From contig OY762007.1 of the NCBI GenBank assembly GCA_963665115.1, forward strand, positions 6,400,001-6,464,000: DNA of 64,000 nucleotides, written 5' to 3'. Shown piece after piece: positions 1-64,000 of the stretch. The stretch is from an uncultured Rivularia sp. (GTDB lineage Bacteria > Cyanobacteriota > Cyanobacteriia > Cyanobacteriales > Nostocaceae). The translations under genes were made by a program, and so were the position numbers. Numbering within the stretch: position 1 is the first letter of the stretch; each line of letters begins with the position of its first letter. The notes below the pieces were generated by a model. It saw nothing but the letters and a program-made list of their open reading frames with translations. It did no database searches and had not been told where the DNA came from.

Positions 1-1062
1 TGACGGACGATACAAACCGAACTGACCGGCTTGAAAATCAAATTTATATGAAGGGTCATTCAATGGTACTTTTGTAATCACATTTACTGTACCACCCAAG
101 TCACCTTGTCCAAATAGAACTGAAGCAGGTCCTTTAAGGATTTCAAATCTTTCTACATTGGTTACTTCTGAAAGAGTTCCTAAAGTTGTATCTCGCAAGC
201 CATTTCTCAAAGTATTTTTACTTTCAAATCCGCGAATTACCGGGGTAAGGGCTGGAGCATCGGAAGCGACACGTCCTGTTGTTACTCCTGCACTGTTACG
301 TAGCGCGTCTCCCAAGCTCGTAACCCCCTGCTCCTCAAATACTTGTTCGGGAATGGCTTGAATGGACTGGGGTACGTTAATTACGGGAGTATCGGTTCTC
401 GTTCCTACGGAAGATTCTATGATTCGATATCTTGTGGGTGCGCTACCCGTAACTACTAATTCAATTACATCGTCTTCTGTTGGCTGTTGCGTTGCTTGAG
501 TATTATTTTCTTGAGGGATGGAAGGTGGTTGTGGCGTTTGAGCATTATTTTCTGAAGGAGTTGTTTGAGCATTCGTACCTTCCACCGGCGAAATTCCCAG
601 AATAAATTCTTGTCCTTGAGTTCTGGGTGCTGTCGCTTTTGGTGGCGCACTTTGTCCGGTAATCTCAACGCGAACACCGCTACCATCAATATTAGTTACT
701 TTAACTGATGCAATTCCCGCGAGCGGATTAACTAATTCAAATCGATTACCTTTTGGCAATTCCAATACCGCATTCGGAATATCGGTAACAACTGCATTCC
801 CAACAGTAGTAGTTTTTCCGGGTTTGAGCAACTGCGGGTTTGGCGTTTTGAGAACTACTTCTATACCCGCATCTGTTTCATAAAGTTCCACAGCAGTAAC
901 TTTAATTTGACTATTGGGAGAAGTTGATTGAGCAAGTAAGGAAGATTCAATTACTGGATTAAGGGCTGTTTCTGTTTTTTCCTTTGCCCATGCTGGAGCA
1001 ACAGCAATTATACTAACGGTGCTTATCAGCCATACATTGATAAAAAATAACTGCTGCTTCAT
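1..1062 (-). CDS. TonB-dependent siderophore receptor with N-terminal AMIN domain (5' part; runs off the window's left edge)
   Basis: Translated by hand (absent from the ORF track because there is no stop in the window). ATG at 1062 with GAGGA upstream; signal-like MKQQLFFINVWLISTVSIIAVAPAWA; AMIN-like VKVTAVELYETDAGIEVVL; TonB-box-like IELVVTG; plug motifs GTRTDTPVINVPQSIQAI, IRGF and VERFEILKGPASVLFGQGDLGGTVNVITK. Confidence 0.93.
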   Translation of the reverse strand, partial: MKQQLFFINVWLISTVSIIAVAPAWAKEKTETALNPVIESSLLAQSTSPNSQIKVTAVELYETDAGIEVVLKTPNPQLLKPGKTTTVGNAVVTDIPNAVLELPKGNRFELVNPLAGIASVKVTNIDGSGVRVEITGQSAPPKATAPRTQGQEFILGISPVEGTNAQTTPSENNAQTPQPPSIPQENNTQATQQPTEDDVIELVVTGSAPTRYRIIESSVGTRTDTPVINVPQSIQAIPEQVFEEQGVTSLGDALRNSAGVTTGRVASDAPALTPVIRGFESKNTLRNGLRDTTLGTLSEVTNVERFEILKGPASVLFGQGDLGGTVNVITKVPLNDPSYKFDFQAGQFGLYRPS

Positions 1063-1253
1063 CACAATATCCTCAAAACGTGACATTTTCTCTACAAAGT
1101 TTTCGGTTGATTTAACAAACTATATAAGGTAGTCGTTGATAAATTTCAGATTGTTAAGATGCACAAAAATCAGAATCACACAATGAATTTAGTCAAATAA
1201 TTTACCTGCATCGGCTAATTTCGATTAACCTTACACCCTAAGATAGATTAACT

Positions 1254-1420
1254 GGCGTTGCTGATTAAAAGTATGAATTGCCCCCTAGCCCCCAATTATG
1301 GGGGAACAAGATGATTAAAAGTCCCCCAGTACCCCCTTGCATTGGGGTCACGGGGGCAGGGGATTTAGGGGACATCACTATGAAGGAAAAAATAAATTCA
1401 TACCCAGATTCAGCAACGCC
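1254..1420. mobile_element. 167-bp MITE (non-autonomous IS derivative, IS1-like ends) with 8-bp target-site duplication
   Basis: Left end GGCGTTGCTGA-ttaaaa-GTATGAATT matches the reverse complement of the right end GGCGTTGCTGA-atctgg-GTATGAATT. GATTAACT is directly repeated at 1246-1253 and 1421-1428. No transposase ORF inside. Confidence 0.88.
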
Positions 1421-1821
1421 GATTAACTATTGCCTGTTTTTAATACTTTAGTTATAAGCTTGCTTTGTCAAGCACCTTTGATAGCATCTGAATTTTTGTT
1501 ACACTCTGTAAATTAATATGGCTTTACTCCCTTTTGGGGACGATATTAAACAATTTTGGGAAAAATTGGTTCAAAAAGCTTATTAACAATAGTTGCATAA
1601 AAAGGCAGTTAGCAGATATATTTAGTTATACTAAACTAAGAAATTTTACAATCAGTGCCAAAAAAGTATTATTTGGTTGTTGCTTGAAGTGAATTTATTA
1701 TTTTCGTTATGAGACAAGCTAGTAATTTCAAAAACAGATATAAATAAAGATTGTATAATCTTTTACGCATTTTTACGAATAAAAGTTGTATTATAACGAT
1801 TCAACACAAAACTATATTAGT

Positions 1822-1843
1822 TAATTGAGAATATTTTTTATTA
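1822..1843. promoter_or_regulatory. Putative Fur-box-like operator upstream of the biosynthetic operon
   Basis: TAATTGAGAATATTTTTTATTA about 40 bp before the ATG at 1884. The left half TGAGAAT fits the Fur 7-1-7 consensus and the right half is degenerate. Support comes mainly from the iron-uptake context. Confidence 0.35.
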
Positions 1844-1883
1844 ATCAGGAATCGAAATTTATCGATTTTTAAACATTTCACCT

Positions 1884-4800
1884 ATGTCTACAGATTTCCC
1901 GGCATTTTCTACAGTGGTTGATTTGATGCAGTACCGCTCGAATCATCAACCCAAACAACAAGGTTATATTTTTCTGGCAGATGGCGATCGCCAGGAAAAT
2001 TCGCTTAACTATAGAGAAACTTGATACAAAAGCGCGAGCAATTGCTGCTCATCTCCAGAGTTTAAATACGATTGGAGAGCGAGCATTATTATTGTATCCG
2101 CCGGGGTTAGAATTTATTGCCGCTTTTTTAGGATGTTTGTACGCGGGTGTTATAGCAGTTCCCGCTTATCCACCAAGGAAAGGGCAGAGTTTGCTCAGGG
2201 TGAAATCTATTGCAGCAGATTCAAGCGCAAAGATTGTATTGACGACTCAATCTTACGCTGATTTTATAGAATCCCAACAAACAGCAAATTTAGCAAATGT
2301 AAAATATGTCATAGCAACTGATAATTTACCCCAAGATTTAGCCGCAAATTGGCAAAAGCCTGCAATTAATGCCGACACTTTAGCTTTCTTACAATATACC
2401 TCTGGCTCTACTGGAAATCCCAAGGGTGTAATAGTGAGTCACGGTAAATTGCTGTATAACGAACAAATTATCAAGCAAGGATTTGGGCATACCCAGGATA
2501 CTACGGTTGTCGGTTGGTTGCCTTTTTATCATGATATGGGACTGATAGGGAATGTATTGCAACCACTGTATTTAGGAATTTGCTCTATTTTAATGCCACC
2601 TGTAACGTTTCTCCAGAAGCCTATACGTTGGTTACAAGCAATTTCTGATTATAAAGCAACTACTAGTGGCGCTCCCAATTTTGCCTACGAGATGTGTTTG
2701 CAAAAAATTACACCTGAGCAGCGAGCAAGTTTAGATTTGAGTTCTTGGGAAGTGGCTTTTTGTGGTGCAGAAACAATTCGTGTTGAGACTTTAGAGAGGT
2801 TTGCTGAAGTATTCGCTGAGTGTGGATTTCGGAAGGAAGCATTTTATCCTTGTTATGGTTTAGCTGAAGCAACATTATTTGTCAGTGGTGGTGAGAAAAC
2901 GGAAGACTATAAAGTATGTCATGTTGAATCCAAAGCTTTAGCAGAAAATCGGATTGAATTATCAACAGATAACCTAACCCCCCAACCTGGGGAGAATAAA
3001 GAAAAATTATCAGATACCGCAATAGTTAGTTGTGGTAGGGTTATAGCGCAAGAAGTTGTCATAGTTAACCCAGATGATTTGTTACCTTATTCTGAAAATC
3101 AAGTCGGAGAGATTTGGGTAAGGGGGGAAAGTATTGCTCAAGGTTATTGGGGAAAAATTAAAGAAACAGCAGAAGTTTTTAAAGGGAAGATAGCGGGTGT
3201 TGAGGAAAAATGCTATTTACGCACGGGGGATTTAGGATTTATCAGGGAAGGGGAATTGTATATAACTGGAAGAATTAAAGATACGATTATTATTCGAGGT
3301 TTAAATTATTACCCGCAGGATATTGAGTTGACGGTAGAACAAAGCCATCCTAGTTTACAACCGGGATGTGGTGCTGCTTTTGGTGTGGAAATTGCCGAAA
3401 GAGCGAAAGAAGAGGGGTTGGTGATAGTTCAGGAAGTTAAGCGAGAAGGTTGGCGGAGTGTTGATGTTGATAGTGCGATCGCATCGATTCGTGCGGCGGT
3501 TTCGCAGCATCATCAGCTACAGGTTTATGCAGTAGTTTTGCTGAAGCCGGGGAGTATTCCGAAGACGACGAGTGGTAAAATTCAAAGGTATGCTTGTCGT
3601 GCTGGTTTTGGAAATGGTAGTTTGAATGCAATTGGTGAGTGGCAGGTTGAAGAGAGCAGAGGGAGCGGAGGAAGCAGAGGAAGCAGAGGAGAAGGAAATG
3701 AGGAATCTAAAATTCGTGCGGATGAGTTGATTGTTTGGCTGAGGGAGTATGCGAGTAGTTATATTAATTCGCGTTTGATTGATGAGCGTCGCTGTATTCC
3801 TCCTCATATTGTTTTGGATTTTGGCAATCGGGGATTGTTGGGAATGCAGGTTCCTGGTGAATACGGTGGTTTGGGATTGGGAAATTATGACACGATGCGG
3901 GTGTTGCAGCAGTTGGGAGCGATTGACACTACTTTATCGCTGTTTGTGGGATTAAATAATATTTTAGGGATTCGTCCGATTTTGCGCTACGGTAGCAAGG
4001 CTTTGCAGGATGAATTATTGCCGATTTTGGCGACGGGAAGAGAATTAGCAGCTTTTGCAATTACTGAGCCTGGTGCTGGATCTAATCCTCAAGGGATAAC
4101 TTCTCAAGCAATTCCTGATAATGGTGGTTGGAGGTTAAGCGGTACAAAGATTTGGAGTGGATCTGCTGCTTGGGCTGGAGTTACGAATGTGTTTGTACGG
4201 CATCAAAATAATGATGGAAGCTGGCAGGGTATTAGCGGTTTCGCTGTGCGAAAAGGTACGGGATTGCGTCAGGGTAAAGAAGCTTTGACAATGGGAATGC
4301 GGGGGATGGTGCAAAATACCGTTTACCTGAATGATGTGGCTGTGAGTGCAGAGCAGATGTTGGGTGAACCTGGTGCTGGAATGCAGGTAGCGCAAGATGC
4401 AATGATGTATGGAAGATTGGCGATCGCCGCTGCGAGTGTGGGAGGAATGAAGCGCTGTACTCAATTAATGTTGCGTTATAGTTCTCGTCGTTCTATTTCG
4501 ACAGGAAAGTTATTAGAGAATCCTTTTGTACTCAAGCGCTTAAGTGAAATTACTGCTGCGATAACTGCTGTCGAAAATTTAGTTTCTCAAGTTGCTCGAC
4601 GATTAGATGCAGGAGAAACGATTCCCCCGGAGATATATACAGCTTGTAAAACTGCTGCTCCCGAATTTTATTGGCAAGCTGCTGATAGTTTAGTACAAGT
4701 ATTGGGTGGACGTGGTTATATTGAAACTAATATAGCGCCACAGATTTTACGAGATGCCAGAATTTTACGTATTTTTGAAGGACCTACAGAAACATTAAAT

Positions 4801-5883
4801 ATGTTTTTAGGTTCAAGAGCGATTCATGAAAGTGACAGTTTGGCAAGTTTTATTAGTGAAAGTTTTCAAGCTCCGGAAGTAGCTGAGAAGTTGCAAGCAG
4901 CAGCTCTTCAAATTTATGGGGAAACCTCACCCCGTCCTGACGGACACCCCTCTCCTTATCAAGGAGAGGGGAAAGCTTCACCCTCTCCTGATGGACACCC
5001 CTCTCCTTACCAAGGAGAGCAGTGCGTTGCGGAGGTTCCCTCCGTTGAAGCAACTGCGGAAGAGGGGATGGGGGTGAGGTTATCTGCGAGTCGTTATGCT
5101 GCGATACTTACAGGTGAAATAACAACTTTTGCGATTCTTTGGGCTGCGTTACATCATACCCAAATAGATTCACCTTCCGAGTCAATTACTAGCGCTATAG
5201 AATGGGTAAAATTTCATTTTGAAGAAAAACTCAGACAAGCTCTATTAAATTCCCAACCTAAAGTTTTATCTTCCGAAGAAAATACCGAATTAATATCTGG
5301 TTACATTGATAGTATCGGCGATATAGAACAAACCCTACCGGGAGAAGATTGGGAATTAGACGAATATTTGAAAAAACAACCTGGGGAGACGTTATATATA
5401 ACGTCTCTACATAACTCCTCAGATCCCTCTACCCCCTCTACCCCCTCTACCCCCTCCACCCCCTCTACCCCCTCTACCCCCTCTACCTCCTCCGCTCCAA
5501 AATCTTCCTCAATCCAAACCTGGCTAATCGACTGGTTGAGTCAGAAATTAAAATTACTTGAAAACAGCATAGATATAAATAAATCTTTTGCTGACTATGG
5601 GATTGATTCAGTGATTGCTGTGGAATTGGCTCAGGATTTACAGGAATGGTTGAATTATCCCCGTGCTATTGAACCCACTATTGCCTGGAATTTTCCTACA
5701 ATTGAATCATTGAGTAATTATCTGGCTCAAACTTTAATCCAAGAAACTTCACTCGATAATCAACCCGAGGAAATTGAACTCCCGTCAGAAAATTCATCAG
5801 ATTTAGAGTCAATGTCTGATGTGGAATTAGCGGAGTTACTCGCAGCAGAAATTAATGCAGTTAAGGGGAGGGGAAGCGAATGA
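1884..5883 (+). CDS. Starter enzyme: fatty acyl-AMP ligase (FAAL) - acyl-CoA dehydrogenase - ACP; +1 frameshift at ~2017-2019
   Basis: Upstream frame from ATG 1884 reads MSTDFPAFSTVVDLMQYRSNHQPKQQGYIFLADGDRQENSLNYRE and joins LDTKARAIAAHL if one A of GAGAAAC is removed. FAAL motifs LQYTSGSTGNPKG, WLPFYHDMGLIG, YGLAEATL, LRTGDLG; ACAD motifs AFAITEPGAGS, LGGRGY, RIFEG; ACP motif YGIDSV. Confidence 0.92.
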
Positions 5884-8800
5884 GTCAGAATGATGCAAAA
5901 ATTGATTATCGTTCGCTGCTGCAAGACGCACTGACAGAAATGCGTTCTTTACGGGGTAAGTTAGAAGCGGAAAAACAAGCCAAAACCGAACCAATTGCAA
6001 TTATTGGAATGGATTGTCGGTTTCCCGGTGGTGCAAATTCTCCGGAAGCTTATTGGAAATTATTACGAGAGGGAATTGATGCAATTAGTGAAGTTCCGAG
6101 GGAACGTTGGTTAATTGATGACTATTACGATTCCGATCCAGATGTTCCGGGGAAAATGTATACTCGTTACGGTGGATTTATTGATAATGTAGATAAATTT
6201 GACCCGCAATTTTTCGGTATATCTCCTCGGGAAGCAACACAAATGGACCCCCAACAGCGTTTGTTGTTGGAAGTTAGTTATACAGCTTTAGAGCGCTCCG
6301 GTCAAAGCGTTCAAGAATTAAATGGCAGTCATACAGGGGTTTTTGTTGGCATCAGCTTCGATGATTATGCTAAATTCAGCCTTAATTCTGGTGACGTTAA
6401 TCGTATTGATGCCTACAGTAGTTTAGGTAATACCCGCAGTATCGCCGTAGGACGTTTATCTTATGCATTAGGTTTACAAGGCCCGACAATGCAGTTAGAT
6501 ACAACCTGCTCCTCTTCTTTACTAGCGACTCATTTAGCTTGTCAGAGTCTGCGTAGTGGTGAATCCAATTTAGCCTTAGCTGGTGGAGTCAGTTTAATGC
6601 TTTCCCCAGAAGCAACTATTGGTTTTTGTAAATTGAAAGCATTAGCACCAGACGGACGTTGTAAAACCTTTGATGCGAATGCTAATGGTTATGTGAGGGG
6701 AGAAGGATGCGGGATTATTGTACTCAAACGACTTTCCGATGCAATAAGTAATAAAGATAATATTCTTGCTGTAATTAAAGGTTCAGCAGTTAACCACGAC
6801 GGACAAAGCAATGGTTTAACCGCTCCCAACGGTTCAGCACAAGAAAATGTAATTCGACAAGCTATAAAAAACGCTCAAGTCAAACCACTACAAATCCAAT
6901 ATGTAGAAACCCACGGAACGGGTACAAGTTTAGGAGATCCAATCGAAACCCTAGCGCTAGGGAAAATACTCGGTGAAGGTAGAAGCGAAGATAACCCCCT
7001 GACAATTGGTTCCGTCAAAACCAACATCGGACATTTAGAAGCAGCAGCGGGAGTTGCGAGCATAATTAAAGTAACCCTAGCGCTAGGGAATAAACAAATT
7101 CCTCCCCATTTACATTTTCAGAAACCGAATCCTCATATACCTTGGTCAAGACTACCGATTAACGTTCCTACCGAACTTACACCTTGGAATGTTGGTAGTG
7201 AAGAAAAGCGTTTAGCTGGGATTAGTTCCTTCGGGATGAGCGGTACGAATGCTCATGTGGTAATTGAAGATGTAGAGACGTTATACATAACGTCTCCCCA
7301 GCAATCAGAACACACCACCGAACGTCCTCTGCATTTACTGACATTATCGGCGAAGACAGAGCAAGCGTTATCGGAACTTGTAACGAATTACCAAGAATAC
7401 TTGACAAATAATAGTGATGTGAATTTTGCGGATATTTGTTTTAGTGCAAATATAGGGCGATCGCACTTTCAACATCGCTTGAGTATCGTTGCTGAATCTA
7501 CATTTGAAGCAATAGAAGAATTATCAAATTACCAAGAAACCTCACCCCGCGCTTACGCGCACCCCTCTCCTTATCAAGGAGAGGGGAAAATCTCAACCGG
7601 CTTTGAACACCCCTCTCCTTACCAAGGAGAGGGGATGGGGGTGAGGTTATTTCAAGGTGTAACATCTACAAATAAACGTCCTAAAATCGCTTTTCTATTT
7701 ACCGGGGAAGCTAGTCAATATATAAATATGGGTTGGGAATTATATCAAACTCAACCAACTTTTAAACAAGCTTTAAATGAATGCAACAAAATACTAAAAT
7801 CATTATTTAATCTAGATTTATTAACTCTTATTTATTCCTCAAAGGGAACGGGGAATGGGGAACAGGAAATAGGGAATCATTCTAACCCAATGCCCAAAAC
7901 CGCAATATTCGCCATACAATACGCTCTATATAAATTATGGAAATCTTGGGGTGTTAATCCTTCGGTATTAATTGGAGATGGGGTTGGGGAATATGTTGCT
8001 GCTACGGTTGCGGGAGTTTTCTGTTTAGAAGATGCATTAAACTTAGTTGTAAATCTTGCTAAGACTGAATTTGATAAAGTAGCAAATTCAATCAAATACT
8101 CTTCACCACAAATTGAGATAATTTCTGGTATTAACGGTAAATTAATTAATTCAGAAATTACAAATTCACAATATTGGTGTAGCAAGATTTCCTTGGCAGC
8201 AAGCTTTGAAAAAATTATTGATAAACTCAAAGAAATTAATTGTGATATTTGTTTAGAAATAGCATTAGAATCCGCAAATTTATTATCAAATGAAATATTA
8301 TTTTTACCAAGTTTCGGAGAAGAAAGTAATAATCATCAAGATTGGCAAGTAATGCTTTCAAGTTTGGCTCAGATGTATGTCAATGGAGTTAATATTAATT
8401 GGCGTGGTTTTGAGCAAGATTATTCTCGAAATTGTGTTTTATTACCAACTTATCCGTTTCAACGTCAGCGCTATTGGATTGAAGCTCCCAATGTTAAAAA
8501 CTTTCACAACATAAATTCGGAAAGTCTACATCCATTATTAGGACAAAGAATTGATATTGCAAATTTAGAAACGATTCATTTTGAAAATCTAATAAATCAA
8601 GATAATCCTGCTTATTTACAACATCATCAAGTATTTGATACGGTAATTATGCCGTTTTCGGGTTTTGTGGAAATGGTATTAGCTGCTGCTAGTAATCTGT
8701 ATGAAACAAAAGCTGAAATAAAAAATCTGTTATTAACTGATGTAGAAATTCATCAAGCTTTGATTTTAGAAAAAAGTTCTACAACAGTACAATTAATTCT

Positions 8801-11800
8801 CACTCCTATCTCTACATCTACAAATAAAGAATATAAATTTGAAATTTTTAGTTTAGCCGTAGGTTGGGTTGAAAGAAGTGAAACCCAACAATCAAGAAGG
8901 TACGAAACACAAAATCAAACTTGGATATTACACACGAGTGGTAAAGTTAATCAAGAGGCAGAGCCTCAACAACCTCGTTACCAGGCTGAGCCTAGTAACG
9001 AGAAATTTACTCACGAAATTGACGTAGATAATTTTTATCAAAGCTGTCAAGAACAGGGAATTAATTATGGTAAAAGTTTTAACGCAATTAATCAACTTTG
9101 GAATGATGAAAAAATTGCTTTAGGGAAAGTTTGTTTATCTCAAGAATTTATTAGTTCTACAGCTTATCAATTACATCCAATACTTTTAGATGCGAGTTTA
9201 CAAGTTGTAGGTTCTGTTTTAGCAGATAATCAAACCTATTTACCGATTGGAATCAAAAGTTTTACTTTTTCTGGAACTACAAGTAATATTCTCTGGAGTT
9301 ATGTAGAACTTGATAAAAATCAAAATCATAATAATAATTCATCTGTGATGATGGCAGATGTCAAAATTGTGGAACCAGATGGACGTTTGGTTGCTCAAGT
9401 TGAAGGTTTAAAATTAAAATCAGTTGATTCTCAATTTGTTTTCAATCAGATAAATAAAAAGCAGTCTTTTGAAGATTGGCTTTATAAAATAGAATGGCGA
9501 GAACAAGCTATTATTCCGAATTCATATAGTTCGTCGGATTATTTATTATCTCCTCAATTAATTTACGAACAGCTTATTCCTGCTTTACCTAAGTTGGTTG
9601 ATAAACCAGAAATTGAAATTTATCGGCAATTATTACCGAAGCTCGAAAGTTTGAGTATTGCTTATGTTTTAAAAGCTTTTAATGATTTGGGTTGGAAATT
9701 TATTGTCGATGAAAGTTTTTCTACGGTAGAAGTTGTTGAAAAGTTAAAAATTGTATCTCAACACAAGCGTTTGTTGGAGCGTTTGTTGGAAATGTTGGTG
9801 GAAGTTGGTGTATTGAAGAAGGAAGAAGATTTAATAAACCGCAGAGGCGCGGAGGGCGCAGAGGAAGAGGTTGTAGAGGAGTGGAGGGTTGTTGGTGAGA
9901 GGATATGTGATGCTGATGATGAATATCAACAATTATTAGAGAAATATTCTGTTAGTAAGAGCGAATTAAGTTTACTGCATCGTTGTGGTTTGAGTTTGGC
10001 TTCGGTGTTACGGGGTGAAGTTGATGGGGTACAGTTGCTGTTTCCGGAGGGGGATTTATCTACAGCAACGAATCTCTATCAAGATTCTCCTGGTGCGAAG
10101 TTGATGAATAGTTTGGTAGAGCAAGTTGTTAGTACGTCAATTGCTCAAAAGTCTAGCGCTAGGGTTTTACGGATTTTGGAAATTGGTGCGGGTACTGGGG
10201 GAACGACTGCATATTTATTACCATCGCTCGATGCTTCTAGTACTGAATATACTTTTAGCGATGTTTCTCCACTGTTTACAACTAAAGCACGGGAGAGGTT
10301 TGGGGAATATGATTTTGTTAATTATGAGTTGTTAGATATTGAGCAGACGGTTGGTGATGAGTTAAAAAATTCCTTTGATATTATTATTGCTGCTAATGTT
10401 TTACACGCGACTCAAGATATGCGGGAAACATTGGGTAATGTCAATGAATTACTTGCTCCTAATGGGTTATTGGTTTTATTAGAAGGAACTCGTCGTTTAC
10501 GTTGGGTTGATTTAATTTTTGGTTTAACTGAGGGTTGGTGGAGATTTACAGATACGGATTTGCGTGAAAATTATCCTTTGCTATCTGTTGGTAAGTGGGA
10601 GGAAGTTTTACTTCATGGTGGATTTGAGGAAGTTTTACCCATAGCTCCTGAGTTGGATGAAGAGGATTTGTTTAGTCAGCAAGCTGTGATTGTTTCAAGG
10701 AAAACCTCACCCCCAGCCCCTCTCCTTGTTAAGGAGAGGGGAGATTGGTTAATTTTTGGCGATCGCCGTTTTAATATTGGTAAGGAGTTAGCGCAACAGT
10801 TACAAAACCAAGGTGAAAGATGTATCTTGGTTTATTCGGGTACGGTGAAGGAACAACTCAACGAACAAGAATTCAGCATTAATCCAAGGAATTCCCAGAA
10901 TTTTAGTCAATTAATTGAAAATCTATCAAATTATCAATCATCTTTCAAAGGAGTTGTATATCTTTGGGGTTTGGATGCGACTCCTGTTGAAAATCTTAAT
11001 TCCGAAGTGCTGGAAGTTGATTTGGAAAACTATTGCGGTAGCGCTTTATATTTGATTCAAGCTTTGTTGAAAGTTAATATATCAAATACTCCTATATATT
11101 TAGTCACACAAAATTCTCAACCAATAGGAAACAATACAATATCTGGATTCTCCCAATCTTTGTTATGGGGTATTGGTAAAGTAGCAGCGCTCGAAACTGA
11201 TTTTAATTATAAAAATATAGATTTAGATGCACAAACAAATCTAACAGCACAGATACAAACTTTATTAACTGAATTACTATGGTCAGACGAGGAAACACAA
11301 GTTGCTTTCAGAGGTGACAAACGTTATGTTGCTAGATTGGCAAGATATCAAAATTTAGTTCAAAAGCAACCGTTACAATTAACAATTTCCGAACGAGGAA
11401 CTTTAGAAAACCTGGAATTTCAACCCTTAGTTAGAAAGAAACCAGCAGATAATGAAGTTGAAATTCATGTCAAAGCAACAGGAGTTAATTTCCGAGATAT
11501 TTTAAATACTTTGGGATTATATCCGGGGGATGCTGGTGCTTTAGGATGTGAATGTGTAGGTGAAATAGTAGCGCTAGGGAATCAAGTCGAAAATTTAAAG
11601 GTTGGGGATACTGTTATAGCGATTGCTTCAGGAAGTTTCAGCGAGTATGTCACTGTCAATGCTGCAATGGTAGTTGTTAAACCAGAAAAACTTACTATTG
11701 AAGAAACTGCCACAATTGGGGTGACTTTCCTAACTGCACATTATGGTTTACATCATCTTGCGAAAATTTCCCCTGGTGACAAAGTACTGATACATTCCGG

Positions 11801-13619
11801 TGCTGGTGGTGTCGGACAAGCAGCGATTCAAATAGCGCAACAAGCTGGTGCTGAAGTCTTTACAACAGCAAGTCCTGGTAAATGGGAAGTTTTAAAATCA
11901 ATGGGAATTGAGCGTAAAAACATCTTCAATTCCCGTACCCTTGATTTTGCAGAGGAAATAATTAAACTAACCCAGGGTGAAGGGGTAGATATTGTTCTCA
12001 ATTCCTTGTCTGGAGATTTTATTACTCAAAGTTTTTCTCTACTCAAAGACAACGGAAGATTTATAGAGTTGGGTAAAACACAAGATTGGAATTTCACTAA
12101 ATCTCAACTAAAACCAAATGCAGCTTATTTCCCAGTTGATTTAGTAGACTTGTGTCGTCAACAACCCGATTTAATTCAAACCATGCTACGAGATTTGATA
12201 TCTCAATTTGCAGCAAATAAACTCAAACCCCTTCCTTACACTGTTTTCCCATTTGAACAAACCGTCGATGCTTTCCGCTATATGCAGCAGTCTAAGCATA
12301 TTGGTAAAGTTGTAGTTTCTCAAACCTCAGCCCTACAAACCTCACCCCCAACCCCTCTCCTTATTAAGGAGAGGGGAGATGAAGCGCAGCTTTATCGGGG
12401 TGAGGTTGCGACTGCTCCCTCTATCAAAAAAGATGGTACATACCTCATCACAGGTGGACTCGGTGGATTGGGTTTATTAATTGCTGAGTGGTTAGTTAAA
12501 GAAGGTGCGAGAAATTTAGTTTTAGTCAGTCGTCGTGATGTTGATGCAGAAGCTAAACAACGAATTCAAGCTTTAGAAAACTCTAGCGCTAGAGTAATGG
12601 TTGCTCAAGTTGACGTTACTGATAAATCCCAACTCGCGGAATTAATATCAACAATTAAATATTCTACCCCCTCTACCCCCTCTACCCCCTCTCCCCCCTC
12701 TCCCCCTCCCATAAGGGGAATAATCCACGCTGCTGGTGTATTAGACGATGGTGTTTTACAAAATATGAGTTGGGAGCAATTTACTAATGTTGTTCATCCC
12801 AAGGTTCTCGGTGCTTGGAATCTCCACGATTTAACTCAAGATTGTCCTTTGGATTTCTTTGTATTATTCTCTTCAGCTACAGCTTTACTTGGTTCTCCCG
12901 GACAGAGCAATCACGTAGCTGCAAATGTATTTTTAGATTCCTTAGCTCATTATCGTCAAAATATTGGTAAACCGGGATTGAGTATTAATTGGGGAATTTG
13001 GTCGGATGTGGGTTCGGCTGCTAAACGCAATGCTGACAAAGAAATGCAGCTTAAAGGAATAAATGCGATCGCACCGCAAGATGGTATAGATTTATTTGCA
13101 AAAATATTGTGGTCTGATGCTCCTCAAATTGGTGTTTTACCAATTAATTGGTCGCAGTTTTTACAACAAATTAATTCATCATTTTTCGCTGATTTTATAT
13201 CGTCAAATGTAGAAACGCAATATATAACGTCTCTACAAAATGCAAAACCATCAGAACGTCGTCATCTTTTAGAAACACATTTACGAACTCAAATTTCCCA
13301 AATTCTTGGTTTTCAAGCAGATGAAATTGATGCAGAAGCAGGATTTTTTGATTTGGGAATGGATTCTTTAACTTCAGTAGAATTGAAAAATCGGTTACAA
13401 AAAAGTTTAGGAATTTCTCTCAGTTCAACTATTATCTTTGATAGACCAAATTTAAATACATTAGTAGATTATCTCCTTGAAGAAATGGGTTTGGAAAATA
13501 ACGAGGTGGAACAAAAGCCAGTTGAATTAGAAACAGAATCAACAGAATTTTCTGAAGATGACATTGCTGATTTACTGGTTCAAGAATTAATGGAAATTGA
13601 GCGAGGTAAAAAATCATGA
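5880..13619 (+). CDS. Type I PKS module 1: KS - AT(inactive) - DH - C-methyltransferase - ER - KR - ACP
   Basis: KS DTTCSSSL, HGTGT, GHLE; AT remnant GDGVGEY with no Ser; DH HPLLG, HHQVFDTVIMP, HPILLDASLQ; MT LEIGAGTGG, ANVLHAT; ER LIHSGAGGVG; KR GGLGGLG; ACP LGMDSL. ATGA overlap with the upstream gene. Confidence 0.95.
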   Translation: MSQNDAKIDYRSLLQDALTEMRSLRGKLEAEKQAKTEPIAIIGMDCRFPGGANSPEAYWKLLREGIDAISEVPRERWLIDDYYDSDPDVPGKMYTRYGGFIDNVDKFDPQFFGISPREATQMDPQQRLLLEVSYTALERSGQSVQELNGSHTGVFVGISFDDYAKFSLNSGDVNRIDAYSSLGNTRSIAVGRLSYALGLQGPTMQLDTTCSSSLLATHLACQSLRSGESNLALAGGVSLMLSPEATIGFCKLKALAPDGRCKTFDANANGYVRGEGCGIIVLKRLSDAISNKDNILAVIKGSAVNHDGQSNGLTAPNGSAQENVIRQAIKNAQVKPLQIQYVETHGTGTSLGDPIETLALGKILGEGRSEDNPLTIGSVKTNIGHLEAAAGVASIIKVTLALGNKQIPPHLHFQKPNPHIPWSRLPINVPTELTPWNVGSEEKRLAGISSFGMSGTNAHVVIEDVETLYITSPQQSEHTTERPLHLLTLSAKTEQALSELVTNYQEYLTNNSDVNFADICFSANIGRSHFQHRLSIVAESTFEAIEELSNYQETSPRAYAHPSPYQGEGKISTGFEHPSPYQGEGMGVRLFQGVTSTNKRPKIAFLFTGEASQYINMGWELYQTQPTFKQALNECNKILKSLFNLDLLTLIYSSKGTGNGEQEIGNHSNPMPKTAIFAIQYALYKLWKSWGVNPSVLIGDGVGEYVAATVAGVFCLEDALNLVVNLAKTEFDKVANSIKYSSPQIEIISGINGKLINSEITNSQYWCSKISLAASFEKIIDKLKEINCDICLEIALESANLLSNEILFLPSFGEESNNHQDWQVMLSSLAQMYVNGVNINWRGFEQDYSRNCVLLPTYPFQRQRYWIEAPNVKNFHNINSESLHPLLGQRIDIANLETIHFENLINQDNPAYLQHHQVFDTVIMPFSGFVEMVLAAASNLYETKAEIKNLLLTDVEIHQALILEKSSTTVQLILTPISTSTNKEYKFEIFSLAVGWVERSETQQSRRYETQNQTWILHTSGKVNQEAEPQQPRYQAEPSNEKFTHEIDVDNFYQSCQEQGINYGKSFNAINQLWNDEKIALGKVCLSQEFISSTAYQLHPILLDASLQVVGSVLADNQTYLPIGIKSFTFSGTTSNILWSYVELDKNQNHNNNSSVMMADVKIVEPDGRLVAQVEGLKLKSVDSQFVFNQINKKQSFEDWLYKIEWREQAIIPNSYSSSDYLLSPQLIYEQLIPALPKLVDKPEIEIYRQLLPKLESLSIAYVLKAFNDLGWKFIVDESFSTVEVVEKLKIVSQHKRLLERLLEMLVEVGVLKKEEDLINRRGAEGAEEEVVEEWRVVGERICDADDEYQQLLEKYSVSKSELSLLHRCGLSLASVLRGEVDGVQLLFPEGDLSTATNLYQDSPGAKLMNSLVEQVVSTSIAQKSSARVLRILEIGAGTGGTTAYLLPSLDASSTEYTFSDVSPLFTTKARERFGEYDFVNYELLDIEQTVGDELKNSFDIIIAANVLHATQDMRETLGNVNELLAPNGLLVLLEGTRRLRWVDLIFGLTEGWWRFTDTDLRENYPLLSVGKWEEVLLHGGFEEVLPIAPELDEEDLFSQQAVIVSRKTSPPAPLLVKERGDWLIFGDRRFNIGKELAQQLQNQGERCILVYSGTVKEQLNEQEFSINPRNSQNFSQLIENLSNYQSSFKGVVYLWGLDATPVENLNSEVLEVDLENYCGSALYLIQALLKVNISNTPIYLVTQNSQPIGNNTISGFSQSLLWGIGKVAALETDFNYKNIDLDAQTNLTAQIQTLLTELLWSDEETQVAFRGDKRYVARLARYQNLVQKQPLQLTISERGTLENLEFQPLVRKKPADNEVEIHVKATGVNFRDILNTLGLYPGDAGALGCECVGEIVALGNQVENLKVGDTVIAIASGSFSEYVTVNAAMVVVKPEKLTIEETATIGVTFLTAHYGLHHLAKISPGDKVLIHSGAGGVGQAAIQIAQQAGAEVFTTASPGKWEVLKSMGIERKNIFNSRTLDFAEEIIKLTQGEGVDIVLNSLSGDFITQSFSLLKDNGRFIELGKTQDWNFTKSQLKPNAAYFPVDLVDLCRQQPDLIQTMLRDLISQFAANKLKPLPYTVFPFEQTVDAFRYMQQSKHIGKVVVSQTSALQTSPPTPLLIKERGDEAQLYRGEVATAPSIKKDGTYLITGGLGGLGLLIAEWLVKEGARNLVLVSRRDVDAEAKQRIQALENSSARVMVAQVDVTDKSQLAELISTIKYSTPSTPSTPSPPSPPPIRGIIHAAGVLDDGVLQNMSWEQFTNVVHPKVLGAWNLHDLTQDCPLDFFVLFSSATALLGSPGQSNHVAANVFLDSLAHYRQNIGKPGLSINWGIWSDVGSAAKRNADKEMQLKGINAIAPQDGIDLFAKILWSDAPQIGVLPINWSQFLQQINSSFFADFISSNVETQYITSLQNAKPSERRHLLETHLRTQISQILGFQADEIDAEAGFFDLGMDSLTSVELKNRLQKSLGISLSSTIIFDRPNLNTLVDYLLEEMGLENNEVEQKPVELETESTEFSEDDIADLLVQELMEIERGKKS

Positions 13620-16600
13620 ATCAGCAGCAACCAAGAGATTATCGCTCTCTCATGCAGAAAGCTTTGCACGAACTAAAAGAAATGCGTGCAAAATTACAAA
13701 CATTAGAAACAGCAAAAACCGAACCAATTGCGATTATTGGAATGGGATGTCGTTTTCCTGGTGCTGATAATCCCCAAGCTTTTTGGGAACTTTTATCTAA
13801 TGGGATTGATGCTATTTCTGAAGTTCCTTCTGATAGATGGGATATCAACGCTTATTTTGATAATAATCCTGAAACACCAGGAAAAATAAATACTCGCTAC
13901 GGTGGATTTGTTAAGCAACTGTATGAATTTGATGCTGCATTTTTTGGTATTTCTCCCCGTGAAGCTGTTTCTTTAGATCCCCAGCAGCGATTGTTGATGG
14001 AAGTTAGTTGGGAAGCTTTGGAAAATGCGGGTATTATTCCTACAATACAAGGAAGTAAAACTGGTGTATTTGTCGGTATTAGCAGTAATGATTATTCTCA
14101 ACAGTTACTTACCAGGGAAGTAACCGATATTGATGCTTATTTAGCAACGGGTAATTCTCACAGTACCGCAGCTGGACGTTTATCATATACTTTGGGTTTA
14201 ACTGGACCAAGTATAGCAGTAGATACAGCTTGTTCTTCATCCTTGGTTGCAGTTCACCTTGCTTGTCAAAGCTTACGGAATCAAGAGTGTGATTCAGCAC
14301 TTGTGGGGGGAGTAAATCGACTGATATCGCCAGAATTCAGCATCAACTTTTCCAAAGCTCGAATGTTAGCTGCTGACGGACGTTGTAAAACCTTTGATGC
14401 AGCCGCAGACGGATTTGTACGAGGAGAAGGATGCGGAATTATTATACTCAAACGACTTTCGGATGCAATTGCAGATGGAAACTCAATTTTGGCGTTGATT
14501 CGAGGTTCAGCAGTTAATCAAGATGGTCGTAGTAGTGGATTAACTGTTCCTAATGGTCCTTCACAACAAGCGGTGATTTCCCAAGCTTTAGAAAACAGTC
14601 AAATCAAACCATCGCAGATTGATTATATAGAAGCTCACGGTACCGGAACAAGTTTAGGCGACCCAATCGAAATTAATGCATTAGGTTCCGTTTTCGGAAA
14701 ATACTATAGTGCAGATAATCCTCTAAAAATTGGTTCGGTTAAAACTAACATTGGTCATTTAGAAGCAGCAGCAGGAATCGCAGGAATAATTAAATTAGTA
14801 CTATCGCTTCAAAATCAACAAATTCCCCCTCACCTACATTTTCAACAACCAAATCCTTATATACCTTGGAAAGAATTGCCAATTGAGGTGACAACAGAAA
14901 CTACACCTTGGTTAATTTCTGATAGTCCACGATTTGCAGGTATGAGTTCCTTTGGTTTTAGCGGTACAAATGCTCATCTGATATTACAAGATGTAGAGAC
15001 GTTATACATAACGTCTCACCAGGAATTAGAAAACACAACAGAACGTCCACTACATTTACTGACATTATCAGCAAAGACAGAACAAGGATTATCAGAGCTT
15101 GTAAAGAATTACCAAGAATACTTGACAAAAAATAGTGATGTTAAATTTGCAGATATTTGTTTTAGTGCAAATACAGGGCGATCGCACTTTCAAAATCGCT
15201 TAGTTGTTATTGCTAAGTCTTATGAGGATGTACTTCAACAACTAGTAAATAACGAAAATCCGGAGACGTTATGTATAACGTCTCTACACAATGGTTCTGT
15301 TTTTACTGGAACAACATCTAATAAACGTCCTAAAATCGCTTTTTTATTCACTGGTGGAGATAGTGAATATATAAAAATGGGTTTACAACTATATCAAACT
15401 CAACCCACTTTTAAAAAAGCATTAGATGAATGCAATGAAATAATAAAACAATTAATTAACTTAGATTTAATAGCTCTTATTTATTCTCCCCCCTCTACCC
15501 CCTCTACCCCCTCTACCCCCTCTACCCCCTCCCTCAATACCGCTTACTTCGCCATAAAATACGCTTTATACAAACTCTGGAAATCTTGGGGAATACATCC
15601 AGATATCGTAATTGCAGATGGTATTGGTGAATATGTTGCTGCTACGGTTGCAGGAGTTTTTAGTTTAGAAGATGGATTGAAATTAGTTGAAAATATTGAT
15701 AAACCGGATTTTGAAAAAGTTGCTAATTCAATTAAATATTCATCACCACAAATTGAAATATTTTCTGGTATTAGCGAAAAATTAATTGATTCAGAAATTG
15801 TAAATCATAAATATTGGTGTAAGAAGACTTGGCAATCAGTTAGCTTTGATAAAATTATTGATAATCTCAAGCAAAATAATTGTGAGATTTGTTTAGAAAT
15901 AGGTGGTAAATCCGCCAAATCTACATCAACAGAAATATTATTATTGCCAAGTTTGGCATCAGAAGAAAATAATAATAATTGGCAGGTAATGCTATCAAGT
16001 TTGGCTCAAATGTATGTTAATGGAGTCAATATTGATTGGCAAGGATTTGAGCAAGATTATCGTAGAAATCGCGTTTTATTACCAACTTATCCATTTCAGC
16101 GACAGCTATATTATGCTGATGTAACTCCTAAATTAACTAAAACTATTCATCAAAAAAATATTTTACATCCACTATTAGGCGAAAAACTGGATTTATCCCG
16201 CTCAAATAAAATTTATTTTCAACATTCTATTAATTCAAATAATCCCGCTTATCTACAACAGCATCTAGTTTTTGATAAAGTTATTCTTCCCGGTGCTGGT
16301 TATATCGAAATGGCTTTAGCCGCAGGAAGTATTTTGTTTAATACAGATAATTTAATTTTAGAAAACCTGGAAATTCTCCAACCTTTAATATTATCTGATG
16401 ATGCAAATACAACTATTCAAGTTGTTTTAGAATCTCAGCAAGAAGAATATAACTTTGAAATTTTAAGTCTGCTGACAAAAGAAGAAAAATGGATATTACA
16501 CGCGAAAGGGAAAATCAAAAAATGTAGAGACGTGATACATCACGTCTCCCAAATGCACGAGAAAAACGAGATAAATCCCGTCTCCCAGATGTATAAGAAA

Positions 16601-19600
16601 AACGACATAAATCCCATATCTACATCAAAATACTATCAAGAATTCCAAAAACGCGGTATTAAATACGGAGAAAGTTTTCAAGCTATAACCGAATTATTTG
16701 GTAGCGAAAATCAAGCTTTAGGAAAGATTAAATTACCAGCTTCCTTAACAAATAATGGTTATAAACTCCATCCAGTAATGTTAGATGCTGCTTTTCAGGT
16801 GATTGGAGCGGCTTTAAATTGGGAAGAGTTTACGGATATTTATTTACCAGTTGGTTTTGAGAGTTTAACTCACTATGGTAATGTAAATGATTCTTTCTGG
16901 AGTTCGGTAAAAATTCATCCTCAGCAAAAGCAATTCCCTCAATTATTGATAGCGGATGTAGAATTAATTGCTGACGATGGAAAAATTTTAGTTAATATAT
17001 CTGGCTTACAACTGAGAAAAACGAATCCTCAAGCTGTTTTTGAAAGAAATGAAAATCAATCAAAATCAAAATTCTTTGAAGATTGGCTTTATGAAGTAGA
17101 ATGGCGCAATAAAGGAGATATTGAAAAAGTTTATCCCGATTATTTCCCAATTCCTTCAGCAGTACGAGATAATTTACTGACAAATTTAGAAAAATCACTA
17201 GCACAACCGGAATTACAAGTTTATCAACAAGTTTTAGTACAGCTTGAAGAATTGAGTATTGCTTATGTATTAAATGCTTTTGATTCTTTGAATTTACAAC
17301 TTATTCCTAATCAAACTTTTTCAACATCTGAATTAATTCAAAGTCTGGAAATAGTACCATCACATCAGCAATTATTTCAACGTCTTTTAGAAATGCTGGT
17401 GGAATCGGGTTATCTACAGCAACAGCAAGAAAAATTTAAAGTCGTTAAACAACCCCAAATATTAAACCCTGAAATTGAATATCAAAAATTATTAGCTCAA
17501 TATCCTAACGCAAACGCTGAATTAACATTATTACATCGTTGTGGAATTAATTTAGCTGAAGTATTACAGGGTAAAGTTGATTCTTTACAATTACTTTTCC
17601 CTCAAGGAGATTTAACTACTGCTACTCAACTTTATCAAGATTCACCTGGTGCTAAATTAATGAATTCTTTGGTAAAGCAGGTTGTACGGTCGTTATTAAC
17701 AAATAAACCTGAAAATAGAAAATTAAAAATATTAGAAATTGGTGCTGGTACTGGAGGAACCACTTCTTATTTACTGCCAATTTTAGATTCTAATATTACT
17801 GAATATACTTTTAGTGATGTTTCACCGTTATTCCTTCATAAAGCAAAGCAGAAGTTTTCTAAATATGATTTTGTCGATTATCAAACTTTAGATATTGAAA
17901 AATCTCCTGTTAGTCAAGGTTGGGAATTACAGCAGTATGACATTATTATTGCAGCGAATGTTTTACACGCGACTTGTGATTTAGAACAAACTTTGACTCA
18001 CGTACAGCAGTTGTTAGCACCGAAGGGACAACTTGTATTGCTCGAAGGTACTCAACCACAGCGATGGTTGGATTTGATTTTTGGTTTGACTGAGGGTTGG
18101 TGGAGGTTTACGGATACTGATTTACGTTCGGATTATCCTTTAATTTCTTTTGAAAAATGGCGATCGCTTTTATTGAAGTGTGGGTTTGAATCAGTTGCGG
18201 GGTTTGATACGCAACCGCAAGGGGTGGTTTTGGCGCGGAAGACTCGGAATTTAATAAACCGCAGAGACGCAAAGAGCGCTGAGGGAAGAGGTGGAGAGAG
18301 ATGGTTGATTTTTGCTGATAGTCACGGTTTGGGTGAGGAGTTAGCTCGACGGTTAGGAAGTAATTGTGTTTTGGTTTTTGCAGGAATTAATTATCAGCAG
18401 TTAGATGAATACCGTTATCAAGTTAATCCTTTAGTTAAAAATGATTTTGAGCGGTTGTTGGAAGGTGTAAGGGAAAATGCTGCTGTAGAAATTGTGCATT
18501 TATGGAGTTTGGATATTCCTACAATTTCGGAAATGACTGACGAGCAGGTACAGTTATCTTCGCAGTTGGGTTGTGCTAGTGTTTTACATTTGGTGCAATC
18601 TATTGATAGTAATCAGTCTTTGTGGTTGGTGACTCAAGGTGCGATTAATGTCGGAGATGATCAAGCTGGTGGTGTTATTCAATCTCCTTTGTGGGGTTTG
18701 GGAAAGGTTATTGGTTTGGAGTATCCGGGTGTTGGTGGTTTCTGTATCGATTTAGATCCAACTATTCCGATAGCGGAAACAGTCATCGGGTTTGATTTCG
18801 GAAATTTTATCTAAGAGTAAGGAAGAGCAAGTTGCTTTTCGTCAAAATCAGCGTTTTGTTCCCAGGTTGGTAAGATCCCCCCAACCCCCCTTCTTAAGGG
18901 GGGCTAATCAACTCTCTTTTTCAAACGAAGCTTCTCAATCCTCTTCAGACAGAGCTTCTCAACTCGCCTTCTCAAATGGGGCTTCTCAACCCCCCTTAAG
19001 AAGGGGGGCTAGGGGGGATCTTCAACTGGGAATATCCAAACGCGGAACTTTAGAAAATCTGGAATTACAACCTCTTTCACGAAGAAAACCCCAAGAAAAC
19101 GAAGTAGAAATTCAAGTACAAGCAACGGGTTTGAATTTTATTGATGTGCTTGATGCTTTGGGTTTATTACCTTTTGAACGTAATTGGTTTGGGGTGGAAT
19201 GTGCTGGTGAAGTTGTTGGTGTGGGAGATGAGGTAAAAGATTTTAAACCGGGCGATCGCATAATTGCTTTAGCACCAGGTAGTTTTAGTCAGTTTGTCAC
19301 AACTGATGCGAGGATGGTTATTCTCAAACCTGAAAATCTCAGCTTTGAGGAAGCAGCTACTATTCCCGCGAATTTTTTGACTGCTTATTACGCTTTAAAT
19401 AAAATAGCCAAAATTTCCATCGGAAAGCGGGTTTTAATTCATTCTGCTGCTGGGGGAACTGGAATGGCTGCGGTGAAAATCGCACAACAAGCGGGTGCGG
19501 AAGTATTTGCAACTGCGAGTCTTCCGAAATGGGAGAAGCTTGAAGCAATGGGAATTAAACGTGAAAATATTTTTAATTCCCGCACTTTGGACTTTGCTGA

Positions 19601-21362
19601 AGAAACTATTGCGATAACGCAAGGGAAAGGAGTAGACATTGTTCTTAATTCCTTATCTGGTGATTTTATCGATAAAAGTTTTTCTGTATTGAAAGCAGAT
19701 GGCTGTTTTCTCGAAATTGGAAAGCGGGATGTCTGGAGTTTAGAACAGGTAAAACAAGTTAAGCCAAATGCACAATATTCTTTAATTGATTTGATGAGTG
19801 TGGCTCAACATCAGCCAGATTTGATTCAATCAATGTTGCAAGATTTGATGCAGCTATTTGGAAATGAACAGCTTCAACCCTTACCACGTCAAGTTTTTTC
19901 GATTCAAAATGTAATATCGGCTTTCCGTCATATGCAGCAAGCGAAGCATATTGGGAAAGTTGTGGTTTCAACCTCACCCCCAACCCCTCTCCTTATTAAG
20001 GAGAGTGGAGATGAAAATGCAACAGTTCCAACCCCTCTCCTTGACAAGGAGAGGGGAGATGAAGCGCAGCTTTATCGGGGTGAGGTTATTAATTTTGAAG
20101 AAAACGCTACCTATCTCATAACAGGTGGATTGGGAGACTTAGGTTTATTATTCGCTGAATGGTTAATACAAAAAGGTGCGAAAAATCTAGTTTTAGTCAG
20201 TCGTCGTGATGTTGATGCAGAAATTCAAAAGCGGATTCAAGCTTTAGAAAACTCTAGTGCTAGAGTAATGGTTGCTCAAGTTGATGTCACCAATAAATCC
20301 CAACTTGCTCAATTAATCTCAAACATCAAATCTTCTACCCCCTCTTCCCCCTCTCCCCCCTCTCTACCACCTTTACGGGGAATAATCCACGCTGCTGGTG
20401 TATTAGATGATGGAGTATTACAACATTTAACTTGGGAAAGATTTACCACCGTACTAAATCCCAAAATGCTGGGAGCTTGGAATTTACACGTTTTAACCCA
20501 AGATTTACCGCTAGACTTTTTTATTATGTTCTCTTCTGCTGCTTCTTTGTTTGGTTCCCCTGGGCAAGGTAATCATGTTGCAGCAAATACCTTTTTAGAT
20601 AGTTTAGCCAAGTATCGTCAATCGCGAAGATTGCCCGGATTAAGCATTAATTGGGGTGTTTGGTCGGAAATTGGAGCCGCAGCAAAACGTGGTGTCAGCG
20701 AACAGATGCAGTCACGTGGGGTAGGTGAAATTACTAACGAGCAAGGATTGAAAATCTTTGAAAAATTACTTGCTCAATCTTCTGCTCAGATTGGAGTAAT
20801 ACCAGTTGATTGGGACAAGTTTTTACAACAAAATATTTCATCACCATTTTTTACAGACTTTCTTAACTCAAATTCAAATTCACAATTACTTAAGCAAGAC
20901 TCTCAATTATTACAAAAATTAGAAAGAGCAAATATTGAACAACGTTCTTCTATCGTCATGGGACATCTGCAAGCTGAAGTCGCTAAAGTTCTCGGACTTC
21001 CTTCCAATCAATTACCCGGTTTACAACAAGGCTTTTTTGATTTGGGTATGGATTCTTTAATGACTGTGGAATTAAGAAACCGTTTAGAAACTAGTTTGGG
21101 AATTTCTATCTCTTCCACCGTGATTTTTGAATATCCAACTATTGCTGATTTGGCTGAGTATTTAGTTGGGGAAGTGTTTGGAGGAAGGGAGGAATATGTT
21201 TTTAACGCAGAGGAGCGCGAAGGTAAACGCAAAGGAGCGCAGAGTTTTTCGGTTGATAGTGGAAATGATATTAATTTTTCTGTTCCCTCTGAGGAGGAAG
21301 ATGAGGTGATATCAGAATTACTAGCGCTAGAGAAAATACTGGGGAAAAATCAAGATGACTAA
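13616..21362 (+). CDS. Type I PKS module 2: KS - AT(inactive) - DH - C-methyltransferase - ER - KR - ACP; split by +1 frameshift at ~18777-18779
   Basis: ORFs 13616..18814 and 18792..21362 join (AE-QSSGLISEILSK) on removing one A from GGAAAC. Same architecture as module 1: KS DTACSSSL, AT remnant ADGIGEY, MT LEIGAGTGG, ER LIHSAAGGTG, KR GGLGDLG, ACP LGMDSL. Confidence 0.93.
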
Positions 21363-24300
21363 GGAATTTACTCAAGAACGAATTTTATCAGCTTTAAAGG
21401 AAGCTAGAACTAAACTTGAAGCTGTAGAAGAATCCAAGAATGAGCGAGTAGCTATTGTTGGTATGGCTGGACGTTTTCCTGGAGCTAATAATATTGATGA
21501 GTTTTGGCAAAATCTTTGTAATGGTGTCAATTCGATTCAATTTTTATCTGATGAAGAGCTTTTGAATTCTGGTGTTGATGCAGATACTTTAAATAATCCT
21601 AATTACGTCAAAGCTTATTCTAGTTTTGCTGATTTTGATGGTTTTGATGCCAGTTTTTTCGGTTATTCTCCCAGAGAAGCTGAAGTTATCGACCCCCAGC
21701 ATCGGGTGTTTTTGGAATGTGCTTGGGAGGCTTTGGAACAAGCTGGATACGACCCCGGAACAATACAATGGTGCGATCGGTGTTTATGGTGGTTCGTCTC
21801 TCAATAGTTATATTATTAACCTTTTTTTAAATACAAATTTAAGAGCAAATACTGATAATATCCAAGCTGTTATTAGTAATGTGATGGGATTAATGCCCAC
21901 AAGAGTATCTTATAAATTAAATCTTACCGGCCCAAGTTGTGGAGTACAAACTGGCTGTTCTACTTCTTTGGTAAGCGTGCATCTTGCCTGTCAAAGTTTG
22001 CTGAATGGTGAGTGTAGTATAGCTTTGGCTGGTGGTGTTTCTGTTGCTGCTGACGGTAAATCTGGTTATCTTTATCAAGCTGATGGTGTGTTATCCCCTG
22101 ACGGATATTGTCGCTCTTTTGATGCTAAGGGAGAAGGAACGGTTTTTGGTAATGGTGTTGGGATAGTCGTATTAAAAAAACTCAGTGATGCAATAGCCGA
22201 TGGTGACTGTATTTATGCGGTTATCAAAGGTTCGGCAATTAACAACGATGGCTCGCAAAAAGTTGGGTTAACTGCTCCCTCCGTAAGGGGACAAGCAGAA
22301 GTTATCGCTGCAACTTTAGAAAAAGCCGGAATTAATCCCGAAACAATTGGTTATATTGAAGCTCATGGTACGGGTACAGCATTAGGAGATCCGATTGAAA
22401 TTGCCGCTTTAAATAAAGTATTTCGTCAACATACCCAAGACAGAAAATTTTGTGCGATCGCTTCAGTTAAAAGCAATATCGGACATTTAGATGCAGCTGC
22501 GGGAATCGCGGGTTTAATTAAAGCAGCATTAGCAGTTAAATATGGCAAAATTCCCCCCAGTCTTAATTTTGAATCTCCCAATCCTCAAATAGATTTTGAT
22601 AACAGTCCTTTTTACGTTAATAATCAACTGCTCAATTGGGATAGTAATGGTACACCACGAAGAGCTGCTGTTAGTTCCTTTGGGATGGGTGGGACTAATG
22701 CTCATATGGTATTGGAAGAAATTAACCTCACCCCGCCCTTACGGGCACCCCTCTCCTTATCAAGGAGAGGGGAAGAGTATCAAACACCCCTCTCCTTAAC
22801 AAGGAGAGGGGATGGGGGTGAGGTTAAATCGTGGCAACTGTTATTAATTTCTGCTAAAACCCCAACAGCATTATCTACAGCTACAAATAATCTCTCAGAA
22901 TATTTAAAATCCCATCCAGATGTTAATTTAGCCGATGTCGCTTACACCTTACAAATAGGAAGACAAGCACAAGATTTAAGACGTTTTATTGTTTGTAAAA
23001 ATCATCAACAAGCAATTCAAATTCTGAGTAATATTAATGATGATTCCTCAATAACTCAAACGAACCAAGCTGCAAATAAAACTGTAGTTTTCATGTTTTC
23101 TGGACAAGGTAGTCAATATGAAAACATGGGAAAAGAATTATACGAAACACAATCAGTATTCCGAGAAACTGTAGATAATTGCTGCAATTTACTAAAACCC
23201 CATATCGGTTTCGATTTAAGAACCATTATTTATTCTATCCCCTCTACCCCCTCTACCCCCTCTCCCCCCTCTACCCCTCTCTCCCTTAACCAAACTGCTT
23301 ACGCTCAACCAGCCATATTCGTCATCGAATACGCTTTAGCTAAATTATGGATGTCGTGGGGAATTCGTCCGCAAGCCTCTATTGGACATAGTATTGGGGA
23401 ATATGTTGCAGGTGCGATCGCCAATGTATTTTCTTTAGAAGATGGTTTAGAGATTGTGGCAATGCGGGGACAATTAATGCAAAAATGTCCTCCGGGAGCA
23501 ATGTTAGCGGTAAGTTTAACTGAATCGGAACTGAAGCAACATTTAAATAAAGATTTGACAATTGCGGTTATAAATGCACCAAAAATGTGTGTCGTATCTG
23601 GTAATAATGATGCGATAAAACAATTAGAAAAGGATTTAACTGCTCAAGAAATTACTTGTCGTCGTTTACATACTTCTCATGCTTTCCATTCTCCGATGAT
23701 GCAGCAAGCGGTAGAACCTTTTGTAGCGAAAATGCAGCAGGTAAAATTAAATCCACCTTCTTTACCTTTTATATCCAATGTAACAGGAACTTGGATTACT
23801 CCCGAACAAGCAACAGATGCAAATTACTGGGGAAATCATCTGCGTCAAACGGTGCGTTTTGCTGATGGAATGAATCAAGTATTAGAGCAATCATCACCAA
23901 TTTTATTGGAAGTGGGAGCGGGAAGAACTTTAAGTACTATTGCAAAACAAGCTATAACAAATCAAAAACAATCTGTACTTTCATTAACTTCGTTACGACA
24001 TCCTTTAGAGAAAAAATCCGATATTGATTTAATTTTAAATACATTGGGACAACTTTGGAAGTCAGGAATCAAGGTTGATTGGAATGGTTTTTATCAAGAT
24101 GAAAAGCGACAAAGAATTCCTCTACCTACCTATCCTTTTGAACGCAAACGCTATTGGATTGAACGTCAGGAAAATAGTGTTGCACCAGAGGAAGAAGATT
24201 TACAAATAATTAAAAAGTCAGATATTGCTGATTGGTTTTACCTTCCTTCCTGGAAACGTTCTGTACCTGTAAACCTAACCCCCCAACCCCCTTCCCTGCG

Positions 24301-25039
24301 AGGGAAGGGGGAGAATTCAAATTCTAAGCCTATTCTACGAGAAAACGCTTTCGGGTTCATGGAGAGGGGTAAATGTTGGCTGTTATTTGTTGATGAATAT
24401 GGTTTGGGTTCGCAACTTGCTCAACAATTACAGCAATTAGAACAAGATGTAATTATCGTCAAAGCTGGTAAAGAATTTTCTCAGCAGGGTGAAAGCTATA
24501 CAATTGCACCGGATAATCCCGAAGATTACGACAAGTTATTTGAGTCTTTGGAAGAATTGGGAAAAAATACTCAAAAAGTCGTGCATTTATGGCAACTGGA
24601 AACGGATATTTTGGCAACGGATGCTGATTTTGAAGAACAACAAAAGTGGGGATTTCATAGTTTACTATTTCTGACACAAGCACTTGCTAAAAATCAAACT
24701 CAAAATCAAGATTCCACAACTGTGGAACTTTCTGTGGTGACAAATGAATTGCATGATGTCGTCGGAATAGAAACAGTTAACCCCGCACAAACAACTATTT
24801 TGGGATTATGTAAAGTAATTCCCCAGGAATATCCCCAGATTCGCTGTCAAAATATTGATGTTGTGATCCCCAAAACTAGATCCCCCCTAACCCCCCTTGA
24901 AAAGGGGGGAACAAATCATCAATTAGCCCCTTTTGAGAAAGGGGAAACAAATCATCAATTAGCCCCCCTTGATAAGGGGAGCCACTCCGTTGCGGAGGTT
25001 CCCTCCGTTGAAGGAAGTGGCGTGGGTTGGGGGGATCTA
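18872..25039. repeat. Dispersed palindromic family C (AGATCCCCCC...GGGGGGATCT) with internal tandem units, intragenic
   Basis: Copies at 18872-19022 (internal ~24-nt units) and 24877-25039 (36-nt units encoding PLEKGGTNHQLA). Confidence 0.85.
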
Positions 25040-26335
25040 ATTGCAGAATTAACCGTACCAACACCCGACTCAATTGTTGCTTATAGAAATAACCATCGCT
25101 GGATACAAACTTTTGAATCATTACCACTTCCGGAAGCTAACACAACCAATCTTCCCTTAAAAAACAACGGTGTTTATTTAATCGCTGGAGACTTGATAGA
25201 AGGATTAGGATTAGTATTCGCTCAATATCTAGCCCAAAAATTCCAAGCCAAACTTATCTTAATTGCACGCTCCGGAATTCCAGAAAAGCACGATTGGGAA
25301 AAATGGTTAGCAACTCACGGTCAAAATGATGCAATAAGTCACTGTATCCGTAAATTACAAGGATTGGAAGCACTTGGTCAAGGTTTACTATTCTTCAGCG
25401 CAGATTTGACAGATGAAGGTAAGATTCAAGAAATTATCGATAAAGCAGACCAATATTTTGGCGAAATTAATGGAGTAATCCATGCTGGAGTCATGGGTGA
25501 CAGAGCCAGTTGTTTGATAAATTCTCTCAATAGTGATGAAATTAAACATCAATTCAGTTCCAAAGTTCGCGGTTTACTGAATCTAGAAAAAGCCTTAGAA
25601 AACAAAACACCGGACTTTTACCTACTTCAATCATCCCTTTCAAGCATCGTCGGTGGAGTAGGATTTTCAGCTTATGCGGGTGCAAATATCTTCATGGATA
25701 CTTTAGCACGAGAACGCAATAAACAAGGTTCTATCCCTTGGATAAGCGTTAATTGGGATGCTTGTCAGTTAGAAGAAACCGAAAACACACCTACAGGTTC
25801 AGCATTACTTGACTTAGCGATGACACCCCCAGAAGTTTGGGATGTTACCGAAAGAATTTTATCTCAAACCGCAATTCCTCAACTTATCGTCACCCCTATA
25901 GATTTACAAACTCGCATCGATGAATCAATACAAACAAAAATAACCGATAGTCAGCAGCAATTAAACGCTTATACTCGTCCCGAATTATCTACTACTTATG
26001 AAGCACCTCGAAACGAAATTGAGCAAAAAATTGCTGAAGCAATGCAAGATTTATTAGGAATAGAAAAAGTGGGAATTTACGACAACTTCTTTGAACTAGG
26101 AGGACATTCATTATTAGCAATTCAAGCAGTTACCAGAATTAGAAAAGAATGGAACGTTGAACTACCAATGCGACAATTTTTATTTGAATCTCCAACCGTC
26201 GCGGGAATCGCCAAAATTATTAACGAAAACCTGAATCAAAACCAATCGGAAATTGCTGATATGTTAGAAGAAATAGAACAAATGGAAATAGAAGAAGTAG
26301 AAGAAAATTTGAGAAATACGGAATTGAATAACTAA
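21355..26335 (+). CDS. Type I PKS module 3: KS - AT(malonyl) - KR(atypical) - PCP-type carrier; +1 frameshift at ~21753-21756
   Basis: ORFs 21355..21807 and 21626..26335 join (GYDP-EQYNGAIGVYGG) on removing one C from GACCCCGG. KS QTGCSTSL, AINNDG, HGTGT, GHLD; intact AT GHSIGEY plus HAFH; KR region AGDLIEGLG ... SAYAGAN; carrier FFELGGHSLLA. Confidence 0.92.
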
Positions 26336-26435
26336 TATCAGGTTTGCTTAATTTCTCATTCCCCTAAGAAGCCCTGTTAGCGTAGCGTGCCCGCTAGGGC
26401 ATAGCGCAACTACGAACCAATTACCAATTACCAAA

Positions 26436-27500
26436 ATGGACTTTAGCTTATTTTACTTTGACGGTGACGGCTCGTTAGCTCAATCAAACAAATACAAACT
26501 ATTATTTGAAAGCGCTAAATTCGCAGATGAAAATGGTTTTACCGCAGTGTGGACACCCGAAAGACATTTTCATGCATTTGGTGGATTATATCCCAACCCA
26601 TCCCTAACCGCAGCCGCTCTAGCAATGATTACTAAAAAAGTACAATTACGTGCTGGTAGCTGTGTTTTACCATTACATGACCCTGTTAGAATTGCTGAAG
26701 AATGGGCTGTGGTTGATAACCTTTCTAATGGGAGAGCTTCTATTGCTTTTGCTTCCGGTTGGACTGTTGATGATTTCGTATTAGCAAAAGACAGCCACGC
26801 AAACCGCAAAGCCAATATGTGGAAGGGTATAGATATTATTAAAAAACTTTGGAGCGGTGAAGCGGTTGAACGTCAGGATGCTACAGGCAAATCATTTACT
26901 ATTAAAACATTACCAAAACCGATTCAGTCAGAATTACCAATTTGGATGACTTGTCAATCCAATGAAACTTTTATGGAAGCAGGTAAACTCGGTACCAATG
27001 TTTTAACTTCTTTACTTACGGGAACTTTAGATAGTATTGTTCCTAAAATTAAACTGTATAGAAAACAGCGAGAAAAACACGGTCACAACCCTCAATCTGG
27101 TAAAGTTTCTTTGATGATCCACACTTTTTTAGGTGATGATATTAATACAGTTAAAGAAAAAGTTAGAAGACCATTTTGTAATTATTTAAAAACCCATTAT
27201 GATTTACTAGAAAATTTGGCTAAAGGTATGGGTTTAAATGTTAGTCTTAAAGATTTTTCCGAAGATGATCTCGATAGTTTATTACTATTTGGTGTCGAAG
27301 GATTTATGAAAGGTAGGTCATTAATTGGTACTCCAGAAAGCTGTCGTTCGTTAATTGATGAGCTTGAGAATGCAGGAGTGAATGAAGTGGCTTGTTTGAT
27401 TGATTTTGTTCAAGATTTTGATTATGTGATGGAGAGTTTACCGTATTTGAGCAAGTTGAAAGAAATGTGTGAGCAGTCAACAGTGAGCAGTCAACAGTGA
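26436..27500 (+). CDS. Stand-alone flavin-dependent luciferase-like monooxygenase of the natural-product (MupA-like) type
   Basis: MDFSLFYF start, AVWTPERHFHAFGGLYPNPS, LPLHDPVRIAEEWAVVDNLSNGR, SLIGTP, GVNEVACLIDF. Confidence 0.92.
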   Translation: MDFSLFYFDGDGSLAQSNKYKLLFESAKFADENGFTAVWTPERHFHAFGGLYPNPSLTAAALAMITKKVQLRAGSCVLPLHDPVRIAEEWAVVDNLSNGRASIAFASGWTVDDFVLAKDSHANRKANMWKGIDIIKKLWSGEAVERQDATGKSFTIKTLPKPIQSELPIWMTCQSNETFMEAGKLGTNVLTSLLTGTLDSIVPKIKLYRKQREKHGHNPQSGKVSLMIHTFLGDDINTVKEKVRRPFCNYLKTHYDLLENLAKGMGLNVSLKDFSEDDLDSLLLFGVEGFMKGRSLIGTPESCRSLIDELENAGVNEVACLIDFVQDFDYVMESLPYLSKLKEMCEQSTVSSQQ

Positions 27501-27563
27501 GCAGTGAGGAAGAAAGCGGAAGGAGCGGAGGGAGCAGAGGTGAAAAATCAGCTTCCTCATCTC

Positions 27564-27610
27564 TCCTTGTCCCCTTGTCCCCTTGTCCCCTTGTCTCCCC
27601 ATCCCCATCT
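27564..27610 (+). repeat. STRR-type heptamer tandem repeat (CCTTGTC)n
   Basis: ccttgtc x4 followed by ccccatccccatc, intergenic after the monooxygenase. Confidence 0.8.
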
Positions 27611-27708
27611 ATAATTCTGTAACCAATAATTCCTTATCCAGAATATTGTTTGCAATATTTAAACTTTTTTCAACTTTGTATCCAAATATTATATTATTTG
27701 ATTAGTGC

Positions 27709-27731
27709 TTATTGAAATTAATACTCATTAA
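27709..27731. promoter_or_regulatory. Putative Fur-box-like operator upstream of the IsiC-like gene
   Basis: TTATTGAAATTAATACTCATTAA is an imperfect TGA-AAT-N-AT-TCA inverted repeat. Further AT-rich inverted repeats lie at ~27642-27659 and ~27770-27789. Confidence 0.4.
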
Positions 27732-27821
27732 CGCCTGTGAGGGCTTACTGCATTGTGGGGCAATGTATGTATTGGAAATAATTATTATTCCGTAAAGTTA
27801 TTTTGCTTAGAGAGAGTCAGA

Positions 27822-28574
27822 ATGTCTATATCTCGTTATGATTTTGATGTCCTTTGGGTTAGCAGTAGCCCTTCTTTGAGAACTTTTAGTATGCCTCTGA
27901 TAAAAACATTGTCAAGGCATACAAAGATTGCAGGATGGGATTATTTTCAGTCTTTGGATGAACCTGCTTGTATGGATACGGCAGTAGAGTTATTACATAA
28001 ATACTTGAAAACCAAGCAATTTCCGATCCATTTGATAGGTCATGGTATTGGTGGTACGATTGCATTAATGTTTGCTCGTAAATACCCTGAATTTGTTAAG
28101 TCATTAACCTTACTTGCAGTAGCCGCACAACCTGCAAATACCTGGCACGCATATTATTATCAACAACGTCGAATCTATTCTCTGAGTAAAGCAGAAGCTT
28201 TATTGAATACTATTCATAATTTATTTAGAGAAGAAGCAATTCCTTATCCACACAAATTAATTAATCAATTTAATAAGGATTTGAATAATTTACCTTTGAT
28301 GCACTCAATATTCGATATAGAACAACTACCTATAGGCGGTGTTTCTATGCCATTAATGATATGCGGTGGTCAAGTAGATCCTATTTTAAGTTATCTGGAG
28401 TTATACAAGTGGAAGAAATGGTTAAAACCTGAAGATATTATATGGAAATGTCCTCAAGGTAGTCATTTTTTCCATTCTTTTCACCCAGATTTAGTTTCTC
28501 AAGAAATATGCAAATTTTGGGGAATAAAACAGAATCAAACTCGACAAGAAAATTTTGTTAAATATCAAATATAA
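27822..28574 (+). CDS. Alpha/beta-hydrolase-fold protein resembling cyanobacterial iron-starvation protein IsiC
   Basis: Probable start ATG 27822, in frame with ORF 27753. Motifs DVLWVSSSPSL, WDYFQSLDEPACMDTAVELLHKYL, HLIGHGIGG, PANTWHAYYY, GSHFFH. The IsiC resemblance is from recall, not a search. Confidence 0.7.
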   Translation: MSISRYDFDVLWVSSSPSLRTFSMPLIKTLSRHTKIAGWDYFQSLDEPACMDTAVELLHKYLKTKQFPIHLIGHGIGGTIALMFARKYPEFVKSLTLLAVAAQPANTWHAYYYQQRRIYSLSKAEALLNTIHNLFREEAIPYPHKLINQFNKDLNNLPLMHSIFDIEQLPIGGVSMPLMICGGQVDPILSYLELYKWKKWLKPEDIIWKCPQGSHFFHSFHPDLVSQEICKFWGIKQNQTRQENFVKYQI

Positions 28575-28661
28575 TATATACTAGCTACGAAAAATGTAGC
28601 TTAATCAATCTATTTTAAGCTGTTTATGGTTGATACGGTTCTATCATAAATATTAGTGAAT

Positions 28662-28689
28662 AAACTCCTAGCGATAAGACTAGGAGTTT
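28662..28689 (+). terminator. Stem-loop, possible terminator or processing site between the hydrolase gene and NRPS1
   Basis: AAACTCCTAG-cgataaga-CTAGGAGTTT, a perfect 10-bp stem followed by T-rich sequence. Confidence 0.45.
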
Positions 28690-28807
28690 CTATTTAGTTA
28701 ATAATAAAACAAGTATAATGATTCTTAAAATCAGTGCAGTCACAGAATTGTTATAAGAAAATGTTTTAAAAGTCGAACTTTCTAACAATGGGGAAGCGGA
28801 AATTGAC

Positions 28808-31800
28808 ATGGATGATTTGAGAAAACGCATTGCAGCATTACCTCCAGAAAAGAGAGCGCTATTTGAGCGTCAACTCCGAGAAAAGGGATTGCAGCTTGAT
28901 AGAGCAACTATCTGCAAGCGAGATAATCTCAAGGAGTTACCTTTGTCTTTTGCTCAACAGAGGTTATGGTTTCTGCATCAGTTAGAGGCGGATACTACTG
29001 CTTATAATATTGCATTTTCATGGCGTTTTACCGGGAATTTAGATATTGCATTACTACAAAGTTGTCTGAATACTATTGTGCAGCGTCATGAGATTTTACG
29101 GACTGCTTTTGTGGCTGTAAACGGACAACCGAATCAAGTTATTATTCCCGAATTACTACTAGCTTTACCTATTATTGATTTACGTACAGTTCCAGAATTA
29201 ACTCGTCAAATAGAAGTAGAGAAATTAACAAAACAAGAAGCTCGGTATCCCTTCAATTTAACTGAAGCTCCTTTGATACGAGTTAAAATACTTCAAATTA
29301 CTGACAACGAAAATATATTACTTTTAACGTTACATCATTTAATTGCTGATGGTTGGTCGCGGGGTGTAATTTTACGAGAATTAACCGCATTATATAAGGG
29401 TTCGACTTTACCAGAATTACCGATTCAATATGTAGATTTTGCAGTTTATCAACAGCAATGGTTACAGGGTGAAGAACTCGCAGTACAAACAGCTTATTGG
29501 AAACAGCAATTAAACAATCTATCAATATTAGAATTACCTACCGATAATCCTCGCAAGCCAGTACAAACATTTCGTAGCGCTACTGAATCTGTTCTTATTT
29601 CAGAGGAAATTTTACACAGTTTAAAAGACTTAAGCCGCAAGCAAAGCGTAACATTATTTATGTCGGCTTTAGCAGCTTTTAAAGTATTGCTGCACCGCTA
29701 CACTTCTCAAGATGATATCGCTATTGGTTCGCCAATTGCTAATCGTAACTGGACAGAAGTAGAACCGTTAATTGGATTTTTTGTTAATACTTTGGTATTG
29801 CGAACTGATGTTTCTGCTAATCCGACTTTTCTAGAATTCTTGCAACGAGTAAAAGATGTTGCAGCAGGAGCCTTTAAGCATCAAGATTTACCTTTTGCAA
29901 AGTTAGTAGAAGAAATTCAACCCCAACGTAGTTTGAGTCATAATCCTTTATTTGGGATAATGTTCCAGGTTCAAAATGAAGCTTATCAGTTACAAAATGC
30001 CCTCAATCCAGAATTGGCAATACCGGGTTTAAGTTTAGAGCAGATGTGGAGCGATTCCGGTTCAACTAAGTTTGATATGACTTGGCATTTGGTAGAACGA
30101 AATGAAGGTTTATTGGCTGTAGTTGAGTACAGTACGGACTTATTTAATCAAGATACCATCGCTCGGATGTTAGGACATTTCCAGGTTTTATTAAAGGGTA
30201 TTATTGATAATCCAAACCAGCATTTATCGGAATTACCAATTTTAACAGAAATAGAACATCAGCAACTTTTGGTGGAATGGAATAATACATATACAAAATA
30301 TCCTCTAGAGCAAGGAATTCACCAATTATTTGAAAAGCAAGTTGAGAAAACACCGGATAATATTGCAGTTGAATTAAAAAACCTAACCCCCCAACCCCCT
30401 TCCCTACAAGGGAATGGGGAGAATTTAAAGCCTCTCTCCTGCAAGGAGAGAGGTTTTTCAGATACTGTACTCACCTACCAAGAACTAAATAATAAAGCAA
30501 ACCAACTTGCACATTATCTGAGAAAGCAAGGTGTAAAACCAGATATGCTGGTGGGGATTTGTGTAGAGAGAAACCCTTTAATGTTGGTTGGATTATTGGG
30601 TATTCTCAAAGCGGGTGGAGCTTACGTTCCTATTGATGCAAAATTACCGAGCAGTCGCATTGCTTTGATGCTTGCGGATTCTCAAGTTTCTATTTTAATA
30701 ACTCAAGAAAAAATATTAGCTCAATTACCCGCAAATTCAGCGCAAACTATTTGTATTGATAGCGAATGGGAAACTATTTCTCAATTATCTATAAATAATC
30801 CCCTCAATCAAACTGTTGCAGAGAATTTAGCTTATGTAATTTATACTTCTGGTTCAACGGGTAATCCAAAAGGAACGTTATTAACTCATCAAGGTTTAAC
30901 AAATTATTTAAGTTGGGCAATAGAAGCTTATAATTTAGCTCAAGGAAATGGTTCACCAGTACAATCTTCTATTGGTTTCGATGCTACAATTACTAGCCTT
31001 TATGCTCCTTTAATGGTAGGAAAAACAGTAACGCTAATACCCGAAGAACAAGAAATTGAAGCTTTAAGTAATTTACTAAATTCTGAATCGAATTCTAATA
31101 ATGATTTTAGTTTGGTGAAATTAACACCCGCTCATTTGAAGGTATTAAGTCAACTCGAAACCTCACCCCCTTCCCCTCTCCTTAACAAGGAGAGGGGTGT
31201 GCGTCAGGACGGGGTGAGGTTAAACCCAACCAGAGCCTTTATTATTGGTGGTGAAGCTCTATTAGAAAATCATCTTGAATTTTGGCGCGAAAATTTTCCT
31301 AATACCAGATTAATTAATGAATATGGTCCCACTGAAACTGTTGTCGGTTGCTGTATTTATGATGCTTCAAATAAACCTTCATCTAGTACAGTTCCGATTG
31401 GAAAAGCAATAGCAAATGTGCAGCTTTACGTATTAGATAAATATTTGCAACCAGTTCCCATTGGTATTCCAGGAGAATTGTACATCGGTGGGGTAGGTGT
31501 TGCGCGGGGTTATTTAAATAAACCAGAATTAATCGCTGAAAAATTTATTCCCAATCCGTTTAAAGAACAATTACCAATTACCAATTACCAATTACCAATC
31601 ACCAAATTATACAAAACTGGAGATTTAGTTCGTTATTTACCCGACGGTAATTTAGAATATTTAGGACGTTTAGATAATCAGGTGAAAATTCGGGGTTTCC
31701 GCATTGAGTTGGAAGAAATTGAAGCTGTTTTAAATCAACATCCACAGATTGAATTTAATTGTGTGATTCCTTATGTTGATAATTCTGGGAATCAGCGATT

Positions 31801-33657
31801 GGTTGCTTATATTGTTTCTTCTCATCCCATAGTTAACAACCAAATTCGTGAATTTTTACAGCAAATACTTCCCGATTATATGATTCCATCATTTTTTGTG
31901 GAATTGGAAAGTTTACCTTTAACAAATAATGGTAAAGTTGACCGGAAAAATTTACCCGTACCAGATTTATCTGAGCGAGAAAATGAAAATAATACTCCAC
32001 CAACTACTGAGAAGGAAATCATCTTAACAGAAATTTGGTCTGAGGTTTTGGGGGTAAATGTTGGCATTGATGATAACTTTTTTGAAATGGGAGGAGATTC
32101 GATTCTCAGTATTCAAATTATTGCGAGAGCGAATCAAGCTGGGTTAACGCTTACTCCACGACAGTTGTTTCAATATCAAACCATTGCCGAACTTGCTACT
32201 GTTGCCGATACAAAACCTCAAATTCAAGCGGAACAAGGTGTTATTACAGGTGAAGTACCGTTAACACCTATTCAACACTGGTTTTTTGAAGAAATATCGC
32301 AAGTTAACTATTATAATCAATCGGTTTTATTGGAAGTTGTACCAAATTTGAAACCTGAATTATTAGAACAAGTTTGGCAAAAGTTACTCACACATCATGA
32401 TGCTTTACGTCTGCGCTATGTGGAAAATGATTCTGAATGGCAACAGTTTTATGTAAATCCCAGCGATATTCCCTCCACTACTGTCGATTTATCGGAGTTA
32501 ACAGAAAACGAGCAAAAGCAAGCAATTACAGAAATTAGTTCTCAACTGCAAACTAGTTTAAATTTATCAGAATCAATATTACAATGCGTATTATTTCAGC
32601 TTGGTGCATCTAAAAATCATCGTCTTTTAATCATTGTTCATCATCTTGTAATTGATAGCGTTTCCTGGCGTATTTTGTTAACAGACTTAGTAACAGCGTA
32701 TAAACAAATTGAAACTGGACTAAATATAGAATTACCACCGAAAACAACTTCATTCCAAACTTGGGCAAATCAATTGATTAACTATGGTCAATCGCAAACG
32801 GTTGTGGATGAATTAAATTATTGGTTGTCTGTAAATTCTCAAGTTTCCTTACCTATCGATTATCAAAATAACGAAACCCAAAATACAATTTCTTCTACTG
32901 CTGAAGTAAGCACAATCTTAAATGCAGAACAAACCTGCACTTTATTAGAAGAAGTTCCAAAAGCTTATAAAACCCAAATCAACGATATTTTACTCACCGC
33001 ATTATTACAAAGTTTTAATCAGTGGACAAACGTATCAAGCTTACTGATATATTTAGAAGGACATGGAAGAGAAGATGTATTCTCAGATGTAGATTTATCA
33101 CGTACAGTTGGTTGGTTCACAACTATATTTCCAGTGGTTTTAAAATTAGATAATAATCGTAACTTAGAAGTAATAATCAAATCAGTAAAAGAACAACTCC
33201 GACAAATACCTGCTCGCGGATTCGGTTACGGATTACTACGCTATCTGAGCAACGATGAAACCATAAAAACCCGTTTAGAAAATCAACAACAAGCCCAGAT
33301 AAAATTTAACTACTTAGGAAAACTTGACTTAAGTACAGATTCCTTAATTTTAGGACTAGCAAAAGAACCCACAGGAAACAACTACAGTCCCCTCAAGGAA
33401 AGCGTCAATATTTAATAGAAATAAACTCATGGGTTTCCGAAGAAAAACTGCAATTTAATTGGAACTATAGCCGCAATATTCATCAACAAACAACTATCGA
33501 AAATCTAGCACAAACATATATTACCAACTTGCAAATTTTAATTACTCATTGTAAATCTCCAGATTCAGGAGGTTACACTCCCTCAGACTTCAAAGCAGCC
33601 AACCTTAACCAAAAACAACTTGATAAATTCATGTCAAAAATAAAAAATAAAAAATAG
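28808..33657 (+). CDS. NRPS 1: C - A(Asn-type) - PCP - E - COM donor; frameshift in C-run at 33389-33392
   Basis: C HHLIADG; A motifs YTSGSTGNPKG, NEYGPTE, YKTGDL; hand-read pocket code about DATKIGEVGK (Asn-like); PCP GGDSI; E HHLVIDSVSW, EGHGRE, RTVGWFT, FNYLG. The E domain continues in another frame (QGKRQYLIEINSW...GGYTPSDF...KIKNKK) to TAG 33655-33657. Confidence 0.92.
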
Positions 33658-33758
33658 TTAGTTGTTAGTTGTTAATTCTTCACTCCAAACAGACGTAGCA
33701 ATGCTACGTCTCTACACTATTTCCTGTTCCCTATTCCCTATTCCCTCTTAATAAAAAA

Positions 33759-36700
33759 ATGGATAACATAATAGACTTATACGAACTTTCCCCCATGCAA
33801 CAAGGGATGCTATTTCATTCCCTATACTCCCCCGAATCGGGAATTTACTTTGAACAACGTAACTGTAAACTAAAAGGTAATCTCAATATTTCAGCTTTCA
33901 AAACCGCATGGCAAAAAGTCATAGAACGTCATACAATTTTACGCACAGCTTTCTATTGGGAAGAAGTAGAAAAACCTCTACAAGTTGTACATAAACAAGT
34001 TGATTTATCTTGGATTGAAGAGAATTGGCAAGATTTCATTATTAATCAACAAAATGATAAATTAGAAGAATTTTTACAAGCAGATAGACAGCAAGGATTT
34101 GATTTAAATCAACCTCCCTTAATGCGCTGTGCTTTATTACAAATACAAACATCGGAATATTATTTTGTTTGGAGTCACCATCACTTATTAATGGATGGTT
34201 GGTGTAACGGAATCTTATTAAAAGAAGTTTTCAGTTTTTATCAAGCAGCAATCAGTGGTAAATCGCTATTTTTACCACATCCACGTCCTTATCGCGATTA
34301 TATCCAATGGTTACAGCAGCAAGATATTGCTTTATCAAAAAAATTTTGGCGAGATAAACTCAAAGGTTTTATAGCACCAACTCCGTTAATTAAAGATAGT
34401 CGAACCGTCACATATCAACAAGATATCGTAAGCGAACAACAAATTCAATTACCTATTAAATTAACAACTGATCTTCAAAATTTAGCACAAGAAAACCGCT
34501 TGACTTTAAATACCATTTCTCAAGGAATTTGGGCAATACTCTTAAGTCGCTACAGTGGAGAAAATGACATCGTATTTGGAGCCACAGTATCCGGTCGTCC
34601 GCCGAATTTACCTGGTGTAGAATCAATAGTAGGTTTATTTATCAATACCTTACCTGTACGAGTAAATCTATCTGGAGACAAAGAATTATTACCTTGGTTG
34701 CAACAATTACAAACTCAGCAAATTGAACAAGAATCTTTTTCTTATAGTTCGTTAATTGATATTAAACAGTGGAGTGATGTACTTCCTGGAGTAGGATTAT
34801 TTGAAAGTTTAGTTATCTTTGAAAACTATCCGGTGTCAATCGATGCTGTTTTACAGGGATGGAGCGATGATTTACAAATTACTCAAGCTAAAGGTTTTGA
34901 ACGCACTAATTACCCTCTTTCACTAACAGTTATTCCTGGTGCAGAACTGTCATTACGGATTAACTATGACAGCAACCGTTTTGAATCGGCAACCATTACC
35001 AGAATGTTAGGTCATTTAGAAACATTATTACAAGGTATCGTCACAAATCCGCAACAAAAACCGTGGGAATTACCTTTATTAACCGCAATAGAAAAACAGC
35101 AATTACTAGTTGACTGGAATGATACTAACTGCGATTATTCAAACCTTTGTATTCATCAATTATTTGCAGCACAAGCGGAGAAAACACCGGATAAAATAGC
35201 AGTTATATTTGAATCGCAACAGCTTACATATAAAGAGTTAAATCAAAAAGCAAATCAACTTGCTCATTATTTAAAATCGGTTGGTGTAGAAGAAGAAACG
35301 CGGGTTGGAATTTGTTTAGAGCGTTCTGAAAAAATGCTCGTGGGGTTGTTGGGTATTTTGAAAGCGGGTGGAACTTATATTCCTTTAGATCCAGCTTTTC
35401 CTGAAGAACGTTTGACGTTTATGCTGGAAGATTCGGGGGTGAATTTTTTAATTACAGATTCTCGAATCTCACCCCTAACCCCTCTCCTTGTTAAGGAGAA
35501 GGGAAAAGAATCTGAAACCCCTCTCCTTGATAAGGAGAGGGGAGATAAAGCTGTGCTTTATCGGGGTGAGGTTATTAACATTGATAATGACTGGGAATTA
35601 ATTGAGAAACAATCTTCTGGAAATCTAGCAATTCAAACAACCCCGGAAGATTTAGCCTATATTATCTACACTTCGGGTTCTACAGGTAAACCCAAAGGAG
35701 TGCAAATTATGCACAAATCCTTGGTTAACTGTCTTGAATCAATGCAACAAAAACCGGGAATCACATCAAATGATGTTTTGCTATCAGTAACTACACTATC
35801 TTTTGATATTGCTGGATTAGAATTATATTTACCTTTAATTACAGGTGCTATATTAATTATTGCTAGTAGAGAAACTGCAACTGATGGAATAAGATTAGCG
35901 CAAAGTATTGAAACAAATCAAGCAACAATAATGCAAGCGACTCCCGCAACTTGGAGGTTATTGCTAACAGCAGGTTGGAAGGGTAATCGACAGTTAAAAG
36001 TTCTTTGTGGTGGTGAAGCTTTAGATATAAATGTTGCTGAAGAATTATTGAAACGTAGTAAAGAAGTATGGAATTTATACGGTCCGACGGAAGCAACTAT
36101 TTGGTCATCTGTAACTGAATGTAGAGACGTTAAATTTAACGTCTCCCAAAATGTCCCTACATCTGTTCCGATTGGTAAACCAGTTAATAATACCCAGTTT
36201 TACGTTTTAAATGATTATTTACAACCCGTTCCGATTGGTGTTCCGGGAGAATTATATATTGGTGGTACAGGATTAGCAAAGGGTTATTTAAATAAACCAG
36301 AATTAACAGCCCAAAAATTTATTCCCAATCCATTTTCTTATTCTACCCCCTCTTCCCTCTCTACCCCCTCTTCCCCCTCTAATCTTTATAAGACGGGAGA
36401 TTCAGTACGTTATTTACCTGACGGTAATTTGGAATATTTGGGACGAATTGATTATCAAGTTAAGTTACGTGGTTTTCGGATTGAGTTAGGAGAAATTGAA
36501 GCGGTTTTGATTCAGCATTCTCTTGTAAAACAAGCGGTGGTGACATTATATAAAAATCAAGATGATGAAAAATTAATTGCTTATGTGGTTCCCTCTTCAG
36601 AAATATCGCAAACTGAATTAAGGCAGTTTTTGCAGGGTAAATTACCCGCTTATATGATTCCTTCTAGCTACATAATGTTAGAAGAATTTCCGCTTACACC

Positions 36701-39700
36701 AAATCGTAAAATTGACCAAAAAGCTTTACCAATACCAGATGACATAAACCAAATATCAAATAAAACGCCAAGATATATTCCACCACGTACCGTTACTGAG
36801 GAGATAGTAGCTGGTATTTGGGCTGAGGTGTTGAATTTACAACAGGTTAGCATTGACGATAATTTCTTTGAATTGGGAGGACATTCTTTACTCGCAACCC
36901 GCGTCAATTCTCAAGTCAGACAAGCTTTTGCTGTAGAATTACCATTGCGATCGCACTTTGAAAAACCTACTATCACAGAACTTGCGATTTGTATCGAAAC
37001 AGCTACCCGAAAATCAGTAGCACCACCGATTGAACCCGTCCCTCGTGAAGGAAATTTACCTCTATCCTTTGCTCAACAACGACTGTGGTTTTTATGTCAG
37101 TTAGAATCCGATAGTCCCTACTATAATATCCCCGCAGCCGTAAGGTTAACTGGCTCGCTCAATATTGACGCTTTAAAACAAAGTTTAAATGATATTGTAC
37201 GTCGTCACGAAACTCTACGCACGGCGTTTTCAACTGTTGACGGACAACCCACACAGCAAATTCATGCGGTTGATTCGCTACCTTTTTCAATTATTGATTT
37301 AAGTAATATTGATGAATCAACACGGGAAACTAAAATCGAGGGATTAGCGCGAATTGAAGCAATGCAATCCTTTAAACTCGATAGTAGTCCTTTGCTGCGA
37401 GTGAAATTATTACAGTTAAGCGATACAGACCATGTAATTTTACTTACTTTTCATCATATTATTGCCGACGGCTGGTCAATTGGGGTTTTGGTGCGAGAAT
37501 TAGGCATTTTGTATCAAACATATCTTCAAAAACCTAACCCCCCAACCCCCTTCCCTACCAGGGAAGGGGGAGAAGTCAAAGCCTCTCGCCTTGTAGGAGA
37601 GAGGTTTTTTAATTCACTATCACAATTACCAATTCAATATGCCGATTTCGCTGTTTGGCAAAGAGAATGGTTACAAGGGGAAGTATTAGAAAATCAACTG
37701 AATTATTGGCAAGAGCAGTTACAAAGTGCGTCAATCTTGTTAGAATTGCCTACAGATTATCCACGTCCTGCTGTTAGAAGTTTAAGAGGAGATAGCTACA
37801 CTTTTCAAATTTGTCTAGAATTAACCGCAGCCCTGAAACGCTTAAGTCAACAGTCAGGTTGTACTTTATTTATGACGCTGTTAGCAGCTTTTCAAACTTT
37901 ACTTTATCGCTACACGGGTAATGAGGATATAGTTGTTGGAACCAGCATTGCTAATCGTAATTATCCGGAAATTGAAGGGCTAATTGGCTTTTTTGTCAAT
38001 ACTTTGGCATTGCGAACTGATTTATCAGAAAATCCGACTTTTGAGGAATTATTGAATCGGGTACGAGAAGTTTCGTTAGGTGCTTACGCTCATCAAGATT
38101 TACCTTTTGAACAACTTGTAGATAGTTTACAACTCCAACGTTCTTTAAGTTATACTCCATTATTTCAAGTGATGTTCGTGCTGCAAAATGCGCCAATGGA
38201 AGCTTTAGAAATTGAAGGTTTGCATTGGGAACCCCTTGAAAGTAATAGTAGCACTGCAAAGTTTGATTTAACTTTGTCAATGCAGGAAACTTCAGAAGGT
38301 TTGACAGGAGTATTGGAATATAGTTTAGATTTATTTGATTTAGAAACTATTGAGCGAATCGCAGGAAATTATCTAAGTTTATTAACAGCAATTATTGATG
38401 AACCAGAGCAGCAAATATCTGAGTTACCGATTTTAACTACATCGGAACAGCAATTACTTGAGGAATGGAATCAAACCACAATAGAATATCCGCGAGATAA
38501 ATGCGTGCATCAACTATTTGAGGAACAAGTTCAACAAATACCGAATAGTACAGCACTTGTTTGGCAAAATAAAGAATTAAATCAAAAACTTACATATGAT
38601 GAATTAAATATCAGAGTTAATCAACTAGCTCATCATCTCATAGGCTTAGGAGTCAAACCACAAACACCAGTTGGTATTTATATAGAACGTTCCCCAGAAG
38701 CTATTATTGGCATATTAGCAATTCTTAAAGCAGGAGGAATTTATGTTCCTTTAGATCCAGCATATCCCCAAGAACGGTTAACTTTTATGTTGGAAGATGC
38801 TGGGGTAGAATTTTTGATTACAGATTCTAAAACCTCACAAACCTCACCCCCAGCCCCTCTCCTTAACAAGGAGAGGGGAAAAGAATTCACAACCCCTCTC
38901 CTTAATAAGGAGAGGGGTGATAAAGCGCAGCTTTATCGGGGTGAGGTTATTAATCTTGATAAGAATTGGGAAATAATTAATCAAAATAGTGCTAAAAATC
39001 CTATTGAGTTACTAACACCAGAAAACTTAGCGTATATCATGTACACTTCTGGATCAACCGGGATACCAAAAGGGGTTTGTACAACACATCGAGGAATTGT
39101 CCGCTTAGTCAAATCGAGTAATTACGTTAATTTAAGTGCAGAAGAAATTATTTTACAAGCTGCGCCAATTTCCTTCGACGCTTCCACATTTGAAATTTGG
39201 GGTGCTTTACTCAACGGAGGAAAATTAGTTCTTTTACCAACTCAAAAACCTTCATTAAAAGAGTTGGGAGAAACATTAGAAAAATATCATATTTCAACTC
39301 TGTGGTTAACAGCAGGTTTATTTCATCTAATGGTAGATGAACAACCCCAAAGTTTAAAAAGTGTTCGACAATTATTAGCTGGTGGAGATGTCATATCACC
39401 AATTCATGCTCAGAAACTACAGCAAATCCATCCAAACTGTCAGTTAATTAACGGTTATGGTCCTACAGAAAGCACAACATTTGCTTGCTGTTATTCTGTT
39501 CCTAAAAATCACCCAGCAGACAAACCAATACCAATAGGTTATCCAATTTCTAACACCCAAGTTTACATTTTAGATAGTCATTTACAACCCGTTCCTATAG
39601 GTGTCCCCGGTGAATTATATATTAGTGGTGATGGTTTAGCTCGTGGTTATTTGAATCGTGCAGAATTAACCGCAGAAAAATTTATTCCCAACCCGTTTTT

Positions 39701-41822
39701 TGAAGGCAGAAGGCAGAAGGCAGAAGGCAGAACAATGCCCAATGCCCAATGCCCAATGCCTAAATTATATAAAACTGGTGACAAAGTTAGTTATCGGATG
39801 GATGGTGCGATTGAATACCTCGGTCGTTTCGATAATCAAGTTAAAATTCGGGGTTTCCGAGTTGAATTAGGAGAAGTTGAAACTGCTTTATCTCAACATC
39901 CGCAGGTTCAAGAAGTTGTTGTCATTGTACAAAATCAAGACAATATTCAAAGGTTAGTTGCTTATTTTGTACCAGTTGTATGTAGAGACGAGATAGATCG
40001 CGTCTCTTCTAATAATTTAGGAAGTTTTTTAAGCGATAAACTCCCAGAATACCTCATTCCTTCCATCTTTATATCTCTCCCAGAATTACCTCTTACAGCT
40101 AACGGAAAAGTAAATCGTCGCGCTCTTCCTAATCCAGATATTATCACCTCAGAAGATGAATTTGTAACTCCCACAACTCCAATTGAAACAGCACTCGCAC
40201 AAATTTGGGTGGATATTTTGCGACTTGAAAAAGTAGGAATTAACGACAACTTCTTTGAATTAGGGGGAGATTCAATTTTAGCAATTCAAATTATTAGTCG
40301 CGCTAATCAAGCGGGAATTCAAATTACACCAAAACAGTTATTTCAACATCAAACTATCGCTGAACTAACAACTATCGCAACTCAAACCCCGTTAATAAAA
40401 GCCGAACAAGGAATTATTACAGGTTTTGTTCCCCTTACACCGATTCAACATTGGTTCTTTGAACAGCAAAAATCAAATCCTCATCACTTCAATCAAGCTG
40501 TTTTACTCAAAGTTAAAACCAAGCTCAATTTAAACTGGTTAGAACAAGCATTGCAAGAATTATTATTACATCATGATGCATTTCGACTGCGATTTGAGCA
40601 AACCGAATCTGGTTGGAAACAGTTTCATACCGAACCATTACCAGAAGTTCCTTTTACCTGTTTTGACCTTTCTAAACTCACAGATTCACAGCAACAAAAT
40701 GCAATTACAAATGTCGCCAATCAAATCCAGAAAAGTCTCAATTTTTCAACAGGTTCAGTAATACGAGTTGCATTATTTAACTTAGGTGAAAATCAAGCAA
40801 GTCGCTTACTATTTGTAATTCACCATTTAGTAATTGACGGCGTTTCTTGGCGAATATTATTATCAGACTTACAAACCGGATACGAACAACTAAGTCAAGC
40901 AAAAGCAATTCAACTCCCATTGAAAACCACTTCATTTAAACAATGGGCAGAACATTTGCAGACATATGCAAATGACCTCTCCCTAACCCTCTCCTACAAT
41001 GAGAGGGAACAAGATTCAAAGTCTCTCGACCATGCCGAGAGAGATTTCCCCAACACAATTGCTACCAACGAACAAATAGAAATTGTACTTTCCTCAGAAC
41101 ACACCCAAGCATTATTAAAAGAAGTTCCGACAACATATAACACCCAAATTAACGACATATTACTAACAGCTTTAGTTAAAACATTTGCTCAATTGACAGG
41201 CAAATCATCACTTTTAATTGATTTAGAAGGACATGGAAGAAGCGAATTATTTGAGAACCTTAACTTATCCCGCACAATTGGTTGGTTCACAAATATAGTC
41301 CCAGTCAACTTAGATTTAGGAGAATTAGCAGATATTAATAATCTAGAAGAAGCAATCAAATGCATCAAAGAACAATTACGTATACCTAACAATGGTATAG
41401 ATTATAGTGTATGGCGATATCTTAAAGAAAATAAAAACCAGAATTTTGAATTAACAAAACCTGAAATTAGCTTTAACTATCTAGGACAATTCGACTCGAT
41501 GTTAGCAACATCAAACGTATTTGAATTAGCACAAGAATCACTCGGCTTAACCCAAGATATCAACTCAGAAAGACCATATATACTAGAAATTAACGGTTCA
41601 ATAATTGAAAAAAAACTTAAATTTACTTGGACTTATAATAAGCATTTTTACGATAAATCGCTAATAGATAATTTAGGCGAAAAATATCTAGAAACACTAA
41701 TAAAATTAATCGAACATTGTCAATCTCCTGAAGCTAGTGGTTACACACCCTCAGATTTTTCTTTAGCAGAAATTGAGCAAAATCAATTAGATGATATTTT
41801 AGCGAGAGTTGATTTTGAGTGA
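33759..41822 (+). CDS. NRPS 2: C(DCL) - A(Gly) - PCP - C - A(Val-like) - PCP - E - COM donor; no thioesterase
   Basis: N-terminus IDLYELSPMQQGMLFH (post-epimerase C); HHLLMDG; A1 code about DILQLGLIWK (Gly); PCP GGHSL; C HHIIADG; A2 code about DAFWLGGTFK (Val-like); PCP GGDSI; E HHLVIDGVSW; C-terminal GYTPSDFSLAEIEQNQLDDIL. Confidence 0.94.
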   Translation: MDNIIDLYELSPMQQGMLFHSLYSPESGIYFEQRNCKLKGNLNISAFKTAWQKVIERHTILRTAFYWEEVEKPLQVVHKQVDLSWIEENWQDFIINQQNDKLEEFLQADRQQGFDLNQPPLMRCALLQIQTSEYYFVWSHHHLLMDGWCNGILLKEVFSFYQAAISGKSLFLPHPRPYRDYIQWLQQQDIALSKKFWRDKLKGFIAPTPLIKDSRTVTYQQDIVSEQQIQLPIKLTTDLQNLAQENRLTLNTISQGIWAILLSRYSGENDIVFGATVSGRPPNLPGVESIVGLFINTLPVRVNLSGDKELLPWLQQLQTQQIEQESFSYSSLIDIKQWSDVLPGVGLFESLVIFENYPVSIDAVLQGWSDDLQITQAKGFERTNYPLSLTVIPGAELSLRINYDSNRFESATITRMLGHLETLLQGIVTNPQQKPWELPLLTAIEKQQLLVDWNDTNCDYSNLCIHQLFAAQAEKTPDKIAVIFESQQLTYKELNQKANQLAHYLKSVGVEEETRVGICLERSEKMLVGLLGILKAGGTYIPLDPAFPEERLTFMLEDSGVNFLITDSRISPLTPLLVKEKGKESETPLLDKERGDKAVLYRGEVINIDNDWELIEKQSSGNLAIQTTPEDLAYIIYTSGSTGKPKGVQIMHKSLVNCLESMQQKPGITSNDVLLSVTTLSFDIAGLELYLPLITGAILIIASRETATDGIRLAQSIETNQATIMQATPATWRLLLTAGWKGNRQLKVLCGGEALDINVAEELLKRSKEVWNLYGPTEATIWSSVTECRDVKFNVSQNVPTSVPIGKPVNNTQFYVLNDYLQPVPIGVPGELYIGGTGLAKGYLNKPELTAQKFIPNPFSYSTPSSLSTPSSPSNLYKTGDSVRYLPDGNLEYLGRIDYQVKLRGFRIELGEIEAVLIQHSLVKQAVVTLYKNQDDEKLIAYVVPSSEISQTELRQFLQGKLPAYMIPSSYIMLEEFPLTPNRKIDQKALPIPDDINQISNKTPRYIPPRTVTEEIVAGIWAEVLNLQQVSIDDNFFELGGHSLLATRVNSQVRQAFAVELPLRSHFEKPTITELAICIETATRKSVAPPIEPVPREGNLPLSFAQQRLWFLCQLESDSPYYNIPAAVRLTGSLNIDALKQSLNDIVRRHETLRTAFSTVDGQPTQQIHAVDSLPFSIIDLSNIDESTRETKIEGLARIEAMQSFKLDSSPLLRVKLLQLSDTDHVILLTFHHIIADGWSIGVLVRELGILYQTYLQKPNPPTPFPTREGGEVKASRLVGERFFNSLSQLPIQYADFAVWQREWLQGEVLENQLNYWQEQLQSASILLELPTDYPRPAVRSLRGDSYTFQICLELTAALKRLSQQSGCTLFMTLLAAFQTLLYRYTGNEDIVVGTSIANRNYPEIEGLIGFFVNTLALRTDLSENPTFEELLNRVREVSLGAYAHQDLPFEQLVDSLQLQRSLSYTPLFQVMFVLQNAPMEALEIEGLHWEPLESNSSTAKFDLTLSMQETSEGLTGVLEYSLDLFDLETIERIAGNYLSLLTAIIDEPEQQISELPILTTSEQQLLEEWNQTTIEYPRDKCVHQLFEEQVQQIPNSTALVWQNKELNQKLTYDELNIRVNQLAHHLIGLGVKPQTPVGIYIERSPEAIIGILAILKAGGIYVPLDPAYPQERLTFMLEDAGVEFLITDSKTSQTSPPAPLLNKERGKEFTTPLLNKERGDKAQLYRGEVINLDKNWEIINQNSAKNPIELLTPENLAYIMYTSGSTGIPKGVCTTHRGIVRLVKSSNYVNLSAEEIILQAAPISFDASTFEIWGALLNGGKLVLLPTQKPSLKELGETLEKYHISTLWLTAGLFHLMVDEQPQSLKSVRQLLAGGDVISPIHAQKLQQIHPNCQLINGYGPTESTTFACCYSVPKNHPADKPIPIGYPISNTQVYILDSHLQPVPIGVPGELYISGDGLARGYLNRAELTAEKFIPNPFFEGRRQKAEGRTMPNAQCPMPKLYKTGDKVSYRMDGAIEYLGRFDNQVKIRGFRVELGEVETALSQHPQVQEVVVIVQNQDNIQRLVAYFVPVVCRDEIDRVSSNNLGSFLSDKLPEYLIPSIFISLPELPLTANGKVNRRALPNPDIITSEDEFVTPTTPIETALAQIWVDILRLEKVGINDNFFELGGDSILAIQIISRANQAGIQITPKQLFQHQTIAELTTIATQTPLIKAEQGIITGFVPLTPIQHWFFEQQKSNPHHFNQAVLLKVKTKLNLNWLEQALQELLLHHDAFRLRFEQTESGWKQFHTEPLPEVPFTCFDLSKLTDSQQQNAITNVANQIQKSLNFSTGSVIRVALFNLGENQASRLLFVIHHLVIDGVSWRILLSDLQTGYEQLSQAKAIQLPLKTTSFKQWAEHLQTYANDLSLTLSYNEREQDSKSLDHAERDFPNTIATNEQIEIVLSSEHTQALLKEVPTTYNTQINDILLTALVKTFAQLTGKSSLLIDLEGHGRSELFENLNLSRTIGWFTNIVPVNLDLGELADINNLEEAIKCIKEQLRIPNNGIDYSVWRYLKENKNQNFELTKPEISFNYLGQFDSMLATSNVFELAQESLGLTQDINSERPYILEINGSIIEKKLKFTWTYNKHFYDKSLIDNLGEKYLETLIKLIEHCQSPEASGYTPSDFSLAEIEQNQLDDILARVDFE

Positions 41823-42059
41823 ATATTGGATTTAATTGTAGGGTGCTTTACCCATGAGTATATCCTACCGGATACACTCCGTTAACGCACTACCTACCAC
41901 CTGTTTTGTAATTGCTTGCTTAATGATAAAATTCTTGTATAAGTACTGTACGTATATTAATCAAAGTGCCGTAAAATCTCTTCTTTATAGACTCAGTAGA
42001 GTAATTGATTTTTAGCAGACTTAATCCCCAACAGGTAATCAAGTCACGTAAAATAACCT

Positions 42060-43742
42060 ATGAATAATCACCGTCAGCTATGGGGAAAATTCTGGAAGGT
42101 GAGTAAACCTTATTGGTTTTCTCAAGAAAAACCAGGTGCTATAGCTTTATTGTCACTTCTAATACTTCTTTCGATTAGCAGCAGTAGTTTTTTAGTAATA
42201 GAAACCATACAAAGAGGAGAGTTGGTTTCATCTTTAGCAGCTAAGGATTCCGATAGATTTTTAAGAACAATGCTGCTGCTATTTGGTATCATTATTGCGA
42301 CGATTCCGTTAATTTCGTTTAAAACTTACGTTCAAGGTAAATTAAGTCTACATTGGCGTAGATGGTTAACTCATAGTTTTTTGCATCGCTATTTTGATAA
42401 GCTCAATTTTTATCGGCTCAATTTTTCTGAGTCAATAGATAATCCAGATCAGCGTATTGCGGAAGATATTAATAGTTTTACCCAACAGTCTTTATTTTTA
42501 TTAACTATTTTATCTGATTCGATTTTACAGTTAATTTTGTTTAGTGGTGTTTTATGGGCAACTTCGCCAATTTTAATGCTTGTTTTGATTATTTATGCTG
42601 TGGGAGGAACCCTGATTACAACTTTAGTCTTTGGACGTAAATTAGTAGCTATAAATTTTAAACAACTCAAACGAGAAGCTGATTTTCGTTTTGGTTTAAT
42701 TCGGGTACGAGATAATGCTGAATCAATTGCTTTTTATCGCGGACAAAATCAAGAATTTAGTCGAGTTAAGCAGCGCTTTGTGAATGCGTTTCAAAATTTC
42801 AATAATTTAATTCGCTGGCAATTTGGCTTAACTATATTTCAGAATGGCTATCAATATATTAACTTTGTCTTGCCATTTATAATTCTTGCACCGCGAATTT
42901 TTACCGGAGATTTAGAGATTGGAGCAGTAACGCGATCGCAAGCAGCTTTTGAGAGGATTGGTTTTGCTCTAGGCTTGATCATAAATCAGTTTGAGAAGTT
43001 GAGCGCTTTGAGTGCAGCAGTCGATCGGTTGTCAACTTTATCTGAGTTTGCACAAAGCAATGAATCTTTACCGGAGCCAGTAAATACTAATATTCTCATT
43101 CGAGAAAGTCCCGATTTAGATATCAATCATCTTACCGTTCAAATTCCTGAAACCAGTAAAACTGTAGTAAAGGATTTATCAGTTAGCGTTAATAGAGGTG
43201 AATCTTTACTAATTATGGGTGATAGTGGGGTTGGTAAAAGTTCATTACTACGTGCCATCGCAGGATTATGGAATTTTGGTAGTGGAAATATTCATCGACC
43301 AAAACCAGAAGATATATTATTTTTGCCACAAAAACCTTACATGATTTTAGGTTCTTTACGCCAGCAACTTTTATATCCTTATTTACACAAACAAATTAGC
43401 GAACCAGAACTAATCGAAGCTTTAAATATAGTTAATCTATCAAAAATAGCAACTAAATATCAAGATTTGGATACGATTGAAGACTGGTCGCAACTACTTT
43501 CTATTGGAGAACAACAGCGTTTAGCTTTTGCTCGCTTACTGCTGACAAAACCCAATTATGCAATCTTAGATGAAGCCACAAGCGCCTTAGATGAAACAAA
43601 CGAAGAGCAGCTTTATCAACAACTTCAAAAAACAGGAATCGCCTATATTAGCGTCGGTCATAATCCTCAATTATTAAAATATCATCAACAAGTACTAGAA
43701 ATAAAAAATCAACAACAATGGAATTTATATCCAAGTAAATAA
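42060..43742 (+). CDS. ABC half-transporter (fused permease-ATPase, ABCD/YddA/McyH-like)
   Basis: [14 protein letters not shown]-like RDNAESIAFYRG, Walker A GDSGVGKS, signature LSIGEQQR, Walker B ILDEATSALD. Confidence 0.93.
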   Translation: MNNHRQLWGKFWKVSKPYWFSQEKPGAIALLSLLILLSISSSSFLVIETIQRGELVSSLAAKDSDRFLRTMLLLFGIIIATIPLISFKTYVQGKLSLHWRRWLTHSFLHRYFDKLNFYRLNFSESIDNPDQRIAEDINSFTQQSLFLLTILSDSILQLILFSGVLWATSPILMLVLIIYAVGGTLITTLVFGRKLVAINFKQLKREADFRFGLIRVRDNAESIAFYRGQNQEFSRVKQRFVNAFQNFNNLIRWQFGLTIFQNGYQYINFVLPFIILAPRIFTGDLEIGAVTRSQAAFERIGFALGLIINQFEKLSALSAAVDRLSTLSEFAQSNESLPEPVNTNILIRESPDLDINHLTVQIPETSKTVVKDLSVSVNRGESLLIMGDSGVGKSSLLRAIAGLWNFGSGNIHRPKPEDILFLPQKPYMILGSLRQQLLYPYLHKQISEPELIEALNIVNLSKIATKYQDLDTIEDWSQLLSIGEQQRLAFARLLLTKPNYAILDEATSALDETNEEQLYQQLQKTGIAYISVGHNPQLLKYHQQVLEIKNQQQWNLYPSK

Positions 43743-43877
43743 AATATTTAGGGAATAGGGAATAGGGAACAGGGAATAGACAACAAGGGATTATCACAAT
43801 AAACTACTCCTATCTCTCTTATTTTCTTCCTCTGCGCCCTCAGCGTCTCTGCGGTTTTTTTCTCAGTAATCTTACTC

Positions 43878-45572
43878 ATGAACAATAAATTCGACATTAA
43901 ACTCCTACAGCAATTTTGGAAAGTAGCAAAACCTTACTGGCTTTCTTCCGAAAAATGGGGAGCTATAACTCTTTTAATCTTATTAATTATCCTATCAATA
44001 ATTAGCACGGCATTACTATTAATAGTTAGTATTTTCCTAGGAGAAGTAACCACATCCTTAGCACAACAAAATCAAGAAGTTTTTATCCAATCCGTAACAA
44101 TTTTTATTGGGATAATAGTAATTGGCGTACTTTTACTATCTTTAAAAAGCTACATCCAAGCTAAACTTTCGCTTTACTGGCGACGCTGGTTAACCTATCA
44201 TTTTCTTAATAAATATTTTGACCGTCAAACGTTTTATCGCTTTAGTTTTAATCCCGAAATAGACAATCCCGACCAACGTATAGCTGAAGATATAAAAACT
44301 TTTACCCTTCAAGCAGTCAACTTTTTAATTATTCTTCTTGATTCAGTACTACAACTAATTGGTTTTGTGGGAATTTTATGGGTAACATCAATACCATTAA
44401 CGCTATTTTTAGTTGGCTATGCTGTTTTCGGAACCGTAATTACAACTATTTTATTTGGTCGAATTTTGATTCAAATTAATTACGAGCAACTTAAATATCA
44501 AGCAGATTTTCGCTACAGCTTAACTCGCGTTCGGGAAAATGCCGAAGCTATTGCTTTTTATCGAGGAGAAAATTCCGAATCGAATCAAATTCAGTCGCGT
44601 TTTGGGTTAGTTTTAACCAACTTTAATCGGTTAGTTAATTGGCAATTGAGATTAAATTTATTTCAAAATAGCTATCAATATATTACCTTTCTTTTACCAG
44701 CCGTTATTCTTGCTCCCCGTATTCTTTCTGGAGAATTAGAAGTAGGAGCATTTGCTAAAGCTGGTGCAGCTTTTAGAAGTATTTTGTTGGCTTTAACTTT
44801 AATTGTGACGCAGTTTGAAGAATTAAGTAACTTTGCAGCAGGAATTAACCGCTTAGAAAGCTATGCAAAATTTGCACGTACCGCACATAAAATTCCTCCA
44901 GAAGCATCAATTATTGATTTTAGAGAAGATAACTTTTTATCTACCCGTAATTTAACTTTGTATACTCCAGACTATCAAACCAGTTTAGTAAAAGATTTAT
45001 CTCTCACCGTTAATAGGGGTGAATCATTATTAATTGTCGGTGCTAGCGGTGTAGGAAAAAGTTCTTTGCTTAGAGCTATGGCTGGTTTATGGTATTGTGG
45101 AGATGGTTCTATTATCCTTCCTCCTCAAGAAACAATACTATTTTTACCCCAACGTCCCTACATAATTTTAGGTTCTCTACGCGAACAACTTTTGTATCCC
45201 CACCAGCAAGAATTTACAGACGAACAATTATTACAAATGCTAGAAAAAGTGAACTTACCTTTAATTGGTAATAAAATTAGTAGTTTGGATACAATCGTAG
45301 AATTTAATAAAATACTTTCAATGGGAGAACAACAACGTCTTGCTTTTGCTCGGTTACTGCTTGCTCAACCACAATATGCTGTTTTAGATGAAGCTACTAG
45401 TTCCCTAGATGTTAGAAATGAAAAATTACTTTACAGTCAATTACAGCAAACCGATATTACTTACATCAGCGTTGGTCATCGTTCTACTTTGGTAGACTAT
45501 CATGACTCAGTTTTACGAATTAACAATGACCGCAGTTATAATTTAATGTCGAAACAACAATATAGCCATTAA
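43878..45572 (+). CDS. Second ABC half-transporter, paralogue of the preceding gene
   Basis: [49 protein letters not shown]. Confidence 0.93.
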
Positions 45573-45655
45573 AATTATAAAGACGTAGCAATGCTACGTC
45601 TCTACATTATTTGGTGGTGAAAAAGGTAGATGCATAAATAATCAAACTGATTCAA

Positions 45656-45832
45656 TTACTTTTTCTTAGTGGCGATCGCTAACTTCGCACCCTCTACCTG
45701 TCGCACTTTATCCATAACCGCGACAATTTTTCCATGATTCACCGCTTCATCAGCATTCAACACCACCATTAAAGGCTGTTCGGGTTTGACTTTTTCTTTC
45801 ACCCCTGCTTCTAATTTATCTAAAGTAATCTT
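45656..45832 (-). pseudogene. exbD: 3' remnant of ExbD/TolR-family biopolymer transport protein
   Basis: KITLDKLEAGVKEKVKPEQPLMVVLNADEAVNHGKIVAVMDKVRQVEGAKLAIATKKK matches the ExbD periplasmic C-terminus. The N-terminal TM segment is absent; the upstream part of ORF 45656..45991 is just the antisense of the dGTPase. Confidence 0.82.
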
Positions 45833-47094
45833 AAAGATTACAATCCTTCTGATTTTGGGGATATTGTCTCTGCTGCAAGTCTCGCTCATGATATCGGTAA
45901 TCCTCCTTTTGGTCATTCTGGGGAAGATGCGATTCAAAGCGGCTTTAAAAATTGGTTTGCAACTGCACAAATATCTCTCGACAAAATTCAAGAAACTGAC
46001 TTTAATTTATTTGAAGGTAACGCTCAAGGATTCCGGATTATCAGCAATCTGGAAATGCAGCCGAAAAAAGGGGGAATGCAACTTACCTGTCCGACAATAG
46101 CCGCTTTCGCTAAGTATCCCAGAGAATCCTATATTCCCGAACATATATTTAATAATTATCACGGTAAAAGTGTTGCTAAATATAATTTTTTTCAAGCAGA
46201 AAAAGAATTATTCACTGAAGTTGCCCAAACAGTAGGATTAATTCGCCGCAGCGATCGAGTTGCATGGTGGGCAAGGCATCCATTAGCCTTTTTGATGGAA
46301 GCTGCTGACGATATCTGCTATCTAATTGTAGATGTAGAAGATGGCTTCCGCATGAGATATATTCCTTTTACAAATGCCAAACAATTACTCAACGCCATTG
46401 CTCAACGTTCGGAATCTGACATCAAAGCACAAACAAACACTGAAGAAGAACAAATTAAATATTTAGGGCTTGCTGAATAAAACTATTACCTTTACCACAT
46501 AAGGGTTTTAAGGTTTTTTCTCTGTTTCAAGTGCAAGCTTATGATGCCTACTGGGTTAAAATCTTTGCACTTTTAGTCAACTTGCTCAGAAATACAATCT
46601 TGTTTTTCCCCCTGCTCCCTGCCCTTGTCAAAGAAAACTTTTTCAGCAAACCCTATTTACGCGCTCATGCTATTAGCAAACTTGTAAAAGATGTTGCCGA
46701 TATTTTTCTATTAAAAGAGCCAGAAATGCTAAGGGGTGAATTTGACACCGAATTGTTAGCTTTGAGTCAATATGCTTCCGTACTTGAAGATATACGTTGC
46801 GAAACTAAAATCAAAGTAATAAACCATCCAGATGTTGTTAGTACCCGTATCGCCGGACATGAAATATTAGTACAATTGTTTAACCAATTTGCTAACGCTG
46901 TTTTATCAAAAGGAGACAAAGCCGAATTTCTCAAGCAAATGATACCTCAGCAATATCTTTTTGGCGATAGAGGCAGCATAGCTGAACGCGCTGATTCATA
47001 TGACAAAATTCTGCAAGTCACCGATTTTATCTCCGGCATGACTGATTCCTACGCTACTAACTTGTTTAAGAAGCTCAAAGGAATCTCTTTATAA
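45830..47094 (+). pseudogene. dgt: dGTP triphosphohydrolase (HD family), 5'-truncated and interrupted by a MITE
   Basis: Frame from 45830 reads LKDYNPSDFGDIVSAASLAHDIGNPPFGHSGEDAIQ...FEGNAQGFRI...KYP...RHPLAFLMEAADDICY. Removing the MITE restores QIKYLRAHAISKL; C-terminus DFISGMTDSYA. An in-frame TAA at 45821 and no start codon show the N-terminus is missing. Confidence 0.9.
46466..46653. mobile_element. 188-bp MITE with 6-bp target-site duplication, inserted in dgt
   Basis: Ends GGGCTTGCTGAATAA and reverse-complement GGGTTTGCTGAAAAA (13/15 match). TATTTA is duplicated at 46460-46465 and 46654-46659. Precise removal restores the reading frame. Confidence 0.92.
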
Positions 47095-47115
47095 TTCATC
47101 AGAATTAGGTATAGC

Positions 47116-47148
47116 AGAAACCCGGCTTTTTGAAAAAGCCGGGTTTCT
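47116..47148. terminator. Perfect hairpin between convergent genes; likely bidirectional terminator
   Basis: AGAAACCCGGCTTTTT-G-AAAAAGCCGGGTTTCT followed by TTTT, between the dgt stop (47094) and the RTX gene stop (47181). Confidence 0.75.
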
Positions 47149-47180
47149 TTTAATTGCTCAAATTTAATTCTTCTGTCGTT

Positions 47181-50100
47181 TTAAACAGAAGTAAAATCGG
47201 TTTGGTCAATCAAGCTGCTACCAATACCAATCAAAGTAGCTAGAGTTTGAGTACCTTGGAGAATATTGGTATTGTTTCCACTTGCTTTTATATCTAAATC
47301 ATTGAAAGACAAAGCACCAGATAAACGTAAAGAATCAACACCATCTTCAAAATCGTAGATGGTATCCTTACCTGTAATGGAAGTGAGAACAAAAGTATCG
47401 CTACCACCTTCGCCGTAAAGGCGATCGCTGCCTGCACCACCGTCGATTAAATCATCACCCGAACCAGCTTTGATAAAGTCGCTTCCGCTTCCTCCAATTA
47501 AAGTATCGTTTCCATCTTTTCCGTAAAGGTAACTAGTTCCGGTATAAGCAGAAGCGTCAATCAAATTATTGCTTTCTCCTCCTGTTAGTGCAGCACGTTC
47601 AACATTAACAAGCCTATCTCTACCTAGAGTTCTGTTAGTATTAGCTTCATTGCTTTCAAGGTAATTATCTGAAAGCCTGAAATTAGCATCGGCAGTTTCT
47701 CGAATCGTGTCAATACCTTCTCCACCATCGAGAGTATCATCACCTTCCCCACCGTAAAGGTTATCGTTACCACTACCGCCGATTAAGGTATCGTTACCAG
47801 CTTTCCCGTAAAGGTAAGTATTTCCGGCATAATCAGAAGCGTTAATTGTATTATCGCTACCTCCCCCAGTTAATACAGCACGTTCAATATTTACAAGTCT
47901 ATCTCGACCTAAATTTCTGCCAGTATTAGCTTCATAGCTATCGAGATAATCGTTTGAAAGCCTGAAATTAGCATCGGCAGTTTCTCGAATCGTGTCAATA
48001 CCTTCTCCACCATCTAAAGTATTCTTACCTCCACCACCATAGAGATTATCATTCCCGCTACCGCCAACTAAGCTATCTTCACCTTCACCACCGTAAAGAT
48101 TATCGTTAGCGCTACCGCCAATTAAAGTATCTTCACCGTCACGCCCATAAAGGTAAGTACTACCGCTGAATTGAGATGCATCAATGAAGTTACGATAATT
48201 ACCACCACTAAGAATTACACGTTCGATATTGCTAATGTCATCCTTACCCAATTCTCTTCTACTCTGGAAGTCAGAAATAGTGAGATTATTATCTGTAAGT
48301 AAGAAGTTAGCATTTGCAGTTTCTCTTAGGTAATCAGTTCCACTTCCACCGTCAATCGTATCATTGCCGTTACCACCGCTAAGAGTATCATTACCACTAC
48401 CGCCAACTAAGCTATCATTACCACCTTTCCCTGCAAGATTGACACTATTTGCGGATTCAGAAGCATCAATTTTATTATTGCTTTCCCCACCAGTTAAAGA
48501 TATGCGTTCGATGTTTTGCAGTAAATCTGTATCTAAAACTGTGTCAGTATTCGCTTCATAGCTTTCAAGGGAACCAGTATTGGTAAGTTTAAAGTCAACA
48601 TCGGCTGTTTCTCGTAAAGTGTCAATACCTTCTCCACCATCGATAGTGTCACTTCCGGTGCCACCACTTAAAGTATCGTTACTACTACCACCAAGTAAGC
48701 TATCATTACCGCCTTTTCCTGCCAGATTGACGCTGTTTTCGTATTCAGAAGCATCAATTTTATTATTGCTTTTCCCACCAGTTAACGATATACGTTCGAT
48801 ACTTTTGAGTAAATCCTTATCCAGGATAGTGGTGGTATTAGTTTTGTAGGTTTCAAGGGAACCAGTATTGGTAAGCTTAAAGTCAGCATCTGCGGTTTCT
48901 CGGACTGTATCAATACCTTCTCCGCCGTCAAGGGTATCATAACCCTCACCACCGCTTAGAGTATCATTACCGCTTCCACCTAATAAGTTATCTTTTCCAC
49001 CTTTCCCGGAAAGATTAACATTACCTGCAAAATCTTTTGCGTCAATTGTATTATTGCTTTCCCCACCGCTGATAAATGCTCGCTCAATATTTCTGAATTC
49101 ATCAGTACTTAAAACTTGCTGAGTACTGGCTTCAATACTTTCGAGTCGGTTAGCTTTTAACCTAAAGTCAACATCAGCGGTTTCTTGAATTGTATCGATA
49201 CCTTCTGCACCGTCGATAGTATCATTCCCGATACCACCACTAAGAGTATCATTACCGCGTCCGCCAAATAAAGTATCGTCTCCAGCTTTTCCGGAAAATT
49301 TGACATCACCATCGAAATCTCTGACTTCAAATATATTATTGCTTTGACCACCAGTTAGAGATATTCTTTCAATATTATCAAACTCATCTCTACTGAAATT
49401 TGTATTTGAATAATAAGTTTCAATCCGATTACGTACAACCCTAAAGTCAGCATCAGCGGTTTCTTTAATCGTATCGAAACCTGCTCCACCGTCAATAGTA
49501 TCGTCCCCGATACCACCACTAAAAATATCCTTACCGTAACCGCCAATTAAAGTATCCCTTCCACCTTTGCCTGTAAAATTAACGCTCGTGTAGGCTTGAG
49601 CAGCATCAAACTTGTTATCGCGATCGCCACCTGTTAGAGATATTTTTTCAATATTTATAATTCTATCGGTGCTTAATAGTTGACGAAACCGAGAATCGTA
49701 AAGTTTGAGTTGATAATCGTCATTTGGTGAGGAATAACTTTCAAGTTTGAAATCACCGTCTGCAACTTCTCTCAAAGTATCAATACCATCTCCACCGTCA
49801 ATAGTATCGTCTCCGGTACCACCACTTAAATTATCGTTACCGCTTCCGCCAAGCAAGCTATCATTACCGCCTTTTCCTGAAAGATTAACGTTTCCAGTGA
49901 ACCCTTCAGCGTCAATTCTGTTACCGTTTTCGCCACCAGTTAGTACAGCACGTTCGATACTTGTTAGCCTATCAGTAGTTCTTTGGATAGTTGTTTGAGT
50001 ATACTGGGAAATTTGAAGTTGATTATCGTCTAATTTAAAGTCAACATCAGCAGTTTCTCGCACTGTATCAATACCTTCTCCACCATCAAGGGTATCGTAA

Positions 50101-53100
50101 TCTTCACCACCGCTAAGAGTATCATTACCGCTTCCGCCTAATAAAGTATCTCTTCCACCTTTTCCGGAAAGATTTACGCTGTCTTTGGATAGAGAAGTGT
50201 CAATTTTGTTATTGCTTTCCCCACCAGTCAAAGATATGCGTTCAATATCTTTAAGCAAATCTCTATCTATAAGTCTTGTGCTACCCAATTCATAGCTGAG
50301 AAGATAATTACCACTAAGCCTGAAATCCACATCTGTAGTTTCTCGAATCGTGTCAATACCATCTCCGCCGTCAATGGTATCACTTCCGGTACCACCGCTA
50401 AGAGTATCATTACCGCTTCCGCCTAATAAGGTATCACTTCCACCTTTTCCGGAAAGACTAACATCACCTTCAAAATATTTTGCATCCAGTTTATTATTAC
50501 TTTCTCCACCAGTTAAAGATGCTCGTTCAATATCTTTTAGTGAATCCCTATCTACAATTGAACCGGAGTCTACATCATAAGTGTAAAGGTCGTTATTTTT
50601 CAGCCTAAAATCAACATCCGCAGTTTCTCGTAAAGTATCGATACCTTTTCCGCCGTCAATAGTATCATTTCCAGTACCACCACTTAAGGTATCGTTACCG
50701 CTTCCGCCTAATAAGGTATCCCTTCCACCTTTTCCGGAAAGATTGACATTTCCATCAAATTCTCTTGCTTCAATTCTATTATCGCTTTCCCCGCCCGTTA
50801 AAGATATTTTTTCAATATTTTTAATTTCGTCTTTATCTAGATTTCTTCGGTTATTTGAATCGTAACTTTCGATTCGATTATCTATAACTCTAAAGTCGGA
50901 ATCTGCGGTTTCTCGTAAGGTATCAATACCTTCGCCACCGTCAATCGTGTCGCTGCCTTCACCGCCGTTAATCGTATCGTTACTGCTTCCGCCAATTATA
51001 GTATCGCTTCCACCTTTTCCTGACAAATTAACGCTTATATAAGCTTGAGAAGCGTCTATCTTATTGTTACTTTCACCACCACTTAAAGATATTTTTTCAA
51101 TACTTTGAATGCGATCGATGCTTAGCTGTTTAAGCGTTTGTGAATCATAACTTCTGATTTGATAACTATTATCTCTAGGATTACCTTCTAGTTTAAAATT
51201 AACATCTGCGGCTTCCCTTAAACTATCAACACCATCTCCACCTTCAATAAAATCGCTACCTTCACCACCACTAAAATTATCGTTACCAATTCCGCCAATT
51301 AATGTATCGTCACCAGCTTTTCCGGAAAGATTAACGTCGCCTTTGAAATGTTGAGTATCAAACTGATTATCGCTCTCGCCACCAGTTAAAGCTAATCTTT
51401 CAATATTCTCTAATCTATCACGACCTAATGTTTTCTTTGTATTAGCTTCAAAGCTATAAAGGTTTCCATTATATGGTGTTCTAGAAGAGGAAGTAGAAGA
51501 TGAAAACCTAAAGTCAGCATCTGCGGTTTCTCGTAAAGTGTCTATACCTTCTCCACCGTCAAGGGTATCATCATCTTTACCACCACTTAAAGTATCGTTT
51601 GCACTTCCACCAACTAGCGTATCTCTTCCACCTTCTCCTGAGATATTAACGCTACCGCTAAAATTGGAAGCAATAATCTCGTTATCTCTTCCACCACTAG
51701 TTAAAGATACCCGTTCGATATTTTGGATTTTATTGGTATCTAATCTCCTATTACTATTAGAGTCTTTGGTAATTAGTTGAAAATCTTCAAGTTGAAAATC
51801 AACATTCGCCGTTTCTCGTAAAGTATCAATTCCTTCACCACCATCAATACTGTCACTTCCGGTACCACCACTAAAGGTATCGTTACTGCTCCCGCCAACC
51901 AAAGTATCGTTTCCACCTTTCCCAGAAAGATTTACGCTACCACTAAAGCCTTGGGCATACATTCGGTTACGGCTTTCACCACCAGTTAAAGATGCTTTTT
52001 CAATACTTCTGAGTATGTCAGTATCTAACTGGTTTCCTGTTTCAGTTTCCGAAGTAGTAAGTTTGTCATCTGTAAGCGTAAAGTTGACATCTCCCGTTTC
52101 TCTTAAGGTGTCAATCCCTTCTCTACCGTCAAGAGTATCGTTACCTTCTCCACCACTTAAAGTATCGTTAAAGTAACCGCCAATTAAGTTATCATTTCCC
52201 CCTTTTCCTGAAAGATTTACATTACCGTAAAAATCTATTGCTTCGAGTATATTATTGCTTTCCCCACCAGTTAAAGCTAATCTTTCAATGTTCCCTAATT
52301 GGTCAATATCCCTTTTTGTCGGATTTTCATGATAAGTATGAAGATGTCCCCAGTTTTCTCCTCTCCTGAAAAATCTAAAGTCAGCATCTGCGGATTCTCG
52401 AATTGTATCGATACCTTCTCCACCGTCGATAGTATCATTTCCGGTACCACCGCTGAGATTATCATTACTGCTTCCGCCAATTAAGGTATCGTTACCGTCT
52501 TTTGCTGAAATATTAACGTTACCGCTGAATTCGGAAGCATCTATTTTATTATTGCTTTCACCTGCGGTTAAAACTACTCTTTCAATATTTCTCAGTTCAT
52601 CATTAGCTACGGGATTCCCAGTTTCAACTTCAGTGCTAGTAAGTTGACTATCTGTAAGTTTAAAATCAACATTTGCGCTTTCTATAACTGTATCAATACC
52701 ATTTCCACCGTCAATAGTATCGCTACCTTCACCACCGCTTAAAGTATCGTTTGCACTTCCACTTTTTAAACTATCATTACCCCCAAGCCCTTTAAGATTC
52801 ACATAACCATCGAACTCGGAAGTATCTGAAGTATCTATTGTATTATTACTTTCTCCACCAGTTAATTCAAATTGTTGGATATATCTGAATTTATCAATAG
52901 CTAACTTTTCGCCAGTATTAGAATCGGTAGCTATAAGCTGAGTACCTTTGATTTGAAAACTAACATCCGCAGTTTCTCGTACTATATCAAAACCATATCC
53001 ACCATCAAGAGAATCATTTCCTTCACCACCACTGAGGGTATCGGCTTCGTATCCGCCAATTAAAGTATCGTCACCACCAAGCCCCTTGAGGTTAACGTCA

Positions 53101-56100
53101 GCCCAAACCCTGTCAGCGTTAATGTTATTATTACTTTCGCCACCAGTTACATATATTTTTTCTACATCTTCAAGTCTATCGCTAGCTATTTGCTTTCCTC
53201 CGTCGGCTGTATAACTTTCAAGCCTGCCGTTATATTCTCCCGAAGAAGAATAGGAAGATCGTGAAAACCTAAAGTTAGCATCTGCGGTTTCTCGAACCGT
53301 ATCAATACCTTCTCCACCATCAAGGGTATCATCTCCTTCACCACCACTTAAGATATCATTTCCATCGCCACCTTCAAGGAAATCTTCACCTTCACCACCA
53401 CTGAGCGTATCATTACCGCGTCCCCCAGCTAATGAATCATTACCACCTTTTCCGGAAAGATTTACACTTCCATTAAACTTTTCAACATTAATTTTGTTAT
53501 CGCTTTCACCACCAGTTAAGGATAATCTTTCAATGCCGTACAACCTGTCAGTACCTAATCTTTCTCTTGTATTAGCCGCATAGGCATAAAGGTATGCCGT
53601 ATAACTTCCTGATGTTGACAACCGAAAGTCAGCATCTACGGTTTCTCGAACCGTATCAATTCCTTCTCCACCTTCAATACTATCGCTACCTTCACCACCA
53701 CTGAGAGTATCATTGCCGCGACCGCCAACAAGAGTATCTTGTTCTCCACCACCGGAAAGATAAACATTTCCACTAAATTCTTTAGCGTCAATTCTGTTAC
53801 GGTTGTTACCTCCCCTTAATACAGCACGTTCAATACTTTCTAACTGATTAATCTCAGTGCTTCTACTGCTAGAACTATCAATTCTAAGTTGTCGATCATC
53901 TAATCGGAAATTACCATCCCTAGTTTCTCGAATCGTGTCAATACCTTCTCCACCATCAAGAGTATCGCCACCACCCATTCCGTAAATATTGTCATTCCCT
54001 TCTTTACCTTGAATAGTTTCAGCTTCTGGGGTTCCGTATAATTTATCGTTTTCAGAAGTACCTTCAACATTAGTACCTTGGACATCATTAAGCTTAATTG
54101 CGATTGATGAGAATTTACTCGCATCTTGCCCATCACTAACGCTTACTCCTATCCAAGAATCGCGTATTACTTCATAATTAAGGTCATCGCTATCGTTGAC
54201 AGTAATTTCTCCGGTAGTAGCGTTTATCGCAAAAGGGTTTCTACCGTCGCGATCTAAATCGTGTTTTGAATTGTTATCACTTTTCCAATCTGAGAAATCA
54301 GTAGTTCCTTCTGGATCTGTGGCTGTCAAAGTACCTACAACAGTTCCTTTCTCAGCATTCTCATCAACACTCAAAAGTAATCTATCAATTATAGGAGCAT
54401 CGTTAATAGCAGTTATGCTGATAGTCTTGCTTACTGCTTCACTACTACCACCTTGTCCGTCAGTTACGATAAATTCAAGATTGCGTTCGGTAGTATCGGG
54501 ATTGTCTGAAACGTTTTGATAAGTGATATTCCGTAATAATTCTTGGACTGCGGTAGGAGTAGCGTTTTCATTTAAACTAACGGCTAATTCTTCCGTACCA
54601 GTACCGCCGCTAAAGGTTCCGATTTCAACATCACCATATTTAACTATTGTGTTATCAACGTTGATTTGAGTGGCTTCAGTACCTTGATTGCGGATTGATA
54701 AACGGTCATTTTCAGTACTACCGGATGTGAAGCGAACCGTTAAAGTACCATTGTTAAAGTTGGGTGAGTCGATATCCGTGACGGTTGCTTGAGCGTCGAT
54801 GATTTGGAGAGCGTTTTCGGTGTAGTTGAGGGTGTTATTTGTAATTGCGATTGAGGGGTTTTCGTTAGGATTTATTTGATATCTAGCAATTGCAGAATCA
54901 CCATTCGCTTCTCCTACCACAACTATTCTACCGTCAGATTGTAGCGCGACACTATTTGCTCTATCATCACCACCACCAATATCTGTTAAAGTTATACCGT
55001 TGTCGCCAAAACTATTATCTAAACTTCCATCCGGGTTGTAACGAACTACAGCAAAATCCCAGGTATTTGATGTTTGAGTATAATCGTTAATATTAGCTAC
55101 TCCAACAATGTTTCCATCTGGCTGAATAACAATTTTGCTAATTGAGCTGCCACCAACAACATCGGTAGTAACAATTCCTCCATTTCCAAACTGGGAATCC
55201 ATACTACCGTCATCGTTATAACGTACTAAGGCAAAATCGCTACCAGCACGTCCCTGCTAAAATGACTTTTCCATCAGCTTGAACCGCCATAGTAAAAGCA
55301 TTTTCATACGGGCTATTTTTTATTGAAGTTATAACCTTACCACTATCACCGAAACTGTTATCTAAACTTCCATCGGAATTGTATCGTACCAAAGCAAACT
55401 TAGAACTACTGTTCTCTTGGATATAGCCACCAGCAACAATTTTACCGTCTGGTAAAACAGCAACACTTTTTATAATGTCAAAATCACTGCCAAGCTCGGT
55501 AGTAACTTTACCACCACTACCAAAACTATCATCCAAACTACCGTCAGCGTTGTAACGTACTAAAGCAAAATCTTGACTGGGATCTCCGTTGTTGCTGTAG
55601 TAAGCGCCACCAAGAATTATTTTGCCATCAGGTTGCAAAGCAATACTATTAGCTTTATCCGTCCAAGTACCAACAGCAGTGGTAATTACACCGTTACCGC
55701 CAAAGCTCGTTGTAGGAGTACCATCAGTATTAAACTGAGCTAATAAAAAGTCAACATAGCCACCAGTAGTACTATTTACCGAACCTGCAATTAAAATATT
55801 TCCATTCGGTGAGATAATAAGACTACCTTCGGAACTAAATGTATGCTCAATCTGAGTCATAACCTTACCACCATCGCCAAATGTGGTATCCAAGGTACCG
55901 TCTACGTTATATCTAGTTAAGGTATATTGATTCTCGGAATTACTACCTATATTGACTGAACCTAAAACTACTATTTTCCCATCCGCTTGGATTGCAACAT
56001 CATTAGCTCTATCCCCATCAGTACTCAAAGCAGTAATTACCTTACCACCGTCACCAAATGTAGCATCCAAATCCCCTGGATCGAAAACTCCACTATATTC

Positions 56101-56595
56101 AGCAAGCGTATCTTGCTCAAATACCAAACTAATATCTTTCTCTACCGCAAAATCCTTTCCAACTCTAACCTCTAATTCCCAATTTGCCCCAAGTTCAGCA
56201 TTACCCGTCTTAGTCTTAGAAGCAGCAATATTCGCACCAGTTAAACGATGCAATTTCTCAATAAACTCTTCACCAGCATCTCCAGCAGCAACGTTACAAC
56301 CGTAAAGAAGAAAGTTGTTAGAACACCAATTATCTAACTGTTGCTTGTAATATTCCAGATTTCCCAGACTTAACTCGCTATTACCCAAATAAAGACAGCC
56401 GGGTGAACCATGAGAAACGATATGAACGGTTTCAACTCCACTTCTTTTTGCAAGTACCTCGGTAATTTGTTCTATCCCATCGCGCTTGGAATCAAGGACA
56501 ACTTTTTCAATATCTACTACAACTCCTTCAAGTAGAAAGTCATAGTTATCAACTGAAGAGTCAATGAAAAGAATGTTTGTAGTATTGTTATTCAT
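47181..56595 (-). CDS. Giant secreted Ca-binding surface protein (~3,140 aa): DUF4347 - delta-60 beta-propeller repeats - Ig/cadherin-like domains - ~22 RTX-containing repeats; +1 frameshift at ~55252-55254
   Basis: ORFs 55240..56595 and 47181..55202 join (VILAG-RAGSDFALVRYN) on removing one base of the 3-C run. DUF4347 motifs LFIDSSV, HIVSHGSPG, LLYGCNVAAG; repeats QPDGKI..G / FALVRYNADGSLD.SFG; cadherin VDENAEKGTVVGTLTATDPE; many GGxGxD nonapeptides; T1SS-like tail DTIYDFEDGVD...DFTSV. Confidence 0.9.
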
Positions 56596-57005
56596 GTTTT
56601 GTTCTATTGATTTATTAAAAAAGTTGTACTTGCCTTTTTGTTATTTTCTTTTAACCATCACTGCAAAATTCCAGCCTGAATGCTAATAACTTAGCAATTT
56701 GTATCGCTCAGTTATGAATACAGCAACAATCATTAAATAATCGTCAAAAAAATATTTTTATTATCTATTAACTATTGTCCGGATTAATTATGCTTATTTC
56801 AACGATGAAATTTCTGAACTATTTAAAAAAGAAGCTTGAAGAGGAATCAATTAAATGTAGTTTCATCGGTTTATACTTAGATAATCGCGATTAAAATGCT
56901 GAATGCTAAACATACGCAAATTATAGTTAACTTAAGTATATTCATGCAGCCAAAAATAAAGACGCTGTATTACAACGTCTCTACATCAAAATTACCTATT
57001 ACCTA

Positions 57006-58130
57006 TTACCCATTCCCCTGCATATCGGCGGCGTTAACAAAATTGTCTGGTGTGTCAATTGCAGGAAGCTGAATTACTTGCTCAACAGTTGGTCTTTTTT
57101 CTATCTTAAATTCATCAAGTTTTACCGGCTTTCCTGTCTGTGCTGATTCAAGAATCGCACGAATAATACGCACATCTGCTAAACCTTCTCTTCCACAAGG
57201 TTCGGGTTCTTTATTATTCAACACGCAATCGGAAAAATATTGAATTTCTGCACCAAATTGATCGCCAGCAGGATATGATTGCTCTTGTTTTTCACCGTCT
57301 ACAGTAATTTCTTGCTTCAAATCACCTGCATAGGTATAAGCGCTATCCATTCGTAAGTCGCCTTTTGTTCCTACTACTCGCAAGGTTGCTGTAGAAGCAG
57401 CACCAAAACTACTTGTAAAATGTGCCAATCTTTCTTTAGGAAAACGCATCGAAACGCTTGTCATTTCATCAACTTTTTCAAAGCGTTTTTCTCCGTTATT
57501 AGCAATGAAAGCAAATACTTCTGTAGGCTCATCTTGAAATAAGTAACGAACTGCATTAATACAGTAAATACCCATATCATAAAATGAACCGCCACCGTTT
57601 TCAAGTGGTTCTCTTAATCTTACGTTTCCTTCAGCAACCTGTTGCGAAAATACGGAATCAAAGAAACGAAGTTCGCCAATTTTTCCTGACTGAACTATTT
57701 TGACTGCTTCCATATTTGCTTTATCAAAGTGCAGACGATAAGCAATCATTAATTTGACGTTGTTTTCTTTAGCAGCGTTAATCATCTGCTTGCATTCGTC
57801 TTCGGTTATAGCCATTGGCTTTTCACAAAGTACGTGTACACCTACTTTAGCTGCTCTTTCTGTATGTTCGAGATGCAGATGGTTTGGAGAGCCGATGTAT
57901 ACTGCATCAATATTTTCTTTTTTCAAACATTCTTCGTATTGTTCGTAACTGTAAGTAGGAACGTTATACTTTTTACCAAGTTTTTCCTGTTTGGTTTCAT
58001 CTCCAGAAATTAATGCAGCTAATTCAGAGTTTTCGGTGTTAACAAATGCTGGTAAAACGTCTTCTTGAACAATCCATCCCAATGCAACAACTGCATAGCG
58101 TATTTTCTTTTTACCGTTTTGTGTCGCCAT
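57006..58130 (-). CDS. Gfo/Idh/MocA-family oxidoreductase (glucose-fructose oxidoreductase-like)
   Basis: IRYAVVALGWI, IDAVYIGSPNHLH, HVLCEKPMA, LMIAYRLHF, GGGSFYDMGIYCINA. Confidence 0.9.
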   Translation of the reverse strand: MATQNGKKKIRYAVVALGWIVQEDVLPAFVNTENSELAALISGDETKQEKLGKKYNVPTYSYEQYEECLKKENIDAVYIGSPNHLHLEHTERAAKVGVHVLCEKPMAITEDECKQMINAAKENNVKLMIAYRLHFDKANMEAVKIVQSGKIGELRFFDSVFSQQVAEGNVRLREPLENGGGSFYDMGIYCINAVRYLFQDEPTEVFAFIANNGEKRFEKVDEMTSVSMRFPKERLAHFTSSFGAASTATLRVVGTKGDLRMDSAYTYAGDLKQEITVDGEKQEQSYPAGDQFGAEIQYFSDCVLNNKEPEPCGREGLADVRIIRAILESAQTGKPVKLDEFKIEKRPTVEQVIQLPAIDTPDNFVNAADMQGNG

Positions 58131-59203
58131 AATTGTTTACCTATTTTTAGAAATTTGTGTAGAAGCGGTTTGAATAAGATTTTACTAATGCTTATATCAA
58201 TAGATTTTTCTACTTCTGCGCTTTAATCTAAACACTTAAGCGTGTTGCATCCATCTTCCTAGCGATTGAAAACAGTTCAAGCATACTTTCTGTCTACAGA
58301 GGAAGCGTAAAAGTACAGTTGATGATATGGCTTTGACAGCAATCAAAACTAAAGCTGGTATTCGTTGAAAACCCTATACTTATTAAGTCTGCGGTTATAC
58401 CAGCGAAAAAAAATGAAGAAATTAGACGCTCAAATTATTCGGTGCCGGTGGTGGCAGTGGCGATAGTTGGTAAAATATAATGTTTATCAACTTGTTATTA
58501 CGAATAAAGTTTCCGTATCATAACAAATTTATTCATTTTAATGATATCTTGCATCATTCTTAACAACTGCCTTAGAATGAATTGAATTCTTAGGCTCATA
58601 TACAAAGTCAGATAAATCTTACTTCTTGCACCATTCTTAACAACCACCTTAGAATAAATTCTCAGGCTTATATACAAAGTCATCTCAAGATGACTGAGTA
58701 GGGCTTTTAGTGCTTAACGCACTTTGTATGTTAGGCTTGAAATTGGTTTCTCTGCGTTCACGCGGAGCGTGCGGGCTAGAAAGCTTCCGGCTTACAAGGC
58801 GGTTGTGAATGCTAACTGCAAATGGTGCAAATTTTAGTTCTATTTGAAAGTCATTTTAAATAAAAAACAGATGGTTGGTGGTGAAAGCAACTTTTATTTC
58901 TAGCGATAATTCTAAAACTTTAGCAATTAGGTTTCACTTAGATACTCCCGGCTCAATTCTTCTTCCCCAACCAAGGCTTGAAAATAACGTTCCTATTCGT
59001 ATCGTGGGAACATCTTCTTTAAACAACTAAAACTCTAAAGCAAAAAGGGAAGACAATTACCAATGAACAATGAACAATTATTAATTTTTATTGATAATTG
59101 ATTATTGATGACTGATAATTGACCTACCACAATGCTCAATTAACTTATTCTTGCGAAAACCAAGAAAATTTTAGACAATATGAGACAACTTTGTTTATTG
59201 TCT

Positions 59204-59392
59204 TTAGTATTTAAAGCGTCTCTTGCGCTGCTTGGATCTGGCGATCGCCTTGCGCTTATGTTTTTGTAGAGGCGTTTCAAAGTGACGATGCTTCTTGATA
59301 TCGGGCATGATGCCAGCTTTAGAAACTTCGCGCTTGAATCTACGCAATGCTGATTCGATTCCTTCGTTTTCGCCTACAACTATTTGGGTCAT
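59204..59392 (-). CDS. rpsU: 30S ribosomal protein S21
   Basis: [28 protein letters not shown]...HFETP...KRK; true start is ATG 59392 with a GGAGA RBS. Confidence 0.95.
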
Positions 59393-59569
59393 TCTTTCTC
59401 CTAATTTAAGGTTACGCTGTCGGGTATAACAATTAATGCTCAAGTGTCAAGATTAGCATTAACCGCGAGCAAAAAAGGGCAAACTAATTGTATGCCCTTA
59501 ATACTCAAAAGTTAAATAATGTTTCAATCGAGTAAGGTAATGTCTATTATATCGTTCGACATTATTCAC

Positions 59570-59851
59570 TTACCACCTACCACCGCCACCACCGGAAGCA
59601 CTTCTTTCTGGTTTTGGCTTAGCTTTATTTACTCGTAGACTGCGCCCCATCCATTCAGCGCCATCAAGGGATTCTATTGCTGTAGCTTCTTCTGCATCAG
59701 AACCCATTTCAATAAATGCAAAACCTCTAACACGCCCTGCTTCCCGATCCATTGGTAAATAAATACTTTTTACTTCTCCATATTCGAGGAAGATTTGCTT
59801 TAGCTCATCTTCCACAACCTCATAAGAGAGATTGCCTACGTAAATCGACAT
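59570..59851 (-). CDS. rbp: RRM RNA-binding protein with Gly-rich tail (cyanobacterial Rbp family)
   Basis: RNP2 IYVGNL, RNP1 RGFAFIEM, LDGAEWMGRSLRVNKAKP, GGGGGRW; lies directly upstream of rpsU. Confidence 0.95.
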   Translation of the reverse strand: MSIYVGNLSYEVVEDELKQIFLEYGEVKSIYLPMDREAGRVRGFAFIEMGSDAEEATAIESLDGAEWMGRSLRVNKAKPKPERSASGGGGGRW

Positions 59852-59857
59852 ACAACG

Positions 59858-59897
59858 TCTCCAGAATTAACAATGTGATGAGATTTACATCCGGAGA
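59858..59897 (-). promoter_or_regulatory. rbp 5'-UTR anti-RBS/RBS stem
   Basis: mRNA UCUCCGGA (59897-59890) can pair with RBS-containing UCUGGAGA (59865-59858): 8 bp including one G-U. Resembles conserved UTR boxes of cold-inducible cyanobacterial rbp genes. Confidence 0.6.
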
Positions 59898-60233
59898 AGT
59901 CTGCAATACATAATCAAACAAACTGAACCACCGAACTCAATCTTATGCCTTATACCATAACATAAATAGTACGGCTCTGTTGCTTCGATATAGTCCTGTT
60001 GTCATCCGCATTTGAACGGAAAATTCTGCTTTATCAAGGAAAATGCTAAATATCAATACTCGCGGCAATTCTTAAATGATAATTTAGATTTTCATCAACT
60101 TTGAAGATAAATTTTATTTTAGATTTTAGATTTTGCGGAAAGTTGAGCAAGTAGGGTGTTTAGTTCCTTAAACTTTCCTGCACCAGATTGGGGATTTTGA
60201 ATTATCATCCCCAATCCAAAATCCGTTGGGGAT

Positions 60234-61497
60234 TTAACCTGCAACCTGCTTCATCACTTCATCAACTATCTGCAAAGCAGCATCTACTTGTGTTTCCGTA
60301 ACAATTAACGGTGGAACAAAACGAACAACTTTCTTACCTGCTGGAACTAATAGTAACCCTTCTTCTATCGCAGCTTTAACTACATCAATAGCATTTAACT
60401 CAATATCTGCTTGCAATTCCATTCCGTTAATTAAACCCCAACCGCGTACTTCGGCAATATGTTCGGGATATTTTGCAGCAATCTTTTGTAAGCCTTGCCG
60501 CAGTTGTTCGCCTCTTTTTTGTACGTTTTCGAGAATATTTTCCTTCTTTAAACTATGACAGACGGCGATCGCCACGGCGCAAGCAAATGGATTACCACCG
60601 AAGGTACTAGCGTGTTTCTCCTGCTTCAAGTACGTTACAGAATTTCTTTGCCATCATCGCACCAATGGGCACACCACCACCTAAACCTTTGGCGCTGGTG
60701 AAAATGTCTGGCTCAACTCCAAGGTATTCGTAACCCCACAATTTACCAGTACGCCCCATTCCCACCTGTACTTCATCAAAAATTAGTAGGATGCCCGTCT
60801 CATCGCAAATCGAACGCAGCTTTTGAAAATATTTTACATCTCCTGGACGAACACCGCCTTCTCCTTGTAACGGTTCTAACAAGATAGCACTGACACCATA
60901 ATCACCTTCATCCAACTCGCTAATTGCTGCTTCTACCGCATCAATATCGTTATAGGGTACGTAATGAAATCCGGGTACTAAAGGTTTAAAGTTTTTGTGA
61001 TACTTCGGTTGTCCTGTCGCGGTAATTGTTGCTAAAGTGCGTCCGTGGAAACTATCTTTTGCCGTTAAAATAATCGGTTTATCGATATCTAAAACGCTAT
61101 GAGCGTATTTTCGCGCCAATTTAATCGCCGCTTCGTTTGCTTCGGCACCGGAATTGCAGAAAAATACTTTATCGGCACAGGAATTATCAACTATCCAACG
61201 CGCCAATTCTCCCTGTTCGGGAATGTAATATAAATTTGAAACGTGGTGTATTTTTTGAATTTGTCGGGTTATAGCCTCTATCAATGCCGGATGGGCGTGT
61301 CCCAAGGTACAGGTAGCAATTCCCGCAACAAAATCTAAATATTCTTTTCCTTCAGTATCCCACAAACGGCATCCAACGCCTTTCTCTAAGGCTATAGGAA
61401 AACGTCCGTAAGTGGACATGACAACTTCATCAAAGCTTTCTTTATTAAAAGGGGTAGATGATGCGTTGGCTTGTTGAACAAGAGTCTCAATGCTCAC
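60234..61497 (-). CDS. argD: Acetylornithine aminotransferase; +1 frameshift at ~60615-60617
   Basis: YLDFVAGIA, FFCNSGAEANEAAIK, SFHGRT, EPLQGEGG, DEVQVGMGRTG, AKGLGGGVPIGA. Removing one A from GAGAAAC gives AGEHASTFGGNPFA and joins ORFs 60607..61497 and 60234..60629. Confidence 0.93.
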
Positions 61498-61671
61498 GGC
61501 TTAACTCCTGAAAATAAGTATATTTACACAACTTTAATCAGTTAAGGGAAAGAGAATGCTTACAAAAAGTAACTACATCCATTTCACCAAAACAGCAAAA
61601 ACTTTCTTAATGCAAGAAGTTTATATTGTAGTGTGTTTTACTTTTTTTGGAAATACATTGCTAAGGGATAA

Positions 61672-62667
61672 TTAATCATCCCAAATGGGCAACCGATCGA
61701 CTTTATCTAACAATACACCAACATAAGTGGTTGCACTACTTTCTACCGCTTCAGTACTAAAGTAACCATTTACACCATCATGAGTATGCGAACCTGTTTC
61801 CACTACCTGATAACGTCCCTGGCGTACTGCTTGAATAAAAGGAGAATTTACCATCCAAGACCAGCGATCGGCAAATATAATTTTAGTAACATCTTCAACC
61901 CAATCTCGGCTACCTCGCAGGTGATATACTTTTTCAACTTTGTTAAATCCTGTTTCACCATCGAAACTACCCCCAACGGAAACTAATATTAACCGTGTAT
62001 TTAACCATTTGTCTAAATACTCTACTGCACCTAAAGATACTTGCGCTCCTCCACTGGTACCGATAAGGATAATTTTTATAGGTTGTTCGGATGTTGTATT
62101 TATAGGAGATGCAGCGTTCATACGTTCTGCGATCGCGTTCGCAATTCCCAAGTTATAAACCGAACCATAGCGACTATCGGCGGAAATAGCAAAACGCCAC
62201 AAATTACGAATTTTGATCAACACATCTGCATTTTTCAACCAACCTTGTCCTTTAGAAGCAAAACGCCATACAGGTGCTAAGAAACGCTGTGCCCCCAAAC
62301 TTTTATTTGCTGCCGAATAAGGAAATACATCATCTACAATTGCACATTGGGCATGAAGTTTTGCTAATTTATTGAGAAATATTTCTTCTCCTGGAGTTAA
62401 TTCGTTAGCGGAAAAGTCTCCAACTCCGGGGAGAAAGATGATATAGCAGTTTTTATCTCCAGCATTAGCTAAACTATTACTTTTAATTAAATCTGGAGTC
62501 GGATTTATATCAAATCCCAAAGCTTGAGTACCCGTACTTAACCACCAAGATAAAGTGCCTACCGGAGCAGTAATTCCCCAAACAATTAATAATATACCTG
62601 CGAAAATTAATAACTTCAAAGTTTCTCCCCGCAGCCATCGCAAAACCTGTTGGATGATTTTTAACAT
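61672..62667 (-). CDS. Hypothetical membrane-anchored protein with alpha/beta-hydrolase-like motif
   Basis: 331-aa ORF, N-terminal hydrophobic helix, IIFLPGVG, nucleophile-elbow-like IGTSGGA, C-terminal HDG. Confidence 0.65.
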   Translation of the reverse strand: MLKIIQQVLRWLRGETLKLLIFAGILLIVWGITAPVGTLSWWLSTGTQALGFDINPTPDLIKSNSLANAGDKNCYIIFLPGVGDFSANELTPGEEIFLNKLAKLHAQCAIVDDVFPYSAANKSLGAQRFLAPVWRFASKGQGWLKNADVLIKIRNLWRFAISADSRYGSVYNLGIANAIAERMNAASPINTTSEQPIKIILIGTSGGAQVSLGAVEYLDKWLNTRLILVSVGGSFDGETGFNKVEKVYHLRGSRDWVEDVTKIIFADRWSWMVNSPFIQAVRQGRYQVVETGSHTHDGVNGYFSTEAVESSATTYVGVLLDKVDRLPIWDD

Positions 62668-62760
62668 TTTATATAATAAACAAATATATGTTCGCAGAAT
62701 ATTGCATATTCAACAATACTCGATTATATTCAAAATTTCAGCAACGTCTAACGAAATAAT

Positions 62761-63336
62761 ATGAATGCGACTCAAAATACATCCAGATGGCAATTATTAT
62801 ATACAATTAAAAATGCTTTACTTTTAAACGAGCAGCTTTACGATAATGCCTGTAATACACCTTTCAATAATCAATTAGCTTTAACTATTGTCATCTTAGC
62901 TGGTGTTTCTCATGCTCTAGGCAGTATTTTTATATTATTAATAAATCGAGCATCAATTTATTTATTATTATTGGCGCTTTTAATTGATGCTCTTTCGATA
63001 ATTATCGGATATTATGTTTGGACTTTGACTATTTGGAAAGTTGGGCAATGGATAAAGTCAATAGATCCAACATTTCGGAGTTTATTAAGTCCAATTGGCT
63101 TTGCTTATGCACCTCAAATATTAAACTTTCTCACTTTAATTCCCTTACTAGGAAGACCAATTGAATTAGTGTTAGCATTATGGAGTCTTTTAGCAGTAAT
63201 TGTAGCGACTACTCAAGCCCTAGATATTACTACCCGTAAAGCAGGCTTAATTTGTTTAATTGCTTGGCCATTAATTCAAATTGCCGTAGGTTTTATTCAA
63301 GTTTTGGAACAGAAAGTAGTCCAATTTGCTAATTAG
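62761..63336 (+). CDS. Yip1-like multi-pass membrane protein
   Basis: 191-aa hydrophobic ORF with IGFAYAPQILNFLTLIPLLG and WSLLAVIVA. Confidence 0.7.
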   Translation: MNATQNTSRWQLLYTIKNALLLNEQLYDNACNTPFNNQLALTIVILAGVSHALGSIFILLINRASIYLLLLALLIDALSIIIGYYVWTLTIWKVGQWIKSIDPTFRSLLSPIGFAYAPQILNFLTLIPLLGRPIELVLALWSLLAVIVATTQALDITTRKAGLICLIAWPLIQIAVGFIQVLEQKVVQFAN

Positions 63337-63339
63337 GGG

Positions 63340-63392
63340 ATTGGGCATTGGGCATTGGTAATTGGTAATTGGTAATTGGTAATTGGTAATTG
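63340..63392 (+). repeat. STRR-type heptamer array (ATTGGGC)2(ATTGGTA)5
   Basis: Read directly between two convergent genes. Confidence 0.9.
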
Positions 63393-63437
63393 AAAAAGGA
63401 AGTAATTAACATAGCAAGTATGGATAAATCCAAAAAA

Positions 63438-64000
63438 TTATTTTAATTCTTCACTTTTTAATTCTTTTACTATGCGTAAAAATAAATCATCTTGACCGAG
63501 AGAATTGATATAGTTTGCATTTAAATAACGTTGATAACTTGAATTCTTCGTAACATGAGTTTTGAACATTGCCAGAGCTAAATAATTGGTATAATCGCGA
63601 GCTAAATTAGGATAAGGACCGATTACTTGTGAAGGTACAGGAATCGAAGAGTCGGGTGATTCTGCAATTGTAGAAAAGTGGGTTCCACCGTTCATTAATA
63701 CTAAATATTTATTTTCGTTTGTTAACCAAGTAAAAGGTATAATCTGTTCTGGATATGCAGGAGCAACTGTATCGGCAGTACCTGCTACAATCATGACTGG
63801 AATATTTATTTTACTCAAGCCTTCTTGACCGTAAACGCTGCTATCTACTGGATTAATTGCAACTGCTGCTTTAATTCTTGGATCTGACAATTTATAATCA
63901 AATGCGGGTAAACCCAACGCTTGACATTGCAATAATAGCGAAACATTTAAAGTGTTTTGGTCAACGGGACAATCCTTTTGCAACTGCGGGAAATTAATTT
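63438..64000 (-). CDS. Alpha/beta hydrolase (predicted dienelactone-hydrolase type), 3' part; starts beyond the window
   Basis: NVSLLLQCQAL, DPRIKAAVAINP, PVMIVAGTADTVAP, GGTHFS; the frame stays open to the window edge. Confidence 0.8.
   Translation of the reverse strand, partial: INFPQLQKDCPVDQNTLNVSLLLQCQALGLPAFDYKLSDPRIKAAVAINPVDSSVYGQEGLSKINIPVMIVAGTADTVAPAYPEQIIPFTWLTNENKYLVLMNGGTHFSTIAESPDSSIPVPSQVIGPYPNLARDYTNYLALAMFKTHVTKNSSYQRYLNANYINSLGQDDLFLRIVKELKSEELK

Follow-up and report, generated by a model that had tools for sequence, protein, structure and literature searches.

What would a PKS/NRPS assembly line standing among iron-transport genes make, and where would its metal ligands come from? 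This question is raised by a 64,000-nucleotide stretch of DNA from an uncultured Rivularia sp., analysed here at its full length (the window), whose cluster had been described as an orphan without any canonical chelator-forming enzyme. At a probability of about 0.7, the window is considered to hold the front arm of a PKS/NRPS cluster that spans about 140 kb in two arms and likely makes one iron-repressed lipopeptide siderophore of the Dmaq family (fabrubactin/anachelin). The domains of the window arm were called by Pfam and motif scans, and its layout is as follows:

1..1086, minus strand: 5' part of an AMIN-domain TonB-dependent siderophore receptor (886 aa), which extends 1574 bases beyond the left window end
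1820..1838, minus strand: FurA-like box 5' of the FAAL gene
1884..5883, plus strand: FAAL-ACAD-ACP loading protein with a frame break near 2018 (called as ORF 1981-5883; the true start is the ATG at 1884)
5880..13619, plus strand: PKS1, KS-AT0-DH-cMT-ER-KR-ACP, with a Tyr to His change in the KR
13616..21362, plus strand: PKS2, same domains and same KR change, with a frame break near 18777 (spread over ORFs 13616-18814 and 18792-21362)
21355..26335, plus strand: PKS3, KS-AT-KR-T, with an intact malonyl-type AT, an altered nucleotide loop in the KR and a frame break near 21753 (spread over ORFs 21355-21807 and 21626-26335)
26436..27500, plus strand: stand-alone, luciferase-like flavin monooxygenase of the MupA/Atu3671 family, FbnE-type
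27753..28574, plus strand: IsiC-like alpha/beta hydrolase, an accessory gene
28808..33657, plus strand: NRPS1, C-A(Asn)-T-E, the E domain interrupted by a frame break near 33390 (called as ORF 28808-33415)
33759..41822, plus strand: NRPS2, C-A(Gly)-T-C-A(Val)-T-E, first C domain of the D-acceptor type, without a release domain
42060..45572, plus strand: two fused ABC transporters (ABC_membrane_2), whose orthologues adjoin the cluster in genome G401 too
45656..45829, minus strand: 3' remnant of exbD (residues 85-141 of a relative's 141-aa protein)

The domain line of the original prediction, from FAAL-ACAD-ACP through C-A-T-C-A-T-E, was borne out by these scans, and the TonB-dependent receptor (354 bits with TIGR01783, cut-off 223.5), both ABC transporters and the exbD remnant were found beside it. 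The claimed AT0 domains were also recovered: the catalytic Ser is missing in the ATs of PKS1 (GDGVG) and PKS2 (ADGIG), whose match to the Pfam model, 319 positions long, covers only about positions 2-115. The same loss is seen in G401, where the genes are intact, and the Ser is present in all nine corresponding ATs from five other genomes. The Tyr to His change occurs in 13 of 13 KRs of PKS1/PKS2 orthologues; as a unique trait it was rejected, since the 120 proteins listed have 160 KR motifs, of which 19 show it (three of the 19 belong to the PKS protein of interest or close orthologues). All three C domains have the normal HHxxxDG motif that had been reported (HHLIADG, HHLLMDG and HHIIADG). 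The A-domain codes, obtained by alignment, are DATKIGEVGK, DILQLGLIWK and DAFWLGGTFK, which are predicted from code tables to mean Asn, Gly and Val.

Relative to G401, the biosynthetic genes contain 11 frame breaks. Together with the dead ATs and the broken exbD, these could mark a pseudogene region that decays in this strain and yields no product; exbB is missing beside the exbD remnant, and in run X1 one of the two extra bases at 33389 is kept, as is the single one at 21753. All 11 breaks, however, are insertions of one or two bases, mostly in homopolymers. The extra bases are absent from runs X2 and X3 at all three breaks covered, the listed long contigs being otherwise letter-identical, and from run X4 at the sole break that it covers. 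The window's argD-like aminotransferase gene is split likewise, the AT loss is shared with an intact cluster, and other exbB/exbD pairs are present elsewhere in the genome. The frameshifts are likely sequencing errors, and decay of the cluster is considered very unlikely.

At the end of the window arm neither a TE nor a reductase was seen, and the arm stops at an E domain. A matching second arm was located in the same genome, 38-93 kb upstream of the window on the minus strand, with the module order Gly, PKS, Ala, Cys(Cy,Ox), Gly, D-Ala, Ser, DOPA/Tyr and CmlA-reductase, followed by a methyltransferase, an aminotransferase, an FbnL/FbnM pair, a tyrosinase and a TEII. It lies beyond the receptor, left of the window, together with a surface-protein array; the two arms diverge across a gap of about 38 kb, in which surface-protein genes take up about 34 kb. 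The back arm holds a heterocyclisation domain with an oxidase, a domain type of which none was visible to the original prediction.

The two arms are predicted to form one line because they are contiguous in four genomes, because of the placement of a C domain, and because the window arm lacks a TE or reductase. The Val-E gene immediately precedes the Gly-module gene in G059, G376, G403 and G312, with a 4-base overlap in three of them, and a span of 20 kb in G427 takes in the FAAL gene, receptor, MFS, Gly module and PKS4. In a quick tree, the C domain of the Gly module groups with the two C domains positioned after E domains, in a clade with 100% support. All 26 proteins taken from the plasmid cluster of Gloeocapsa PCC 7428 match one or other arm; the assembly-line and tailoring matches are mostly 43-79%, for a second receptor the figure is only 27%, and the Gloeocapsa aminotransferase and MbtH have their top-scoring match in another cluster of this genome, although their identity is higher to the proteins of the present cluster. 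The Gly module, 38 kb upstream of the window, is predicted to receive its chain from NRPS2.

That the window arm might instead work alone and release acyl-D-Asn-Gly-D-Val as a short lipopeptide, perhaps with the adjoining hydrolase as releasing enzyme, would suit the distance between the divergent arms and the position of the hydrolase gene, which lies inside the arm here and adjoins the monooxygenase gene in G415, G416 and G423. In the published antiSMASH table, NIES-267 likewise has two regions, with the front arm as a separate non-metallophore region. Yet the C-terminal tail of the final E domain resembles those of other hand-over proteins, and the hydrolase is missing at this place in G401, G059, G376, G403, G312 and Gloeocapsa, and with the contiguous arrangements above a self-contained window arm is judged very unlikely. 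The antiSMASH result illustrates a practical trap for a single line: with a long distance between the arms, the front one is scored as an NRPS region of the non-metallophore kind.

The cluster is not an orphan, and a chelator-forming set, of which the original prediction saw nothing, is found at the end of the back arm, in addition to the FbnE-type monooxygenase of the window. The terminal module carries the code DAPTLGAVNK, identical to that of the Agrobacterium-type terminal NRPS, and the thioester reductase scores 357 bits with TIGR01746 (cut-off 213). The methyltransferase is 43% and the aminotransferase 45-57% identical to Agrobacterium-type proteins. The FbnM-like protein, in two pieces, matches Agrobacterium-type FbnM at 50% and 45%, and it resembles the haem tyrosine hydroxylase SfmD (E = 2.7e-9 with a relative's whole protein, 1.6e-4 with the fragment here). 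The FbnL-like protein matches at 26% and had no meaningful match among solved structures in the PDB. Both are orthologous to the NIES-267 pair; its region, with orthologues 83% and 88-93% identical to the proteins here, scores 143 for FbnL and 283 for FbnM in the published antiSMASH table. Two marks of a Dmaq cluster are present: FbnL and FbnM genes alongside an NRPS, recognised through the NIES-267 orthologues, and a terminal DOPA/Tyr module with reductase, methyltransferase and aminotransferase. Judged from sequence, FbnL/FbnM is a tyrosine hydroxylase-type pair and the set corresponds to the Dmaq-catechol pathway that leads to fabrubactin and anachelin. Eight genomes of the genus have a monooxygenase orthologue, three of them without an FbnM match; two of these three (95% and 99% complete, 410-560 contigs) contain both arms and the CmlA-reductase, and no match to the methyltransferase or aminotransferase was found in either. 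A 2OG oxygenase was considered as an Asn/Asp hydroxylase and found unsupported; it belongs to 2OG-FeII_Oxy_3, not TauD, and is missing between the same genes in G401.

The monooxygenase scores 521 bits with TIGR04020 (cut-off 244) and is 62% identical to the stand-alone enzyme of the fabrubactin-type cluster of A. tumefaciens AF1/95. In a quick tree it belongs to a clade with 99% support that comprises 38 stand-alone enzymes, those of Rhizobiaceae among them, and the fused monooxygenases all fall outside. A stand-alone orthologue of at least 66% identity is present in 10 of 400 other genomes of the phylum, all ten with an FbnL-like gene; this gene occurs in none of the 18 genomes with weaker monooxygenase matches and in four of the remaining 372, counts that include kin and are not independent. 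FbnE has been proposed to make alpha-hydroxycarboxylates, its chelating-group role being given second-hand in that source (PMC12971057), and fbnE homologues are published for all 15 Dmaq-only regions. A text search of the literature for an FbnE rearrangement returned nothing. From its family name (Atu3671), gene order and tree, the fbn letters themselves being set by gene order, the window enzyme is proposed to be FbnE-type, a putative maker of chelating groups.

A related possibility keeps the single line and its Dmaq end and limits the monooxygenase to alpha-hydroxylation of beta-keto thioesters, after which the KRs would give diols and iron would be bound mainly by catechol and thiazole. 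MupA, of the same family, is described as a plain alpha-hydroxylase of ACP-bound beta-keto substrates before KR reduction, PuwE is the closest solved structure (393 bits in the PDB search), and the catalytic Ser and Tyr are kept in the KRs of PKS3 and PKS4. On the other hand, the enzyme groups with the stand-alone Agrobacterium enzymes apart from the fused ones, and fbnE homologues accompany the Dmaq-only regions. The altered KR nucleotide loop, moreover, is common to PKS3, PKS4 and the Agrobacterium PKSs (GDLIEGLG, GDLVGGLG, GELLEGLG and GNIAEGVG, compared with GGLGGLG), and PKS4 lacks the HAAG motif. The diol outcome is regarded as unlikely.

With hydroxycarboxylate formation by the monooxygenase, the predicted product is a branched acyl-(hydroxyacid)-D-Asn-Gly-D-Val-Gly-(hydroxyacid)-Ala-thiazole-Gly-D-Ala-Ser-Dmaq, six-coordinate for Fe(III). 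The genes, domains and motifs and their conservation are read from the DNA itself, and the biosynthetic steps are inferred. FAAL would load a fatty acid and ACAD desaturate it, after which PKS1 and PKS2 would extend and C-methylate the chain, with loading in trans in place of their dead ATs, a task that probably falls to FabD or to the intact AT of PKS3/PKS4. PKS3 would add a malonyl unit, to be turned into an alpha-hydroxycarboxylate by the FbnE-type monooxygenase. After addition of D-Asn, Gly and D-Val the chain would leave NRPS2, with its terminal E domain, for the Gly module upstream, and PKS4 and the same monooxygenase would provide a second alpha-hydroxycarboxylate. Ala, thiazole, Gly, D-Ala, Ser and DOPA would follow, the DOPA formed from Tyr by FbnL/FbnM and its derived unit possibly beta-hydroxylated by the CmlA domain. 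Reductive release, transamination, N-methylation and oxidative ring closure would give the Dmaq catechol. The two hydroxycarboxylates and the catechol would fill the six Fe(III) sites, and the complex would be taken back up by the adjoining TonB receptor. The acyl-D-Asn-Gly-D-Val start proposed earlier agrees with the modules and accounts for just three of ten amino-acid modules. An amphiphilic metallophore, as first suggested, is deemed likely, with ligands supplied both by the monooxygenase and by modules outside the window.

The Fur-like boxes of the original prediction fared unequally. The site at 1820 has four mismatches to the published FurA consensus and two at the aligned place in G401; a 4-mismatch site like it occurs in 84 of 1349 GC-matched 800-bp windows. 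The candidate site before the hydrolase has five mismatches and is not above chance. Another candidate box, 84.2 kb upstream of the window and just before the tailoring operon, is one of only three sites in the genome with at most two mismatches, and like the site at 1820 it has a counterpart in G401. No RNA run covering the genome was among the 20 runs listed. In PCC 7120, all2649-all2641 and alr2679/alr2680 are published as FurA targets, with most siderophore production lost on deletion. For the hydrolase, it is gene context that supports the IsiC-like label: paralogues immediately precede flavodoxin in four of seven loci from other genomes, as does the second copy in this genome.

Among known systems, cyanochelin A was rejected as the identity because the cluster has no Asp modules and no TauD enzyme. 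The cyanochelins, as published, share with it a FAAL-started cyanobacterial PKS/NRPS, a flavin monooxygenase domain, a thiazole/thiazoline module and an AMIN-type TonB receptor. They are beta-hydroxy-Asp lipopeptides, whereas none of the ten modules here has an Asp-type code and no TauD-type hydroxylase was found among the proteins scanned; the cyanochelin B plasmid monooxygenase is fused to a PKS and is 48% identical to the window enzyme. Anachelin, by its published description, has the Dmaq set of reductase, methyltransferase, aminotransferase and tyrosine hydroxylase in common, and also a D-residue then Ser before Dmaq and a PKS bearing an inactive AT. It differs in its salicylate start and Thr-D-Ser-Ser, compared with the FAAL-ACAD-ACP start here; no salicylate synthase was found among 44 proteins scanned, small ORFs being partly covered.

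Fabrubactin is named from the fbn system of A. fabrum C58, and was compared by way of a plasmid cluster of this type in A. tumefaciens AF1/95; fabrum entries were absent from the rows listed of the eLife supplement. The back arm matches this plasmid cluster module for module, and PKS3 of the window is the best match of the first Agrobacterium-type PKS. Shared are the FAAL, the stand-alone monooxygenase and two KS-AT-KR-T PKSs with altered KR loops, which mark the fabrubactin-type pathway, then Gly, PKS, Ala, Cys-Cy, Gly, Ala-E and the DAPTLGAVNK module, and finally reductase, methyltransferase, aminotransferase, MbtH and the FbnL/FbnM-type pair. The starter and module string do not match those of fabrubactin itself, with the ACAD, two reducing and methylating PKS modules and D-Asn-Gly-D-Val as additions. 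Furthermore, the Ser module has its own A domain here, and the reductase, joined to a CmlA-type hydroxylase, forms a protein of its own. The family has reportedly been described as widespread in cyanobacteria already, in the fabrubactin study.

A further counterpart is probably present in PCC 7120. BAB74352.1, which we take to be a protein of its chromosome, is 77% identical to the window monooxygenase. This identity and the published gene order indirectly support the suggested link to the iron-regulated region of that strain: a nine-gene block (seven NRPS and two 'PKS'), an all2635 PKS, an all2650 ABC transporter and alr2679/80 PKS genes fit the order found in G059. All2649 was not among the best 120 of 3545 NRPS1 homologues. 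The nine-gene block is also present in Nodularia chucula (G403). Gene set and module string agree with those of G403, G059, G376 and G312; for PCC 7120 the comparison consists of one protein accession and the order of genes as published. Through this indirect link, the family to which the cluster most likely belongs is CF-19, labelled 'Uncharacterised siderophore' for the clusters of Nostoc/Anabaena PCC 7120 and Nodularia CCY 9414 (PMC4247773; Jeanjean 2008, as cited). It differs from CF-19 in its split arms, in the loss of the AT Ser of PKS1 and PKS2, and in an added tyrosinase, 2OG oxygenase and hydrolase. A preprint of September 2026 counts 24 known cyanobacterial siderophore structures and gives the second siderophore of PCC 7120 as still uncharacterised. 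It may tentatively be proposed that this siderophore, in Anabaena PCC 7120 and related strains, is what the line specifies. It would be a lipopeptide that seeks membranes, its tail desaturated and carrying two methyl branches, with a pair of alpha-hydroxycarboxylates made by the monooxygenase, a thiazole, and a beta-hydroxylated Dmaq new to any compound. In the same tentative proposal, the first two PKS modules were switched in this lineage from their own AT to trans loading and the Calx-beta-like adhesin array travelling with the cluster helps to mine iron from surfaces. Neither new chelator chemistry nor a new class of system is implied. The value of the comparison is a testable structure for an unsolved siderophore, predicted module by module, its three chelating groups named, for which LC-MS can search in a model strain that is easy to grow.

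ORF listing and Pfam bore out the PKS/NRPS line of the window (G000:C1:6,400,001-6,464,000), with its TonB receptor at one end and exbD remnant at the other, and motif scan bore out the ordinary HHxxxDG motifs in all three C domains. In this front arm the A-domain codes, obtained by motif scan and alignment and read with the usual code positions and code-to-substrate tables, point to Asn, Gly and Val. The last domain is E and no thioesterase or reductase was found at the end of the arm, so the front arm alone would not release a product.

By motif scan the ATs of PKS1 and PKS2 are dead. The AT Ser is lost in all four PKS1/PKS2 ATs of this genome and Calothrix parasitica NIES-267 and intact in nine of nine from five other genomes, a loss particular to these two among clusters resembling CF-19, the PCC 7120/Nodularia family. 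It implies that PKS1 and PKS2 would be loaded in trans. In both KRs, His replaces the catalytic Tyr, leaving the reduction state of the tail uncertain; the variant is also present in unrelated PKSs.

At window positions 45656-47094 the 3' remnant of exbD directly adjoins a dGTP triphosphohydrolase gene of the opposite strand that is fragmented and truncated at its 5' end. NIES-267 carries a whole exbD-exbB at this site, and the junction may be a deletion or a misjoin. A DUF4347/DUF5122/cadherin/RTX-repeat surface protein follows at 47181-56595 (-); its two ORFs, of 451 and 2673 aa, probably form a single gene interrupted by a frame break.

The original prediction had described the line as an orphan with no canonical chelator-forming enzyme in view. 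The gene line is real, but a second arm with Cy, Ox and an FbnL/FbnM-type pair lies upstream (negative coordinates are genome position minus 6,400,000):

-3102..-1786, MFS gene
-38258..-4269, PPC/Calx-beta-like surface-protein genes, about 34 kb
-41624..-38346 (-), C-A(Gly)-T
-51079..-46429 (-), KS-AT-KR-T (PKS4), two ORFs
-58782..-51287 (-), C-A(Ala)-T-Cy-A(Cys)-Ox-T, three ORFs
-67143..-59010 (-), Gly and Ala-E modules, two ORFs
-70661..-67290 (-), Ser module
-71607..-70696 (-), 2OG oxygenase
-76015..-72430 (-), module with code DAPTLGAVNK, two ORFs
-79158..-76093 (-), CmlA-type hydroxylase fused to thioester reductase
-85145..-84291 (-), methyltransferase
-86698..-85204 (-), class III aminotransferase, two ORFs
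back arm (-), MbtH, next after the aminotransferase
-88321..-87854 (-), first small protein, after MbtH
-88989..-88416 (-), second small protein, broken
back arm (-), MFS gene between second small protein and tyrosinase
-91527..-90307 (-), tyrosinase
-92465..-91728 (-), type II thioesterase

The Cy motif of the Ala/Cys protein is DVLMGDAWS, and the Ox domain of its intact orthologue is of nitroreductase type. In the CmlA-type hydroxylase, the motifs THNHQDH, GEH, ADS and MECDG, which would supply metal ligands, align with PDB 8A90. SfmD, a haem tyrosine hydroxylase, is matched over its C-terminal half by the second small protein. In the accessible text of PMC12971057, FbnL and FbnM form a two-protein haem peroxidase starting the synthesis of Dmaq, the catechol end unit of fabrubactin and anachelin. 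A 233-aa protein (L005:7687-8388, -), which shares with the 2OG oxygenase an insertion separating the Ser and DOPA modules, had only a Pfam match below cut-off (ATLF, 26.1 bits against 27.4) and was absent at the corresponding place in NIES-267.

Gene arrangement in related genomes argues that the two arms are one assembly line, not two. Both halves are present on a Gloeocapsa PCC 7428 plasmid, spanning its origin, and 26 of 26 proteins sampled from it have a match here in one of the two arms; its module string differs slightly, lacking the separate Gly gene and having another second residue. NIES-267 has the same two-arm layout, with all biosynthetic genes intact at 75-95% identity. The table of Reitz et al., as far as available, already marks its back arm as metallophore, whereas its front arm is a separate entry classed as non-metallophore. 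In four database genomes (G059, G376, G312 and Nodularia chucula, G403) the Gly module gene directly follows the Val-E gene and the codes agree for the modules read, and in G427 the two arms adjoin. The C domain of the Gly module groups with C domains located after E domains in a quick tree.

Among 400 other genomes of the phylum, an FbnL-like gene occurred in 10/10 with a close stand-alone monooxygenase, 0/18 with a weaker one and 4/372 of the remainder. A search of those ten and two weaker-monooxygenase genomes found the ACAD at 71-73% in eight of the ten. Counting against this, FbnM had no match in three of eight same-genus genomes having the monooxygenase. Two near-complete genomes of the genus, G423 (G423:C330, L148) and G427 (G427:C221, L149), retain the two arms together with the CmlA-reductase, but gave no match for methyltransferase, aminotransferase or FbnM, which may reflect loss or missing contigs. 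A real absence would result in a non-Dmaq variant.

The monooxygenase scored above the MupA/Atu3671 family cut-off. It shares 62% identity with its stand-alone counterpart in Agrobacterium plasmid clusters, and an orthologue at 77% carries accession BAB74352.1, presumably from PCC 7120. In a quick tree of 86 rows it fell among 38 stand-alone enzymes, the Rhizobiaceae ones included, whose clade has 99% support and is separate from all fused enzymes. The Agrobacterium-type order is monooxygenase, PKS, FAAL / NRPS-R, MT, AmT, MbtH, two small genes, PKS. The accessible literature names FbnE as monooxygenase, FbnG as FAAL, and FbnL/M (PMC12971057, PMC11837247), and proposes FbnE as maker of both alpha-hydroxycarboxylates of fabrubactin (PMC12971057, 10.1101/2022.12.14.519525). 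From gene order we infer how these letters map onto the Agrobacterium-type genes. The two Agrobacterium PKSs find their best matches in PKS3 and PKS4, and an altered KR nucleotide loop is common to both sets. The fabrubactin abstract reportedly mentions a Favorskii-like rearrangement. By analogy with MupA or PuwE the monooxygenase may instead perform plain alpha-hydroxylation: the PKS3/PKS4 KRs retain Ser and Tyr, and its closest solved structure is PuwE, presumably an alpha-hydroxylating enzyme. MupA is described as such in the available text of PMC10952193.

Eleven frame breaks interrupt the biosynthetic genes, each a 1-2 base insertion relative to NIES-267, mostly in homopolymers. Contigs of four sequencing runs (X1-X4) from one study were compared over 14001-33500, covering three breaks. 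At all three (18777, 21753 and 33389) the extra bases were missing from X2 and X3, and X4 lacked those at 33389, the only break it covered. X1, which may be the source data of the assembly, had a contig gap at 18777, kept the base at 21753 and lacked one of two at 33389. A similar split affects an argD-like gene of the window. The breaks are likely sequencing errors, the read comparison spanning 3 of the 11.

Concerning iron, the receptor is of the TonB siderophore type and carries an AMIN domain. A FurA-like box at 1820 has four mismatches and is weak alone (84/1349 matched windows), its NIES-267 counterpart having two. Genome-wide, three sites have at most two mismatches; among them is the box at -84249, whose NIES-267 counterpart has three. 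Further boxes (3-4 mismatches) were seen upstream of the window, at 26251, 21497 and 5892 bases from it. Paralogues of the in-window hydrolase sit before flavodoxin genes. In PCC 7120, FurA targets include a nine-gene block and alr2679/80, as given in the accessible parts of PMC4005646 and PMC4788461, and the deletion summarised in a review (PMC6562677, available in part) places the cluster behind most siderophore production.

Large PPC/Ig surface proteins share a repeated Calx-beta/LapA-like domain, observed at G000:C1 (this genome) 6,316,500-6,395,700, a span that starts 83.5 kb and stops 4 kb upstream of the window, and also around 6,116,000; Atlas matches of 0.90-0.92 indicate Calx-beta/LapA. 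Genome-wide there were 34 merged matches, one query containing a beta-lactamase-like part: 29 within the cluster span, three adjoining a second candidate siderophore cluster and two elsewhere. All six full-length orthologous clusters examined in cyanobacteria had the domain, but it was absent from the loci of Agrobacterium type, of Acaryochloris and of G206.

That second cluster (L134-L136, G000:C1 about 6,069,000-6,114,000) encodes FAAL, PKS, NRPS with Ser, Gly and two Asp-type A domains, TauD dioxygenase, reductase, aminotransferase and a penicillin-amidase-family acylase, and is a candidate cyanochelin-like cluster (compare the available parts of PMC12628792 and 10.64898/2026.07.30.741596). 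A third NRPS locus (L137-L138, about 542,000-562,000), where two A domains are Cys-type and an AMIN TonB receptor is present, is a candidate thiazoline-type metallophore locus. Dmaq-type tails with other front ends occur at database loci G206:C1 335,000-387,000 (L033-L035; one PKS, monooxygenase, different modules) and L014; chorismate-binding and aryl-CoA ligase genes are present in the Acaryochloris plasmid cluster.

The literature search found no solved structure for the product of this cluster family, most subscription papers lying outside its scope; a preprint of September 2026 (10.64898/2026.07.24.740629) describes it as still uncharacterised. In the available text of Calteau et al. (PMC4247773), the Nodularia CCY 9414 cluster is an orthologue of the PCC 7120 and A. 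tumefaciens C58 siderophore clusters, and the CCY 9414 and PCC 7120 clusters are filed as CF-19, 'Uncharacterised siderophore'. The labels for all2635, all2647 and all2650 in the accessible part of PMC4390870 agree with the G059 gene order.

Judged by gene content, the cluster is a member of the Dmaq siderophore family and is predicted to work like it; its value lies in the testable product structure that it predicts. Identity with fabrubactin, anachelin or cyanochelin was rejected. Anachelin likewise has an inactive AT, as described in the available text of PMC4247773. Compared with fabrubactin, the tail here would be longer, desaturated and methylated, D-Asn-Gly-D-Val is inserted, and the CmlA-type hydroxylase is additional.

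Follow-up and report, generated by a model that had tools for sequence, protein, structure and literature searches.

The window, a stretch of 64,000 nucleotides from an uncultured Rivularia sp. (GCA_963665115.1, OY762007.1:6400001-6464000), carries six FAAL/PKS/NRPS genes that host short repeats, all described here on the plus strand. g1 (1981..5883) encodes a FAAL - acyl-CoA dehydrogenase - ACP protein; g2 (5880..13619) is a PKS gene with the domain order KS-AT(degenerate)-DH-MT-ER-KR-ACP, and its paralogue g3 (13616..21362) is divided into two ORFs in this assembly and forms one ORF in four full-length orthologues. The PKS gene g4 (21355..26335; KS-AT-KR-ACP) is likewise two ORFs here and one in orthologues. 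The NRPS gene g5 (28808..33415; C-A-PCP-condensation-type domain) ends prematurely, the orthologous open frames being 1594-1678 aa, and is followed by the two-module NRPS gene g6 (33759..41822). About nine short repeat families with cores of 19-31 nt crowd these six genes.

A motif and tandem scan of the whole window gave 46 repeat matches, distributed over 32 sites of the seven large FAAL/PKS/NRPS ORFs, confirming a sequence-only reading in which more than 30 inserts of at least six families lay inside the PKS/NRPS coding sequences; TRF added degenerate arrays at 7843, 20334 and 36342. No match was found in the 11 other ORFs listed in the window (a short KS piece, LLM, hydrolase, two ABC, RTX, DUF4347, Gfo, argD and two others; the RTX ORF was left out of 9-mer scoring), which agrees with the earlier statement that the ABC, RTX, argD and Gfo genes are free of inserts. 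Hairpin-family matches number 33 in 36.8 kb of megasynthase sequence and 18 in the 562 kb made up by other ORFs of at least 1000 aa (binomial p 9e-28, the copies not being independent). Copies of one family are indeed read in different frames: frames 0, 1 and 2 are used by 2, 9 and 4 family A copies, and frames 0 and 2 by 4 and 5 family G copies. Of the insert peptides named earlier, TSPPTPLLIKERGDEAQLYRGEV and HPSPYQGEG are present in the translations; VETLYITSL is a consensus of VETLYITSP/H, GETLYITSL and VETQYITSL. Family B, left undefined at that stage, probably represents family A in reverse orientation or with a hairpin inside it.

g1 contains a family C remnant (2962..3018), whose partly deleted hairpin is full in genome G008 and absent in four orthologues, and a 9-mer array in the FAAL-ACAD linker (3654..3690), where G008 has a family K element. 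Further along are two family A hairpins of the BoxC type with a nested J element (4947..5047; heptamers in G015) and, upstream of the ACP, a GTAG REP of family G with a 9-mer array (5385..5492). The KS-AT linker of g2 holds a family G copy (7274..7297), whose counterpart in the paralogue is the family G copy in the KS-AT linker of g3 (14995..15018), and two family A hairpins (7562..7634) at a site occupied by family G in four orthologues; a degenerate heptamer array in the AT remnant (7843..7877) corresponds to 9-mers in three. The DH domain bears a family H GTAG REP (8859..8889; absent in G010 and G015) and a family I palindrome (8979..8997). Downstream lie a family K element (9837..9861) absent in six of six orthologues, where the flanks have diverged too, a family A copy 3' of the MT domain (10717..10741), an 'AQLY'-subtype family A copy in the ER-KR linker (12352..12376; 7/9-mers or K in orthologues), a 9-mer array in the KR (12663..12706) and family G in the KR-ACP linker (13211..13234).

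The remaining inserts of g3 are a family G copy at 15262..15285 (family A in three orthologues), a 9-mer array in the AT remnant (15489..15531), family G with degenerate tandem copies in the DH (16526..16585), a family K element that only G008 shares (18257..18281), an inverted pair of family D hairpins (18884..19008), two 'AQLY' family A hairpins in the ER-KR linker (19984..20056) and a 9-mer array in the KR (20334..20364). In g4, the boundaries of two family A hairpins (22748..22811) enclose family G in G015 and 9-mers in G024; this gene also has a 9-mer array in the AT (23234..23277), a family C copy (24287..24311) at a site where six orthologues have a GxxExxY-type repeat and one has nothing, and a family D array with nested J (24890..25010) that four orthologues lack. 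g5 carries family C and C2 hairpins (30371..30472; net gain 81 nt, no target duplication) absent in eight of eight orthologues, a family A copy in the A domain (31173..31197; family G in four orthologues) and a heptamer array in the KFIPNPF...LYKTGD loop (31568..31605), where orthologues have A, A with J, G or other heptamers. The A domains of g6 hold two family A hairpins in a loop (35479..35542), family G (36123..36146), and KFIPNPF loops with a 9-mer array (36342..36381; family A in G008) or two heptamer arrays (39702..39760; A or G in orthologues). Three further g6 sites are modelled as coil: family C with C2 in the C domain (37546..37604; family A in seven orthologues), two family A hairpins (38854..38917; family G in three orthologues, none in one) and family G in the A subdomain (39984..40007).

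The cluster is not intact in this assembly, since breaks at ~18777, ~21753 and ~33389 interrupt three genes, each of which is one ORF in orthologues. The first break is one extra base (absent in sister runs X2, X3 and X4), the second lies in a C run of the KS gene and the third in a C run at 33389..33390; X2 and X3 have contigs without any of the three, while in X1 the break at 21753 persists, the sequence at 33389 is one base shorter and 18777 falls in a contig gap. Splits also affect other genes in the window, and one might therefore suspect an artefact of assembly or a defunct cluster that accumulates junk. This is largely refuted by the orthologues and sister runs: long contigs of two runs match the window without the breaks, orthologues with open frames carry the same inserts, all three breaks fall outside repeats, and no insert breaks a frame, as the sequence-only reading had maintained. 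We give this explanation virtually no weight.

Across nine genomes the same loops remain occupied (3.7-12.6 repeat matches per 10 kb), and most inserts are common to some orthologues at 75-90% protein identity. A different family occupies the same site in some orthologue at 17 of 39 sites by script and at one more by eye, the latter with common boundaries and no target duplication, while 32 of the 39 have no detected repeat in at least one genome. At 30371, 24890 and 22748 the element replaces host bases, and no target-site duplication was seen. In some insert-rich stretches paralogues within one genome are more alike than orthologues; for aa 467-510 of g2, identity is 0.78-0.87 between paralogues in five of five genomes and 0.72-0.75 between orthologues. 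Some insert sites lie in tracts of gene conversion between paralogous modules, which were observed in the KS-AT linker, the AT remnant and the start of the KR but not at DH, MT or other sites (several insert windows were unscorable). Such tracts, the shared loops and a density above the intergenic level would suit inserts selected as recombination handles for diversifying modules, or for tuning linker length, translation or mRNA stability of the assembly line. But sites conserve no peptide, frame, length or family, most of them lack a detected repeat in some genome, and distant homologues manage without inserts; we consider such selection distinctly improbable, and the inserts are likely harmless passengers.

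An ancestral origin of these stretches as linkers, which had been named as grounds for rejecting the insertion idea, is contradicted by 116 distant NRPS homologues without them (gap fraction 0.3-0.8 there and mostly <0.05 elsewhere), and by the single match across six ORFs of a similarly arranged, distant cluster (G047); judged by these alignments, the inserts are foreign. Tolerant loops had been proposed as their location, and AlphaFold mapping is in agreement: the model (mean pLDDT 87.9) predicts mostly coil at four insert sites, namely coil at three and a short lower-confidence helix plus coil at the fourth, with pLDDT <50 at 180-195 and 607-635, two of the four inserts.

The elements had also been described as frame-preserving, which as an intrinsic property does not hold: tandem hairpins are spaced by a multiple of 3 in 8 of 29 intergenic pairs, against 13 of 14 pairs in coding sequence (p 6e-5), and 29 of 95 9-mer arrays lie deep in genes versus 10 of 1361 7-mer arrays. 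From both comparisons it follows that selection removes frame-breaking copies. Because most inserts are common to some orthologues, the kept frames are evidence for selection on the lineage, not for selection on this copy; the suggestion that frame preservation places the cluster under selection stands at the former level only.

Genome-wide counting, which had been called for, showed the families to be dispersed and mostly intergenic. The cluster nevertheless exceeds non-coding DNA in density by 11.9x for family A, 9.8x for C and 6.0x for D, whereas family G equals it and 7-mers are rarer; five of seven 'AQLY' copies are in megasynthases. Could random landing across the genome, with only in-frame copies in tolerant loops persisting, account for this as a natural insertion scan? 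Such survivor bias is consistent with the clear frame filtering, the modelled coil positions, the family G density and the copies in other long multidomain proteins (kinase-AAA, WD40, CHAT/TPR, HEAT, CobN/Mg-chelatase). The random scan proposed by the sequence-only reading is not borne out, however, because the density of A, C and D is above that of non-coding DNA, the same few loops serve different families, which overwrite one another, and paralogous modules have copies in common; filtering alone would not suffice unless intergenic loss were much faster. Another 36-kb NRPS cluster of the same genome is also empty of repeats. It has no full-length match in 26 congeners and ordinary GC and HIP1 content, hinting at most faintly at recent arrival. 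Survivor bias by itself thus seems unlikely, and we turn to what may have spread the passengers.

For most families, inverted copies are found on either side of one particular kind of small gene: the BoxC-type families A, C, D and E bracket DUF559 genes, the GTAG REPs G and H bracket RAYT or RAYT-like genes, 7- and 9-mers bracket Avd-like four-helix-bundle genes, and K brackets GxxExxY genes; no partner gene was found for I and J. A GC hairpin lies within 300 nt in 52 of 66 DUF559 loci and on both sides in 34 (controls 42/300 and 1/300), and 20 of 29 four-helix-bundle genes are bracketed versus 12 of 400 controls. The DUF559 protein tree requires 6 stem-type changes versus at least 25 in 1000 shuffles, a test that overstates the association since kin share labels; in 12 of 12 genomes, co-resident DUF559 paralogues differ in their stems. 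The RAYT mobiliser suggested earlier would fit only two families. Family H, with a GTAG tag beside its palindrome, flanks both sides of a gene (G000:C1:786400) scoring 202.9 bits on NF047646 (cut-off 80), and family G arrays flank both sides of another (G000:C1:378903) at 50.6 bits, below that cut-off. The GTAG tag is missing from families A, C, D, K and the 7/9-mers, whose neighbours are DUF559, GxxExxY or four-helix-bundle genes instead of RAYT; the layout of these repeats is REPtron-like, and they are not REPtron members. This genome has 29 family C copies, yet no C-clade DUF559 among its 3 matches; its only 3 family E copies lie beside an E-clade gene, and its GxxExxY gene is broken. Around 7/9-mer arrays there is also a one-strand silent-site bias, fading over about 1 kb.

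The inserts belong to a known kind, intragenic repeats, and represent a variant of it. Judged by their layout, families A, C and D belong to the BoxC/triplex-motif repeats, and their stem types vary with the DUF559 nuclease clade. With E, they are GC-rich, dispersed and multi-copy, form inverted pairs (18884-19008 and around DUF559 genes) and consist of pyrimidine stem, short loop, purine stem, short loop and G-rich third strand, a predicted class II triplex layout as in BoxC/PIT/TMECO. In its available text, Holder et al. 2015 (PMC4666352) describes cyanobacteria as rich in such motifs and reports instability at them in E. coli, with the 23 E. coli TMECO copies always intergenic and linked to no mobile element; ycjD, the E. 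coli DUF559 gene whose downstream flank has TMECO no. 9 at a distance of ~170 nt, is not named there. In contrast to TMECO, 36 of 110 family A copies are deep in genes (C 12/29, D 9/45) and stems follow DUF559 clades; since they are not strictly intergenic, A, C, D and E are filed as a variant. The third strand satisfies at least 8 of 10 triplets in 75/110 A, 29/29 C, 35/45 D and 3/3 E copies (controls 18-46/1000, or 2-5%).

This triplex symmetry across different stems, the reported instability without a mobile element and the replacements without target duplication would be expected if no protein partner were involved, hairpins, triplexes and tandem repeats themselves causing breaks or slippage that host recombination repairs with a nearby repeat-bearing patch, and small genes merely collecting repeats. 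Passive collection does not predict, though, that four unrelated kinds of repeat each flank, as inverted copies, genes of a protein family of their own, nor that stem type follows DUF559 clade even among paralogues of one genome, which makes this alternative quite unlikely. Partner proteins that cut or copy their own repeats would fit better, flanking being an association only. The available text of PMC3424549 groups DUF559 with Vsr and a group I intron homing endonuclease as PD-(D/E)XK nucleases, so it is plausible by analogy that a repeat-flanked DUF559 may nick DNA. PDB 3hrl is the only solved DUF559 match, and the literature searched contained neither a DUF559-BoxC nor a four-helix-heptamer link, nor any activity of a repeat-flanked DUF559.

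Other known systems resemble these elements in part. Families G and H share the GTAG tag and the RAYT or RAYT-like neighbours of GTAG REPs/REPtrons; Di Nocera et al. 2013 (PMC3733652) describes intragenic REPs and cyanobacterial GTAG families, to whose numbered families G and H could not be matched in the supplements searched. Rickettsia palindromic elements (RPEs) are also in-frame palindromic inserts in protein genes, found in 19 genes according to Delihas 2008 (PMC2229807), where one RPE-bearing enzyme stayed active, but the RPE unit is 105-146 bp, whereas here about nine families with far shorter cores share six genes and take each other's places. Composites of A and D have inverted tails at their ends, as a MITE with terminal inverted repeats might, but these tails are the third strands of paired hairpins; the target-site duplication of a MITE was not seen at the three sites where host bases are replaced. 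Family J nests in other repeats; by description, this is like the SDRs of heterocystous cyanobacteria, tiny repeats that Elhai and colleagues (in 2008) reportedly found nested in heptamers and each other. The heptamers here share the traits of the STRR family (Mazel et al. 1990), tandem 7-nt units that are dispersed and mostly intergenic (1053 of 1361 arrays).

Taken together, we favour with some confidence an account in which genome-wide repeats occupy predicted surface loops and linkers without disturbing the frame, as tolerated passengers, are spread by small partner genes and are copied and overwritten by recombination within the cluster. An opened loop would go on accepting patches, and gene conversion between repeated modules and between strains may lift density above the intergenic level. 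A bolder proposal, possible though held only tentatively, is that DUF559, RAYT, Avd-like four-helix-bundle and GxxExxY mini-genes are autonomous mobilisers of their own repeats, and that repeats in megasynthase loops are cut sites triggering conversion between modules and strains; selfish repeats would then drive the patchwork evolution of PKS/NRPS, and the silent-site bias would be a footprint of the same strand-specific process.

The orthologue set is an empirical map of about 39 positions in PKS/NRPS modules at which strains differ and foreign residues (up to about 80) are tolerated, a useful guide where modules are to be tagged, split or swapped. Two old questions, how BoxC/triplex repeats and cyanobacterial heptamer repeats spread, become testable, as each kind now has a named candidate protein and the clade-specific stems of DUF559 provide mutual controls. 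Should repeats indeed seed conversion between modules, natural-product diversification would have a driver that has been overlooked.

The window cluster encodes a FAAL-ACAD-ACP protein, two paralogous reducing methylating PKSs (g2, 5880..13619; g3, 13616..21362), a third PKS (g4, 21355..26335), a luciferase-like monooxygenase, a hydrolase, two NRPSs and two ABC transporters. Parts of the orthologous cluster occur in nine congener genomes (G006, G008, G010, G011, G015, G022, G024, G025 and G026) at approximately 70-90% protein identity, and a close orthologue of the last NRPS carries the source label Rivularia sp. Three genes that the orthologues carry as uninterrupted ORFs are split here by additional bases near 18777, 21753 and 33389. 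All three breaks are absent from contigs of the related sequencing runs X2 and X3; run X1 retains the break at 21753, has a one-base difference at 33389 and has a contig gap at 18777. None of these breaks is caused by repeats, and they reflect either errors in the reads or the assembly, or changes that one sample acquired very recently. More genes in the window appear split, namely a dGTPase-like gene (45786-47094, three pieces), a DUF4347/RTX surface protein gene (47181-56595, two ORFs) and an argD-like class III aminotransferase gene (60234-61497, two pieces), perhaps through the same type of error. The RTX-type protein consists of some 22 tandem units, each roughly 285 nt (95 aa) long (47400-54000).

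In both large PKS genes the AT domain (approximately 7690-8200 and 15330-15800) is shortened and looks dead, with GDGxG or ADGxG in place of the GHSxG motif, as in those orthologues whose motif could be located; the g4 AT retains GHSIG. A second, fragmented NRPS cluster (G000:C1:6323985-6361654 in the window's own genome) lies 40 kb upstream on the opposite strand. A thioesterase domain was not seen in the NRPS genes of the window cluster, so the two clusters might work together.

The seven large FAAL/PKS/NRPS ORFs (1981..41822) contain 46 repeat matches at 32 sites, and 11 other window ORFs scanned contain none (9-mers were left unscored in the RTX ORF). Copies of hairpin family A are read in all three frames; an example of a predicted insert-junction peptide is LLIKERGDEAQLYR. 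If the inserts were ancestral linkers, distant orthologues should share them. This explanation is ruled out by 116 distant NRPS homologues, in which the gap fraction is 0.3-0.8 at inserted stretches (0.2 at a short insert of the REP family G) and mostly below 0.05 elsewhere, and by a distant cluster of similar layout with one repeat match in six ORFs. The inserts are foreign to the megasynthases. The proposal of the sequence-only reading that they occupy tolerant loops agrees with the AlphaFold prediction for a single NRPS module (67 sequences, mean pLDDT 87.9): three of four inserts are modelled as coil and the fourth as a short, less confident helix plus coil, with pLDDT below 50 at the two longest modelled inserts. 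The model covers the NRPS module only; PKS insert sites were assigned to linkers or loops from Pfam boundaries and alignments.

The spacing of adjacent hairpins of the same family is divisible by three in 13 of the 14 pairs in coding sequence versus 8 of the 29 in intergenic DNA (Fisher p 6e-5; seven gene-edge pairs excluded). With gene limits taken from a simple ORF caller, 29/95 arrays of tandem 9-mers lie deep in genes, versus 10/1361 7-mer arrays. The reading frame is preserved by selection rather than by element design; the inserts had been described as frame-preserving, which is true of the copies retained in genes and is not a built-in property of the elements.

The sequence-only reading also regarded the inserts as a natural insertion scan. 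Random insertion alone does not account for their distribution: in the megasynthases, families A, C and D exceed their non-coding density 11.9-, 9.8- and 6.0-fold, one NRPS cluster is empty, and sites are swapped between families. Family G is at its non-coding level and 7-mers are rarer than in non-coding DNA. Overall, hairpin families reach 9.0 per 10 kb in megasynthases versus 0.32 in other ORFs of at least 1000 aa. The invasion is cluster-specific, with 43 matches in the window cluster (40 kb), 24 in the nearby NRPS cluster (38 kb) and none in another NRPS cluster (36 kb). No full-length match to the empty cluster was found among 26 congeners, a hint that it may have arrived recently. A regional repeat excess around the window was considered and rejected, the excess in the 250-kb bin being explained by coding copies. 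Elsewhere in the genome, a CobN/magnesium chelatase gene (G000:C1:5346252-5350484) holds five tandem in-frame family A hairpins, and single inserts occur in CobB-like, Mur ligase, ThiO-ThiG and other housekeeping-type genes.

Insert sites turn over between genomes. Of 39 hand-chosen sites (35 occupied in the window, four in orthologues only), 17 have a different family in at least one orthologue, with 24287 an eighteenth by eye, and 32 have at least one genome with no detected repeat. Depending on the genome, the KFIPNPF...LYKTGD loop of one A domain is occupied by heptamers, by family A, by family A with a nested copy of the short repeat J, or by family G. Replacements share common boundaries and remove host bases, and no target duplication was seen. 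In the g2/g3 paralogues, identity within a genome exceeds identity between orthologues at aa 467-510 in five of five genomes, and the same holds at aa 639-685 in three of four scored genomes; both tracts adjoin insert sites. Outside them, paralogue identity is mostly 0.5-0.7 versus 0.8-0.9 for orthologues, several insert windows being unscorable. These tracts and several insert sites fall in and ahead of the two AT remnants. Five of the seven genome copies of a rare A subtype sit in megasynthases, and four kinase-AAA paralogues (L066, L077, L095 and L096) carry family A in one common kinase loop. Given the site swaps, identity tracts, subtype clustering and kinase-AAA loop sharing, local spread of the inserts through copying by recombination appears to be the simplest reading. 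Family G also occupies one common position in L077 and L078.

Families A, C, D and E have one layout in common: a pyrimidine stem, a loop and a purine stem, followed by a G-rich tail mirroring the purine strand. At least eight of ten triplets fit it in 75/110 A, 29/29 C, 35/45 D and 3/3 E copies, with controls at 2-5%. The layout is that of BoxC/PIT/TMECO repeats as described in PMC4666352. Each of the three DUF559 genes in the genome is flanked by its own BoxC-type family. DUF559 is present in 37 of 61 genomes searched; a hairpin lies within 300 nt at 52/66 loci versus 42/300 control ORFs, and on both sides at 34/66 versus 1/300. Across 52 labelled loci, stem type tracks the DUF559 protein tree with 6 changes, whereas none of 1000 shuffles gave fewer than 25; in all 12 genomes with at least two labelled genes, the paralogues differ in stem. 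In the TMECO listing (PMC4666352), no. 9 is directly downstream of E. coli ycjD, a DUF559 gene; that paper reports the motifs as unconnected to mobile elements, and ycjD is not mentioned in the text covered. PMC3424549 puts DUF559, Vsr and a homing endonuclease in one group. Against a simple partnership, however, the genome holds 29 C copies and no C-clade DUF559 gene, and only three E copies despite an E-clade gene. Four DUF559 matches within long open frames (389-1400 aa; L108, L111, L118 and L119) suggest in-frame fusion of the nuclease cassette.

A RAYT/TnpA-REP or other HUH mobiliser had been suggested, and this suits the GTAG REPs: family H flanks a RAYT scoring above the curated cut-off, and G a RAYT-like gene scoring below it. 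As the mobiliser of every family it was rejected, since A, C and D flank 0/10 Y1_Tnp loci. Four-helix-bundle genes (TIGR02436, with a weak Avd match) are bracketed by heptamers and a 9-mer at about 7 of 11 loci in the window's genome (by eye) and at 20/29 loci of relatives (29 of 163 matches examined) versus 12/400 controls; PF05635 has been likened to Avd in PMC10053308. Inverted 9-10-nt repeats bracket GxxExxY genes at about 24 of 28 loci, counted by eye as the strict pattern of repeat K is too narrow (5/28 versus 1/400 controls), but the GxxExxY gene is broken in the window's genome. No partner gene was found for families I and J, and no Rfam match to the repeats reached the gathering score. 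Family J is a hairpin of about 45 nt with 53 copies genome-wide, two of them in the window (5026 and 24989). By eye, many J copies lie inside BoxC-type repeats, REPs, K, heptamers or J itself. General nesting of families was not evident from counts, which gave 4-19% within 40 nt for most families and 31% for the 16 K copies, versus 13% in the control.

Across the genome, the strand leaving a 7- or 9-mer array is enriched in G and T, and depleted in A and C, at fourfold-degenerate sites, and this silent-site bias flips at the array. At 150-300 nt the residual skew amounts to +0.15 and +0.22, fading by 1-2 kb, with controls at about 0.01; it is independent of array orientation and gene arrangement, and hairpin families show little. 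A close relative has the same skew at shared arrays, where divergence is not raised. A paired comparison of skew with array gain (8 gene ends, low power) gave no difference, and substitutions near these arrays within the cluster differ little from background. The skew may arise from displaced single-stranded DNA. In the window, 32800-33600 and 40000-41600 are C/A-rich, and 9200-10800 and 17200-19200 are G/T-rich. Near K inserts, C>T (13/25) and A>G (20/146) are raised. The related strain of run X4 departs from the window over 17700-19000, where A-for-G changes are clustered and a patch has been replaced around the K insert at 18257.

We propose that genome-wide repeats, most families of which are seen to bracket partner genes, would be moved by the partner proteins. 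This is rather probable for DUF559 and RAYT, and less so for the other partners. Copies that break the frame are purged, those that break the fold are predicted to be, and occupied loops would be copied and overwritten, replacement being evident and recombination its likely route; the remaining inserts are putatively translated and neutral. In-frame palindromes (RPE, intragenic REPs), BoxC and STRR are already known. The openly accessible literature covered, mostly abstracts, contained no link of flanking repeats to DUF559, four-helix-bundle or GxxExxY genes, no repeat crowding in PKS/NRPS genes, no skew halo and no report of family turnover in megasynthase loops. What the window adds is the presence of about nine families in one cluster, at above-intergenic density, with family swaps at the same sites and conversion tracts.

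Follow-up and report, generated by a model that had tools for sequence, protein, structure and literature searches.

Two successive modules of a cyanobacterial polyketide synthase share an acyltransferase deletion and are very probably loaded in trans

Polyketide synthase (PKS) modules with a dead or missing acyltransferase (AT) are already known from colibactin (AT*), PipC, barnesin and aureothin. The colibactin cluster encodes its own trans-AT, ClbG. Its ClbK and ClbO are elongating modules with an inactive AT relic, in an assembly line where other ATs are intact, and bioRxiv 10.1101/530204 terms these domains "ancestral inactive relics." According to the respective reports, the fatty-acid synthesis enzyme FabD serves the AT-less PipC in vitro, every PipC homologue lacks an AT (PMC12828459), FabD acts as the trans-AT for BrnF of barnesin (PMC13096860), and in the aureothin PKS a single AT loads successive modules inside one protein (PMC9899208). 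The replacement of built-in loading enzymes by shared ones has hitherto been argued from distant comparisons; in algae, AT displacement has been proposed and the order of its steps called unclear (PMC4661987).

Here we analysed a window of 64,000 nucleotides (the whole stretch of DNA under study) from an uncultured Rivularia sp., in which a PKS and nonribosomal peptide synthetase (NRPS) cluster contains the following features.

1..1086, minus strand: 5′ part of an AMIN-domain TonB-dependent receptor (Pfam AMIN and Plug), divergent from the cluster
1884..5883, plus strand: FAAL, acyl-CoA dehydrogenase and ACP starter protein, start approximate
5880..13619, plus strand: PKS module 1 (KS, AT remnant, DH, cMT, ER, KR, ACP), 2579 aa
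5988..7274, plus strand: KS1, with DTTCSSS, ETHGTGT and KTNIGH
7683..8459, plus strand: AT remnant 1, 259 aa, GDGVG replacing GHSxG, deletion junction at about 8046-8075
13616..21362, plus strand: PKS module 2 (KS, AT remnant, DH, cMT, ER, KR, ACP)
13721..14998, plus strand: KS2, with DTACSSS, EAHGTGT and KTNIGH
15332..16096, plus strand: AT remnant 2, 255 aa, ADGIG replacing GHSxG, junction at about 15686-15715
21355..26335, plus strand: PKS module 3 (KS, AT, KR-like, ACP) with an intact AT of malonyl type; the assembly has an error at 21753
23081..24139, plus strand: intact AT3 (GHSIG, Arg, HAFH), candidate donor; the part absent from the remnants is 23474-23713
26436..27500, plus strand: MupA-family luciferase-like monooxygenase (TIGR04020, 521 bits, above cut-off)
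28808..33415, plus strand: NRPS C-A-T-E, with a frameshift of the assembly close to its 3′ end, near 33405
33759..41822, plus strand: NRPS C-A-T-C-A-T-E, without a thioesterase
42060..45572, plus strand: two ABC transporters (Pfam ABC_membrane_2/SbmA-BacA-like)

The receptor fragment matched TIGR01783 below the cut-off, and a TonB-dependent receptor gene likewise adjoins the cluster in many orthologous loci. The starter-protein ORF was listed from 1981 instead of 1884 because of the assembly error at 2017, and module 2 appeared as two ORFs because of another at 18777. A second locus, lying outside the window, likely carries the continuation of the assembly line, and a fourth PKS module of the pathway, with an intact AT, lies ~50 kb upstream of the window.

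The AT region is 353 aa long in module 3 but 259 aa in module 1 and 255 aa in module 2. The two shorter regions lack the catalytic serine of GHSxG, the arginine, the (H/Y)AxH histidine (HAFH) and the small subdomain, while module 3 has all three catalytic residues. In module 1, GEASQ (nt 7704) and GDGVGEY (7974) are followed by LEDALNLV (8025) and FDKVANSIKYSSP (8070); module 2 has GGDSE (15353) and ADGIGEY (15614), and module 3 retains GQGSQ (23102), GHSIGEY (23384), RGQLMQ (23465) and HAFH (23678). The remnants cover positions 2-115 and 2-113 of the 319 in the PF00698 profile, compared with 1-283 for the module-3 AT. When a remnant was aligned with CurL (4MZ0), its residues 1-120 corresponded to 580-703 and its residues 125-255 to 794-929, and the Arg and HAFH of CurL fell within the missing segment. 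A sequence-only reading of this DNA had claimed that the nucleophile was lost and GQGSQ decayed in both modules and that the segment with the Arg, small subdomain and HAFH was deleted; every motif that it named was recovered at the position given, and the deletion is borne out by the Pfam coverage and the CurL alignment. Its term "identically gutted" holds for the junction, which is common to both, but not letter for letter, as the two remnants are 67% identical. Annotation tools will nevertheless call them ATs, since their PF00698 match is above the cut-off. An AlphaFold2 model built on a 21-row alignment predicts that the remnant folds into the large AT subdomain, with a mean pLDDT of 80 (~89-92 across the junction).

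The remaining domains of modules 1 and 2 have kept their motifs. The KS Cys-His-His, DH His/Asp, cMT, ER and ACP serine motifs were all found in both modules, in agreement with the earlier claim that the KS, DH, MT, ER and ACP had been retained, so that by motif reading a complete KS triad and an ACP serine stand beside no functional AT. The KRs carry His in the usual Tyr position; we rejected this as a sign of decay, because it is normal in methyltransferase modules (11 of 12, and also PuwB). The domains outside the AT are under purifying selection, with dN/dS (3-5 genomes per domain, dS 0.35-0.53) of 0.09-0.12 for KS, 0.25-0.45 for DH, 0.21-0.25 for cMT, 0.17 for ER and 0.13-0.21 for KR; the intact AT3 has 0.20 and the remnant 0.43. 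KS1 gave 0.11 in remnant carriers versus 0.05-0.10 in other lineages. When lineages were compared, the remnant stood at 0.39, and the corresponding columns of lineages with an intact AT at 0.09-0.21, a roughly twofold relaxation. The remnant has probably been retained as a packing spacer, with its constraint relaxed.

The cluster is widespread among cyanobacteria, and 41 module-1 orthologues could be scored: 32 have an intact AT, six a remnant (one of independent origin) and three no AT at all. Named cultured strains represent each state, with a remnant in Calothrix parasitica NIES-267 (L051), no AT in Leptolyngbya sp. JSC-1 (L100) and an intact AT in Capilliphycus salinus (L078). The 15 remnant copies, which come from 11 genomes of this genus, all keep the reading frame and have no GHS. 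Their gap always starts at the same point and spans 80 residues in 14 copies and 86 in one; the deletion has a single origin within the genus. The AT-less orthologues (L058, L061 and L100) retain KS, DH, cMT, ER, KR and ACP, with 133-160 aa between the end of the KS and LPTYPF. Close orthologues thus share the deletion, and the outcome that the sequence-only reading had named as contrary to its proposal, intact orthologues together with relaxed modules, did not materialise, as the other domains remain under purifying selection. Because distant orthologues have either an intact AT or none, a slide from cis to trans fits better than that reading could see. Its word "intermediate" is apt anatomically, but descent of the AT-less forms from the remnant is not established, a single origin for both forms being neither rejected nor established by a tree test (p-AU 0.42). 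A fuller scenario seems doubtful to us: that the family has repeatedly been caught converting stepwise from cis- to trans-loading (an intact AT first losing its small subdomain and serine and later disappearing completely), that the AT-less forms truly arose from the remnant seen in the window, and that a single downstream embedded AT charges three carriers on three polypeptides with no dedicated trans-AT gene.

Since the ATs of modules 1 and 2 lack the serine, arginine, histidine and small subdomain, their carriers are very probably charged with malonyl by an outside enzyme. The deletion common to close orthologues and the constraint on the remaining domains support the trans loading proposed earlier. 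No free-standing AT gene is in the window, as had been noted, and a genome-wide search leaves FabD as the only one among eight PF00698 matches; FabD is likewise the sole free-standing AT in Leptolyngbya JSC-1 (G061), which makes trans loading likely. No dedicated free-standing AT was found in the cluster of genome G064 or in that of JSC-1, whose sequence is interrupted by runs of N 880 and 12224 bases long. Housekeeping FabD would be the most likely donor, at a little under an even chance. The ACPs do not speak for it: helix II of ACP1 and ACP2, with a net charge of -1 to +2 in loss lineages, is near neutral where the fatty-acid ACP is acidic, and shows no shift between loss and intact lineages, so adaptation to FabD gets no support and no FabD-adapted signature was found in this helix. 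Tentatively, the AT embedded in module 3 (or 4) might instead charge ACP2 and ACP1 across separate polypeptides. The non-FabD-like ACPs fit such a donor, as do AT3 motifs that are intact wherever AT3 was seen, even in the AT-less JSC-1, and, in every loss lineage, an intact AT in a module that directly follows, with no loss seen in module 3 itself; genome G064 has lost the AT from module 1 alone and kept that of module 2, as a step in which the next module loads would predict. Against it, AT3 lies two modules away from ACP1, its dN/dS resembles that of other intact ATs and gives no sign of an altered role, and the aureothin precedent for loading of successive modules is confined to one polypeptide (PMC9899208), whereas the donor here would have to serve two separate upstream proteins. 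The earlier statement that only module 3 has an intact AT stands for the AT3 motifs but not for the fourth module outside the window. Use of both donors, or self-acylation, would be very unlikely.

Other explanations dispense with trans loading or give the remnant a role of its own. Modules 1 and 2 might not elongate at all and merely hand the acyl chain on, like KS0-AT0 modules: unrelated cyanobacterial clusters show AT deletions of the same type, often beside a KS without catalytic motifs (G027, G017, G031, P0046 and P0089), so that a remnant alone is no proof of elongation, and the cyanochelin B line is drawn with a non-elongating KS in a figure of PMC12628792, according to its legend. This is quite unlikely, as KS1 and KS2 keep the catalytic Cys and His whose absence defines such modules, and the cMT, KR, DH and ER, which require a beta-ketoacyl product, remain constrained here and are retained even in the AT-less orthologues. 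Pseudogenisation of a decaying cluster would account for four genes frameshifted in the assembly and for the relaxed remnant, but is scarcely credible: at three of the four sites (2017, 18777 and 21753) the frameshift comes from one surplus base that the contigs of runs X2 and X3 do not have, so that decay is rejected for these three, those contigs cover both remnants without any difference, fabD is likewise frameshifted in the same assembly, genome G026 has the whole cluster in open frames, and dN/dS is well below 1 for every domain. That the remnant is a docking pad recruiting an outside AT is also unlikely; its predicted good fold and its dN/dS below 1 are compatible with this, but it is under half the constraint of intact ATs and wholly missing from three orthologues. 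For the same two reasons, relaxation and absence, the earlier idea of a remnant kept as a scaffold is weakened, as it is not always needed.

In the preferred reading, in which an outside enzyme loads modules 1 and 2, the FAAL-dehydrogenase protein would start the line with an unsaturated fatty acyl chain, and malonyl, most likely from FabD, would be placed on the carrier proteins of modules 1 and 2, each adding one unit that is C-methylated and fully reduced. Module 3, the monooxygenase and the NRPS would then complete an uncharacterised lipopeptide, probably metal-binding.

Colibactin is among the closest parallels to this arrangement; its ClbC and ClbK KS regions matched the KSs here in a sequence search, and neither protein was among the matches listed in either fold search. 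Unlike colibactin, the present cluster has no trans-AT of its own, and the graded orthologue series has no colibactin counterpart described in the text consulted. PipC and BrnF come from genomes without a dedicated AT, where FabD takes the part of the trans-AT, and the AT-less orthologues resemble them in anatomy; the module here differs from PipC in being cis-AT in ancestry, in keeping ~255 AT residues and in having mostly cis-AT orthologues. Judged by sequence, the KSs of modules 1 and 2 are of cis-AT ancestry and of the ordinary cyanobacterial type (842 bits to CurL versus 436 to PksL), and the KS1s of orthologues with an intact AT are 68-77% identical. CurL of curacin gave the best sequence and fold match for KS-AT (Z 58.7, rmsd 4.0, 736 aligned). 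PuwB of puwainaphycin, 41-44% identical across DH-MT, shares the domain order KS-AT-DH-MT-ER-KR-ACP and likewise carries the KR histidine. The ATs of CurL and PuwB, however, are intact. Compared with canonical trans-AT PKSs of the bacillaene type, there is no cluster-encoded AT, the KSs are of cis-AT type and modules 3 and 4 are still cis; the KS flanking region in the 7ZMA alignment is near the length seen in AT-less orthologues, which keep only that flanking subdomain, whereas the window retains 255-259 aa of AT.

What is new is the graded AT series inside one orthologous cluster; we found no description of its AT loss in the full-text literature searched, which lies largely outside the subscription journals. 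One module in three states in related cyanobacteria allows a matched test of the effects of AT loss and of the replacement enzyme. For PKS engineering, the recurrent natural deletion points are also useful as markers of sites at which a module tolerates the removal of its AT.

Cyanochelin clusters are characterised by modules that load Asp and by aspartate beta-hydroxylases, which together give beta-OH-Asp. By eye, the A-domain motifs of the modules that were parsed here resemble those for beta-Ala, Gly/Ser, Val and Cys, and none resembles Asp. The window contained no match to the published FurA box consensus (PMC4005646) with up to three mismatches allowed. A site with a TTGAGAA core lies near 1818-1836, with one at a similar position in loci L051 and L055, and may serve as a lead.

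In modules 1 and 2 the AT region measures 259 and 255 aa, versus 353 aa in module 3 (AT3); every motif named in the sequence-only reading was found where it had been placed. When aligned with CurL, the remnant covers residues 580-703 and 794-929 with nothing in between, and the conserved Arg, small subdomain, and HAFH, all correctly described as deleted, fall in that gap. The ATs had been called identically gutted: the loss of GHS and the gap are common to both modules, but the remnants are only 67% identical. The KS triads and the DH, cMT, ER, and ACP motifs were rightly listed as retained, since all are complete. Both KRs have a His in place of the usual Tyr, but this substitution also occurs in four PuwB-named proteins and, among the first 120 homologues, in 11 of 12 KRs from methyltransferase modules. 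An AlphaFold2 model of KS2 with the remnant (21-row alignment) had a mean pLDDT of 80, high at the junction, and its best structural match was the CurL KS-AT.

Full-length matches to the remnant (E below 1e-90) occurred in 10 of 26 same-genus genomes. GHS was absent in all 15 copies examined (11 genomes, the Rivularia window included), and the gap, with an identical start, spans 80 residues in 14 copies and 86 in one. Sharing of the deletion by orthologues thus holds within the genus, and more distant orthologues are intact, remnant, or AT-less. FastTree places the 15 copies in a single group (support 1.0) and mixes those of module 1 with those of module 2, a pattern suggesting one deletion that spread through duplication or gene conversion.

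Searching with the dehydrogenase domain of the starter protein gave 59 loci, in all of which the first PKS module was classified: 33 have an intact AT, 7 a remnant, and 3 no AT, 4 are truncated by a contig end, and 12 yielded no parsed KS end. After L057 and L060 were dropped for their different architecture, 41 scorable module-1 copies were left: 32 intact, 6 remnant, and 3 AT-less. Five of the six remnant loci belong to the Rivularia-genus group. The sixth, L094, arose independently, because it has a different junction and groups with intact Nostocaceae copies (support 100/98). In the AT-less loci L058, L061, and L100 (Leptolyngbya sp. JSC-1, genome G061), the KS-AT linker joins the post-AT linker directly, and the distance to LPTYPF is 133-160 aa versus 435-539 with an intact AT; L061 and L100 lack the AT in both modules. 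Genome G064 has a remnant in module 1 only, and G365 and G444 have the same gene order with all three ATs intact. Three changes were required on a dehydrogenase-KS1 tree of 34 rows (14 near-duplicates or short rows excluded), and forcing the remnant group and AT-less rows together was not rejected (p-AU 0.42). The description as an intermediate stands for anatomy, in that all three states exist among orthologues; the AT-less state may or may not descend from the remnant.

Deletion of the same subdomain, at different junctions, is also seen in clusters unrelated to this one (G031, G006/G022, G019/G003/G007, G028, G027, G017, and several proteins), with degenerate KS motifs adjoining in several cases. 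In G031 (C115:78884-87940), the deleted AT has as its nearest relative the AT of an adjoining intact module (support 1.0), which marks a recent, independent deletion. Proteins P0012, P0032, P0039, P0074, and P0075 carry short AT remnants in modules with MT or reductive domains, adjoining ATs that are intact or still more degenerate; GHSVG is still readable in P0074 despite the deletion.

In Nei-Gojobori comparisons (3-5 genomes, pairs not independent of one another), dN/dS was 0.09-0.12 for KS, 0.25-0.45 for DH, 0.21-0.25 for cMT, 0.17 for ER, and 0.13-0.21 for KR, and 0.43 for the remnant versus 0.20 for AT3. On 227 retained columns, the remnant gave 0.39 (7 sequences) versus 0.09-0.21 in four intact lineages, and KS1 gave 0.11 in remnant carriers versus 0.05-0.10. 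These values indicate that modules 1 and 2 are maintained and that the remnant is relaxed, yet not neutral; relaxed selection, which across the modules would have counted against the sequence-only reading, is seen in the remnant.

The substrate of methyltransferase, KR, DH, and ER domains is a beta-ketoacyl chain, and their upkeep in modules 1 and 2 implies elongation and malonyl-ACP. FabD, in a plsX-fabH-fabD operon, is the sole free-standing AT among the eight PF00698 matches of G000, the genome holding the window, so that the reported lack of a free-standing AT gene extends, FabD excepted, to the whole genome. In G061, too, FabD is the sole free-standing AT, with slight uncertainty from two N gaps. 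Because the maintained domains need malonyl-ACP and only FabD is free-standing, modules 1 and 2 are likely loaded in trans by an outside AT, as had been proposed. Because some orthologues manage without it, the remnant, proposed to be kept as a scaffold, probably serves as a spacer that the module tolerates.

We tentatively favor FabD as the donor, with slightly less than even confidence that it would charge ACP1 and ACP2 with malonyl. The distance favors FabD, since the nearest intact AT is two modules away from ACP1. An embedded downstream AT is a donor that we rate somewhat less probable than FabD; for it speak an intact AT directly downstream in every loss lineage, an AT loss in G064 restricted to the first module, and ACPs with no acidic shift. 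Each donor has precedent: PipC is served by FabD in vitro (PMC12828459), FabD is also the reported enzyme for barnesin (PMC13096860), and an embedded AT acts within one protein in aureothin (PMC9899208).

Modules 1 and 2 match neither an ordinary cis-AT module, a canonical trans-AT system, nor a non-elongating module; they appear to behave as AT-dead modules charged in trans, already known from colibactin (10.1101/530204) and FabD-served systems. What is new here, and gives the finding its value, is the occurrence of intact, remnant, and AT-less states inside one orthologous cluster. Our literature search, incomplete in coverage, returned no account of AT loss in this cluster type.

The cluster comprises a FAAL-dehydrogenase-ACP gene, three PKS modules, a MupA-type monooxygenase, two NRPS genes, and two ABC transporters. 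Among named strains, Calothrix parasitica NIES-267 and Plectonema cf. radiosum LEGE 06105 come closest (94% over the dehydrogenase domain). A divergent AMIN-domain TonB-dependent receptor gene beside it suggests a metallophore product. Genes alr2678-alr2680 of Anabaena PCC 7120 are probably of the same type. In PMC4788461, alr2679 and alr2680 are listed among FurA-bound genes, as PKS genes. Beyond the two NRPS genes, the line in G064 and G061 runs through C-A-T, a fourth PKS module, more NRPS, and a terminal protein of 1050-1106 aa, presumably a reductive release enzyme. In G000 and G026, the continuation genes are on the opposite strand, ~45-60 kb upstream. The G000 segment is the second half of the window's assembly line; an array of large repetitive proteins parts the halves, which are contiguous in G064 and G061. 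In the Nostocaceae genomes G119, G104, and G428 (L124-L132), the operon stops after modules 1 and 2, module 3 is not adjacent, and every AT measured is intact.

G000:C1:6320845-6361672, - strand, outside the window: C-A-T, PKS module 4 with intact AT, NRPS, terminal protein
Window:21355-24139 and 25169-25762: module 3, with hybrid-type KS (QTGCSTS) and PCP-like ACP (GGHSL), yet downstream of a PKS module; KR-like domain with unusual cofactor motif GDLIEGLG, dN/dS 0.14, KR activity uncertain
Window:60234-61497: argD-like aminotransferase gene (by eye), frameshifted
G000:C1:4552039-4552872: fabD, frameshifted
G065:C1:4964984-4965865 (genome of L051, Calothrix parasitica NIES-267): free-standing AT-like ORF of 350 codons within a different PKS cluster; no counterpart among the PF00698 matches of G000
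G015:C390:29924-32227: inserted ORF of 768 codons separating module 1 from the starter gene, a possible mobile element
Window:47181-56595: large protein with glycine-rich repeats (2673 aa); a 451-aa piece upstream probably belongs to the same gene, interrupted by a frameshift

The assembly contains frameshifts in four cluster genes and in fabD; one of the cluster breaks is near 33405. At 2017, 18777, and 21753 the assembly has an extra base that is absent from the contigs of sequencing runs X2 and X3; X1 contigs have it at 2017 and 21753. Run contigs cover both remnants with no difference from the assembly; the runs are from one study and may be its source. The entire cluster is in open frames in G026. 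The frameshifts in the argD-like gene and fabD are consistent with residual long-read indel errors. Short genome-wide repeats (HPSPYQGEG, TPLLIKERG, PSTPST, and VETLYITS) sit in frame within PKS/NRPS linkers, for example at about 4920-5080, 7570-7650, 12340-12380, 15485-15535, and 20060-20100 of the window; one 12-mer has 15 copies in the window and 84 in the genome.
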